Shown here: positions 1-64,000 of the stretch, in pieces
Position numbering within the stretch: position 1 is the stretch's first letter
Layout: each line of letters begins with the position of its first letter
From: Okamejei kenojei
Lineage: Eukaryota
DNA length: 64,000 nucleotides
Assembly (NCBI GenBank): GCA_035221665.1
Contig: CM069131.1
Coordinates: forward strand, 9,486,001 to 9,550,000
Reading direction: 5' to 3'
Notes under the pieces: model-generated
The model's database searches: none
Seen by the model: the letters and a program-made list of their open reading frames with translations, nothing else
What the model was told of the DNA's origin: nothing
Position numbers and translations under genes: made by a program

Positions 1-445
1 TCATCTCACATTTCTTGTCTTTTCATCTCTGTCCTTTGTCCCATCAATGCCCCCTGCCCCTCACTTGTATTCACCTATCACTTGCCAGACTTTGACCTGT
101 GCTCACTTCCCTTCCGGCTTTCTTGCCCCCACCACAATAAGTCTGAAGCATAGTCCTGACCTGAAACTCCAGCACTTACAGTCTTTTTTGGGGGGAACCA
201 GCATTCTGCAGTTCCATCTTTATCTCCTCATCTCACACTTCTTGTCTTTTCATCTCTGTCCTTTGTCCCATCAATGCCCCCTGCCCCTCACTTGTATTCA
301 CCTATCACTTGCCAGACTTTGACCTGTGCTCACTTCCCTTCCGGCTTTCTTGCCCCCACCACAATAAGTCTGAAGCATAGTCCTGACCTGAAACTCCAGC
401 ACTTACAGTCTTTTTTTGGGGGGAACCAGCATCTGCAGTTCCTTG
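1..445 (+). repeat. Tandem duplication (period 227 bp) of a degenerate Penelope-like 3' end
   Basis: 1-~207 repeated almost exactly at 228-~435; each copy has a decayed AGTCTGAAG..GACCTGAAAC motif and a CCAGCAT(T)CTGCAGTTCC tail. Confidence 0.8.
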
Positions 446-1219
446 TGTTTACAGAAAATAGATCTCTGGTAATCCATTCAAAAGGGAAGCTCTTTTGATG
501 ATCAAATGCAGTAATTTGCGACAACAGAAATCTGAGATGCGTGCGTATCATTAACATCTAGAAAGATTAAAGAGGTTTAATTACTTATTGATGGAAATTT
601 CACTGTGCCGGACACTTGAAAGCAAATACTGATACAGTAATTATGGATCAAAAAATGCTACAATGCCCCCCTTGGCAACTTATAACAAGGAACTAAATCC
701 AATTTATTTTGAAATTCCAGATCATCACGGATTGCATGCATCTTCAAAAACCAGCATCTTAACAGTGAGACCATGGGTTTAACGATTAGCTAAAACTGCT
801 TTATAAAGAGATTTCATCTCTGTAAATAATTAGTAAACTTCCAATAATAATTGATTAGTGACTAAAGCTTTACCGATGGTGCAAAATATTTGGCCTGGAT
901 CAAAAATCTGTGCAAAATCCTTCGGCTTGTTACACTGACAACCACCAAGGTTGTTTTCAGCTTGAAACTGGGCATTTCAGGACATGATCTTTGGGTGCCA
1001 TCAACGATCTTAGACTTCCAAAATTACTTCAGTGTTGTACATTTGTGGGGTGAATTGTATTGATACCATGAATGGCATTATAACACAGAGCAGCCAGATC
1101 GTGATGTTATTCAAAAGTAGTGAACTATCTTGGCAGTCAACAAAATATCCTTAGTCAGATCTGTCTAAAGGAAGCTTAACTACACGTACAATTGAACAAT
1201 TGCTAGTTGCACATTTCTC

Positions 1220-1520
1220 GAGGACCAGAGGACATAGGGTCAAGGTGAAGGGGAAAAGATTTAATAGGAATCCGAGGGGTAACTTTTTCAAGGGTGGTGG
1301 GTGTATGGAACAAGCTGCTGAAAGCGGTAGTTGAGGCTAGGACTATCCCATCATTTAAGAAACAGTTAGACATCTACATGGATAGGACAGGTTTGGAGGG
1401 ATATGGACCAAGCGCAGGCAAGTGGGACTGGTGTAGCTGAGACATTGTTGGCCGGTGTGGGCGAGTTGTGCTGAAGGGCTTGTTTCCACACTGTATCTCT
1501 CTATAACTCTATGACTCTCT
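1220..1520 (+). mobile_element. CR1-type LINE 3' end fragment
   Basis: RTRGHxxKV-type C-terminal RT remnant plus 3' UTR ending in CTCTATGA-like repeats; related copies at 18600-18885, 35245-35595, 38372-38690. Confidence 0.8.
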
Positions 1521-1807
1521 ATGTTTCATGCTTTCTTTAACTGCTTCAAGTGCATACATCAAAATGCAGTGGTTTAAGAGATGCGAGAAGATTTCCGACC
1601 TAACTTCTAGATTCCTGAAAAAACGCATTGCTCCCAGAGAACGATGCTTTAGTAGATATTCATTTTGCAGTACAACATGACTGGGAGAAGGGGCAGAGAC
1701 CTAACATAGGAGGAAACCATTTGTCATCTTCTGCAGCCATGACTAACCTCAGAGTAGGACAAACACCATGTAAGTCATGGCTGCCAGTTGACATGGGCAT
1801 TCAATTA

Positions 1808-2352
1808 TAAGTCCATAAATGATAGGGATGGAATTAGGCCATTCGGCTCAACAAGTCTACATCGCCATTCAATCATGGCTGATCTATTTCTCCTTCCTAA
1901 CACCATTCTCCTGCCTTTTCCCCATAACCTCTAACACCCGTACTAATCAAGAACCTATCTATCTCTGTCTTAAATATATCCACTGACTTTGTCTCAACAG
2001 CCTTCTGGGGCAAATAATTTCACAGATTCACCACCCTCAGAAGAAATTTCTCCTCATCTCCTTCCTAAAAGAACGTCCTTTAATTCTGAGGCTATGACCA
2101 CTAGTCCTAGACTCTCCCACTAGTGGAAACATCCTCTCCACATCCTCTCTAACCAAGCCCTTCACTATTCTGTACGTTTCAATGAGGTTCCCCCCTCATT
2201 CTACTAAACTCCAACGAGTACAGGCCCAGTGCTGACAAATGCTCATCACATGTTATCCTACTCGTTCCTGGGATCATTCTTGTAAACCTCCTCTGGACCC
2301 TCTCCAGAGCCAGCACATCCTTTCCCAGATACGGTGCCCAAAATTGCTCACA
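1808..2352 (-). mobile_element. CR1-type LINE 3' fragment
   Basis: Reverse strand reads QRVVNLWN-like CR1 C-terminus; near-identical family member at 4715-5215. Confidence 0.8.
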
Positions 2353-2824
2353 CTTATCATGCAGATGGCTCCTTCCAGGCTGAAGCGAGAGATATTTGTA
2401 TCATCTATCCATTTGTATCATCTACTGTTGCGCAACAGAGGACGCTGAGACAGTCTAGTCAAAGGTAATGAACTAGAAATGTTTGGAGACCGACATTGGA
2501 TAATTGGCTCAAGTTTACAATGGTGCAGAGAGTAATTGACCATATGCACAATGTAGGCATTGCTTGTCAACCCCACATACGATAGTGATCCATCTTGCTC
2601 ACTTTCCGGCTGATGTGTGGCGAAAGTGGACCTTCTGGAGGGAGGTGAAGGGGGAGTACACTCGTGGCTTTCAGCATTCGCTCATCCGTCTCTGTTGCCT
2701 GTTGCAATTGACAGCAGTGTGATGGATTATCTCACAGCGTGTAAAATGATTTCCCTCATTCCTTCCCCGTCTAAACTCTCAGGCAAGTTTTGGATATTTG
2801 AGGAGCTGATCCAATAATTCCTGG

Positions 2825-3140
2825 ATGGTATGGTGGCATAGATGGTGGAGCTGCTACCTGGCAGCACTAGAGGCCTGGGTTCGATCCTGACCTTAGGTGC
2901 TGTCTTTGTGGAGTTTACCTGTTCTCTCTGAGATTATATTGGTTTCCACTGGGTGCTCTGGTTTCTTCCCACATCCCATCGCCACGTGGGTTTGTAGGTT
3001 AAATGGCCTCTGTAAATTGCCCTTAATGTGTATGGAGTGGATACAAAAAGTGGGACAAGACAGAACTAGTGATCGATGATCAACGTGGACTTGGTGGGCT
3101 AAAGGAGCCTACGTTATTTCCATGCTGTCTCTTTCAATCA
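2825..3140 (+). mobile_element. tRNA-derived V-SINE (HE1-like)
   Basis: A-box/B-box head (GGTTCGATCC), V-domain (GGAGTTT..GTTCTC..GGTTTC..CCCAC), CR1-like tail. Confidence 0.8.
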
Positions 3141-4031
3141 AAACCTCACTGTTGTTTCTCAGAGCAACATTTAATGGAAATCTTTACACTGGGCACGGGA
3201 ATGAGACAGAGAAGAATGGATTGTCAATGTGCCAATTGGCCATGGTGTTGGCACACTACCTTGGCTGTCCACTGCAGAAGCTGTTTGATTTTTAATTTTC
3301 ACTGTCCTGGCATTTTCCATGACAGATGGCTTATTGCCTCTGCCAAATACAGGATCCAATCCAGTGTTATTTTTTTTCGTGGAGGAAATGTCACTTTTGG
3401 TTAAGTAACTGCTGCTTTGATGGCAAGGGCAGAGAATCCTGCTGTCCTGAACCCCCGGGGTGTGCAGCTGGTAAGATTTTGTCATTATTCTGCACAAACA
3501 CTCGAGGATATCACAAGGCTCGTGTTATTTTTGTCGTGACCTTTTGGGGCTGAAGCAGTAATAATGTAATTCACTGCAGCCTTCCAGCTAAACATTTTGA
3601 CGTTTAGTCATGATAATTTATGGTATGGTCTGCATAAACATTCTGTAGCTAAGTCAGGCTGCGCATAAAACCAGTGGAAAGAGGTGGAATATTGTCAATT
3701 GGAATTCAAAGTGTGAATATGTCTTTATATTCAAGTAATTGCATCTTTATATCTAACCTTTCAGATCACCAATGTTCCTTAACCTGTGGTGTATAAATTG
3801 CGGCATATTACTAGTGCCAAGTGTATCTGACCTTTCTTGCATGTGCTAATTAATATTGGCATTTACCGGTCATGTTTAATCTTGATCATAATGAATTCCC
3901 ATCTGGTTTCAACAGTTAAATGAATAATGCCTTTTAGCGAGGCACGGTTCTCATGAATGCCTTCCATGTATTTACAGCCTGTAGTTTTTGGAATGACAGA
4001 TTTTCAAGACTTCTTTTTGTTTCTATTGCAG

Positions 4032-4134
4032 ATTGTTTTGAATTTTACAACCATGGATCTCTTTAAGAGTCGCCTGTGCTGGTACGACTACATAGAAGTA
4101 CGAGATGGTTATTGGAGAAAGGCGCCTCTTCTTG
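4032..4134 (+). CDS. TLL1: Tolloid-like metalloproteinase internal exon, CUB1 ([34 protein letters not shown])
   Basis: cag| acceptor at 4029-4031, GT donor at 4135; 103 nt, phase 0->1; peptide matches vertebrate TLL1 CUB1 as I recall it. Confidence 0.93.
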
Positions 4135-4714
4135 GTATTGAACTTTGTCAAGTTAGGAATCATTGCTGTAACCATTGAAATTGACTTGTTAATAATACCC
4201 TTTAATTCCCACTAAAATGGAGCTCATGAGAATGAATGAATGCGGAGCTATTCACGTCCTCGTGCAAAGAGGGCTGGTGGCACAGTGCTGTGGTTGGTGG
4301 AGTCGCTGTGTCACAGGCCCGGAGACCTGGGTCCATTCCTGGCCTCAGGTGCTGTCTGCATGGAATGTATGCATTCTCTCTGTGATCTCTCTGTGGTTGG
4401 CCTCCGGTTGCTCTGGTATCTTCCCCCATCCCAAAGACTTGAAGAGTCGGTCGGTCGGTCAGCTGGCCATTGATAATTACCCCTAAGGTGCAGTTAAATG
4501 GTAGAGTTGATGAGAATTCAGCAGGAATAACAGAGATTTAATGTAAATGAGGGTCGACAGTCAACACAGATTCAGTGGGCCGAAGAGCTCATTTCCATGA
4601 CATGTCACGCCATGACTTTATGAATCCATTGTATTTCTGAACATTTGCCATTGGTGGCTGATGAGGCCCTTAGGAAATCCCAATAGCAGAATAACAGACT
4701 TAGTTATGGTTATC

Positions 4715-5215
4715 ATAAGGTCAAAAGTGAAAGGAGTAGAATTAGGGCATTCTGCCCATCAAATCTATGCCATTCAATCACGGCTGATCTATCTCTTCTT
4801 CCTCACCCCATTCTTCTACCTTCTCCCCATTTAACTCATACTACTCAAGAATCCATCTGTCTCTGCCTTAAAAACATCCACGGACTTGGCCTCCAAAGCC
4901 CTCTGTGGCAAAGAATTCCACAGATTCACCACCCTCTGATGAAATAAATGTCTCCTCATTTCCTTCCAAAAAGAACGTCCTTTAATTCTGAGGCTATGAC
5001 TTCCAGTCCTGGACTCTCCCGCTAGTGTAAACATCCTTTCCACATCCGCTCTATCCAAAGCCATTCATTATTCTGTATGTTTCAATGAGGACCCCCTCAT
5101 TCTTCTAAACTCTAGTGGGTACAGGCCCAGTGCCGACAAACGCTCATCATAGATTAGCCCACTCATTCTTGGGATCATCCATCTGAACCTCCTCTGGACC
5201 ATCTCCAGAGCCAGC
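4715..5215 (-). mobile_element. CR1-type LINE 3' fragment
   Basis: ORF 4831-5064 (ESRTGSHSLRIKGRSF..QRVVNLWNSLP). Confidence 0.85.
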
Positions 5216-5500
5216 CAGGTTCTAAGGAAGGAAATCTAAACATGTATCTTCCTGTCTGGACCAAAAGCTTTCACAGCATCAGGTCATCCCCGGTGTGCTT
5301 CACGAATGATGAATTACTTCCGAGGAGAATGATCCTCATAATTGGAATATACAATTAAAATGTAAATAATGGAGCAAAATTACTAATTAAGCAGTGCAGG
5401 AGTTATATTTACAAGTAGAACTTTACCAAAGAGTCTGCATGTACTTTTTGACCATTTGACGTGTTTAAAAAATGTGAATGGTGTTCGAGGAATGCACTGA

Positions 5501-5995
<495 letters not shown>

Positions 5996-6174
5996 AGTAT
6001 TTTATCTGCATAAAGGTCTCCTTCCATTGCCTGGATAGTATTTAGTTGCTGTCAATGGGACTTTGCTACCTGTATATTAACTCTACCCAACCATCAATAG
6101 TGAATGTACTTCAAAAGCAAACAAGCACAAAGCATTTTTAATGATCAGGACCCTAGTTAAAGGTAGATTTATTA

Positions 6175-6590
6175 GTGGAGGAACGAACTACAGATGTGGT
6201 TTACATCAAAGATAGACACAAAATGCTGGAGTAACCCAGCGGGACAGGCAGCATATCTGGAGAGAAGGAATGGGTGATGTTTTGGGTTGAGACCCTTCTT
6301 CAGACTGAGAGTCAGGGGAGAGGGAGACACAGAGATAAGGAAGACGAGACATCAAAAGAGATGAAGTTTAAGGAAAATGGAGAATAAATCATTGGTAGCG
6401 AGGAGAAGGTGACAACAAAGTAAGGAGAGATAAAATGTAATCGGGGACAGTCAGACTGGTTGGAGAACTGGGAAGGGGGAGGGATGGAGAGAGAGGGAAA
6501 GCAAGGGTTACTTGAAATTAGAGAAGTCAATATTCGTACCGCTGGGGTGTAAGCTGGCTGAGCGAAATATGAGGTGCTGTTCCTCCACAC
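6175..6590 (-). mobile_element. Penelope-like element 3' end with degenerate hammerhead motif
   Basis: Reverse strand: EEQHLIFR remnant, pyrimidine-rich UTR, CTGAAGAAGGGTCTCAACCC, conserved tail. Confidence 0.8.
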
Positions 6591-7932
6591 ATTGGACTGA
6601 ATCTGTGCAACTGAGACTAATTTACAGTTATAGTTCTTCTCAGGATTCCCCTAAACCTAGATGGGCAGTGAATGATTATTGAACTAAAGCTACGGTTGTA
6701 TAGAGGTCAGTTTTAACATGTTAGACACAAATGCTTCGGTAGATGCAGGGCAGACAATTAATAACAGATTTTTGAGGGGGGGGGCAGCTGAGGGTTGGTG
6801 GGAGGTTTATCTGAAGGAGAGAAGCAATGAACTTATACAAATGTTATTGTACCCAAATGCCTTAAGCGCACTGGAACAGCTACAGGGTCAGTGCAGAGTC
6901 GATGGGCTGAAGGGTCTGCTTCCATGCTGTATCTCTAAAGTCTAAAGTTTAAAGCTGTCAAAATCTCTGGAAAATTGATTGAATGCAACTTAAACGTTCG
7001 CCAAAATTACTGCTGATATGTCGGTAAAATCTCATGGAGGTTTACCTCATTAAAATCAATTCTGTCTGTCGCTCTGTTATAATTGAAATATCTCATGGCC
7101 AAGATAATCAATGTGTGTGTGTGTGCTTGCAGGTTGATATCAAATTTGTGTTTTAACTTGGAAATATTAATATTGTAGTCTCTATTGCATTTAAAGTACT
7201 ACCAATCACGTTCTGTAATGTCATTTTTAAGAATTAAATTGCAAAGTAATATTCCTTTCGCAATACATCTTACACAGCATTAGAAGATGTAATAATCTTC
7301 TAATTACATTTGAATTATAAAACGTAATAGGCCTCATAAAACATAATACACTCTCACTTGCTTAATAATAATTGCCATAATTACCATTTGGTCGTTTGTA
7401 AACTGCTGAGGTCCTGAGATTGACGTAAAAGGCCAATTAGAGCTCCAGAACACACACGGTGCGACATTCAACAGGTTCTGCCCTGCAGCAACAGTAATAG
7501 AGTTGATTTACCACAAGGGTCCTTTTAATTTGGTCCACCGCCACCTGCTCACAAATCACACTGAAGCGACACAAATGACATTTATACATTTCCCCAAGAA
7601 TTCCTGTACGAATGCGAAAAAAGCGCAGCGGAAATTCAGCCACAGGACATACCACCCACGGGGCACAACAGGTCCAAGGTGGACTGTGTTTTGTCAGTGT
7701 ACTCATTTACAATGGGGTCAGTGGCGGTGGTTGGCGCAATGTGAAGGACATGCATACACAAACCTTGTTCAATTTAATGGATTTACAGTTCTTTCTATTG
7801 TTTTACGAGAGGGAGATATTTCACAAACATGTCAAATCGAGGTGTGAAAAAAACATTTTAACATTTTGCCAAATGTTGCCCTGTTGAAGATTGGTTCCCT
7901 TGTTTAATATTTGATATCTTTCCAATTGATAG

Positions 7933-8078
7933 CAATTTGTGGTGGCGAAATCAGTAAAGAATCTGGACAGATCCAGTCTCCTAACTATCCAGATGACTAC
8001 AGACCGATGAAGGAATGTGTGTGGAAAATAACAATGTCTGAGCACTACCACGTCGGATTAGTTTTCCAAGCTTTTGAG
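7933..8078 (+). CDS. TLL1: Tolloid-like exon, CUB2 first half ([49 protein letters not shown])
   Basis: tag| acceptor, GTAATT donor; 146 nt, phase 1->0; [12 protein letters not shown] is characteristic of TLL1. Confidence 0.94.
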
Positions 8079-8567
8079 GTAATTGCATTGAAACAATAAA
8101 CATAATAGCAGGAAGAAAGTCATTAACGATACGATACGATACAACCTCATTTATCCCGGAGGCATGCAGTTGCAAGGCATTGCATTACAATGGTAATGAA
8201 ATTTAAGTGTCCATTTATTGCACAGCACATATATAATATTACACAAACATGAAATTAAATTAAATTATCGAGTGGAAAGGTCCAGGATGAGGGATGTACA
8301 AAGATGGGGTGGGGGTGAGGGAGAGTCAGGCTACCCCACGACAGAAGTGGGAAGAGTTCTACAGTTTGATAGCCACAGAGAAAAAGGATCTCCTGTGGCG
8401 TTCTGTGCTGCACCTTGGTGGAGCCAGTCTGTTGCTGAAGGTGCTCCTCAGGTTGACCAGTGTGTGTCGTTAAACTTAATTATTAACACAATTTCCCTGA
8501 GCGAACAATAGTAGGTAACACGTAGTTGGATATAACATTAATCTTCAGATTGTAGATCGGAATTTGG

Positions 8568-9398
8568 ACGGTACATTTGGCGCAGTCGCAGAGTTGCTTC
8601 CTCCCAGCGCCAGAGACCCGGGTTGGGTCCAGACAAAAGGTGTTGTCTGTGCAGAGTTTGTACGTTTTCCCCGCGATCACATGGGTTTTCTCCAGGTGCT
8701 CCGGTTTCCTCCCACGTCCCAAAGACGTGCAGGTTTGTAGGTTCATTCTGCTTCTTCCTCCTTCTTAAGCCATTTACTTCTCTGGGGAGCATAGGCCATT
8801 GACAAATGTCCTCCACCTCACTCGGTTGTTGGCAGTTCTTTTGAGATCTCCCCAGTCGAGCCCACTCTCAAACATTTCTGTCTGGACACCTCTTCTCCAG
8901 CTGTCCCTGGGGCGTCCTCTTTTATTACTTTAGTGTCAGAAGGTGTGTCAGCTTCCCAGCGCCCTTGCGGGTTTGGCTGGGTAGCTGCATGTTCTCCATC
9001 CCTGGGGCACCTTCTTCAACCAAGTGTGTAATTTGCTATTAATTTGTCAACGTTTCTGTAACTCACACTTTTTTCCAAGGTGGGGTAGTTAACCCCACGC
9101 CCAACCCCCAACCTGGAGGACCAGGGACTGCTTTGTCTGCCTCCTCGCCCGAGACCTGTCCGGTTTGGTTGAACCTGCCAGGGATATGGAACCCCATCCG
9201 GCATAGCTCTCAGGATCACTGGAGTACACAAGCCTCTCCTCCACGTCAAGATTGCAGTCCTGGAGAGGCTTGTAGGTTAATTAGCTTCTGTAAACTACTC
9301 ATAGTGGATAGGATGCGAAAGTGAGTTAACATAGAACTAGTGTACAGGTGATGGATAGTGCTCTGCGCTGAAGAGCCTGTCTCTTTAACTAAACTAAA
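8568..9398 (+). mobile_element. V-SINE interrupted by an RTE-derived insertion
   Basis: SINE head and V-domain at 8568-8743 resume at 9270 and end in CTAAACTAAA. Confidence 0.8.
8744..9269 (-). mobile_element. Internally deleted RTE-type non-LTR element (5' UTR fused to 3' end)
   Basis: 9-bp TSD TTGTAGGTT (8735-8743 / 9270-9278); minus strand has GGTCCTCCAGGTTGGGGGTTGGGCGTGGGG (RTE-type 5' UTR) and a KRGRPRDSWRR C-terminal remnant. Confidence 0.7.
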
Positions 9399-9895
9399 TT
9401 ATGATTATAGTGGTTGCTTCACTTTTATCTGCAAGTATTTTAAGACATTTTCTGCTCTTTGGAGTGCATCAAACATATTTGATCAATAATGCAGATTTCA
9501 TGCTGTTGTCTAATTTAAATTTCTACATTTATTTCTGAAGTATAAATTGACTAGAGGGATAAACTTAATCTGATGCAGAGGTTAAAATACTTAGATGAAA
9601 TGGTAACCCAGGCAGTCAGAACTCCCAATCCAAACTTTGCTTCCAGTGGAGGTGAATGTTTGAAGCTGAGACCAACAGTTCCTGCTTTACATTGGTTTAC
9701 TATTGTCATGTACACTGAGATACAGTGCAAAGCTATGTTTTGTGTGCTCTCTAGGCAAGTTTTACCATATTGTGCCATTCTGAGTAATACCATAAATGAG
9801 TAACCATGAGTGGGACCATACATACAAAGGTTTCAAAGATCTTTTATTGTCACATGTACCAATTAAGGTGCAGTGATATGTGAATTACCACACAG

Positions 9896-11266
9896 CAGGC
9901 ACGTGCCGTCAGGGTAGGCAAGGTAGGCACTGCCTACCCTGACTAAAATTATAACATAGTAATTACTAAATATAAATAATAAAGGCATGGGAGAATTATG
10001 CCTATCTAAGAGATCGATCTCTTAGGTAGGCATAATTCTCCGTGCCTTTCATCCGCAGCGCTTGTAACCCTTGAAGGTCTGTGCAGCCCACGTGCCGTCA
10101 GCGCTGCCTGAAGCCGTCAATTTCAAGCGGGGCTGAAGGCAGCTGAAATTCTGCCTTTGCAGCCCTGCACAGGCGCATCAGCCTACTGCGCATGCACAGC
10201 GCTAGATTCTTGGCGGGGTTTTCGAATATGGATTGGCATTATTTTAAGTGTATCTTAGGAAACAGAGAGATAAGAATGCAGCTCGTGTACCAATGATATG
10301 GTAAGTACATTTCTTGGTGATGTTTTTAAGTACCGTATTTCATGGGGGGTGGGGGTAGGGGGAGAGCTCCTTTCACAGCGTTTGAGGAGTCTAGCCCGGG
10401 GTAAAGTTACGGGGAAGGTTGGAGCTTTGTGAAGGAGGGGATCTGGATCATACCAGTAACCCACTTGCGACGCTCCTTGCACGGAGCCACCGCATTGAGG
10501 CGGGGGGGAGAAGCAGCTCGGGTGGCTGCGAGCTGTCGCCGGGCCGGACAGCGGAACAGGCCGCCACCTCTGGCAGCTCTCCATCTAAAAACCTCTCTCC
10601 TGACGCTCGCTGGCCTCACTCATGTCCTTAAATTCGGACAGCGCGATTGAGGTTACTCGGCTGTGGGAATTTAAGGATTTGCAGGAAGCGGCTGACATGA
10701 GCGAGCGGCAGGTGAGAGGTGTTCAGACGGAGAGCACTGCCAGAGGTGAGCGGGCCGACAGAAGGCTCTGAAGTGGTGGCCAGTTTTGCTGTCGGGTCCC
10801 GTCGGCCACTCGCAGCTCCCCGAGCTGCTTCTATCCCCGGCTACGATGCGGTGGTTTCGTGCCCGGAGAGCTGCGGCAGCGGTGAGTGAGTGAGTTACTG
10901 GCATTATCCCCGACCCCCTCCTTCTCAACACTCCTGCCCTCCCTGCAACTTTACCCCTGGCACAGACTCTCCACACGCTGTGAAAGGAACTTTCCCCCCA
11001 ATTGGTCCCTTGAACAAGTGTTGTCATTCAATTAGATGACAACTGATTCAACTTTTCCCTGTGCTCCCGTTTTTCCCACCATCTCTCCACCTGCCATTAC
11101 CCTTCACTCCCCCACCCATTCAGTAATTCAGAATAAAGGAGACTAGGAAGCCTTGGGCAAATTGAATTGTTACTGTTTTTATTTTTATTTTTTATTTTTA
11201 CGGAGAGAACAATCTGCGCATGGGCAGTTTAAATTTTTTTTTACAGCGGACCGACTGCCTACCCTG
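9896..11266. mobile_element. Putative non-autonomous DNA transposon with internal palindromes
   Basis: Starts CAGGCACGTGCCGTCAGGGTAGGCAAGGTAGGCACTGCCTACCCTGA; ACTGCCTACCCTGA recurs at ~11254; GC-rich with internal inverted repeats; no full right TIR or TSD seen. Confidence 0.45.
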
Positions 11267-11336
11267 ATTGATTAGTAGGACTGCATGTTACAATCCCTAA
11301 GATTTCACTACAATTGACATTCTTGGGTATGACCAC

Positions 11337-13860
11337 TAGGTGAATTTTGCTAGTTCTTTTATTGCCCACCTTTGTGCCTGCCCTTTGACTCCTACTTCCC
11401 TCAGGAGCCTTGCGGTGGAACTGGCTACAAAGCCCCTGCGCCCCACCTCCACTGGACACAACCTTACCCTCCAACCTCTCTCCTCTGCCTCTGCTGCAGG
11501 GTTTGAATATCAAAGCTTTTACCTTTCATAAGCCTCGTCAACAGCCTCCTCCCATGGGACCGTCAGCTCAATGATGAAAACACGGCGACAGGAGTTGGAC
11601 CAGAGAACAAGGTCTGGTCGCAGGTTGGTAACTGCGATTTCAACTGGGAACGAAAGCCTCTGGCCTAGGTCAACACACATTTCCCAGTCCCTGTCTGCGT
11701 CTAGTGGGCATGAGTTGAGAGGCGAGGGGTTAGTCCTCCGTTTCTCTCCTTCCCGGATGAAGGATGGTATTTGCGGGAATGTTATCTGGGCATTGCTAGG
11801 CATGGCGTTAGTGGTAACTCTCTTGCACTCGAGTTCAGCTGCCAAACACCTCAGCACCTGGTTGTGTCGCCAGGTGTATCTGCCTTGTGTTAGGCTGGTC
11901 TTACAAACGACCAGGATGTGCTTGAGGTTTGCTGGAACTGCACACAGGGGACAGGCTGGATCCTCTCCCAGCCAAAGATTTAGGTTTGTGGGAGAGGAAA
12001 GGATGTCATATGTAGCTCTGATAATGAAGCTCAACTTATTTGACTCCATGGTCTACAGCTCTCTCCATGTGATCTTCCTCCTCTCAACGCCATCCCACCT
12101 CATCCAGCGGCCTTGTTTGGCTTGGGATGTGGCTTTGGCACACCTGGCTGCTCCTTCATGGTGACGCACCTCCTCCACCACCAGGTGCCGACGTTCAGCT
12201 GGAGTAGCCTTTTGCCAGGTAGGTTTCATTGCTCCCAGGCCAAAGCCCCCTCGGCCTTGTTGGACATGGCCCACTATGTCCCGGTGTTGGAGGGCGGATT
12301 TTGTGTCCAGTACCACTGCTGCTGGAATCCATTTCCTACCTGTTGCTAGGGTCGGAGCGACACCTCTTATTATTGGGTCCCGGGATTCGGTTAGTGTCAT
12401 GTCCAGCCTCACTTTGGCACATTTGTACTCCTCCGCCAGGCTTGAGACCGGCAGTGAGAGGGCTCCATTCCCATAGAGCCCTATGCTGCTGAGGCATCTC
12501 GGTAGCCCAAGCCACTTCCTCACTTGTGAGTTCACCAGTCTCTCCAGCTGGTTGACATGGGATAAAGTGACCTCGTAGATGGTAATTGGCCACATGAGTC
12601 GGGGCAGTAGACTGAATTGCAGGCACCAAAGCTTCAGCTTCCCTGGGAGAGCAGTATTGTTGATTTGCTTGAGGCCGCTGATTGTATCCTGCCCGAGTTG
12701 TTCCACCTGCTCTGCATCCTTGAGGTATGCGGTGTACCATCGCCCGAGGCTTTTGACAGGCTTCTCCAGGACAGTTGGTATTGTCTTGTTATTGATGCGG
12801 AACCTTTCATCAGTGAGCCAGCCTTTGACAATGGAAATACTTCAGGGTTTGCTGGGTTTAATCTCCATTCGTGCCCATTTGATGTTTTCCTGGAGTTTAT
12901 CCAGCAGGCGTTTGGTGCATGCTTCTGTTGTGGTTATTGTGGTCATGTCATCCATGTACGCCCTGATTGGAGGAAGACGCAGCCCACTCTTCAAGCGTTC
13001 CCCTCCGACCACCCATCGCGATGCTCGAATGATGAGCTCCATTGCCATAGTGAAAACCAGAGGAGAAATGGTACAGCCTGCCATTATGCCTACCTCAAGG
13101 TGCTGCCAGGCGGTGGTGTTGTCCTGTGTTGTGACGCAGAACTGGAGGTGCTGGAAGTAAGCTTTTACCAGCTTTGTGATGACCTCTGGGACCTGGAAGA
13201 AATTAAAAGCTGCCCAAAGGCATTGGCAAGATCTAAGAAAACCACATGCAGATCTCTCTTTTCCTTCTTGGCAGTTTGTATCTGGTGCCAGATGACGTTT
13301 GTATGTTCCAGACATCCTGAGAAACCACGCACTCCTGCTTTCTGCACTGACGTGTCAATTAAGTTGTTGCTCTGCAAAAATGCTGAGAGTCTTTGGGCCA
13401 GAACACCAAAGAAGATCTTTCCTTCAACGTTCAGAAGGCTGATCTGGTGGAATTGGCTAATGGTTGAGGAGTTATTTTATTTTGGAATTAAGATCCCTCC
13501 TGCCCTTCGCCATGCCTTAGGTATGATTCCTTTCCCCCATGCCACTTTCATTAACTTCCAAAGGTATTTCAGAGTCAGGGGTGTTTTTTTAGAGCCTGTA
13601 TGGAATGCCATTGGCCCTGGGGCTGATGCTGTTCTTGCCCATTTGACTGTGCTCTCCACCTCCTTCCATGTAGGAGGCCTTGTGTTCATCTGGTGCTCAG
13701 GTGGGTGGATAGGTGGCATGTCATCTGGAATGGTGACTGGCTCATGCCTCAGGTTGTCAGAGTACTTCTTCCTCAGGTGGTCCTCCAGTTCCCTTACAGG
13801 TACTCTGAAGACCCCGCTCTTCTCCTTGACAAAGAGGCTTTTGACAAACTTATACGGATG
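11337..13860 (-). mobile_element. Decayed Hero-like (R2 superfamily) non-LTR retrotransposon: RT + CCHC zinc knuckle + restriction-like endonuclease
   Basis: Frameshifted ORF pieces: LDLANAFG, GIMAGCTISP, YMDD (RT); CPLC..HILVVC, RYTWRHNQVL, RPDLVLWS, IIELTVPWEE (RLE). Confidence 0.85.
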
Positions 13861-14110
13861 AGGGAGAGGTGGGAAAGGGGAGGAGAGAGCAAGGGTTAAC
13901 AGAATTGAGAAAATTCAATGTTCAAGCCCAGAGGATGCAGACTCCCCAAGCCGAATATGAGGTGCTGTTCCTCCAGCTTGCGGTGTTGCTCACTACGTGG
14001 GGAGTTGAAGTGCTGAGCCACCGGGAGGTCGGGTTGGTTAATGCGGACCGAGCGGAGGTGTTCGGCGAAACGATCGCCAAGCCTCCGCTTGGTCTCACCG
14101 ATACAGATCA
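13860..14110 (-). mobile_element. Penelope-like element fragment (GIY-YIG endonuclease C-terminus)
   Basis: IGETKRRLGDRFAEH..LEEQHLIF..GLNIEF. Confidence 0.88.
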
Positions 14111-15064
14111 TATATATAGTTCCTTTTCAAAAGGCAACGGACCAGCTGGGAAATTATTGGCCAATGTGCATTATTACATCAGGTACATTATTTCATTGTA
14201 CTGCTGCTGGCAAATTCATTTCACTTGCAATTTATGTGCAAGTGACGAATAAAACTGACATTGATACTGATGTTGATTGGGGAAAGAAAATTATTGGAGA
14301 AGATTCTTTGGGCCAGATTTTCTCAAAATTGGAAACGTATGGAAATATTAGGATAGTCAGTTGAAGCATGACCTGATGGATGTATATACAATTATGAGAG
14401 ACATAGATTGGGTTGATTGAGTCTTCACCTAGGATGGAAGAATCAAATATTAGCGGGCGTAGATTTGAGATGAGAAGGAGGAAGTTTAAAGGCGATTTGC
14501 AAGGCACATTTTTTAACACAGAGAGCGGTAGGTGCCCAAAACATGCTGTCAGTTGAGGTGAGAGAAGCAGACATGATAATCAGGTTTAAGTGGCATTCAG
14601 ATGGACCATGAACAGGCAAGGAATAAGGGGAGTGTGTGGGAAGTGCAGATGCTGGTTTACATCAAAGTTAGACATTTGAGCATTTTGTGCCTATCATGAA
14701 CAAGGGGGTAAGGATGGTAAGGGAGTAAGCCTCTGTGGCGGTGGGGTCCCGGTGGCAACAGGAGGCTCAGTGGCAGTGGGGCTTCACGATTGACCTGCGA
14801 TCAGCAGCTGACGAGCATGAGGGGGCGAGGGGTAGACAATGGAGACCCGGCGTTGGGGGACCGCGGTAAGGGACGGTGGGAGAATAAAGGGGGACCCGGT
14901 GTGGGGGAGGGGGGGGAATACTCTAGTTTAGAATCATCTGCCCAGGAAATAAGTCTGTGTTTGTTTGTTCGTTCGTTCGTTCCGGTGAAGGCACTGTGCC
15001 CACGGAAGCCAGACAACAGTCGCTTCTCTTTTTCTTTTTTTCACTTTTAAATTTAATTTTAATT

Positions 15065-15530
15065 TCAAGACTTCAAGTCAAGTCACTTTTATTTCTATAG
15101 CACATTTAAAAAACAACTCTCGTTGACCAAACTTTTGCATTGGTGGAGGTACTAACATTATACAACATTGGTTCATAGATTAAGTACGTACATAAATACA
15201 TACATATAGCCCTCCCTCAGAGGACGTCAAGAAAGGCTTGAGAGTAAAGATGAGTTTTAAATCTCGACTTAAAGGAGTCGATGGAGGGGGCAGTTCTGAT
15301 GGGAAGAGGGACGCCGTTCCACAGTCTAGGAGCTGCAACATCAAAGGCGCGGTCGCCCCTGAGCTTATGCCTAGAGCGCGGGATGTTCAGTAACCCCTAG
15401 TCGGCCGATCTGAGGGACCCGGAGGTGGTGTGGTGGGTAAGCAGACCCTTTGATGTAGGTGGGGGCAAGCCCGTTAAGGGCTTTGTAGACATAAAGAAGG
15501 ATCTCGAAATTTATTCGGAACCGCACAGGG
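15065..15530 (-). mobile_element. L2-clade LINE 3' fragment
   Basis: PVRFRINFEILLYVYKALNGLAPTYI, typical L2 C-terminal region; AATAAA-like signal plus short-repeat tail near 15065-15095. Confidence 0.7.
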
Positions 15531-15788
15531 TAGCATTCGTGTACCTTGTTGTGTGTTGTGACTGTCGGCAGACCAATTTCCCTCCGGGGACGCATAAAGT
15601 TCTATCATATCGTATCGTATCATGTGCAGCCAGATAGCATTAGTTTAATTTAGCATCACGGATAGAACAGACATGGTGGGCCGAAGATCCTTTTCTTGAG
15701 GCTCCACTATTCTACAACGATGTGGGAAAGATGGGTCCTGGACTTGCTACACAAAAACATGTAAATTATTTTCCTTCCCATGTGATAG

Positions 15789-15984
15789 ATTGAGAGGCAT
15801 GACAATTGTGCCTATGACTATCTTGAAGTTCGGAATGGCAATAATGAAAACAGTCCACTGATCGGGCGGTTTTGTGGCTACGAAAAACCGGAAGACATCA
15901 AATCTACTTCCAATTCCCTCTGGATGAAGTTTGTTTCCGATGGAACGATTAACAAGGCTGGATTTGCTGCAAACTTTTTTAAAG
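15789..15984 (+). CDS. TLL1: Tolloid-like exon, CUB2 second half ([65 protein letters not shown])
   Basis: tag| at 15786-15788, GTACAA donor at 15985; 196 nt, phase 0->1; translated by hand (absent from the ORF track). Confidence 0.94.
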
Positions 15985-16234
15985 GTACAAATATCCCAAA
16001 TCCTGTGTGCTGTTTGAGCCCGATGTATTGCCTGAAATAGAGGAAACTATTCTGAAACCACTCGAGCACCTTAAGAGGCAATGAAGTACTTGTGATGAGT
16101 AGTCATTATTGTAATGGAAGAAACGCAGCTGTTAATTTGTGCATAGCAATCTCCCATTTAGGGTAATATTAAAATGAACAAACTGTAAAAACAGAGGATA
16201 AATATTGGCCTGGTGCCATTGTCAGAGTGAGGCC

Positions 16235-16605
16235 ACATACAAATTGGAGGAACAGCACCTCTTATTTCGCTTGGGCAGCTTACAACCTGGTGGTGTGAAT
16301 CCTGATTTCTCTAATTTCAAATAACCCTTGCATCCCTCCCCCCACCATAGTTGTCCTGCCAGTCTGACTGTTTGTATCCCCTCATTATCACCTCCTGCAC
16401 AGCCAACAATAGACCATTGTGGGCTATTTGACCATCGGTGTCAGCTCTGATCTGTTCTGTACCTCTTGTTTCCCTCTCGCTTGACTCTCAGTCTGAAGAA
16501 GGCCCCCCCCCCCCCCCCCCCCCCCGACCCAAAACGTCACCTCTTCCTTTCCTCCAGAGGTGCTGCCTGACCCGCTGGGTTACTCCAGCATTTTGTGTCT
16601 ATCCA
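16235..16605 (+). mobile_element. Penelope-like 3' end; hammerhead motif disrupted by a poly-C run
   Basis: AAATTGGAGGAACAGCACCTC..; CTGAAGAAGG(C)n GACCCAAAACGTC; conserved tail. Confidence 0.8.
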
Positions 16606-17344
16606 GGGTGATGATACTGCCTTGCTTGACCTTCAGTCTGCACTGGGATTGGGTTGTTGATAGACCTCTTTGGTTAGAATCGTAGCTTTCACAAAGTGCA
16701 CACAAGCTTGTCTACTGAGTAAATCATAATCGCACTTTGCTAAAGATATCTATAATGAACTTGGGAATTAAAGAAGTAATATCTTGGAGTCATGTGTAAG
16801 AAGAAAAAAAATAGGTTCCTTTATTTTTTTCTAAGTTATTTGAAATGTCATTTTCCATAATATAAATTTATATTGCAACAGATGCGTTTAGCAAAGTTCC
16901 ACTTTACCTTCAGCAAATTCTAAACATTCCAAAAGCTGATTTTTCTTTCCATGATAACAAGTCTGCTCAAAGTTACTGTTTATATCCGGTTGACTTACTA
17001 TTTTTTATACAGTTTGCAACTGTCACCAAATTTTCAGCATTGAGAACTAACGACTTAATTTCATAAATGTGAAAATATATAATCCCAAGCAGGTGGATAG
17101 ATTAATGCAAAAACAGTAATTAATATGTGGCTTTCAATGAGAAGGTGACATAATATATGTGAAGAGCACAAGTAACAAAATAAGTGCCACACGGCTCATT
17201 AAGCCCGTTCTACCATTCAAAATGACCATGGCTAATTGATCCAAAACCTCAACTGTTCTTTTGTGCCAGGTGAACAAAGGCCTCAATACCACAATCTTTC
17301 AAACAATTATCCCCCTTCATTTAATATATTGCCAGTGATCTAGC

Positions 17345-17712
17345 AGCAAATTGGAGGAACAGCATCTCATATTTCGCTTGGGCAGCTTACAACCCAGAGG
17401 TATGAGCTTGATTTCTCTAACTTCAAGTAACCCCTGCACTCCTTCTCTCTCCATCCCTCCCCCACCCAAGTCACACATGGTTCCCATTCTCACCTAGCTA
17501 ACAGCTAACGACGGCCTGTTTCCTTTACCATTGTTACTTTTTTTGCATATCTATCATTAATTTGTTCTATATCTCTCTACATCACTGTCTATATCTCTCA
17601 TTTCCCTTTCCCCGACTAGTCTGAAGAAGGATCTCGACCCGAACCATCTCCCATTCCTTCTCTCCAATTTCTATCTTCAGTTTAAACCAGCATCAGCAGT
17701 TCCTTCCTGCAC
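17345..17712 (+). mobile_element. Penelope-like 3' end with degenerate hammerhead motif
   Basis: KLEEQHLIFRLG remnant; CTGAAGAAGGATCTCGACCCGAACC. Confidence 0.8.
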
Positions 17713-17894
17713 AATAAATATTTGGATATTGACAGGATCAAAATACATAGGAATCAAAAAGAAGGGAGTATTGAGATGTAAGATTGACCACTGTCTGACT
17801 GAATAGTCCAGGAGGCTTAGATGTCAGTTCCCACTTTTATGTGAATGATTGTGATCTAAATTACCAATAAGTGTCGTGTTTAATTTAGTTTAGT

Positions 17895-18885
17895 TTTAAT
17901 AATTGGATAGCAAATTGGCTTCATGGAAGGAAGCAGAGGGTAATGGTGCTTCTCAAACTGGAGGCCAGTGACAAGTGGTGTGCTTCAGGGTTCGGGGCTG
18001 GGCCTGTTACTGTTTGTCATCTACATCAATGATTTGGATGAGCACATACAGGGCAAGTTTGCTGATGATACAAAAGTGGGTGGTTTTGCAGATAGATGGT
18101 TGTGAAGGATTGCAGCAGGATCTGGATCGATTGGCCAGGTGGGTTGAGGAATGGTTGATGGAATTTAATATAGAGAAGTGTGAAGTGTTGCATTTTGCGA
18201 TGTCTAACAAGGGCAGGACCTACATAGTGAATTGTAAGCCTCTGGGTAGTGTTGTAGAGCAGAGGGATCTAGGAGTGCAGGTGCATGGTTTCTTGAAGGT
18301 CGAGTCACAGATGGATAATGTGGTCAAAATGGTTTTAGGCACATTGGCCTTCATCAATCAGAGTATAGAGTATAGAAGTTGGGAGGTCATGTTGCAATTG
18401 TATTGTACGTTGGTGAGACCACATTTAAAATATTGTGTTCAGTTCTGGGCAACATGTTATGGGAAAGATATTGTCAAGCTTGAAAGGGTTCAGAGATTTA
18501 CGAGACTGGGTCTGTATTCCTTGGAGCGCAGGAGGATGAGGGGTGATCATATAGAGGTGTATAAAATTCATGAGAGGAATTGATCGGGTAGATGCACCGA
18601 GTCGCTTGCCCAGAGCAGTAGAATCGAGGACCAGAGGTCATAGTTTCAAGGTGAAGGGAAAAAGATTTAATAGGAATCTGAGGGATAACCTTTTCACACA
18701 AAGGGTGGTGGGTGTATGGCACAAGCTGCCAGATGAGGTAGTTGAGGTTGGCACTATCCCAACATTTGAGAAACAGACAGGTACACGGATAGGACAGGTT
18801 TGGAGGGGTATGAACCAAGCGCAGGCAGGTGGGACTAGTGTAGCTGGGACAGTGTGGGCAAGTTTCCACACTGTATCACTTCATG
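17895..18885 (+). mobile_element. CR1-type LINE RT 3' fragment (frameshifted)
   Basis: FADDTK, LQQDLDRL, KCEVLH, LVRPHLKYCVQFW, RTRGHSFK. Confidence 0.9.
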
Positions 18886-18914
18886 ACAAGCTTTTCTCGA
18901 TACCGTCTTAATTC

Positions 18915-19185
18915 TCCATCCCTCCCCCACCCACGTTGGACCAGCTTCTCGTTCTCGCCTAACAAACAGCTAACAATGGCCTGTTTCCTTTACCATCGTT
19001 ACTATTTTGCACATCTTTCATTCATTTGTTCTATATCTCTCTACATCAGTGTCTGTATCTCTCGTTTCCCTTTCCCCTGACTCTCAGTCTGAGGAAGGGT
19101 CTTGACCCGAAATGTCACCCATTCCTTCTGTCCAGAGATGCTGCCTGTCTCGCTGAGTTACTCCAGCATTTTGTGTCCGTCTTCT
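18915..19185 (+). mobile_element. Penelope-like 3' UTR with hammerhead-like motif
   Basis: CTGAGGAAGGGTCTTGACCCGAAATGTC at ~19089-19116 plus conserved tail. Confidence 0.75.
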
Positions 19186-19654
19186 GAATACTGCACAACT
19201 CCCTCCTCTGGCAGCTTGTTCCATTTTACCAACTACCCGCCACTGTGTAAATGTTGCCTCTCTGGTTCCGATTAAATCTTATTTCTCTCCCCTTAGACCT
19301 ACAGTATGTCCTCTGGTTCTTGAGGTAATGCCACAAAATGCTAATTAGTTCTGATAAGATATGCCTTAAATTTTCATCCAAAAATCACAGCTAATAGATT
19401 TTGTAGCCTTGAGCACCATATTACCGTCATCCACGTGTATCTTTTTTTTCTCCAAAAATAGACTTTATTCAAAATAAAAACCATATAAACAAAAATTGTG
19501 CATAAACACTTCATAAATTGTCAGGGTCTATATTCAACGAAAGATCTTAGATCATACTCAGTAGTATTTTAACTAGCCAAACACATTGACACAAACACCT
19601 TTAACTAGCCTAAGACCTAAACAAAACACCTTTGCCCAACACCTTCACACAGTA

Positions 19655-19904
19655 GGTTACACAAAAAGCTGGAGAAACTCAGCGTGCAGCAGCATCTAAG
19701 GAGTGAAGGAGATAGGCGACGTTTCGGGTCGAGACCCTTCTTCATTTTGGCATATAATGCATAAGGGTCGTAGAAGAATCTGAAGAAGGGTCTCGACCCG
19801 AAACGTCGCCTATCTCCTTCGCTCCTTAGATGCTGCTGAACCCGCTGAGTTTCTCCAGCTTTTTGTGTAACCCTCGATTCTCCAGCAACTGCAGTTCCTT
19901 CTTT
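19655..19904. mobile_element. Fold-back Penelope-derived mini-element (two inverted hammerhead-bearing tails)
   Basis: ~90-bp inverted arms around a ~35-bp spacer; direct repeat AACACCTTCACACAGTA at 19638-19654 and 19905-19921. Confidence 0.85.
19780..19807 (+). ncRNA. Minimal type I hammerhead ribozyme motif
   Basis: CUGAAGA-A-[GGGU CUCG ACCC]-GAAAC-GUC: intact catalytic core, 4-bp stem II, palindromic ACGU stem III; activity untested. Confidence 0.7.
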
Positions 19905-20689
19905 AACACCTTCACACAGTATATGGAATGAGCTGCCAACTATATGGAAAGTAGTTGAGGCAAATACCACCACAAAAATTAAAAGACATTTGGATAGGAA
20001 CCTGGACAGGGAAGGTTTAGAGGGATATGGGCTAAATGCGGGCAGGTGGGACTAGTGTGGATGGGGCTGCTTGGCTGGCATGGGTAAGTTGGGCTGAAGG
20101 GCCAGTTACTGTGCTGTATTACTCTATGACTCCAAAACACCCATACCACTCATGTGATTTATCTTATGCATCATATGCCAAATAGTGATGTTGAACAGTG
20201 TTGACCGTGCAAAGCAAAATTAGTGTGCTCTGGTGAGGATTGTGGTATGCAGGCACAGTTAAACAATTGTTTGGGCCAAGAATGTAGGAACCGGTCTTGA
20301 TTAGAACCCAGTGCCTGCCTGACCTACTAACAGTGTGAAGCAGAACCATGAAACTTTACAGATGGTTACATTATTTATTTGGATTGGGAAGCGTCGGTTA
20401 CGATCCTCAGCAAGGGACCCAGCTGCGCCCCGCTGCATCAGTTTAGCCATGTTCCTGTCCACATGTTTGACCACATCACCAACTCATCATTCAATAAATT
20501 TGCCTGAACATGGCCTCTCCACAGGAAGCGACACTTAACACCTCACCGCCTGCTGTGAGTGATATTTCTCGCTTAACTAGAAATACAATGCACAAAATTA
20601 TACTGAAGCGCATGGATTTACGATTCCTTCGTCCGCTGTGTTTCGTACAATGTGGGGTTTGATGCAGCAAAGAATTTCTCAATCAGCTT

Positions 20690-20962
20690 AGTTTAGTTTA
20701 GTTTAGTTTAGAGATAGAGTTTAGGAAACAGGCCCTTCGGCCCACCGAGTGCTCGCCGCCCAGCGATCCCCACGCACATTAACACTATCCTCCACACACG
20801 AGGGGCAAATTATACTTATATACCAAGCCAATTAACCTACATACGGCACCTGTATGTCTTTGGAGTGTGGGAGGAAACAGAAGATCGCGGAGAAAACCCA
20901 CGCGGTCACGAGGAGAACGTACAAAATCCATACAGACAGCGCCCGTAGTCAGGATCGAACCC
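20690..20962 (-). mobile_element. V-SINE (5' truncated)
   Basis: (TTTAG)n tail and V-domain on the minus strand. Confidence 0.85.
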
Positions 20963-21907
20963 TTTGTGCTCCCTGGACCCTGCCTGACCCGCTGCATTAC
21001 TCCAGCACTTTGTGTTTTACTCAAGATTATAGCATCTTCAGTTGCTTGGGCCTCCACGAAGATCTCGTTCCCCAAGTCATTAGGAAATGTCATTAAAGCT
21101 ATGGTTTCCTTTCTGAAACACTAGAATTTGTTACTTTAAATTCTTTGGTGACATAAAAGCACCAGAATCAAGAATAAGAGCATTACATTTGCATCCAATC
21201 TCCTACTGAACTTTGGAAGTTCATCAGGAAGTTTTACTAAAACTCCATGTTAAATCCAAGGTGGCATTTTAACTCTTAAGATCAGGTGGGATGGGAGCAG
21301 TGGAAAAGGATTTTGTTTTTATTACCCAGGGTGAGCTTTGAAGGATCGGTAGTTCAGCAGATGTCATGGTGCAGGATCCATGAATTAAATATCTTTGGAG
21401 CTTTGGAGACACGGGATACTGCAGGTACTGGGATCTTGAGCTAAAAACAAAGAGTTCTGGTGGAAATTAAGCTGTTCAGCAGACTTGATGGGCCGATGGG
21501 CTTGATTCTGCTCACAAAACTTATAAACTTACGAACTTATGGAATGTCGAGCCAGGGAGAGAAATAGTAGATAGAACAGGGGCAGGAAAATAATGAGGCT
21601 GGGAAGTAGGAAGGGGTGGGTGATGAGGGGGATGGTGAAGGAGGAGGAAGGCAAAGTGACGGGGTAACAGACACAGGATGGAGCAAAGGGAAACGTATAT
21701 GCGAGAAGCTGGGTAGATGGTCAGCACAGGGCGTGATTTACTAGAAATGTGGAGAATGCAATGGTCTTACGTTGGGTTGTAGGCTATCCAAGGGGACATG
21801 AGGTGCTGATCTTCCACTTTGTATTGGACAAGGACATACAGGTCAGTATGGGAATGGGAATGGAAAAAGTCTGGCAACTAGGAGATCCAGCCGGCACTGG
21901 CACTGGG

Positions 21908-22215
21908 CGGCACGGTGGCGCAGCGGTAGAGTCGCTGTCTTACAGCTCTTGCAGTGCAGGAGACCCGGGTTCGATCCCGACTACGGGTGCTTGTCTGCAC
22001 AGAGTTTGTACGTTCTGCCCGCGACTACATGGGTTTTCTCCGAGATCTTCGGTTTCCTCCCACACTCCAACGGCGTACAGGTTTGTAGGTTATTTGGCTT
22101 GGTATAAGTGTAAATTGTCCCTAGTATGTGTAGGGTAGCGTTAATGTGTGGGGATCGCTGGTTGGAGGGCCGAAGGGCCTGTTTCCAGGATGTATCACTA
22201 AACTAAACTAAACCA
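21908..22215 (+). mobile_element. V-SINE, full length
   Basis: GGCACGGTGGCGCAGCGGTAG head, GGGTTCGATCCC B-box, V-domain, (CTAAA)n tail. Confidence 0.9.
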
Positions 22216-22667
22216 AATGCTGCCTGGCGCTGAGTTACTCCAGTGTCTTTGTTTTGTTCCTTGCTTCTACAAGATCCGACTGCTGGTGGGATCATGTTGA
22301 AGCTAGCCAAAAAATGGAAAATTGTGTGTATGGGGATTAATTGGATAGTACTTTTAAAGACCGGACATACAAAAAATTGGTTGAATTGTTTCCTTTTGTA
22401 CTGTGTGATTTAGTGACTGCATAATCGGATACAGGGACATGTATTATGCTCCTTCAGCGTTTGCACCAACCTTGTATCAGTGTTAACTGCAAGAAGGAAC
22501 TGCCGGTGCTGGTGGTCTTGTCACCTTGACAGCCAGTGCAAGATTGATTATTGGCTGAATATTGAACTGGTGTTGCTCAGTAAATGTAACAGTTGAACTC
22601 GCCTAATCCAGAAGCAACAGCCAAAGAGTTAAGTGACTCACAAATCATTTTTATTTCATCTCTGCAG

Positions 22668-22793
22668 AGGAGGACGAGTGTGCCAGACACGACCATGGAG
22701 GCTGTGAGCAACAATGTGTGAACACTTTGGGTAGTTACAAGTGTACCTGTGATCCAGGATATGAACTTGCAGCAGACAAGAAAAATTGTGAAG
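22668..22793 (+). CDS. TLL1: Tolloid-like exon, calcium-binding EGF1 ([42 protein letters not shown])
   Basis: tctgcag| acceptor, GTAAAT donor; 126 nt, phase 1->1; six cysteines and the DEC / CxNTxGSYxC cbEGF signature. Confidence 0.94.
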
Positions 22794-22941
22794 GTAAATA
22801 TTGTACATTAACTTACATGAGGATATTGCCTCGATGCTGCACATAGTGTTTGTTCTGCTACTCTCTGGTTAAACTCTTTAGCCGCCTGCTAATGGCTCGC
22901 CAATGTTTGTCCCCATTGCAGCACTGGTGGAAGTAGTGCCT

Positions 22942-25105
22942 TTTCAAGGTTTCATGGTCAGTTTATTGTCACATGCACCAATTAAGGTACAATGAAATTT
23001 GAGTTACCATACAGCCATACCAAGTGAAAAGCAACAATAACCATATAATAACCATATAACAATTACAGCACGGAAACAGGCCCTCTCGGCCCTTCCAGTC
23101 CGTGCCAACTATTTGTTTTCCCCTAGTTCCATCTACCTGCACTCAGACCATACCCCTCCATTCCCTTCACGTCCATATACCTATCCACTTTACTCTTAAA
23201 TGTTAAAATCGATCCTGCCTCCACCACTTCTGCTGGAAGCTGATTCCACACAGCCACCACCCTCTGAGTAAAGAAGTTCCCCCTCACGTTACCCCGAAAC
23301 CTCTGTCCCTTAATTCTCATGTCATGCCCTCTTGTTTGAATCTTCCCTACCCTCAATGGGAAAAACGTATCCACGTCAACTCTGTCTATCCCTTTCATCA
23401 TTTTAAAGACCTCAATCAAGTCCCCCCTTAATCTTCTGCGCTCCAAAGAATAAATACCTAACTTGTTCAACCTTTCTCTGTAACATAGTTGCTGGAACCC
23501 TGGCAACATTCTAGTAAATCTCCTCTGTACTCTCTCTATTTTGTTGACATCCTTCCTATAACTAGGCGACCAAAATTGTACACCATACTCCAGAATTGGT
23601 CTTACCAATGCCTTGTACAATTTTAACATTACTTCCCTACTCCTATATTCAATGCTCTGATTTATAAAGGCCAGCACACCAAAGGCTTTCTTTACCACCC
23701 TATCTACATGCGATTCCACCTTCAGGGAACTATGCACAGTTATTCCTAGATCCCTCTGTTCCACAGCATTCCTCAATTCCCTACCATTTACCATGTACGT
23801 CTTATTTTGATTTGTCCTGCCAAGATGTAGCACTTCACACTTATCAGCATTAAACTCCATCTGCCATCTTTCAGCCCACTTTTCCAAATGGCCCAAATCT
23901 CTCTGTAGACACTTTGAAAATCTACTTCATTATCCACAACACCACCTATCTTAGTATCATCTGCATACTTACTTATCCAATTTTCCACCCCATCATCCAG
24001 ATCATTGATGTACATGACAAACAACAGTGGACCCAACACAGATCCCTGAGGCACCCCACTGGTCACCGGCTTCCAACCTGACAAACAGCCATCCACCATT
24101 ACTCTCTGACATCTCCCATTCAGCCACTGTTGAATCCATCTTGCTACTCCGCCATTAACACCCAAAGATTGAACCTTCTTAACCAACCTTCCATGGGGAA
24201 CCTTGTCAAAGGCCTTACTGAAATCCATATAGACAACATCCACTGCTTTACCCTCACAAATTTCCCTAGTTACCGCTTCAAAAAATTCAAGAAGGTTTGT
24301 CAAACATGACCTTCCAGGCACAATCCATGTTGACTGTTCCTGATCAGACCCTGTTTATCCAGATGCTTATATATATTATCTATAAGTATCCTTTCCATTA
24401 ATTTGCCCACCACTGACGTCAAACTAATAGGTCAATAATTGCTAGGTTTATTCTTTAACAAGACTCATAACCACATAAAAGTGAACATAAACATCCATCA
24501 CAGTGGATTCCACATTCCTCACTATGTTGGAAGGCAATAAAGTTCAATCTTCTCCCTCTTGTTCTCCCGCAGTCGGGGCAGTCAAACCATCCGCAGTCGG
24601 GGAAATCAAAGCCCTCGCAGCCGACAATCGAAGGCGCTGTCGGGGTGATCGAAACTCCCGCGTCAGGGCGGTTGAAACTCTCTCCGCAGCACGGAGCTCC
24701 CGAGTTGGCCTCTTCTTACCAGAGACCGCGGGCGGGCTTCACGATGTTAAAGTCCACAGGCCCTGCGATTGGAGCTTCGATCCCCGGCAAAGGGATCGCA
24801 AGCTCCGCGATGTTGAAGTCCCGCAGACTCCCGCGGCTTGGAGCGCCATGTCGGTCTCCAGGAAAGGCCGCCAATTCCACGATGTTAGGCTGCAGTGCGG
24901 ACGGAGATACGATATGGAAAAAAAATCGCATCTCCGTCGATGTAAGAGATTGGAAAAAAAAGTTTCCCCCAATCTCCACCACCCCCCACATAAAACAAAC
25001 CAAGGAACACTAAAACATACTTTTAACACATACAAAAAATAACAAAAAGAAGAAAGGACAGACAGACTGTTGGTGAGGCAGGCACTGCTGGTGGTGCCAC
25101 CCGGT
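22942..25105 (-). mobile_element. Long non-LTR 3' UTR-like repeat hosting a nested CR1
   Basis: GTGACAATAAA + short-repeat tail at 22942-22975 (same tail at 9830-9895); resumes at ~24457 with GC-rich CGATGTT-containing subrepeats. Confidence 0.5.
23036..24455 (-). mobile_element. Young CR1-type LINE 3' portion (RT domain, one frameshift near 23900)
   Basis: ORFs 23788-24321 and 23123-23896: RSCLTNL, DFSKAFD, GVPQGSVLGP, YADD, VRPILEYGVQFW; AACCATAT-repeat tail. Confidence 0.93.
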
Positions 25106-25763
25106 GTAAAATTAACCCATCTTTAAGATGGGTTAAGATCTGGTAGAATACTTTTTGGATGGGCAGCTATTCTACTTGTAATACAACACTTTTGATAACA
25201 TGAGAAAAGGCAATTTTTCACACATAAAACATTCAAAACATTCACCTTTCTGTGTTTTTTGCTCTGCTTTAGCCCTTTTTGTGCAAAATTAATCAGAGTT
25301 TATTGGATTACTTTTCAGTTTTTCCACTTTTAATTTTCACGCCAGCTTTCTTACTTTAAACCTTTCTCCTCCTGAGGGAATCAAGCAATCAAAACTCAGT
25401 GCAAGTTATGGCCTGCAATGAGGATGTCTTAAGTCACAGCTGAATCTACCTTGTGAAGAGATTCTAAAGTTAAAGAGTCATAGAGTGATACAGTGTGGAA
25501 ACAGGCCTTTCGGCCTAACTTGCCCACACCGGCCAACATGTCCCTGCTACAGCAGTCCCACCTGCCTGCGTTTGGTCCATATCCCTCCAAACATGTCCTA
25601 TCCATGTAAAAATGTCCCTTGCATGCCTATTTCTTCAATGCTAACATAGCACTTAGCTATTTAAATAACTACTTGTAATACCAGGCGAGTTGTTGTGTTG
25701 GTATTCATTCTTGCGGAAAGAAATTGAGTTTACAATTGAACTTTGCTATTTTTTTAATTTTAG

Positions 25764-25924
25764 CTGCCTGTGGAGGACTCCTGTCAAAGTTAAATGGAAC
25801 AATCACCACACCAGGCTGGCCAAAGGAATATCCTCCAAATAAGAACTGTGTTTGGCAAGTTGTGGCTCCCACTCAGTACAGGATCTCTATGCAGTTTGAA
25901 TTTTTTGAGCTAGAAGGCAACGAT
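25764..25924 (+). CDS. TLL1: Tolloid-like exon, CUB3 first half ([54 protein letters not shown])
   Basis: ttttag| acceptor, GTAAGT donor; 161 nt, phase 1->0. Confidence 0.95.
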
Positions 25925-26009
25925 GTAAGTAATCTAAACGTTATTGGATTACAAATTGAACATTCTTAATATTAGGTAAATAGTAACCCATACAATGTGA
26001 CAAAGCTAT

Positions 26010-26760
26010 ATTAGAGAGCCATTGAGTCATACAGCACGGAAACAGGCCCTTCACCCCAACTCGTGCATTCTGACCAAGTTCAATCTTCTAAACTAGTCCC
26101 ATTTGCCCGGGTTAGAGTGCTACAGTGTGGAAACAGGCCCTTCGCCCCAACCTGCCCACACCGGCCAACATGCCCCAGCTACACTAGTCTCACCTGCCTG
26201 TGTTTGGTCCATATCGCTCCAAACCTGTCCTATCCAGGTATCTGTCCAACTGTTTCTTAAATGTTGGGATAGTCCCAACCTCAACTACATCCTCTGGCAG
26301 CTAGTTCCATACACCCCACCACTCTTTGTGTGAAAGGTCACCTCTCAGATTCTTATTAAATCTTTTCCCCTTCACCTTATGTGTTTGGCCCATATTCCTC
26401 CTAACCATTCCTATCCATGTACCTGTTCAAAGTGTCTTGTTAAATATTGTTCTAGTTCCTGCCTCAACTTCCTCCTCTGGCAACACATTCCATAAATCCA
26501 CACTCTACGAGAAAAACCTGCCCTTTTGGTACTAAATATTTCCATCTCATCTTAAATTTTATCTTCTCAGTTTTGTGATTCCCCTACTCTGGGTAAGGGA
26601 CTCTGTGCATTCACCTTCTCTAGTACTATCAATATCTTATACATCTCTAAAAGATCACCCCTCATCCTCCTGCGGTCCAAGGAATACCGTCCTTGCCTGT
26701 CCAACCTCTCTCATTAGCTCAGGCCCTCAAGTCCTGGCGGCATCCTTGTACATTTTCCCT
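26010..26760 (-). mobile_element. Cluster of nested CR1 3' fragments
   Basis: Repeated GGAAACAGGCCCTTC 3' UTR ends and CR1 C-terminal remnants. Confidence 0.7.
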
Positions 26761-27251
26761 GCTTTCCTTTTCTATTTGGTTGCCCATCTCAACACTGCAG
26801 TGTTGGTATTATTAAAGTTAATGGAAAATCAGCTGTTGGAAGAAGTGGTCACAACTAGCATGCTCATTTAGCATTAGGCAACAGGTCATATTATGTCACC
26901 ATTTCCCTATATGCAATAGTAACGAATTATTTCATTTTAATATGTCGTCCAATGCAGTTTTTCAACAGCTCTGTGAGTGCATATGTCTTCCCCCTACCAT
27001 CAACTCGATAAAGCAAATGTGCTGTGTTCTTTTCTGCATTTCAACAAATGTCTTCACAATTTCATTAGAGGCATCTTACTGAACTTAATTGTCCCGAACG
27101 CAGTAAATTTAATTTGCTATGAACTTTCTGTCCCAACTTAAATTTGTCCAGGTAATTTACCAAATCTGTGCATTAGGTGTTGTTGATGAACTGAATATCG
27201 GCACAAAAATAATATATATTGATTTAGAAATTTGGTTGTCTACTACATTGT

Positions 27252-27550
27252 AGATAGAAACATAGAAACATAGAAAATAGGTGCAGGAATAGGCCATTCG
27301 TCCCTTCGAGCCTGCACCGCCATTCAATATGATCATGGCTGATCATCCAACTCAGTATCCCGTACCTGCCTTCTCTATATACCCCCTGATCCCCTTAGCC
27401 ACAAGGGCCACATCTAACTCCCTCTTAAATATAGCCAATGAACTGGCCTCAACTACCTTCTGTGGCAGAGAATTCCAGAGATTCGCCACTCTCTGTGTGA
27501 AAAATGTTTTTCTCATCTCGGTCCTACAAGACATCCCCCTTATCCTTAAA
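27252..27550 (-). mobile_element. CR1-type LINE 3' end
   Basis: ORF 27352-27534 (FFTQRVANLWNSLP); (ATAGAAAC)n tail. Confidence 0.88.
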
Positions 27551-28004
27551 AATTAGAGGGAAGCTACCTAATTAAAAAAAATTGATTCCATGTTTGCTTC
27601 TGGATGTTTCTGCGCATAGGGCATAATTACCATGGAGGCCACTTGATTTATTTCAGTGAAGTCAATTAGCGTGCTTTCCTCAAATGCAAATAAATGGTTC
27701 ACAAATTGCTCAGCCTGCAATTGCAAAGATAACAAGAAAGTGCACGGTTAATTAACCTGACTTTTAGTGTGAAGAAGGGTCTCGACCCAACGCGTCACCT
27801 ATTCCTTTTCTCCAGAGATGCTGCCTGCCCCACTGAGTTACACTGCAGTTCTTTCCAGCACTGACTTTTAGACTTTGATTTTGGCCAAAGCTAGACTGAT
27901 TTTTTCCCCAATCAGTGTTGCTTCAGCCTGACTTTTAGGAAATGAAGAATTTCAGGACCATCTCCCTGAGTCTGCCTGTGTCCTGCTAACATCCATTCAG
28001 ACAG

Positions 28005-28177
28005 AATATGCAGGAAGGAACTGCAGATGCTGGTTTAAACTGAAGATAGACACAAAATGCTGGAGTAACTCAGCGAGACAGGCATCATCTCTGGAGAGAA
28101 GGAATGGGTGACGTTTCGGGTCGTGACCCAGTCTGAAGAAGGGTCTCGACCCGAAACGTTACTCCAGCAATTTGTCT
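28005..28177. mobile_element. Fold-back Penelope-derived mini-element
   Basis: 14-bp TSD ATCCATTCAGACAG (27991-28004 / 28178-28191); minus-strand tail followed by + strand CTGAAGAAGGGTCTCGACCCGAAACGTT (28133-28160). Confidence 0.8.
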
Positions 28178-28532
28178 ATCCATTCAGACAGTAGACACAA
28201 GTAACTGCATATGCTGGTTTACAAAAGAAATACACAAATTGCTGAGGTACCTCAATGAGTTAGGCAGCATCTCTGGAGAACATGGATATGCAACGTTTCA
28301 GGTAGGGACCCTTCTTCAGACCAAAGAAGGATCCCGATCTAAGTTGCCACATCATCTATCCTCTCCACAGATGCTGCCTGATATACTGAGATTCTCCAGG
28401 ACTGTGTTTTGCTCAAGATTCCAGCATTTGTAGTTTTTTTGTGTCTCAAGTTCGGATACAACTGGAAAGGCTGGTTATCTGAAATTGTTGAATTCAGTTG
28501 AAATTCAGTTGATTTCAGTGTTGATTCCCCAT

Positions 28533-30043
28533 GGGCCTGGCACACTTAGGCGACTGCAGGAGACTATGCAGTCGCCACATGTTCGCAGGTGGTTGCCGGG
28601 GAGTCGCCTTGATGTTCGTGAGGAGTTCCCGCATTCTGGGAACTAGTCGCAGCCTCATTATGGTCGCCGTGAATTTTTTCATCATGTTGAAAAATTAGCG
28701 GCGACTAGAATGAAGCCGCAATGGAGAGCAGCGAGAATTCTCGAGCTGTAGGTGGGTCGCCAGGAGGTCGACGGTTCTCGTATGATCTTGTAGGTTGTAG
28801 CCGGTGCTGACCGGTGAATTTAATTGGCTCATTGGGAAAAAAAACGTACGCAGTAGTTTTCAGAACCAAGGATAACCGACCGGTAATGTTAATGTCCGCC
28901 GAGCTTCACAGCCGTGTATCTCTGGCTTCTTAAAGGTTGTCTCCACTTGTTCACCCTCATTCAGGTCCCCTATCCCCCCCCCCCCCCTTCACCCCTAACC
29001 CCCCTCTTTTAAAGGATAATAGACAATAGGTGCAGGATTCGGCCATTCGAGCTGGCACCGCCATTCAATGTGATCATGGCTGATCATCTCCATCAGTACC
29101 CCGTTCCTGCCTTCTCCCCATGTCCCCTGACTCTTCTATTTTTAAGAGCCCCAGCCAGCTCTCTCTTGAAAGCATCCAGAGAACCTGCCTCCACCACCCT
29201 AGGAGGCAGAGAATTCCACAGACTCACCACTCTCTGTCAGAAAAAGTGTTTCCTTGTCTCTCGTTCTAAATGGCTTACTCCTTATGTTACTACTTTCTCA
29301 ATTCTGTTAACCCTTGCTGTCTCCTCTTCCCACCTCTCCCTCAGCCCTCGGGCCCTGGCATTCTCTCTCTCTCTATCTCTCTCCCCCACCCTAGTCGCAC
29401 TAGCTTCTCATTTTCACACCACAAACAGCTTACAATGGCTTGTTCCCTTTATCATCGATACTTTTTTGCATATCTTTCATTCATTGTTTTTTATCTCTCC
29501 ACATCACCGTCTATATCTCGCGTTTCCCTGATCCCTGACCAGTCTGAAGAAGGGTCTCGATCCGAAACGTCGCCTATCTCCTTCGCTCCTTAGATGCTGC
29601 TGCACCCGCTGAGTTTCTCCAGCCTTTTGTGTACCCTCCTTATGTGGCCGCTGGTTCTGGACTCCCCCAACATCGGGAACATGTTTCCTGCCTCTAGCGT
29701 GTCCAAACCCTTAACAATCTTATATGTTTCATATAACTTACCGTAAAGTGAACTTACCGTACACTGTGCTTTTACCATCTTAATTACAGCGCCAACCTTC
29801 CTGTTCATCGTGGAGTGTGTCTGTATCACCTTGGCTTTGCACCATGTGAATTTCACTCAGACAGCGCTCCCCCCACTTGCCCTGTCCCCCGCCTGCATAA
29901 CGGGCTGGGGAAGGACGCGATCTCTTTGTGTGTGTGTTCCACTCTGACAGTCGCCGTTCCAGTTGCCGGCTTTTCAGGCGAGTGTCGGGAACTTGGCAGT
30001 CGCCCGGCAGTCGCCTTAAAAATCGCCTAAGTGGGACAGGCCC
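28533..30043. mobile_element. PIF/Harbinger-like non-autonomous DNA transposon with nested CR1 and PLE insertions
   Basis: TIRs GGGCCTGGCACACTTAGGCGA / TCGCCTAAGTGGGACAGGCCC; internal blocks shared with 61840-62706; CR1 piece ~29015-29735 is itself split by a PLE tail. Confidence 0.75.
29288..29635 (+). mobile_element. Penelope-like 3' end with hammerhead motif (29544-29571)
   Basis: 10-bp TSD CTCCTTATGT (29278-29287 / 29636-29645); nearly identical to 59400-59742. Confidence 0.85.
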
Positions 30044-30304
30044 ATAAGGAGTACAATATGCCTAGTCAAAACCTTAATAAACTTTAGCTGAGCTTGAGTG
30101 AGATGTATGACAGATTTGAGAGTGGGATGCAGAATTAAAATAATAGACAACCAGATGCTCAAGGTCACTCTCGTGGGCATAGCAGAAGTACGCATAAAGC
30201 ACATTGTGAGCACCAAATGCAGTAGTTTAAAGTAGAAGTGAGTGGATACTTCACCAAGCAACAGCTATTGTATCACCTTGATTATAGGCAAAAGTACCTT
30301 CCGA

Positions 30305-30512
30305 AGTTGGACACAAAATGCTGAAGTAACTCTGGATAGAAGGAATGGGTGACCTTTCGGGTCGCAACGCTTCTTCAATCTGAGGAAGTGTCTCGACCGC
30401 GAAACAACACCCATTCCTTCTCTCCAGAGATGCTGCTTGTCCCACTGAGTTAACTCCAGCATTTTGTGTCCTACTTCGGTGTAAAGTAGCATCTGCAGTT
30501 CCCTCCTACCCA
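30305..30512. mobile_element. Degenerate fold-back Penelope-derived mini-element
   Basis: Inverted tails meeting at ..CTTCTTCAATCTGAGGAAG..; imperfect flanking repeat ACCTTnnGAAGTTGG. Confidence 0.7.
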
Positions 30513-30811
30513 CCTTGGGAAGTTGGGTTGCGTAACTGACGGAAATGCAAGTGCGATCCAGAGATCCATGGAGGAAGTTGTGAGGGAGGGGAAGAGGGGA
30601 AGATGTGCCTAGTGGAGGAACCTATCCTTGGGGAGGTGGAGAGAGGATAGGGGCAAAAGTGGAAATAACTCAATAGATACAATTAAGAGCCCTGTGGAGG
30701 GAAAGCCACAGTTAAAGAAAAAGGAAGACATCTCGGAAATTTTGGGAAGGAAGGTGTCATAGTCGGAATAGATTAAATGGAACTGGACGAGCTGGGAATA
30801 GTGAATAAAGT

Positions 30812-31120
30812 ATAGTTTAGTTTAGTTTAGTTTAGAGACACAATGCAGAAACAGGCCCTTAGGCCCACCGGGTCCACACCGACCAGCGATCCCCGCACAT
30901 TAACACTATCCTACACCCACTAGGGACAATTTTTACATTTACCAAGCCAATTAACCCACATAACTGTGGGAGTGTTGGAGGAAACCGAAGATCTCGTAGA
31001 AAGGTCACGGGGAGAACGTACAAACCCTGTTAGGACAGCACCCGTAGTCGGGATGGAACCCGGGTCTCCGGCGCTGCTTTCGCTGTAAGGCAGCAACTCT
31101 ACCGCTGCGCCACCATGACC
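30812..31120 (-). mobile_element. V-SINE
   Basis: (TTTAG)n tail, V-domain and tRNA head on the minus strand. Confidence 0.88.
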
Positions 31121-32334
31121 ACCCTAAATAAGATAGTAAAATTATAAGAAGCATGAAGGAGGATGTGTGGTCATGTTACCCAGGTGTGTTTGGCAGCTAG
31201 CAATAGGTAATGGCTGCTAACCTGTCACCTGAGATAGAGATTGGGAATTCCAGAAGGGGAAGAGAAGTATCAGAAATGGAGCATGAAACTGAGAGCAAGG
31301 CAGCAAAGGTCTTGAGGCCTTTGAGTTCAGTATGAAATTCCACCACCTTTCTTCCCAGCACCATTAGGATATCAACACCTTTAGCACCATCAACATTTGC
31401 ATCTCAGTCTCCATTGGGCCCTACCCAGTCGAAACCATGCCCTTTGTTCTCGCCTCCCCTGTCGCACTATGCTTGGTTTCTGACCTTGTCCTCTTCTGAT
31501 GCAAGATCATCAACCCTGAAATATTTCACTGTCCATATGTGGTACCTGAAGAAGGGTCTCGACCTGAAACGTCTCCCTTTCCTTCTATCCAGAGATGATG
31601 CCTTTCCCGCTGAGTTACTCCAGCATCTTCTGTCCATCCTTTGGTACCTGACCCATGAGTGTCTCCATCACTTTGTGTCAGATTTCCAGGATTTTTTCTT
31701 TTATAGCAGTTTCTTTGTTTTGTAGCCACTTGGAAGGCAATTTAGGTTTGTTCTGGTCACATGAAAACTGCAATAAAGAAGTGTTTGTTTTGTTACCAAT
31801 GGGAGATTCCTGCCACTTTACAGATGCTAAGTTGGTCTGCCAAGGTATAGTTGCCTTGGTCTTCAATCTAAAATCCATTCTGCAGGCAGATTTAGTCTGT
31901 TCACTATTCACTGTCGCACTCCCATTGTTGGCAATTCAACAGTGGCAACACATCACCTGGCAGGACTTTGTGTTCCTCTTCTCCCTTTGTTGTTACATCT
32001 CTTCATTGATCGATACCGGCCTTTGTAAGAATGCTCTGCCTGTACATTCTTTGTCACTCATTGTCAAACAGAATGAATTAAAGAGATAATTATCAAGAAT
32101 TATCAATTTATTCTGCAGGGAGACGAATATTTATAGGTCTGCCCTTCATTAAAAGAAAGGATTCTGTGATCTAAAGCTCCTTGGGGAGAATTCCCATCGC
32201 GGAGAGTGCACCTTGAAGCGTGCAACCCTTAATATTCTGTCCAATAAATAAATGAAAAATTGTAGACGATAAGCTCATGACTTTGTAAAATGTGTTTTCA
32301 GTGACAGCCACTATCTGCTGACACTGCCAGATTG

Positions 32335-32662
32335 TTGTTTTAGTATTAGTTTTGGAGATACCGTGCGGAAACAGGCCCTTCGGCCCACTGAGTCCGCACC
32401 GACCAGCGGTCCCCGCTCATTAACACTACCTTACACCCACACTAGGGACAATTTTAACACTTGTAGCAAGCCGATTAACCTGCAAACCTGCACGTCTTTG
32501 GGGTGTGTGAGAAAACACGAAGATCTCGGCGAAAACCCACGTGGTCACGGGGAGAACGTACAAACTCCGTACAGACAGCACCCGTAGTCGGGATTGAACC
32601 TGGGTTTCTGACGTCATAAGCGCTGTAAGGCAGCAACCTTACCGCTGAGCCGCCGTGCCGCC
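32335..32662 (-). mobile_element. V-SINE
   Basis: Same family as 21908-22215, reverse orientation. Confidence 0.88.
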
Positions 32663-33254
32663 TCATGAGATGGGCAAAAAACAGGAGTTTTGAGGTGTAG
32701 GTTAACATAACAAAAAAAAAATTCCCGGTAAAAAGATTGCCACCCTGGCACCACATTTATATAAAACGTAAATGAATGTGAAGAACTAGAATACTTTGCT
32801 TAAGTTGGTACATAAATATAAATATAGAAATATACATTTAAATATATAAATGTAATATAAATATAAATACACTCTTGGACAGATGGTGTGATTATAACCT
32901 CAGCAAAATGAAAATCTGCAATGCATTTTCTTTTCCTGTGAAGTTGAGCTGTGGTATAATGGTACGATTATTATTTGCTTATCTTTATTTGTTATTCTTA
33001 TGTTCTATGGATGTGGACCATCCTCCCACTTAGATAGATGCACTAAAAGACACTGATGCAGTTTCCTTGAGCTATTCATCATGGTGATACATAGGTTATT
33101 TCAGTCAGGTCAAGCCTAGATTGTGCTCAGTAATGAAAATACTGCTGCAGCTGCTAGAGATTTGTTTTGTTTCTGAGGAAACCTTTATGTAAAAACTATT
33201 GCATTTCCATTAACTTGGACTAGTTTAAATTCACAAAGCAAAGACAATTCTTTT

Positions 33255-33865
33255 TAGTTTCAGCGTAGTTTATTGTCACGTGGTTATAGTTTGTAGGTAG
33301 AGTGAAAAGCTTTTTTTTGCATGCTAACCATTTGGCAGAAAGTCAATACATGATTACAATCGATCCATTTACAGTGTACAGATGCAGGATGAGGGAATAA
33401 CGTTTAGTGCAAGGTAAGGATCAAAGATTGTCTGAGGGTTATCAAAGAGGTAGATAGCAGTTCAGCACTGCTCTCTGGTAGTGGTATGATGATTCAGTTG
33501 CCTGATAATAGCTGGGAAGAAACTGTCCCTGAATCTGTTGGTGTTCGTTTTCACACTTCTGTACATTTTGCCTGATGGGAGAGGGGAGAAGAGGGAGTGG
33601 CCAGGGTGCGACTCGTTCTTGATTATGCTGCTGGCCTTGCCGAGGCAGCGTGAGGTATAAATGGAGTCAATAGAAGGGAGGTTGGTTTGTGCGATGGTCT
33701 GGGCTGCGTCCACAATTCGCTGTAATTTCTTGCGGTCTTGGATGGAGCTGTTCCCAGACCAAGCTGTGATACATCCTGATAAAATACTTTCTGTGGTGCA
33801 TCTGTAGATGTTGGTGAGAGTTGTAGGGGACAGGCTAAACTTCCTAAGCTTTCGAAGGAAGTAGA
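33255..33865 (-). mobile_element. Rex1/Babar-like LINE 3' fragment
   Basis: LPSIDSIYTSRC..KASSII..SHPGHSLFSPLPSG..RFRDSFFP C-terminal signature; GTGACAATAAA tail. Confidence 0.78.
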
Positions 33866-34101
33866 CTTTGTAACTAGCTGTATTTTATAGGTATCATGCC
33901 TGTTTCTAATTCAAGGAAATGGCAGGCAACAATTCAATAATGGCAAAACTGGGGAGCAGGCTAGGAGTAGGGAATTCTATTTAGCTCATTTGTTAACACT
34001 AATTTCTCTTCCATTACAATTTTAAGTGGGTTTGTAAATAGGCAATAAGGCAGGGTGGTAAATGTCTTGCTGCAGATTCAATTTGGTATTATGCTTTAGG
34101 T

Positions 34102-34289
34102 CAGTGGTTCTTAACCTGGGGTTCGGAACCCCCGTGGGGGGTCATTTGGGGCTTTACCGGGGGGGTCATGAAGGGGTCATAAATAACATATCCATTTGTT
34201 GAGCCCATTTTGAGGAACCTAACAAAGGCATTTACCACATACAGTATTTTGTTTGCGCGTATGTATGCGAAAAAGGTTAAGAACCACTG
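34102..34289. mobile_element. hAT (Charlie-type) MITE, 188 bp
   Basis: Perfect 16-bp TIR CAGTGGTTCTTAACCT; 8-bp TSD CTTTAGGT (34094-34101 / 34290-34297). Confidence 0.92.
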
Positions 34290-35970
34290 CTTTAGGTTCT
34301 AGGAAGATCTTTGGAATTTAAAGTCTAAAAGGACAGAGCTTGTCACCACCAAGATTCTCCGATTACTTAAAAGATGGGCCAGGTCATAGTGAAACAGTGT
34401 GGAAACAGGCCCTTTGGCCCAACTTGCCCATATCAGCCTACAGGTCCCAGTTCCTCCAGTCCCACCTGCCTGTGCTTGGTCCATATCCTTCCAAACCTGT
34501 CCTATCCATGTACCTGTCGAACTGTTTCTTAATACTTTGTACATAGCAGGGATTTGAAAAAGAAATGTTGCTTTTATTCTGCTCTGGTCACATCGTATCC
34601 TCCTGTCCGGATTGCTCTAATGACTGCTTGCACAGTCATAGACTCGTACTGCATGGAAACAGACCTTTGGCCCAACTTGTCCGCGTCAACCAAGATGCCC
34701 CCATCTACGTTAGTCCCACCTACCCGTGTTTAGCCCATATCCCTCTAAACCTTTTCTATGTACCCACCCAAATCTCTTTTAAATGTTGTTATTGGACCTG
34801 TCTCAATGACCTCTGACGGCAGCTCGTTCCACATACCCACCTCTGTGTGAAAAAGTTGTCCCTCAGGCTCCTATTAAATTTTTCCCTCTCACCCAGCCAT
34901 CTAGCTACGTGGCTAATTTCTTGCCCTCTTTATGCTCGATCATCAAATTATTGTTTAACTTTTAGTGGTAACACACTTCAGGATGACGTCCATGTCAATG
35001 GCTGGTGGTGCAGTCAGTCAGAGAACTTGGCGACTATTGTTTGTGATACTAAAAATTCCTCCCTGTCAAAATAGACCTTACTTTCCACCCCCCCCCCCCC
35101 CCCCCCCGCCTACACCGCTCCAATAAAAAGGCTCTTTCTCCCCTCTTTGCCCAAAAAATTATTACTTTCTCGCATTGCTTCTGCATATCTATCATTTGCC
35201 TTCTACTGAGTTTACACTCACGTACATCTTGAATGCATAAAACCATGAGAGGAATAGGGTGGGATGCACAGTCTCTTTCCCAGAGTATGGGAATCGAGGA
35301 TCAGAGGACATAGGTTCAAGGTGAAGGGGAAAAGATTTAATAGGAATCAGAGGGGTAACTTTTTCACATAAAGGGTGGTGGGTGTATGGAACAAGCTGCC
35401 AGAGGAGGTGGTTGAGGCTGGGACTATCCCAACATTTTAGAAACAGTTAAACGGGCACATGGATAGGACAGGTTCAGTGGATATGGACCCAGTGCAGGTG
35501 GGTGGGACTGGTGCCGCTGAGACATTGTTGGCCGGCGTGGACAAGTTGGGCGGAGGGGCCTGTTTCCATGCTGTTTCACTCTATGGCTCTATGATGCCGA
35601 TTTGCATCAACAGTTCTCACTAAGATGGGTGGAGTTCATTTTCTCTGTTGATTACTCATGGCACCATGGCTCCTCCAATTTCCTTATTTTTGATTCTCCT
35701 GTTCATTTTTTAAATGTTTATTTTATGGCTTTTTTAAAAATTAAAAACTGATATTGCACACGGTTACACCTCTAAGTACATTCAATTTTTGATTGTTCTT
35801 GATCCCATCCCTTGGATTAATGTTGAACACGATACATCTAAAGAAATGCATCAAGCAATGAATTATGTTCTACCCTCATCTTTCATCATGAATTATCAGT
35901 TGCAGGGTTTGAAGTTTCAACTGCTTTCTTTATATTTCCACACTTGATCAGCAACCCGACACAATACTGA

Positions 35971-36285
<315 letters not shown>

Positions 36286-36675
36286 TGATCACATTAGCCC
36301 TGGTAGAATGCAAAGTGCTGGAGTGACTCAACAGGTCAGGCTACATCTCTGGCGGACATGGATAGGTGGCGCTTCGGGTCGGGAAGCAGACTGAGAAAGG
36401 ATTCCAGTGCTTTGTGTTCTACGCAAGATTCCAGCATCTGCAATTCCTTGTATCCACATTAATGCTGGGATGTAGTTACGGTGGTATAGTGTCCTTGTTA
36501 TTATATTTATATCAGTGACTTTATAATCTGAGCAGAGTTTTTATTATCCAGTCTTGGGTTGAAGTCCACACATTGATGCTCATGGATGAATAATGCACTA
36601 ATTTGCAGTTTTGCCTCTGTGTTCACCTGAAGATTTTTTTCAATTTTTTTGAAAGAAGTCCCTTGCGCAATGTAA

Positions 36676-37167
36676 TGGGGCTGTCCCACTGCAGCGTCCA
36701 AATTGGCGAGTTTAGAAGAGTTTAGGAGAGTTTGAAAAAGTGTCATGTTGAAGACCTCCTTCGACTATGTAGAAGACCTCCTTCGACTATGTAGAAGACC
36801 TCCTTCGACTAGCTACGGGAAGATTGGACACCGAACAGTGGAGAGTGAAGACGACCTCCTTCGTTCTCCTTCGACCTCTCTTCGACCTTGTTGAAGACTA
36901 TCTACGACTACCTTCGACCACCCTCGATTACCTACGAATAACATGCCGACCTACTGCGACCTACTTCGACTAAACCTACGTGTAAAAAAAATATTGTTTT
37001 TTTCCATGGCGACCTAGCTGAGGCCTCGAGTACGCGGGGACTACTCTCAAGCATGAAGGAGAGTTACAACGACCTCCTAGGACCTCGTGTCGACCATGTT
37101 GCGAGTATGAGCCGAGGGCAAACTCTTCTAAACTCGCCAATTAGGTCGCTGCAGTGGGATAGCCCCT
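36676..37167. mobile_element. PIF/Harbinger-like MITE
   Basis: TIRs GGGGCTGTCCCACTGCAGCG / CGCTGCAGTGGGATAGCCCC; TAA on both flanks; internal 22-bp tandem repeat GAAGACCTCCTTCGACTATGTA. Confidence 0.85.
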
Positions 37168-37287
37168 TAAACATTTTACACATTGACAAGTGCTTTATAA
37201 GGGGCCGTAACATTGCACATTAAAACTTTGGCCAGGGTGATGGGAGATGATTTGCCAATCTCACTGAGGAATGAGTGTGCGTTCCAT

Positions 37288-37612
37288 CTTAGTTTAGTTT
37301 AGTTTAGAGATACAGCATGGAAACAGAGTCCGCACCGACCAGCGAGTCTGCATCGACCAGCAATCCCCACACGTTAACGCTATCCTACACACACTCGGGA
37401 CAATTTACACTTATACCAAGCCAATTAACCAACAAACCTGTACGTCTTTGGAGTGTGGGAGGAAACCGAAGATATCGGAGAAAACCCACGCGGTCACGGG
37501 CAGAACGTGCAAACTCCATACTGACAACACCCGTAGTCGGGATCGAACCTGGGTCTCCGGTGCTGCAAGCGCTGTAAGGCAGCAACTTTCCCTCTGCGCC
37601 ACTGTGCCGCCG
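37288..37612 (-). mobile_element. V-SINE
   Basis: Same family; has an 18-bp internal tandem duplication at ~37327-37362. Confidence 0.88.
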
Positions 37613-38914
37613 TTCTACCAAAATAGGAGTTCTGGAGTGATACATCTCCCTCCAGGTGTTTTGTGAAACATTGGAAGAACTCTTGAAGCAAATCACATCT
37701 CCCCTCGCCAGTAAATTCTGTGAATCAATAGAGAGAAAACTGCCGAAGGTTGTTAGCAACAGTAATGCAGCATTTTCTTAAGGATTACTTTTCTTCAGTG
37801 GTCTTCACGCTTCCCATGTGATCTTCTGGCAGCTTTACTGGTTATGGTCATGGATTATTTCTTAAACCCTGTCACACTTATGCACATGAGACCCTATTTT
37901 GAGTATTTATTCTATTTGATAAATAAGCAGAACTGTCAAAAAAGATCACAAGGGAGGCTACTATCCCTGAATTCACATGCCACCTCTTTAGAATACAAAG
38001 CAACTAAGCTTGGATCAAGAAACAAATTGATTTTCTATATATTTGAACAATGTGTATGTTTTACATTTTTCCTTGGGCAAGGACTTGCTTGGAACCGTTT
38101 ATGTTGCACTTCTGATGAATTGTATTGGTGCATTTGGAGCAACACTAAACTGATTTTTGGGTTAGTATGTTCATATTTGCTTTTGTTCTAACTTCTGTAG
38201 AATTTGGCTCGGTGGCAAGTGCTTTAGATGCCAAACGTGTTGCGTTGCTTCCAAAATGGAATCGTAAGCATATGTACAACATGGTGCAAGGCTGGATGAC
38301 ATACTGATGAGGGTTTCAGAATACTTTTTAAAATATTAGTTTATTCATGACATGGGGGCATCATTGACAATTGAGTCATAGAATGATACAGTGTTATAAC
38401 ATGTCCTACAGCCAAACTTGCCCACACCGGCCAACATGTCCCAGCTACACCAGTCCCACCTGCCTGCGTTTGGCCCGTATCCCTCCAAACCTGTCCTATC
38501 CATGTACCTGTCTAACTGTTTCTTAAATGTTGGGATAGTTCCAGCCTCAACAACCTCATCTGGCAGCTTGTTCCATACACCCACCACACTTTGTGTGAAA
38601 AAGAAACCCCATTGATTCCTATTAAATCTTTTCCCCTTCACCTTCAATCAATGGCCTCTTGTCCTCCATTTGCCTACTCTGGGCAAGATACAATGCCAAG
38701 AGTTATTGTCAGTTGATTGCAGCCACAATTACAATCTTTAGAAGGCATATGGCCAGGTGCGTGGATCAGAGAAGCATAAAGGATTGTATGTTTAATGCTG
38801 GAAAATGGGGTTAGCATAGTTTGGCATCAAGGTTAGTGCGGAGAAGGTGGGATGAAAGGGCTTACTTCAGTGCTGTCTGATTCTGTTTCTATAAAAAATT
38901 TACACTTGGACCAA

Positions 38915-39118
38915 GTGTGTAGAAAGGAACTGTATTTGCTGGTTTAAACCAAAGGTAGACACAAAAAGCTGAAGTAACTCAGCATCTCTGGAGTAAAGGA
39001 ACAGGGACGTTTCGGGCCGAGACCCTTCTTCAGACTTACTCGACCTGAATCGTCACCTGTTCCTTTTCTCCAGAGATGCTGTCTGACCAGTTGAGTTACT
39101 CTGTCTTTTTGTGTCTAT
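38915..39118. mobile_element. Fold-back Penelope-derived mini-element; intact hammerhead core on minus strand (39006-39033)
   Basis: 12-bp TSD CACTTGGACCAA (38903-38914 / 39119-39130); inverted tails. Confidence 0.82.
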
Positions 39119-39376
39119 CACTTGGACCAAACTGGGTAAGGAACTGCAAATTTACTTCCTTGGAGTACATAATTGAACCGAAACATGTTAATAAGATTAA
39201 ACGAGAACTTACCAGTTTGAAGTTTGATCTTTATTTTATGAGGAGTTACGATGAGCGATTACGTGAAGAATCCTGCCAGCCCGCATGTGCGTCAATCTTC
39301 AAAGCAGCAGTGTGAAATCACAGGTAACAATAATTGAAGTAACATAGTAAGACCAGAAACTTAGAATTACCAGATG

Positions 39377-40490
39377 TAACAATGTTACAAAATTTTGAGA
39401 TTTTAAAAATCAAGTCTGCAATTTATCCCAACAGATAAAGCATAAAAAGAAGTTTAATTTGACACCTAATTCACTTTCATATCTTCAGTATTATAAAAGT
39501 TATGGCCATTTTCATACTCGGAAATTAGCAACTTATTTCCTATTGCTTTTCTATTGACTTAACACAAAAGTTGTGATCGAGGACAGTCAAAAGCCCATAA
39601 CTTTCTTAAAAATTAAGAGAATTAAAATAAATTTTCAGTTATTATAGATTGAATTCTGAAAACAAATATATTGGGTACACAAAAAGCTGGAGAAAACTCA
39701 GCGGGTGCAGCAGCATCTAAATATAGGCGACGTGTTCGGGTCGAGAAGACAATCTTACTTGGATGCCCTGAAATTAAAGCATATAATTAGTTAGTTACCC
39801 AATTGCAGCTGATTACAAAATTCAATTACTAGATCCAAACATCTATCCATTTCTTAAGAAAAAATTAAAAATAACATTTTTTTAAAGCCTAAGTGTCCAA
39901 TTAACATTCACACAATAATTCATAATATAACATGATTTTTCAAATCTAATTGTCATTAATTTATAGGCCAAATTGAAGGAATTTAGTGTTTAATGCCTGC
40001 AGATTAATGGCCATTTAAAATCAGCTTGCGAGTGGGATTTTCTGGAACGCGATGGATTGGAATGTTGCGATTGCGGTGAATTTAAACCCCATATCGGCAG
40101 GAAAAATTCTGCCAGTTCATATGGGGAATAAATCATCGTTTCGCAACATAAAATGTTGATTAAGGTCATCTAAAAAAGCAGGTTTATATGTAAAAATAAA
40201 CAGCTTTCACTTACCTGTCCCCTACGTAAAATCCGTCCCCGTTGTCGGCGTTCACGGCATTAGGAGCTAATTTTTATTTTACTCCAGCGCTGAAATAGTC
40301 GGGCTATTTTTTTTTAAATTAACTTACCGGCAGTCGGAACAAATCTCTAGAAATAGCTCGCACTCCGAGAAAATAAAGCTCCGGATGGCTTTGGAAAACC
40401 GCATTTCCAAAAATTCCGAAACCGCATTTCGCGCACACGGCCAGTAACAGAACTGCAGCACCGCTAAAGGTACGTTTTATAACATACCTA
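39377..40490. mobile_element. Unclassified non-autonomous DNA transposon inserted in the DIRS element
   Basis: Direct repeat TACCAGATG (39368-39376 / 40489-40497); imperfect TIR TAACAATGTTACAAAA / TTTTATAACATACCTA; small PLE tail inside at ~39672-39746. Confidence 0.7.
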
Positions 40491-40529
40491 CCAGATGACC
40501 TTTGTGATATGAGGCTTGGGAGCGGTGGG

Positions 40530-40639
40530 CACGTAATCGCTCATCGTAACTCATAAAATAAATATCAAACTTCAAACTGGTAACTTCTCGTTTAATCTTA
40601 CTATTTTACTTCGGAGTCACGCGAGTGATTCCGTGAAGA
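40530..40639. repeat. DIRS internal complementary region (ICR)
   Basis: 40530-40600 is the reverse complement of 39192-39265; 40604-40639 is the reverse complement of 44128-44163 (35/36 match). Confidence 0.9.
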
Positions 40640-43600
40640 GTTCAAAGCTTCTGTGATTTCATGCCATAGATACGAATCTAGGCATCTCACTGCATCGACT
40701 GACCCAGGATTAGTGAATAATGAACAATGCACTGAACCATGGCATTGATTTGAACATGTGAATGGTTTATTTAACAAAGAAAAAACAATAGCTACCCCTC
40801 TCTCCCAGTAGGACACTATGAAACAGAACCTAAAATAGACTGTGCGAATACCCCCGGTCCAGTAAGCGGCTTGTTATTGAATCTTTGAAAAGTCAGTTCA
40901 TTTGACCATCCTGCGGCCACCAGGATGTGGTCGAGAGGGACGTCCATTGCCCTCGCTGCTGACGTTGATGCCGCCCTGGTGGAGTGAGATTTTAAATTGT
41001 CAGTGTCCACTCCTGCACAAACCAGAACCTGTTTCAGCCATCTTGAAATGGTCTGTACTGACACTTTCTTGTGCGGCTTTTTGTGGCTGATAAATAATGC
41101 TGATTCTGAGCCTCTGAGGCTCTTGGTGACCTTAATATAATGTTGCAGGTGCGAGACTACACACAATCGTAAATCCGTGGGGTATGCCGAAAAAGTAACC
41201 TTGAACCCTGACACCCCTGGTCTGCTCTGTTTAATTAAATCATAAATGTAAAACGTAACGTTATTCCCAGATGACACCACCCTGTCCAGTTGCAGCTTCT
41301 GCAACGTCTGGACCCGTTGCGCTGAAACCAGCGCCATTAGCATGACCACCTTTAGGGTGATTTTGGGCAAAGACAGAGATGTGGCTGGAGCCCACTGATG
41401 AAGCAGCGCGAGTACCACGCTCGCATCCCAGATTTCAGAGTACCTGGGCCTGGAGGGATTGGAATTAAAAATACCCTTCATAAACCGGGTATTAAAGGGT
41501 GAGATCCAACAGAATGTTGTTCCGACCCCAACCATAAATAAGATAACAGGGCACTTCTGCCACTATTGATGGCGCTATAGCTCAACCCTTCATAAAAATA
41601 TAGTGTTGACAGAAACTCTAGCACATCTGAGATGCGTGCCGTGTGATATATTATATTCCCCCGTAAAAAGAACACCTCCCATTTCCTGACATGAGCGATG
41701 TACTGTTTTTTGGTACTAACCCTCCAGGCCCAGTGATCACATCCACGGTACGATCGGATAGTCCAAGCCCCAGGTATGGTCTCCTTAGAATCTGCAAATC
41801 AATAGATCAATACGCTCATATAATGGATGTTGTTCCCCAGTTACAGGGTGCACCAGTAGATTACTACATTTCGGGACAGTCATAAATGGCTGTGTTATTA
41901 TTCCCAAAACAAGTGGGAACCATGGCTGAGAAGGTACCACCAACACTCCTGAGGCGGAGTCCTGCTTGATTTTGAGCGTGCACCCACTAATGAGGGAAAA
42001 TAGGGGAAATGCATATAAAAACATTCCACCCCAGTGTAGCGAGAATGCATCTACCACTACTGCCCCTGGGTCTGGTTCCCATGAAGCATACTTTGTAAAT
42101 GGTGATTGAGTCTGGATGCAAACAAATCGATATCTGGCATCCCATACCGGGCAACAATATCATTAAATACATCATGATTCAACATCCATTCTGTGTTGTC
42201 ATTGAATTTGTGTGACCTGGTGTCCGCCACCATGTTGAATCTACCTGGTAGGTAGATAGCTGAAATCCAAATGTTTCTTGTAATACACCAGTGCCAAATA
42301 AGATTAGCCAATCTATCACAAGATTCCGACTTGATTCTACCCATGTAATTAACATACTCCACTGGCGTAGTGTTGTCAATCTGAAGCTGGACATGCACGT
42401 GATGCATACTGGTACAATAAGCCTTAAGACCATAGAATGCTCCCAACTTATCTAAATAATTAATCCCATATGATTGAAGAATAAATGCCTCATGCTTATT
42501 CCATCTGCCTCCACAGCTAGAGATGGTATCAGTACCACCCCACCCTAGGGCACTAACATTAGTGTGTAAAACAACTGAAGGCTTCTCAATCAGAACTTTA
42601 CCGGAGAAATTCGAAATGTTCAATATCCACCACTGCACTTCAGCAATGGCTTCAGCTGGTAATTGCATGGGCCTGTTAAAATGACCTGCATTTATCCCGA
42701 GTGCCTGCTCCTTTGCGCGTCAAGCTGGCCACCTGTCTAATTGAAGGTTGCTGCTCCACCATTAGCTTGTTACAGCCTTCAATTAAGTCTAATCTCTTGC
42801 CCCTGGGCAGATTCAGACATGTGAGTTGATTTAATAGTGCATCCCAAATAATCAATCTCTAACTGGTATCAATTTGGATTTAACTGGATGGATGAGGAAC
42901 CCCAATCTCTCAAACATGAGTTTAACAGCTGAAACAGGTAATTCAGCTGCTTCCCGAGTCTCCCCTATGATTAAGATATCATCCAAATAAGCCATTATAA
43001 TATGACTCTGAGCCCATAGTAGCCCCAATACTGGTTTTAACAGTTTTGGAAATAGTCTAGAGGTCGAGGTTAACCCATTAGGCAATGCTTTAAATTGTCA
43101 TAATTGCCTCATCCAGCTAAACTTCAAATATCTCCGATGATCCTTATGAACAGGCACTGAATAATATGCATCTTTAAGGTCTATACATTGCATATAACAT
43201 CCTCTGGAAATCAGTTGTTTGGCAGTAACAAAGGTTTCCATTTTGAAATGTTTATACTGCATAAAGGGATTAAGGCTTGTTAAGTCAAGGATGATTTGAC
43301 ATCCCCCATCCTTCTTTGGCCTAGGAAAAATATTAGACACGAATTGGTGAGATTGGTGAACCGTCTTCTCAATTACCCCTATTTTCTATAATTATTTTTA
43401 TCCTCTGAAGCCTCATTTCATGAGCTCGGATACCTACGCCCTCGTTACCCCAGATGGCGTGGTTAACTGCCGGCACTTTGAGCGGGACACAGTTGGCAGG
43501 GGTCACATATTTTATGAATGTTTCCTCCATAGTATGCTCTTGAAGCTGGTGTGAGGCCAGGTAATTAATACTTGCGGTCAACTCTTCACCCAGAGGTTCC

Positions 43601-44767
43601 CCTGTTTCTGTGGGAATAGCAAATCTTGCTGCCAGGAATGGCACCTCGGCTCGTGCCTTTCATCCCCTGGGGTAAGCTCCACGGCTATACCCACGGACTC
43701 GGCGTCTTGGTGGAGACACAAATAAAATCCTGACACGCTCGGAGGGGAACCCTCCTGGGCCTGCAGACTTTTTGGTGGCTTTCCGCCCCAATGGAGCAGG
43801 CACAGTTCTCTCAGGCACCAAGTCTGCAGTCGCTGGTCGTACCGCCAGCGACCCGGTATGTGAGATAGGCGGCCGCCCGCTACCCGCACTCCTGCAGTCT
43901 TCCACAGCTACTCTCCCGGCGGCTCACCTTGACTTCACCTTCGACGCTCTCTCCACACTCGACCTTGTCTCCTGAAAGAAGAATTGCCAAGCACAGAAAG
44001 CGACCTCCGACTAAGTTTAACACTTACCTGAGGGTTTTTAAACTTACCGCTGGAAGAGCGGTGTACCTCCCAGCCGGTCGCTGCGGCATGCATCAGACGT
44101 AATGACGCGCATGCGGGCTGGCGCGATTCTTCACGGAATCACTCACGTGACTCCGAAGTAAAACATGTCACTGATACCATTGCTTAGATTGTCATTTAAA
44201 AAAAAAATCATATTCATTTAGTTAGGTGGAATATAAATTCTCCCAGTTGCCAAGGTGAGGTTAGAACTGATGTCCCTGCCTCACCGATCTGGACTGTGAC
44301 GGCGAGATTCAAGAAATGACTAGAGCCAAAATGTCACCTATCCATTTTCTTCAGAGATGCTGCCTGACCCGTTGAGTCACTCCAACATTTTAGTGTCCAT
44401 CTTTGGTATAAACCAGCATCTGCAGTTCCTTGTTATTCTCATAATTTACAGTTATATCAGTGTACACCCACTGTGGTCATGCTGGAAATAAATAGACTGG
44501 ATCCAGTCATTTTCCATTGCCTGTTTGATGCCAGAACCATTATTTTGGAGCTCAATGCCATCAATGCCTTCTGTGGCCATTCAGATAATAATCTGACTTC
44601 CTGAGTAGCACAACTGCAGCATCTCGGGTTCAATCCTGTTCTCAGGCGCTAAGTGCATGGAGTTTCCACGCCCTTCTGCGAGAGCAGGACTTTCCTCGGG
44701 GAGGTTGACAAAAGTGCTGGAGAAACTAAGCGGGTGCAGCAGCATCTATGGAGCGAAGGAGATAGGC

Positions 44768-44795
44768 GACGTTTCGGGCCGAAACCCTTCTTCAG
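44768..44795 (-). ncRNA. Minimal hammerhead motif variant with UUCG loop
   Basis: Minus strand CUGAAGA-A-[GGGU UUCG GCCC]-GAAAC-GUC in a PLE tail (44705-44800). Confidence 0.65.
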
Positions 44796-44952
44796 ACTGA
44801 TCAGCGGTAAAGTTTCTGCTTTACAGCAAATGCAGTGCCGGAGACCCGGGTTCGACCCCGACTATAGGTGCTGTCTGTACAGAGTTTGTACGTTCTCCCC
44901 GTGACCTGCATGGGTTTGCTCAGAGATCTTTGGTTTCCTTGGGCAGCTCTGA

Positions 44953-45247
44953 TTAGTTTAATTTAGTGACACAGCACTGAAACAGGCCCTTCGGCCCACT
45001 GAGTCCGTCCCGCATATTAACACTATCCTACACACACTAGGGACAATTTTACATTTATACCAATCCAATTAACCTACGAACCCGTACCTCTTTGGAGTGT
45101 GGTAGGAAACCGAAGATCTTGGAGAAAACCCACGGAGTTCATGGGGAGAACGTACAAACTGCGTACAGACAGCACCCGCAGTCGGGATCGATCCCGGGCG
45201 TCCGGCGTTGAAAGGCAGCAACTCTCCCACTGCGCCACTGTACCGCC
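44953..45247 (-). mobile_element. V-SINE
   Basis: V-domain and tRNA head on the minus strand; preceded by + strand SINE fragments at 44590-44940. Confidence 0.85.
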
Positions 45248-46020
45248 CTCCGTGCCGAAACCATCTAGTTTCTTCCCAGTTCACCAAAGATGTGCATTTG
45301 CCCACTCACTCGATCTGTCCAAATCAACACTGTAGCTTCTCTGCATTCACCTCAAGGCTTACCTTCACATTCAGCTTTGAGTTCATTGTTAATGTGGGGC
45401 CATACCTTTAATTCCCTCATAGAAATCATTCATGCATATTGTGAGTAGCTAGGGTCCCAGCTCTCAACCCTACGATCTCCTCTCACCACTGCCTGGTTAT
45501 TCAATTTCTATCCACATCACTGCCTTAATTTGATTAGTACGGGTGTCTGGGGTTATGGGGGAGAAGGCAGGAGAATGGGGTTAGGAGGGAGAGATGATGG
45601 CGAAGTAGACTTAATGGGCCGAATGTCCTAATTCTGCTCCCATCACTTATGACCTTAATGCAATACATGTGCTTTAATTTTGCACATCTGACCTCTTTTG
45701 TGGGATCTTATCAAGGTTTTTTTCTGTATGCAAATATATTACATGCACCAGTTTTCCTTAACCTATTCTGTCAGTTACATCCTCATAGATTCCAGTAGAT
45801 TTGTGAAACATGATTTCCCTTTTACAGATCCATGCCCAATCATGTCACTTAGTTTCTCTGGGTGCTCAGCTATTAGATATTTTATCATGTCTGGCAGCAG
45901 CTTCTCCTGAGATGCCGCCTGACCCAATAAGTTACTCCACCATTTTGTGTCTATCTTTGGTGTAAAACAGCATCTGCAGTTCCTCCCTGAAATCTCCAAT
46001 ACTGATGTTGGACAAATTCA

Positions 46021-46337
46021 GCGGTCACTGTGGCGCAGCGGTAGAGTTGCTGCCTTACAGCGAATGCGGCGCTAGAGACCCGGGTTCGATCCTGACTACG
46101 GGTGCTGTCTGAACAGAATTTGTATGTTCTCCCCGTGACCTGCGTTGGTTTTCTCCGAGTTCTTCGGTTTCCTCCCACACTCCAAAGATGTGCAGGTTTG
46201 TAGGTTAATTGGCTTGGTAAATGTAAAAATTGTCCCTAGTGTGTGTAGGATAGTGTTAATGTGCGGGGATCACTGGTCGGCGCGGACCCAGTGGGCTGAA
46301 GGGCCAGTTTCCATGCTGTGTCTCTAAACTAAACTAA
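46021..46337 (+). mobile_element. V-SINE, full length
   Basis: tRNA head, V-domain, (CTAAA)n tail. Confidence 0.9.
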
Positions 46338-46779
46338 TAATCTACAATTTCCTGTATACTCTATGACTTTTTTTTTTAAAGATTGGGGTTACATCAGTTT
46401 CGATCCTTTGAAATGGTTCCAGTCTCTGAAAAAAACTTGTAAATAACCTCAAATGCATTCACTATTCCAGGACAACTTTCTTTAGTGTTCTGTGATGCAG
46501 ACTTGTGTCGGATTTGCCTATATATTTTATCCTTCAATTTTCCTCAGGTCATTCTTCTACAAGTAGAGATTTCATTTTTTTCCCTTCCTCTTCCTAAATC
46601 CTGTTATCCCCAACTTTTCTGGGAAGTTATTTGTAATCTCCTATATTAAACCAGAACAGAGCGTGAATCTTGGGTACACACAAAATGCTGGAGTAACTCA
46701 GCGGGTGAGGCAGAGAAGGAATGGGCGTCGTTTTGGGTTGAGACTCTTCTTCAAACTGTTTCAGGTCAAGACCATTCTT

Positions 46780-46875
46780 GGTATGTCTACTTTGAAGAAT
46801 TTCTCCTCAAGGTATGTCTAGTTTGAAGAAGTTCTCGTCAAGGTATATCTACTTTGAAGAAGTTCTCCTCAAGGT
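46780..46875 (+). repeat. 31-bp tandem repeat x3
   Basis: GGTATGTCTACTTTGAAGAA(G/T)TTCTCCTCAA at 46780, 46811, 46842. Confidence 0.9.
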
Positions 46876-46954
46876 GTGAATCTCTGTATGTATTTATTTA
46901 TTTAGCATCATTGAGCCACTTAGAATGGCAATAGGCTCCGGGAGGGGAGTGGCA

Positions 46955-47255
46955 AAGTCTAGGAACAGAGGTCATAGCCTCATTATTAAAGGACGTTCCT
47001 TTGGGAAGGAGATGAGGAGGAATTTCTTTAATCAGCGGGTGGTTAATCTGTGGAATTCATTGTCACAGAAGGCTGCGGAGGCCAAGTCAATGAATATATT
47101 TAAGGCAGAGATAGATAGATTCTTGATTAGTACAGGTGTCAGGGGTTACGGGGAGAAGGCAGGAGAATGGGTGTAGGAGGGAGAGATAGATCAGCCATGA
47201 TTGAATGCCGGAGTAGACTTGATGGCCTAATTCTGCGTCTATCACTTATGAACAT
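46955..47255 (+). mobile_element. CR1-type LINE 3' end
   Basis: SRNRGHSLIIKGRSF..QRVVNLWNSL. Confidence 0.85.
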
Positions 47256-48994
47256 GGTCTTAGGATCTTTGACCCAACTTGTACACCCTGGCCAAATTAC
47301 TTAATCAAGCTGGTCCCATTTGCTTGCACCTGGCTCTTATGCCTCCAAAACGTTCCTATCCATGTACTTGCCAAAGTGCTTTTTTAACATCATTGTTGCA
47401 CCAACCTCTGCCACCTTTTGCAGTTCATTCCATGTATGCACGAACCTCTGTGTGAAAAAGTTGTCTCCCAGGTCCCTTTTCTCCTCCTCACCATAAACCT
47501 ATGCCCTATATTTTTAGACTACCTGACTCTTTGGAAAAGACTGTAGCTTTTCACCTTTTCTATGCCTCTATGATTTTTTATATGGTTATACCCCTCAGCC
47601 TCGTCCGTTCTAGGGAATAAAACTCAGCTTTTATAGCTTCTCCTCGAAAACCTGCAGTCCCAGTGACGTCCTTGCTTAACTTTCTTGCACCCTTTCCAAT
47701 TAGATGTCATGCTTCCTGTACGATACGATATGATACCATAGAGCTTTATTCATCCCCGGAGAGAAATTGGTCTGACGACAGCCATAACACACAAAATTAA
47801 AATTAAATTAAAAGTGAAAATGTGAACTGAAGCTGGGCGACCAGAACTGTGCATGACATTCTAAATGTGCCGACTAACTTATTGTAAAGCAAATATCTCA
47901 ACTCCTGTATTTGATGCTCTGACCAATGAAAGGAAGCATGCCAATGGCTTAAAAAGGAACTGCAGATGCTCGAAAGGGTTTCGCCCCGAAACGTTGCCTA
48001 TTTCCTTCGCTCCATAGATGCTGCCTCACCCGCTGAGTTTCTCCAGCATTTTTGTCTACCTATGCCGATGGCTTCTTTGCCACTCTGTCCACCTGCCTCA
48101 CCACCTTCATGGAACGATTTACCTGTGGATAGACACAAAGCGATGAACTAACTCAGTGGGTCAGGCTGCATCTCTGGAGAAAATGACTTACTCGAGCACT
48201 TTCAGTCTGTCTTGGGTATGAACCAGATGCTGTCGCTATCTTCACTATTTACCGATGGAACTAGATATAACTTACTAACCACATCAATTACATTCACATC
48301 CAAACCGTGAATCTAAATAATGAAAAACATTGGATCTATCAATGTACAGATAGCCCACCCTGTCCATGCTAACCAAATTAACATATTGGGTTGGTCGCAT
48401 CTGCCCACGTTTGTGCCCTAATCCCTCTAAATCCTTCCTCTATTTCTTACCTTCACGCCTATTTAATATCCAATTGGCTAGCTCGTCCTGGTCATTTAAC
48501 CTTCCAGACCAGCCTACCATCTGCTACCTTGATAAAGGCTTTGGTAAAGACCATGCACAAAACAAGTATTGCTTTCCCCTCCTGAATCTTCACCGTGACC
48601 TCTTCAAAAAACTCAATCCAATTTGTGAAGTGCAATTTACTCCTGTCCTTCAGAATTTTAATTCCAATAATTTGTTCCCCATGGATGTTAGAGTCTTTGG
48701 CTGCCTTGTCCCTTCTTGAATAATGATGCAAAATTCGGCTTTGTCCTATCATCCGTTGTCCTATCATTCCCACAAAAAAAAAAAAATCCCCACATCGATC
48801 TCAGTGGTGCACCCCTATCAATACACCTGTAAAAATACCCATTCATGCTTTATCCCAATTTCCTGCCAGCCAGCTTATCTCCTATCCATGCCAAAAGATC
48901 ACCTTTTTTATTCTCAACAATTTTTGCTGCGACACCTCATCAAATGATTTCTGAAATCATAGTGTACTAATTCCTCTTTTATACTTAAAGCAAT

Positions 48995-49252
48995 TATTTA
49001 GTTTAGTTTACTTTAGTTTAGTTTGGAGAGTAAGCAGAAACAGGCCCTTTGGCCCACCGAGTCCGCACCGACCAGCACATTAACACTATCCTACACACAC
49101 TCGGGACAATTTACACTTGCACTGTCAATAAGTGAAACCAAAGATCTCGGAGAAAACCCACGCAGGTCATGGGGAGAACATCCAAACTCCCTACAGACAG
49201 CACCCGTAGTCGGGATCGAACCTGGGTCTCCCCCGCTGCGCCACCGTGCCGC
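48995..49252 (-). mobile_element. V-SINE (internally deleted)
   Basis: (TTTAG)n tail, partial V-domain and head. Confidence 0.8.
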
Positions 49253-50846
49253 CCTAAAGAACACCAACAAATTAGACAAATCTGAATTCCCCATCACCAA
49301 ACAATGTTGACGTATAGGCATCGTATAATCACGTATAGGAACAGGGAATTGCAAGATATGTTTTCACCAGTATAAGTAAGGGTTTGAAGAAGAATGATAT
49401 ATGATAATCCAACGCTTGCCACAGTTGTACAGGATGCAATTTCTGATTTTAATCACAAGATTTTAATCCTCTGAGCAGTGTGAACATGTGTATCAAATAC
49501 CCACATGGCTTATCATTTGTGCAAACATTTTAATGGAAATATCTGCATGCATAAAGTAAAAATGTCCATTTATCACATACGCTGGGAGTTCTGTTTCAAA
49601 TACTTTTGCAACTTTTAACTAGTGATGACTGCTGGCCTAATTTAAATGAAAGGACATTTAAGTACAGCATTTAGTCATCGGATTATCCCGTGGCATTTCT
49701 TCATTCAGTTAAACGTGTGTATCTTCTTGTCAGTTATCTCCTATTGCTCCTATAATTTCTATCCACAAGGTCAGACTGTTCGACTTTCTGATGTTCTTTT
49801 TTGCAAACTTCCTGATGGATGCACGTTGAGGAAAATGGCAACGTCCAAGGAACGAACCTGAGATTTTCTGTTTTGTGTGACTTTAGAACCATCTTTGCGA
49901 CTGAGAAGAATCGTTCGGAGAGTTGAGCAAGTTGATTAGCCCCTCAAGATGCTGTTGTCAACTATAAATATGAAACAAAACTGCTTTTGTTAAATATACT
50001 CAGTGCTTGCAGTGCAACAAACTCTTAACTGTACAATGAAGGACTTTCAAGGCACTGAGAAAATGTATTCATATTCCCAAGTGTGAAGGAGAACATAAAC
50101 CATTGGTGTCAAGTTTTTATTCTGAAGCCATTTCCTTCTGGGTTCCACAGATATTAAGTTGGCTTGGGTACCCCTCCATTGATACGTGGAAAAATAATGC
50201 TGCCGGACAATTGGAATCAGTTCGCCAAGGGTACTGTCTCCATATAAAGGCGCAGCGGTAGAGTTGCTGCCTTACAGCGCTTGCAGCACCAGAGACCCGC
50301 GTTCGATTCTGACTACGGGCACTGGAGTTTGTACGTTCTCCCCGTGACCTGCGTGGGTTTTCTCTGGCTGCTTCGGTTTCCCCCCCACACTCCAAAGGTG
50401 AGAAGGGAAAGGGTCAAAAGGGGGCCTAAGGGTCAACGTTTCCACAGAGAGGACGGTGGAAGGAGTTGAAGATGGTACTGTAATAGCATTTAAAAGACAT
50501 TTGGATAAGTACATGGATGGAAAAGCTTTAGATGGATATGGACCAAATGCAGGCAAATGATACCAGCTTGGTTGACATGGCCGAATTGGGTGGCAGGGCA
50601 GTTTCCCTGCTGTATAACATTGTAATTCTATTACATCTGACCTACTCTTGAATAATGAGTGGCCTATTTACTGAACCATTGGGACTTCTGAACAATTAGA
50701 GCATTACCGATAACATGTTTGTGTTAGTTAAATAATTATAACTCAGGTTGCACAGTAAAATTAAAGGAAAGGATTTGTTCTTCACCCATGACTGATCATT
50801 CTCCTTATTTAATCAGAGCCTATGTATGAAAAGATATGAAAACGGG

Positions 50847-51150
50847 TGGCATGATGGCACAGCGATAGAGTTACTGCCTCACAGCACCAGAGACCCACGT
50901 TCGATCCTGACTACGGGCGCCGTCTGTGCGAAGTTTGTACGTTCTCCCCGTGACCCCCCGGTGTGGGTTTTCTCAGGGATCTCCAGTTTTCTCCCGCACT
51001 CCAAAGACGTACAGTTTTGCCGGCTAATTGGCTTGGTAAAATTGTAAATTGTCCCTCGTGTGTGTGTGTAGGACAGTGTTAACGGGCGGGGATCACCGGT
51101 CGGCGTGGGCCAAAGGGCCTGCTTCCACGCCGTATCTCTGAACTAAACAA
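50847..51150 (+). mobile_element. V-SINE
   Basis: tRNA head, V-domain, CR1-like tail. Confidence 0.88.
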
Positions 51151-52591
51151 AAAAAAATAACGTGATTGTTTTGTGAACAAGCATGGAACTTGATAATGGA
51201 AGGAACAAGCGGCACACATTAATCTCTGGTGCTATCATAATACGTTTTCTTTCACAGACCTGGAGGCACCATGCAAAGAGAGAATTTTTATTTTTGAATC
51301 CTGCAAGAACCTGCTGCAGGTTTCCCTTTCCAGCCGAGTAGGTATTCTAGACAGACTGGTGACCTCTGACAGATTCAGAGGTACGACCACATGTCCTCTG
51401 ACTGGCTGACATCTAACAGTAATTCTCGTCACTTGGGGCCTGACGCATCCATTGAAAACTGTTAGACTGGTTTCTGTGAATATGCTTCTGTCCCATGATA
51501 ATCCGTTTATGTAAACTAAATTATTCCACCTCCACAAAACCTGCGCTCACCTGACTACATCACCCCTCAAGAATGCCACTTTCTAAAGCTGCAAATTAAC
51601 AATAAACACATTATTGGGCAACGATACTACGTGTTACTGCACACCAAACTACCACGTACTTTTCATCTTGTAAACTTATTGAAATTAATCCCCCTGCCTA
51701 CGTGTTTCTCATTTTCTGCCCACCTACATTTAAATTATTATTCATATTGCAGCACTTGAGATTTTTACTCTGTAAATTTTGTTCTCTGAGATTCTCACAT
51801 CTAGTATTCAACAGCTGCCCGAGAGCCTCAGTTCACAACATGCAGAAATGATTTTTTTAAAAAAAAACGCCTTGCGTTATGGAACTGAGTGTCAGAAACA
51901 GTCTGCCAGTTTTGACCAAATGGATGAACTGCCCTTGCCTGATATGACAGCTCTTGTAGAGAGATGGGAGCTAACTGCCACTTACTGGAATGACTGCTAA
52001 TATTATTACAGCTTTTCTCCCCTGCAGCGAGTTTGTGGCTGTTTTATGTAGATTCCAAGGATCATATCTTCTGTGCTAACCTTTGCTACACTCTAACATA
52101 ATGACACCTTTTGTTTTAAAGGAATTTAGTTTAACCGAGTGTGATTTCTTTTACTAAATACTTCCTTGATCGGTCATTCTGTTTGAAGAAAATAGGGCAT
52201 CTTCCTGTAGTTCTTAACTGCTGCCTTAATATGTGTGTTTCTGAAATCAGATTCATTCAAGCAAAATGCACTGCCGCGCACTTTAAAGTTACAGATGGTT
52301 TAACAGGGGCAAGGCAGAGTCTTGCTGAGGAGACTGTCAAGAGCTTGAAGCCATTGCCAAATCCAAAGCTTCTTCCCCGATCTGCTTGATGGATTGGCAA
52401 TCGTAGGTGAAAGTGCAAGCTTAATAATGAATAGGTACAGCTAAAGTAGACGGCGTCATGCACAGTTGTGCCTATGCTTTAGTTTACCTTGTTCTGGATG
52501 AACACACATGCGTGGTTTAATTCTGACTGCGTGTTTTGGGCTAGGTATTTCTAAATGCATGTTGTATGATCCCTCTCTGCCCTCTTCACAG

Positions 52592-52717
52592 ATAAAGACG
52601 AATGTTCCAAAGACAATGGAGGCTGTCAACATGAGTGTGTCAATACAATAGGCAGTTATGTTTGTCAGTGCCGAAACGGATTTGTACTACATGAAAACAA
52701 ACATGATTGCAAAGAAG
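52592..52717 (+). CDS. TLL1: Tolloid-like exon, calcium-binding EGF2 ([42 protein letters not shown])
   Basis: polypyrimidine tract + cag| acceptor, GTATGT donor; 126 nt, phase 1->1; translated by hand. Confidence 0.95.
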
Positions 52718-53429
52718 GTATGTGTTGGTTCGGCTGCTTAGACAAATGCATTTATTCATTTGATAGATAAAGCACCAAGTGAATTGATGTAATATCTCAG
52801 GACATTAATTCTCAGCTGCCTTAAAGCACAGCATTGCAGCAGGAAATTTTGGGAACAGCCTGGGGATAAGGAAGAAGACATAGTGGTGTTTTATCAGATT
52901 TGATGGTCATTGTAATCAAATGTTAATACTGTTCTCCTCCCCGGATTTATTTGTGATATGCTCAGTATTTCCAGCATTTTGTTTTTATTTCAGATTTGCT
53001 TCAGAGGTTACGGGGAGAAGGCAGGAGACTGGGGTTAGGAGGGAGAGATCAGCCATGAGTGAATGGCGGAGTAGACTTGACCTAATTCCATGAATGGCCT
53101 AATTCTACTCCTATTCCTTGTGACCTTATTTACATCATCTGAATGGGCAGCCCACTTGTGCAGTTGGTAGAACTGCTGCCTCATAGCGCAAGAGACCCGG
53201 GTTTGTTCCTGTCCTCTCTGTGGATGCACCGTTTTCCTTCCACATCCTAAAGACGTGCAGTTTTGTCGGTTAAATGGCTTCTAAAAATGTCCCCAATGTG
53301 TAGGGAGTGGAAGCGAAAGTGGGATAACATAGAACTTGTGAGAACTCATTGATGATCGGGCTGTTTCCATGCTGTATCTTTCCATCAATCTACAATCAAG
53401 CAATATGCAGTTATTTTCTCCCTACAATC

Positions 53430-54355
53430 TACCATCTATCTACATTTCTTCCCACCCTGCCTCTTGCAAAGATGCTATTCCCATCTTAATTCCTTCATTT
53501 TCGCCGCATCGACCACCAATAGGAGGTTTTCCAATCAAGGGACATTTGGGATGTCCTCACATGTTAGTGAATGTGTTTTCCCCCCTTCTGTCATTGATGG
53601 GTCCCTCACACGCCACTCTTCTGTGTCCTGGAGTTCTGCTCTCGCTCCCCCTCTCTCCAAAAGCAATGACAGAGTTCCCTGATCCTCACCTTTCACCCCA
53701 CCAGCCTCCGCGTCCAACACATCATGCTCCGACATTTCCACTAGTCACATCTTCCCATCTCCATCCCTCTTTCCACCTACGGGAGAATCCCTGTGGCTCC
53801 CTGCTTCTCTCATCCCTTGACACTTAAACCACCCCCTCTCCAGGTACCTTTCCCTACAACCACAGGAGATGCAGCACCTGCCCTTATACCTACCTCCTCC
53901 CTTGACTCCATCCAGAGACACCAGCAGTCCTTCCAGGTGAGACAGAGGTTCACTTGCACCTCCTCTAACTTCCAGCTGCATCCTGCGTTCCCGATATGGG
54001 TTCCTGTACAATGGTGAGACCAAGCCTAGATTCGCCGACCGTTTCGCTGAACTCTTGCGCTTGGCCTGCCAAGGCCTAACAGATATCCCGGCTCACACCT
54101 GTCTCTAGCTAACAGGCCGTCTATCAGGGAACTTCCTTGCCTGAGGTCACATGTTGCCGGCCCCAATTTATCCTGTTTTTTACTTCCTTCCAGTTTTTTC
54201 TACCCGACCCTCCCTACTGCATCCAGTCTGAAGAAAGGTCCCGAGCCAAAATGTCACCTATCCGTTTACTCCAGAGATGCCGCCGGACAGGCTGAGTTAC
54301 TCCAGCATTTTGTGTCTAACTTCGGTGTAAACTAGCATCTACAGTTCCTTTTTAT
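53430..54355 (+). mobile_element. Old degenerate Penelope-like fragment (RT C-terminus, GIY-YIG, 3' tail)
   Basis: SSHPASCKDAIP, SFQVRQRFTCTSSN, GETK remnants; decayed hammerhead motif at ~54228-54256. Confidence 0.78.
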
Positions 54356-54399
54356 TACATGCAATTTATTTATTTTTTTCTCCAAAAATTGGAAGCGTT

Positions 54400-54830
54400 T
54401 ATAGAAAGATAGAAACATAGAAAATAGGAGCAGGTGGAGGCCATTCTGCCCTTTGAGCCAGCACCACCATTCATTGTGATCATGGCTGATTGTCCCCAAT
54501 CAATAACCCGTGGCTGCCTTCTCCCCATATCCCTTGATTCCACTAGCCCCTAGAGCTCTATCTAACTCTCTCTTAAATCCGTCCAGTGACTTGGCCTCCA
54601 CTGCCCTCTGTGGCAGGGAATTCCACAAATTCACAACTCTGGGTGAAAACGTTTTTTCTCACCTCAGTCTTAAATGGCCTCCCCTTTATTCTAAGACTAT
54701 GACCCCTGGTTCTGAACTCACCCAACATTGGGAATATTTTACCTGCATCTAGCTTGTCCAGTCCTTTTATAATTGTATATGTTTCTAGAAGATCCCCCCT
54801 CATCCTTCTAAATTCCAGTGAATACAAGTA
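54400..54830 (-). mobile_element. CR1-type LINE 3' end
   Basis: ORF 54573-54827 (YSLEFRRMRGDL..RTRGHSLRIKG). Confidence 0.88.
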
Positions 54831-55412
54831 TCAGTTGCTTACATTGTGAATTGACTAATGTTTGTTCACAGTGAAATGAATTTATCCCTTTAACATTCTT
54901 GGTTAGTACGGGTGTCAGGAGTTATGGGGAGAAGGCAAGAGGGAGAGATAGAGCAGCCATGATTGAATGGCGGAGTAGACTTGATGGGCCAAATGGCCTA
55001 ATTCTACTCCTATTAATTATGACCTGAGAACAGAAGTCATTTATTGATGGGCTTCCGGGGTTAAAAGCGCGTGTTCATTGAAATATCAGTTCTTAACCTC
55101 CTTTGTGGGATTTGTGAGGGACGTAGCACCTCAGGTTTGACAGACCGCATGAATGTCCTTCCGTGGATTGGTCCAAAATAATTTAGAAGCAAGTCCCTTT
55201 TTTTAACGCCTTACAAAGGTGTTGAACTGGATTTTTTAAAGAATTTTCTCTGGTTTTCTTATTAAAACACATGGACATTTAAATGTATGCAATTTGTATT
55301 GTTTTTTAGTTCAAATTCAGTTGGCCAACAGTAGTGATCATTTGTGTGCATTATTTTAACCACAATGGTCAGTGCCTTATCTCCATTCAATAAGAAATCG
55401 AGCCATTCTTGT

Positions 55413-55705
55413 GTGGCACGGTGGCGCACCTTACAGCGCTTGCAGCACCGGAGACCCGGGTTCGATCCCGTCTGTTAGGAGTTTGCACGTTCTCTCTGTG
55501 ACCCAGTGGGTTTTCTCTGAGATCTTAGTTGCCTCGCACGCTCCAAAGATGTAACGGTTTGCAGGTTAATTGGCTTGATGCAAGTGTAAATTGTCCCTAG
55601 TGTGTGTAGGATACTGTTCATGTGTGGGGATCGCTGGTTGGTGTGGACTCGGTGGGCCGAAGGGCCTGTTTCCGCGCTGTATCTCTAAACTAAACTAAAC
55701 TAAAC
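55413..55705 (+). mobile_element. V-SINE
   Basis: Partly deleted head, V-domain, (CTAAA)n tail. Confidence 0.85.
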
Positions 55706-56441
55706 TGGGAAACCAAATAGTTTAAATTGAGGCTAAAATCCAACCCTGGCATTCCCAAGCACTTATACATAATGCCTGAAAACGAATTGTTTAATTTGAA
55801 ATAGGTCTTAGGAAGCCTCTCGATAGTCTTCTGATATGTGATGGGTAATTTTTTTTTGCTGCATGCTTCATCGCATCTGAACTAGGAAGATCTGTAACAG
55901 CTGGTAAACTGCGTGTAACACGCAGCTGAATTTCCACTGTGTTGTCCCAATGGATGGAGATTCCTGCTGGGACTGCAACATAGAAAATCAGTCATCACGC
56001 CAGCAGCAACAACATATTCCTGCCACATTTGCTCCCGAAAAGGACTGATCTGCCGAGGGATATATGAAGTTTGATGCATAGGATGTTTTCACATGTGCGA
56101 AACATGACTGGGCCGCAGATATTAAAGAATCACTAATATAAATAAAATAATGAATTCTTGAGATAATCATGTACTGGATAATACATGAGATAATATTGCC
56201 TATTGTCCATCAAACAAAATAAACATTTCCTTGCTGATATTCAAGGAACAGCTTTGCAGGCTTTTACTCTTGGATTTAAAATTCAGCAGATATTCTGGTG
56301 GCTTCTGCCACAAAGACAGCTGGAATATAATGGAGGGAAAATGCTGTAGTTCATCTAATAAATTGAATAGTCCATTTGGCTTACGTTAATCTTCTGCTGC
56401 TCATTAAAGCTTTGCTCCTGTGAATAGGCTCTGCCGTTATT

Positions 56442-57615
56442 ATAGACAATAGACAATAGGTTTAGGAGTAGGCCATTCGGTCCCTTTGAGCCAGCACCGC
56501 CATTCAATGTGATCGTGGTTGATCATCCCCAATCAGTACCCCGTTCCTGCCTTCTCCCCATATCCCCTGACTCCACTATGTTTCAGAGCCCTATCTAGCT
56601 CTCTCTTGAAAGTATCCAGAGAACCGGCCTCCACCGCTCTCGGAGGCAGAGAATTCCACAGATTCACAACTCTGAGAAAAAGTGTTTCCTCGTCTCCATT
56701 CTAAATGGCTTACCCATTATTCTGAAACTGTGGCCCCTGGCTCTGGACTCCCCCAACATCGGGAACATGTTTTCTGCCTCTAGCGTGTCCAAACCCTTAA
56801 TAATCTTATATGTTTCCGTAGTATACAATCCCAGCCGCTCTATTCTTTCAGCATATGACAGACCCGCCATCCCGGGAATTAACCTTGTAAACCTATGCTG
56901 CACTCCCTCAATAGCAAGAATGTCCTTCCTCAAATTAGGTGACCAAAACTGCACACGATACTCCAGGTGTGGTCTCACTAGCGCTCTGTACAACTGCAGA
57001 AGAACCTCTTTGCTCCTATACTCAACTCCTCTTGTTATAAAGGCCAACATGCCATTCGCTTTCTTCACTGCCTGCTGTACCTGCATGCTTACTTTCATTG
57101 ACTGATGAACAAGGACCCCCAGATCCCATTGTACTTCCCTTTTTCCCAACTTGACACCATTTAAATAGGTAAACTGCCTTCCTGTTTTTGCTACCAAAGA
57201 GGGTAACCTCACATTTATCCACATTAATCTGCATCTGCTATGCATCTGCCCTCTCACCCAACCTGTCCAAGTCACCCTGCATTCTCGTAGCATTCTCCTC
57301 ACAGTTCACACTGCCACCCAGCTTTGTGTCATCTGAAAATTTGCTAATGTTACATTGAATCTCTTCATCTAAATCATTGATGTATATTGTAAATAGCTGT
57401 GGTCCCAGCACCGAGCCTTGCGGTACCCCACTAGTCACTGCCTGCCATTCTGAAAGGGACCCGTTGACCCCTACTCTTTGTTTCCTGTCTGCCAACCACT
57501 TCTCTATCCATGTCAGCACTCTAACCCCAATACCATGTGCCCTAATTTTGCCCACAAATCTCCTATGTGGGACTTATCGAATGCTTTCTGAAAGTCCAGG
57601 TACACTACATCCACT
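56442..57615 (-). mobile_element. CR1-type LINE RT 3' portion (frameshifted)
   Basis: GVPQGSVLGP, FSDDTK, LVRPHLEY..VQFWSP; (ATAGACA)n tail. Confidence 0.92.
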
Positions 57616-57752
57616 GCTTATTGATCACATTACAGTGATTTGCTGGGACTCTGTTTTATGAGTACATTTATTTTGTTATTTATATGCAAAGTGTCTTGAT
57701 TATAACACTGCTCTGCTGATGAACTAATTGGCGATGTTACTTTCTATCCCAG

Positions 57753-57880
57753 CGGAATGTGAACACAGGATTTACAGCGTCACTGGTCCCATCACAAGTC
57801 CCAATTGGCCTGATAAATATCCTAGTCGCAAAGAATGTACCTGGGAGATCTCTGCAACTCCAGGCCACAGAGTGAAGATT
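57753..57880 (+). CDS. TLL1: Tolloid-like exon, CUB4 first half ([43 protein letters not shown])
   Basis: cccag| acceptor, GTAAGT donor; 128 nt, phase 1->0; [18 protein letters not shown] is TLL1-like. Confidence 0.94.
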
Positions 57881-58130
57881 GTAAGTTTATGAATGGAAAA
57901 TGTAATATCTTTTAATATGAGTGCTGGTTATCATATTATACTTCATGACTAAGCTAACCTTAAAAATGTAAATGCCCTGCCACAAAATATTTTCTCTCAT
58001 TTTTCTGTAAAATTTGTAGATGATCCAATTGGTCCACTTGTAAATGACCCAATCAGATATTTTAGAAATTATGGAAAAATGTTAAATGTTTCTGTAATTT
58101 TTAAGATAACCAATTGGATCATCTACAAGG

Positions 58131-59782
58131 GTTACACAAAAAGCTGGAGAAACTCAGCAAGGGTTAACAGAATTGAGAAAATTAAATATTCAAGCCCAAA
58201 GGATGCAGACTCCCCAAGCGGAATATGAGGTGCTGTTCCTCCAACTTGCGGTTGCTCACTCTGGCCATGGAGGAGGCCCAGGACCGAGAGGTCGGATGTC
58301 GAATGGGAGGGGGAGTTGAAGTGCTGTGCCACCGGGAGGTCGGGTTGGTTTTTGCGGACCGAGCTGAGGTGTTTGGCGAAACGATCGCCAAGCCTCCGCT
58401 TGGTCTCACCGATATAGATCATCTGGCATCTGGAGCAGCGGATGCAGTAGATGAGGTTGGAGGAGGTGCAGGTAAACCTCTGTCGGACCTGGAAGGACTG
58501 CTTGGGTCCCTGACTGGAGTGGAGGGGGGAGGTGAAGGGACAAGTGTTGCATTTCTTGCGGTTGCAAGGGAAAGTGCCCGGTGAAGGGGTAGAGTGGGAG
58601 GGGAGGGAAGAATTGACAAGGGAGTTGCGGAGGGAGCGGGCTTTGCGGAAGGCAGACAGGGAGGGGGGGGAGATGGGAAGATGTGGCGGGTGGAGGGGTC
58701 ACGTTGGAGGTGGCGAAACTGGCGGAGGACTATGTGTTGTATTTGCCGGCTAGTGGGGTGAAAGGTGAGGACCAGGGGGACTCTGCCCTGTTTGCGAGTG
58801 GGGGAATGGGGAGAGAGGGCATTGTTGCGGGGTATGGAGGAGACCCTGGTGCGAGCCTCATCAATAGTGGGGGAGGGGAATCCCCGTTCCCTGAAGATTG
58901 AGGCCTATTTGTGATGACCTGGTGTGGAACACCTCATCCTGGGAGCAGATGCGGCGTAGACGGAGGAATTGGGAATAGGGGATGGAGTCCTTACAGGAAG
59001 CAGGGTGGGAGGAAGAGTAGTCCAGGTAGCTGTGGGAGTCAATTGGTTTGTAGTGGATGTCGGTCAGGAGTGTATCACCTGCAATAGAGATGGTGAGGTC
59101 AAGGAATGGTAGGGAAATGTCGGAAATGGTCCAAGTGTATTTGAGTGCCGGATGGAAGTTGGTGGTGAAATGAATGAAGTCAGTCAGTTGTGTGTGGGTG
59201 TAGGAGGTGACACCAAAGCAGTCGTCGGTGTAACGGAGGTAGAGGTCGGGGATGGGGCCATGGTACGCCGAGATCAAGGATTGTACGACGTACCCAACAA
59301 AGAGGCAAGAGGCCAGAGTGAGCAACCCCGCAAGTTGGAGGAACAGCACCTCATATTTCGCTTGGGGAGTCTGCATCCTTTGGGCATGAACATTGAATTT
59401 TCTCAATTCTGTTAACCCTTGCTGTCTCCTCCCCTTCCCACCTCTCCCTCAGCCCTCGGGCCCTGGCATTCCCTCTATCTCTATCGGCCTCCCCCACCCT
59501 AGTCGCACCAGCTTCTCATTTTCACACCACAAACAGCTTACAATGGCTTGTTCCCTTTATCATCGATACTTTTTTGCATATCTTTCATTCATTGTTCTTT
59601 ATCTCTCCACATCACCGTCTATATCTCTCGTTTCCCTGAATCCCTGACCAGTCTGAAGAAGGGTCTCGACCCGAAACGTCGCCTATCTCCTTCGCTCCTT
59701 AGATGCTGCTGCACCTGCTGAGTTTCTCCAGCTTTTTGTGTAACCCTCGATTCTCCAGCATCTGCAGTTCCTTCTTTAACAC
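58131..59782. mobile_element. Young Penelope-like insertion with internal inversion (minus-strand RT/GIY-YIG body, plus-strand 3' end)
   Basis: 15-bp TSD GGATCATCTACAAGG (58116-58130 / 59783-59797); YLRYTDDCF RT motif, YIGETKRR GIY-YIG; strand switch at ~59309. Confidence 0.92.
59653..59680 (+). ncRNA. Minimal type I hammerhead ribozyme motif
   Basis: CTGAAGAAGGGTCTCGACCCGAAACGTC in the 3' end of the young PLE copy. Confidence 0.72.
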
Positions 59783-59803
59783 GGATCATCTACAAGGTTC
59801 ACC

Positions 59804-60357
59804 ATGAGGCAGAGGTTCACCTGCACCTCCTCCAACCTCAACTACTGCATCCGCTGTTCCAGGTGTCAACTGCTCTACATCGGTGAGACCAAGCGCAGGC
59901 TCGGCGATCATTTTGCTGAACACATCCGCTCAGTCCGTCTTGACCAAGCTCATCCCCCGGTGGCCCAGTACTTCAACTCCCCCTCCCATTCCCAATCTGA
60001 TCTTTCTGTCCTGGGCCTCCTCCATTGTCAGAGTGAGGCCCAGCGCAAATTGGAGAAACATCACCTCATATTTAGCTGGGGTAGCTTACACCCCAGCAGT
60101 ATGAACATTGACGTCTCTAACTTCAGGTTGCCCTTGCTTTCTCTGTCCTCCCCCTCCCCCTTCTCCTACTAGTCCCACTGTCTCCGTCCACTTTCTTTCT
60201 TTGTCCTCCCTCCCCTGACAACAGTCTGAAGAAGAAGGGCCTCGACCTGAAAGGTCGCCAATTCCTTCCCTCCATAGATGCTGCCTCACCCGTTCAGTTT
60301 CTCCAGCAATTTGTGTCTACCTTCGATTTTACCAGCATCTGCAGTTCTTTCTTAAAC
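59804..60357 (+). mobile_element. Second, older Penelope-like 3' portion (GIY-YIG ORF + tail)
   Basis: ORF 59804-60172: FTCTSSNLNYCIRCSRC..YIGETKRRL..; degenerate hammerhead motif at ~60226-60257. Confidence 0.88.
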
Positions 60358-61839
60358 CATGAAAATAATGTGGTGTCTACTTATCATTCGAAAGTCACAG
60401 TCTAGTGATATCATTGACACTGCGACACAATGATTTGGGGGGCTGAGTGGTGCCACAAAATCGTCCGTCCAGCAATCGATCCTTAGCCCATGTCACCATT
60501 TGGCCAGCAGAAACAAAGTCAGCTCTTCAGAAATAACCTCTGTTAGAACTCCCCAAAGGCCCGTAAGGAGCCTCCGGGCCTCTTTAATCTAGGTCTTAGC
60601 CCTGATCCCTGATGCTGAGGAAGCTCCACCCCTCCCCTGGGTCTGCAGCTGTGGTCTCCTCTTGCCAAAGTACAACTCCCACACAGCAACCAGTTAATGG
60701 GTCTGGACACATTTCAAATGGACTCAGATGTAGAATTGCAGAGCAGATCAGCAGGGCCTCCAGACCCCAGAACATTTCAGATAAAACAGGCATCCCCACC
60801 TTGGATTAAGCTTAAAATCTATGTTTCCGTACGACTTGACTCAAAAGTGCTAGTTCACTTTCGCATTGCGAGATGCTACTGACCCTTTTGTGGCGATGAA
60901 ATACAGCTGGGATGCGAACCACCAACTGGAAATGTCATCAATCTTCGCACCTCCTGTTCATTTTACTTAAACGTAGAAAGCACTAAACAGCGTCTTCACA
61001 CTTAAAACAAAACAATTTAAAAAAAATTATGACTACAAGAAAGCTGAAGTCACATCAAGGGATTTGAAAGTTCTGTAAACTGCGGAAATACTCTGCTGGG
61101 CATTGAACGTACAAAGTGTTAAGCAGAAGCTACCCTCTCTCTAATGTCACAGACAGAAAGGAAGTTCCCACCCATCGCGAGCCTCACTGAAGCATCTGCA
61201 ATCCACCAGCTTTTGATGGTGATGTTTCCCAGAGCAAAAACACTACCACAATGTGCAAAGAATTACTGAGAAATAAACTCATTGCATACAAATAGACAGA
61301 TATTTGGTATTTGTCCAAAGCTGTACTTATCTGAACTCTATTTCCTTAATTTGAAAACAATCTTACGTGACTAGTGAAGGTTTGTTTCATAAGATCATAA
61401 GTGACAGGAGTACACATAGGCCATTCGATCCATCAAGTCTACTCCACCATTCAATCACCTGATCTATCTCTCCCTCCTAACCCCATTCTCCTGCCATCTA
61501 CCCATAACCTCTGACACCTGATATAAATTCATGATACAAATTCCACTCACTACCTGTTTTGATTATCCATAAAATACAATAGCAGATTCCATTCTATGCA
61601 ACTTTATGTTAACAATTGAATTTTTAAATGACGTTTACATACTTAAAGTAAATTCAGTAGATACTGTAGAGAAGTTGCTCTTCAAAGGCTCTTAATATAT
61701 AGGACAAATCTATGGTGAATCTAGCTGGGTCCAATGGAATGAAACTCAATTTCTTTGTAGCAAATGATTCACAGTGTATTAATTCCATGTTGTATTTTAC
61801 TGCTTTTTACATTTTATTGCATCTTTAATCTGTTCCTAA

Positions 61840-62706
61840 AGGGCCTGTCCCACTGCGGCGATCTAATTTGCGAGTTTAGAAGAGGTTGCTCTCGACTCAT
61901 ACTCGCAGCATGGTCGACACGAGGTCCTAGGAGGTCTTTGTAACTCTCCTTCATGCTCGAGATTAGTCCCCTCGTACTCAAGGCCTCATCTAGGTCGCGG
62001 TGTTGTTTTTCAACATGCTGAAAAATGCCTGCAAGTAAAAAAATGGTCACCATGGAAAAAAAATATATATTTTTTTAAACTCGTAGGTTTAGTCGAGGTA
62101 GGCCATAGTAGGTTGTAATGCTATCGTAGGTAGTTGAAGGCAATCGAAGACAATTGAAGGTAGTCGAAGGTAAAGCTTGTTGAGGAAAAAAAGGTAAGTA
62201 AACCGACCGGTAATGTTAAATGCCCGCTAAACTTTATTAAATGTTGTCCGGCTTCTTAAAAGTGTCCCCCCCCCCCCCTTTTCTCAAGTCTCCGTGCTCT
62301 CTAAAGGACTTTTTTTAGCCGTCTTTTACCTTCCTCTTCATCGAGGGTATGAATTTCAGACAGCGCTCCCCCGCTTTCCCTGGCCCCCGCGTGTGTGTGT
62401 CTGCGTGTGTGTGTCCGCGTGTGTGTGTCTGCGTGTGTATGTGTCCGCACATATGTGTGTGTGTCCACGTGTGTGTGTGTCCGCGTGTGTGTGTGTGTCT
62501 GCGTGTATGTCCGCGTGTGTGTCCGCGCGTGTGTGTGTGTCCGCGTGTGTGTGTGTGTCCGCGTGTGTGTGTCCGCGCGCCTGTGTGTGTGTGTTCGATC
62601 CGGCTCGCGGTTTCATCGCTGACGGTCGATCCAGCTCGAGGTTTTCCAGACGAGTGCCCTCGAGCTTGAAGGTCGAAGGTGAAGTTGCGTTCGTGGGACA
62701 GGCTCT
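61840..62706. mobile_element. PIF/Harbinger-like non-autonomous element with expanded GT-rich microsatellite
   Basis: TAA TSD (61837-61839 / 62707-62709); TIRs AGGGCCTGTCCCAC / GTGGGACAGGCTCT; homologous (inverted) to 36676-37167. Confidence 0.87.
62388..62594 (+). repeat. Compound microsatellite (GT)n-CCGC/CTGC
   Basis: Repeated GTGTGTGT(C)CGC units. Confidence 0.95.
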
Positions 62707-63404
62707 TAATACTCTATATCACCATCCTTCAAAAATGTTTTTTTTTTTTCCGCATTGAACTACTTTGGGCAGTTTGTGTTAAAGAAATCTGCAAAGTTCA
62801 CAGGTGCTTTATTTTCCAGATATCCCTTTCAAAGAATTTCCATCAGTCACATTTAGCCAGTTGCATTGTGTGCATTAGAGGCAGTCAATTGAAAAAGTGT
62901 CTGGTAAACATAAAGACAGAACTTGCTGACAGAGGAAAATAATTGCGCTTCATAAAGCTCCAAAGGGTAAAAAAATCAAGCAAAGCACATGCTTTATAGG
63001 GAGAGATGGAACGGGTGATGTTTTGGGTCGAGACCCTTCTTCAGACTAGTAGGGATAAGGGAGACAAGAGATATACACAGCGATGTAGAGAGATATATGA
63101 ATGAAAGATATGCAAAAAAGTAACAATCAGCCAAGATTGAATTGCAGAGTAAACCAAATGGGCCGAATGGCCTAATTCTGCTCCTGTCACTTATGGCCAG
63201 ATGACCAATTGGCTGACTTTTAACAGCAAGTTCTTAGCAGAAGTTTCACTGGAAGCTGGTCCTATTCAATGACTATTCCCAACCCAGTAGTGAGCTCAGA
63301 TAGTGGGCTAGATTGCTCCCCGAGCTTAATTTTGCCTCACCGTGGAAGGGAAATTTGAGCAAACCCAGTCCGTTTTTTTAAATCTTTTGTATCAAAAACA
63401 AATG

Positions 63405-63742
63405 GCGCTGAAACCTTAAAGATAGACACACAATGTTGAACAAAATTCAGTGGGTCAGGCTACATCTCTGGAGATATGGAATAGGTGACGTTTCAAAACT
63501 CTCGTCAGAAAGAGGAAGAGGACGTCTTCAAAATAGGCATATCTTGAGAAGATGTTGCAATGGAAGAGATAAATTGTATCGGAAAGAATGCAGGTGCTGG
63601 CTGTATGAGTCTGAACAAAGATCTCGATCCAAGACGTCGCCTATTCCTTTTCTCCAGAGATGCTGCCTGTCCTGCTGAGTTACTCCAGAATGTTGTATCT
63701 ATCTTCGGTGTAAGCCAGCATTTGTAGTTCCTTCCTACGAAA
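63405..63742. mobile_element. Degenerate fold-back Penelope-derived element
   Basis: Minus-strand tail 63405-63500 and plus-strand tail 63608-63742 around a spacer. Confidence 0.7.
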
Positions 63743-64000
63743 GGACCTGTCAGAAGTTCCTTTCATCTCCTGAGTGTTGAACGATTCTGAAACCTCCATC
63801 TTCTCCCAAATCCTTAAGCTGTGCTATCTTACCCTTAGACTTTAGAGTTTCTCTTGGTTTTCATCTTTTTCAAAATTAACTTTTTCCAGTAATGTGATAT
63901 TTTCATGACCACATTGATTCCAATATTTTTATCATTGCCCTAACAATTCTGTACTGATGCACACATCATTTTACAGCTTTTGCTAACCTTTCCTTGTTCA

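Follow-up and report, generated by a model that had tools for sequence, protein, structure and literature searches.

Hammerhead motifs in introns of a TLL1-like gene of Okamejei kenojei are 5'-truncated ends of a Penelope-like element, likely copied from uncleaved RNA

Amniote-type intronic hammerheads conserve their core above the neutral rate at a fixed host locus. Another kind, the minimal hammerhead at the ends of Penelope-like elements (PLEs), was described in 2014 and is reported from the pLTRs of metazoan PLEs, including Xena, Poseidon and Neptune of fish (Cervera and De la Pena 2014, PMC4209133). A CX2-5CxxC linker between reverse transcriptase (RT) and endonuclease (EN) is a feature of Neptune and Nematis (PMC8557442), and only Neptune and Poseidon have been reported in vertebrates (Li et al. 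2026, 10.64898/2026.07.22.740005). PLE insertions with inverted pLTRs carry a one-sided tail of 30-40 bp (Arkhipova et al. 2013, PMC3846280; Craig et al. 2021, PMC8557442).

The window analysed here is a stretch of 64,000 nucleotides of O. kenojei (GCA_035221665.1, contig CM069131.1, forward-strand positions 9,486,001 to 9,550,000), positions within a motif or stub being counted from C3 of the core. It holds eight exons of a plus-strand tolloid gene whose catalytic exon lies 74 kb upstream and agrees with TLL1 (3edi) in 58 of 59 residues, a closer match than that to BMP1. Exon edges were inferred from the peptide and splice consensus; thus delimited, the plus-strand exons include CUB exons at 15789..15984, 25764..25924, 36079..36259 (Pfam PF00431) and 57753..57880 and EGF exons at 22668..22787 and 52592..52717, the first, second and last of the CUB exons preceding the introns with the motifs at 19089-19807, 28133-31573 and 59653, respectively. 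All pieces of the motif family in the window are intronic within this gene, as the preliminary description had held for tolloid introns. The 28-nt hammerhead-like motif is real: a degenerate pattern with at most one mismatch found 10 matches in the window, 8 of them exact, against a mean of 0.00 over 100 shuffles. Plus-strand cores lie at the C3 positions first listed (19780, 28133, 29544, 31546 and 59653, with a variant at 19089), and the predicted cut positions 19807/8, 29571/2 and 59680/1 were correctly placed; the minus cores at 39006-39033 and 44768-44795 are also present, although the numbers given for them were their low ends. That list had omitted an intact minus core at 28292-28319 and a near-intact one at 19718-19745, and its roughly ten decayed copies were an undercount, since an nhmmer profile run over the whole window yields 36 pieces (22 plus, 14 minus). 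Describing the core as intact had overstated competence: stem I has no pair at 31546 and at most one at 19780 and 39033, so that core, 4-bp stem II, ACGU and 2-bp stem I coincide on the sense strand of the window only at 28133, 29544 and 59653. Among the nine matches of an Rfam covariance-model scan at E<=5 none was a hammerhead, whereas a generic minimal-hammerhead descriptor returned 50 matches in 660 kb, 48 of them from this Penelope family, and one to four in each of three shuffles.

The core at 59653..59680 (plus strand; CUGAAGA, an extra A, 4-bp stem II, GAAA, ACGU and GUC, with a 2-bp stem I formed with upstream GU) belongs to a single inverted-type PLE insertion comprising both arms, 58131..59782, recognised from sequence, blastn, ORFs and Pfam GIY-YIG. 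Its minus arm (58132-59448) carries RT motifs, a CxxxxCxxC linker and GIY-YIG, its plus arm (59311-59782) the endonuclease end, 3' UTR, hammerhead and long tail, and a 15-bp direct repeat lies on either side (58116-58130 and 59783-59797). The copy at 29342..29638 (plus; core 29544-29571) is a young pLTR with 3' UTR and a short end (+93), and that at 18913..19183 (plus; variant core 19089-19116, AUGU replacing ACGU) belongs to an older subfamily, also with UTR. Head-to-head pairs of 5'-truncated pLTR stubs include 19655..19909 (cores 19718-19745 minus and 19780-19807 plus; one arm short-ended, the other long-ended), whose predicted hairpin reaches -181 kcal/mol, 28012..28162 (plus core 28133-28160, tail deleted beyond +29), 28194..28439, which contains the intact minus core, 30298..30508, decayed with both cores broken, and 38918..39125 (minus core 39006-39033). 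Solo stubs lie at 31544..31672 (plus; core 31546-31573, without stem I) and 44674..44800 (minus; core 44768-44795, stem II with a U-G wobble).

Genome-wide, the exact motif occurs 55,100 times and a 35-nt tail word of the young subfamily 39,331 times. Two of 20 fetched loci (L105 and L110) have a pLTR-ORF-pLTR layout of about 3.9 kb in which hammerheads flank the ORF region and an identical ORF start follows the tail, and both natural ORFs scanned join RT (PF00078) with GIY-YIG (PF01541) at the C terminus in one frame. The element family shows pLTRs, a one-sided 30-40-nt tail and an inverted truncated copy, and the RT-EN linker CNRKKCNTC of the window ORF 58132-58698 fits CX2-5CxxC. Judged from these sequence features, the carrier is a Penelope-like retrotransposon, likely of the Neptune clade, Neptune being preferred to Nematis because of the vertebrate distribution reported by Li et al. 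As in PAc (Poseidon_Ac of Anolis carolinensis; Frangieh et al. 2024, PMC11167929), the hammerhead lies near the pLTR-ORF junction; the Neptune-type CxxxxCxxC linker sets the present family apart from PAc.

The proposal of a Penelope-like carrier with a minimal type-I hammerhead in its pLTR ends is thus upheld. The core CUGANGA / GAAA / UH of the PLE minimal hammerhead is present, the unpaired extra nucleotide between 9 and 10.1 (after A9) is A in 97% of sampled copies, the G10.1-C11.1 pair is G-C or G-U in 170 of 209, and 15.2/16.2 are palindromic, the three larger subfamilies all having ACGU in their majority rows, with CpG decay in old copies; helix III cannot form within a monomer, as had been proposed. 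These features match the type I core of Cervera and De la Pena, and so do occurrence in both pLTRs, thousands of copies per genome and mostly solo dispersal with some opposite-strand pairs: 329 sampled pieces comprised 157 solo copies, 116 head-to-head arms and 56 UTR-linked copies, tandem (head-to-tail) pairs being only occasional. The differences are that helix I here has 2 bp, as in the D. virilis variant and not the 4-5 bp of schistosomes, that helix II has 4 bp, and that copies exceed 55,000 against 4,000-9,000 in coelacanth and Xenopus. Type I hammerheads in non-coding sequence derived from PLE pLTRs are shared with the non-LTR retrozymes of Li et al., although those are head-to-tail tandem units, each with its hammerhead, whereas the copies here are dispersed or head to head. 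They resemble the inverted-pLTR insertions of Arkhipova et al. and Craig et al. in head-to-head order, one-arm tail, target site duplications (TSDs) and microhomology joins, but most pairs here span no more than some 200-260 bp, and their two arms each break off at or within the hammerhead.

Conservation sets these motifs apart from the amniote type, since the core decays like the tail across copies and catalytic G12 is lost in 45 of 154 (29%). Non-CpG mismatch amounts to 105/1561 (6.7%) in the core and 299/4505 (6.6%) in the neighbouring tail; the preliminary description had named a lack of excess conservation of the core over the tail among the outcomes that would count against it, and this is what the copies show. 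Within positions 0..27 the three larger subfamily rows differ only at loop II, and 18 of 58 tail positions vary over all four rows. Wobble-neutral A16G and A28G changes occur in copies, double compensatory changes in stem II were found neither among this genome's copies nor in the subfamily rows, and the tail, with an 8-bp helix (47-54:105-112) and a 4-bp hairpin, likewise yielded no compensatory changes; covariation is described among families in PMC4209133, the comparison here being confined to one genome. A covariation search at stem II pair 9/18 gave 650 matches, of which, by hand tally of the first 100 listed, 26 pair and 62 are A-A; this A-A class was considered as a stem-broken yet mobile subfamily and discarded, all 20 fetched copies having the same flanks as passengers inside another repeat. 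Stem I has at most 2 bp (U-A or U-G, then G-C), the third position being A-C in 107 of 138, none of 21 folds gives it a predicted probability above 0.009, and the hammerhead fold was predicted to be disfavoured in all folds tried.

Stub starts read from profile alignments cannot be followed beyond -5, where they are censored, and unknown UTR types confound them; rates were therefore taken from 100 consecutive young-subfamily copies, whose anchor begins at +28, so that 5' ends lying further 3' fall outside this sample. In it, 43 5' ends fall at -7..0, 22 at +1..+15, two at +16..+19, none at +20..+28 and 33 further upstream, which gives 0.101 ends per nt at -7..0 against a background of 0.0018, a 55-fold rate; one of the 43 runs on into another UTR type and two loci of the set resemble one duplicated site, all being retained. 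The pile-up spreads over about 8 nt and trails into the motif, and genome-wide a non-element base stands at -4 in 3,580 copies and at -3 in 4,073. Neither the text of PMC4209133 nor that of PMC11167929, as far as each was available, describes such a pile-up of genomic 5' ends just before the core. No 5' end lies at the predicted cut site (+28) among the 100 young copies, nor any start at +28 among 273 non-UTR pieces of an unanchored sample; PAc likewise gives no sign of ends at the ribozyme cut site, and the family also shares with it two 3' end sites defining the tail and, putatively, priming of both strands. The 3' ends are bimodal here, near +92 and +127, about 35 nt apart, and head-to-head pairs combine one long and one short arm in 21 of 23 young and 44 of 58 older cases. 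TSDs of 8-25 bp accompany 23 of 54 solo copies.

Taking these observations together, we consider it highly probable that the motifs are 5'-truncated end pieces of 95-135 nt from a Penelope-like element, likely Neptune, which carry a minimal hammerhead, decay like their own tails and were likely copied from uncleaved RNA by an internally initiated RT that likely ran off the 5' end just upstream of the ribozyme. By analogy with the PAc biochemistry (PMC11167929), the template would be uncut element RNA, the element protein would bind just downstream of the hammerhead, reverse transcription would start internally at two sites and both nicked strands would be primed. The enzyme would then run off the template where its 5' end lies, closely upstream of the ribozyme, the stop marking a putative transcription start within an initiator-like YCAGT with A at -3; in the parent element, the hammerhead would depend on a second copy, and probably on the protein, to fold. 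Fold predictions pair the core's 5' half with the distal RT start site (3-10 with 118-125). On the scale of the genome, the end statistics support the in vitro finding that uncleaved RNA serves as template, argue against ribozyme-cut RNA defining the inserted copy, and predict an element RNA 5' end near -3. A more far-reaching version, which we put forward tentatively and with less than even confidence, is that the stubs, by tens of thousands, record the 5' end of Penelope RNA, with transcription starting about 3 nt before the hammerhead, the first 130 nt forming one closed domain and the protein starting inside it on uncut RNA, mostly to leave strong-stop-like stubs, two per insertion and head to head; under this reading the ribozyme would act as a protein-gated switch where the RNA begins, in place of cutting the template free.

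The strongest competitor, to which we concede an appreciable though minority chance, retains the same element and neutral stubs and takes the 5' pile-up to mark, along a longer RNA, a roadblock or a hotspot of joining instead of a transcription start. RT might stall after the hammerhead domain, at a bound protein or at an upstream splice-acceptor-like pyrimidine tract, branch-like motif and CAG, or the odd palindrome TCAGTCTGA might favour microhomology joins. Upstream pLTRs of full-length copies reach more than 200 nt beyond -3, so longer templates exist, and a third of young copies pass through with a constant low drop-off. Stub junctions show microhomology of 1-3 nt in 11 of 23 cases and inserts of 6-8 nt in 6 of 23, which would suit such joins, and a clear cap G is absent: a single extra G stands at only two of 23 TSD-resolved junctions, and base counts at -4 (A 42, G 36, T 22, hand tally of the first 100 listed) give no clear signal, the chi-square against genome-like composition (p=0.01) reflecting both purines up and T down. 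The CAG ahead of the core is kept across differing UTR types, and a D. virilis intron ends at helix I (PMC4209133). Against a roadblock stand the sharp upstream edge of the pile-up, at a similar position whether copies are solo or inverted and across subfamilies that differ in their UTRs, and the lack of spliced joints among those listed (no GT-AG among 15 listed of 36 in RNA contigs of four runs). The same contigs, which like those of all 24 RNA runs listed are assembled and lack true ends or strand, show no end pile-ups. The CAG was also considered as a splice junction with a shared upstream exon, which was rejected because TSDs abut the stubs directly and no GT-AG occurred among the joints listed.

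We think it improbable that the 95-135-nt stubs form a self-propagating SINE- or retrozyme-like family, transcribed from a promoter inside the stub itself (with an initiator at -3 and ACGT at +27..+30 as downstream element) and mobilised in trans. Fixed 5' and 3' ends and TSDs would fit, as would the downstream RGACGTGY element in the internal promoter of D. virilis Penelope (PMC2377424), which the motif here matches at 5 of 8 letters; but ends differ from copy to copy, young stubs match the autonomous pLTR wherever the two align and have subfamily markers in common with long copies, tandem arrays are rare, and an ORF-start sequence, which the Anolis protein requires downstream of its start sites, is missing from the stubs.

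The preliminary description had further suggested that, within a single TLL1 pre-mRNA, several sense copies could pair with one another through ACGU and cut the transcript as it is made, with an effect on the gene. The family is genome-wide (about one exact copy per 50 kb) and without strand bias in the TLL1-like gene (61 sense, 52 antisense; core-intact 14:16), although over 166 kb of it core, stem II, ACGU and 2-bp stem I coincide in seven sense and three antisense copies. Copies 19780 and 28133 lie inside head-to-head hairpins. Competent sense copies number three in the window; one is hairpin-locked, and the remaining two lie in separate introns at a distance of 30 kb. All five sense copies have an antisense neighbour no more than 4 kb away, whose pairing (-43 to -179 kcal/mol) far exceeds that of ACGU:ACGU (-1.7). 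With core and tail decaying alike and the fold disfavoured, cis-cleavage is not supported and we regard it as extremely unlikely, even if schistosome dimer and trimer constructs gave low cleavage in vitro (PMC4209133), since the Anolis PLE hammerhead does not cut in the absence of its protein (PMC11167929) and, in published work, splicing still took place when an intron was cut by a slow hammerhead (PMC2995048). The hammerhead in scattered intronic stubs is most likely idle and, given some 55,000 exact copies genome-wide and decay equal to that of adjacent sequence, the intronic motifs likely do nothing to the tolloid gene; the copies look neutral there, and the finding matters little as it stands. 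The abundance of inverted pairs makes long double-stranded RNA a likelier effect on host pre-mRNAs than cleavage. Non-LTR retrozymes are reported to be depleted in introns, whereas copies here are not depleted in the TLL1-like gene, where they reach 6.8 per 10 kb against 4.25 in random blocks (range 0-11), with the excess on both strands.

A degenerate pattern for the 28-nt motif, allowing at most one mismatch, matched at 10 positions in the window and at none in 100 shuffles, and the feature is real. Plus-strand cores lie at 19780, 28133, 29544, 31546 and 59653, with a variant at 19089, all where the preliminary description had placed them; its minus-strand list held for 39006-39033 and 44768-44795 but lacked 28292-28319 and 19718-19745. 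A profile search recovered 36 repeat pieces in the window. The assignment of the motif to tolloid introns was borne out, the window carrying eight plus-strand exons that encode CUB and EGF segments, and the catalytic exon 74 kb upstream sharing 58 of 59 residues with TLL1. Because this exon matches TLL1 better than BMP1, all window copies are, on sequence comparison, intronic in a TLL1-like gene. The same window holds, within a TLL1 intron, a tyrosine recombinase ORF (PF00589; 40816-42719, minus strand) adjoined by a second ORF that looks RT/RNase H-like by eye and has no Pfam match, together likely the remnant of a retrotransposon of what we take to be the DIRS type. Other non-LTR retrotransposon RT ORF fragments lie at 11519-13914 (minus), 23123-24354 and 56599-57573 (minus), and a GT/CG-rich compound microsatellite at 62301-62760 yields spurious long ORFs.

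Minimal hammerheads have already been described in the pseudo-LTRs (pLTRs) of fish Neptune and Poseidon elements (Cervera and De la Peña, PMC4209133), the article reporting an extra nucleotide after A9, a G10.1-C11.1 pair, palindromic 15.2/16.2 positions, solo copies by the thousand, pairs on opposite strands and low activity as dimers. The features tested here agree with that description, as anticipated, and by them the motif appears to belong with the minimal hammerheads of Penelope-like elements (PLEs), its cleavage being putative. A hammerhead scan against Rfam, suggested earlier, reported none in the window. Identity of the copies as tandem retrozymes was rejected.

Numbering from C3 of CUGAAGA as position 0, the predicted cut falls between +27 and +28. 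We took as a young set the first 100 listed of 39,331 genome-wide exact matches to a tail word starting at +28, and extended each upstream against a natural pLTR. Forty-three had their 5' end at -7 to 0, 22 at +1 to +15 and two at +18/+19 within the motif, and none at +20 to +28, the predicted cut site included, while 33 ran further upstream than -7. The rate of 5' ends was thus 0.101 per nt at -7 to 0 versus 0.0018 upstream, a 55-fold excess; one of the 43 extends into a UTR of a different type and two loci resemble a single duplicated site, all being kept. Genome-wide, a non-element base was found at -4 in 3,580 copies and at -3 in 4,073, in agreement with the young set. At the other side, 3' ends concentrate around +92 and +127, and head-to-head pairs of truncated pLTR stubs combine one long and one short arm in 21/23 young and 44/58 older cases. 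Of 54 solo copies, 23 lie between target-site duplications (TSDs) of 8-25 bp, with microhomology or short inserts seen at 5' joints. PLEs described in PMC3846280 and PMC8557442 likewise show inverted pLTRs, a one-sided tail, TSDs and microhomology joins; in the main texts of the PLE literature searched, a pile-up of 5' ends ahead of the hammerhead is not described.

The exact motif occurs in 55,100 copies in 2.76 Gb, and the family is not special to tolloid. In a 660-kb sample (260 kb around the gene plus 40 blocks of 10 kb; 329 pieces), stub density was 6.8 per 10 kb in the gene versus 4.25 in random blocks (range 0-11), the TLL1-like region (G000:C1:9391270-9557705) having about 1.6 times the sample density, on both strands. 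The preliminary description had looked to excess core conservation and to stem II covariation; among 159 copies spanning 0 to +80, non-CpG sites off the majority numbered 105/1561 in the core versus 299/4505 (non-diagnostic) in the tail, and no double compensatory change in stem II was found across the sampled copies. Catalytic G12, a CpG site, is altered in 45/154 copies, other CpG sites being alike (19-34%). Within 0 to +27, loop II alone distinguishes the three larger subfamily rows, while across all four rows 18 of the 58 tail positions are variable. Wobble pairing is preserved in the A16G and A28G variants. In these comparisons, selection on source elements shows only weakly.

It had been proposed that sense copies in the tolloid pre-mRNA pair through ACGU and cleave it in cis. 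Of 176 copies that span the motif, just 23 are competent (core, stem II, ACGU and 2-bp stem I); in the 166 kb of gene, sense and antisense pieces number 61 and 52, those with an intact core 14 and 16, and fully competent copies seven and three, respectively. The two stem I pairs anticipated were confirmed, the third position being A-C in 107/138 copies. When seven copies were folded in three contexts each (21 folds), the probability of stem I stayed at or below 0.009 throughout and that of stem II surpassed 0.18 once. ACGU:ACGU pairing is predicted at -1.7 kcal/mol, while each of the window's five sense copies has an antisense copy within 4 kb (predicted pairing -43 to -179 kcal/mol), and the 19745/19780 pair is predicted to form a hairpin of -181 kcal/mol. 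The window's two competent sense copies outside hairpins, 29544 and 59653, lie 30 kb apart in different introns. In Anolis, the PLE hammerhead is reported to require its protein for cleavage (PMC11167929), and splicing of an intron was reported to persist despite cutting by a slow hammerhead (PMC2995048). Host-gene cleavage by the intronic copies is thus not supported by modelling or analogy, neither of which offers anything in favour of cis-cleavage.

Pieces of the parent element (RT, linker and GIY-YIG, from ORFs and Pfam) lie at 58132-59448 and 59780-60172. A single 1.65-kb inverted insertion (58131-59782), flanked by a 15-bp repeat, has the 59653 copy as its direct arm; an AT-rich imperfect palindrome (58000-58142) stands beside the left target-site repeat. 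RVT_1 and GIY-YIG share one frame in both of two long natural ORFs taken from other parts of the genome. Among 20 fetched RT loci, two (L105 and L110) have a motif copy at each side of the ORF region, at a spacing of about 3.9 kb, and an identical ORF start after the upstream tail. The element's CxxxxCxxC linker is given as a mark of Neptune or Nematis (PMC8557442); the PLEs reported from vertebrates are Neptune and Poseidon alone (10.64898/2026.07.22.740005).

Frangieh et al. (PMC11167929) report that a PLE protein binds near the ORF start and initiates internally at two sites, which define the tail; it primes on both of the nicked strands and copies uncleaved RNA. The two 3' ends and the long-and-short pairs fit this mechanism, as does the lack of ends at +28. 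Should the protein initiate at +92 or +127 of the transcript's first pLTR, copying would reach back only to the RNA 5' end, and the genomic pile-up then suggests that the RNA begins at about -3. YCAGT there agrees with the human initiator consensus BBCA+1BW in 5-6 of 6 letters (PMC5287114), and Penelope of D. virilis is reported to have an internal Inr/DPE promoter within its pLTR (PMC2377424). Several observations count against a start site: of 23 resolved junctions only two showed a lone extra G, position -4 is A in 42, G in 36 and T in 22 of the first 100 copies listed (counted by hand), and the upstream pLTR of full-length copies extends past -200. A strong rival explanation of the pile-up is a roadblock, either at the hammerhead domain or at an acceptor-like CAG. 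The interest of the feature rests on the start-site prediction, which is testable.

In predicted folds, core positions 3-10 pair with +118 to +125, adjoining the distal start site, with no compensatory changes found among copies; such pairing would hold the ribozyme off until the protein binds, a lead only. The tail, at window 59700-59765 and in all long copies, also contains two well-paired elements, an 8-bp helix (+47 to +54 with +105 to +112) that encloses the proximal site of 3' ends and a 4-bp hairpin (+63 to +66 with +75 to +78), compensatory changes being sought in both and none found. A head-to-head hammerhead palindrome whose stem II has an A-A mismatch is carried inside another repeat (fetched loci L261-L280, e.g. 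G000:C1:7328516). It makes up about 60% of the first 100 listed of 650 pattern matches and has the same downstream flank in 20/20 fetched copies; judged from sequence, it has been amplified together with its carrier.
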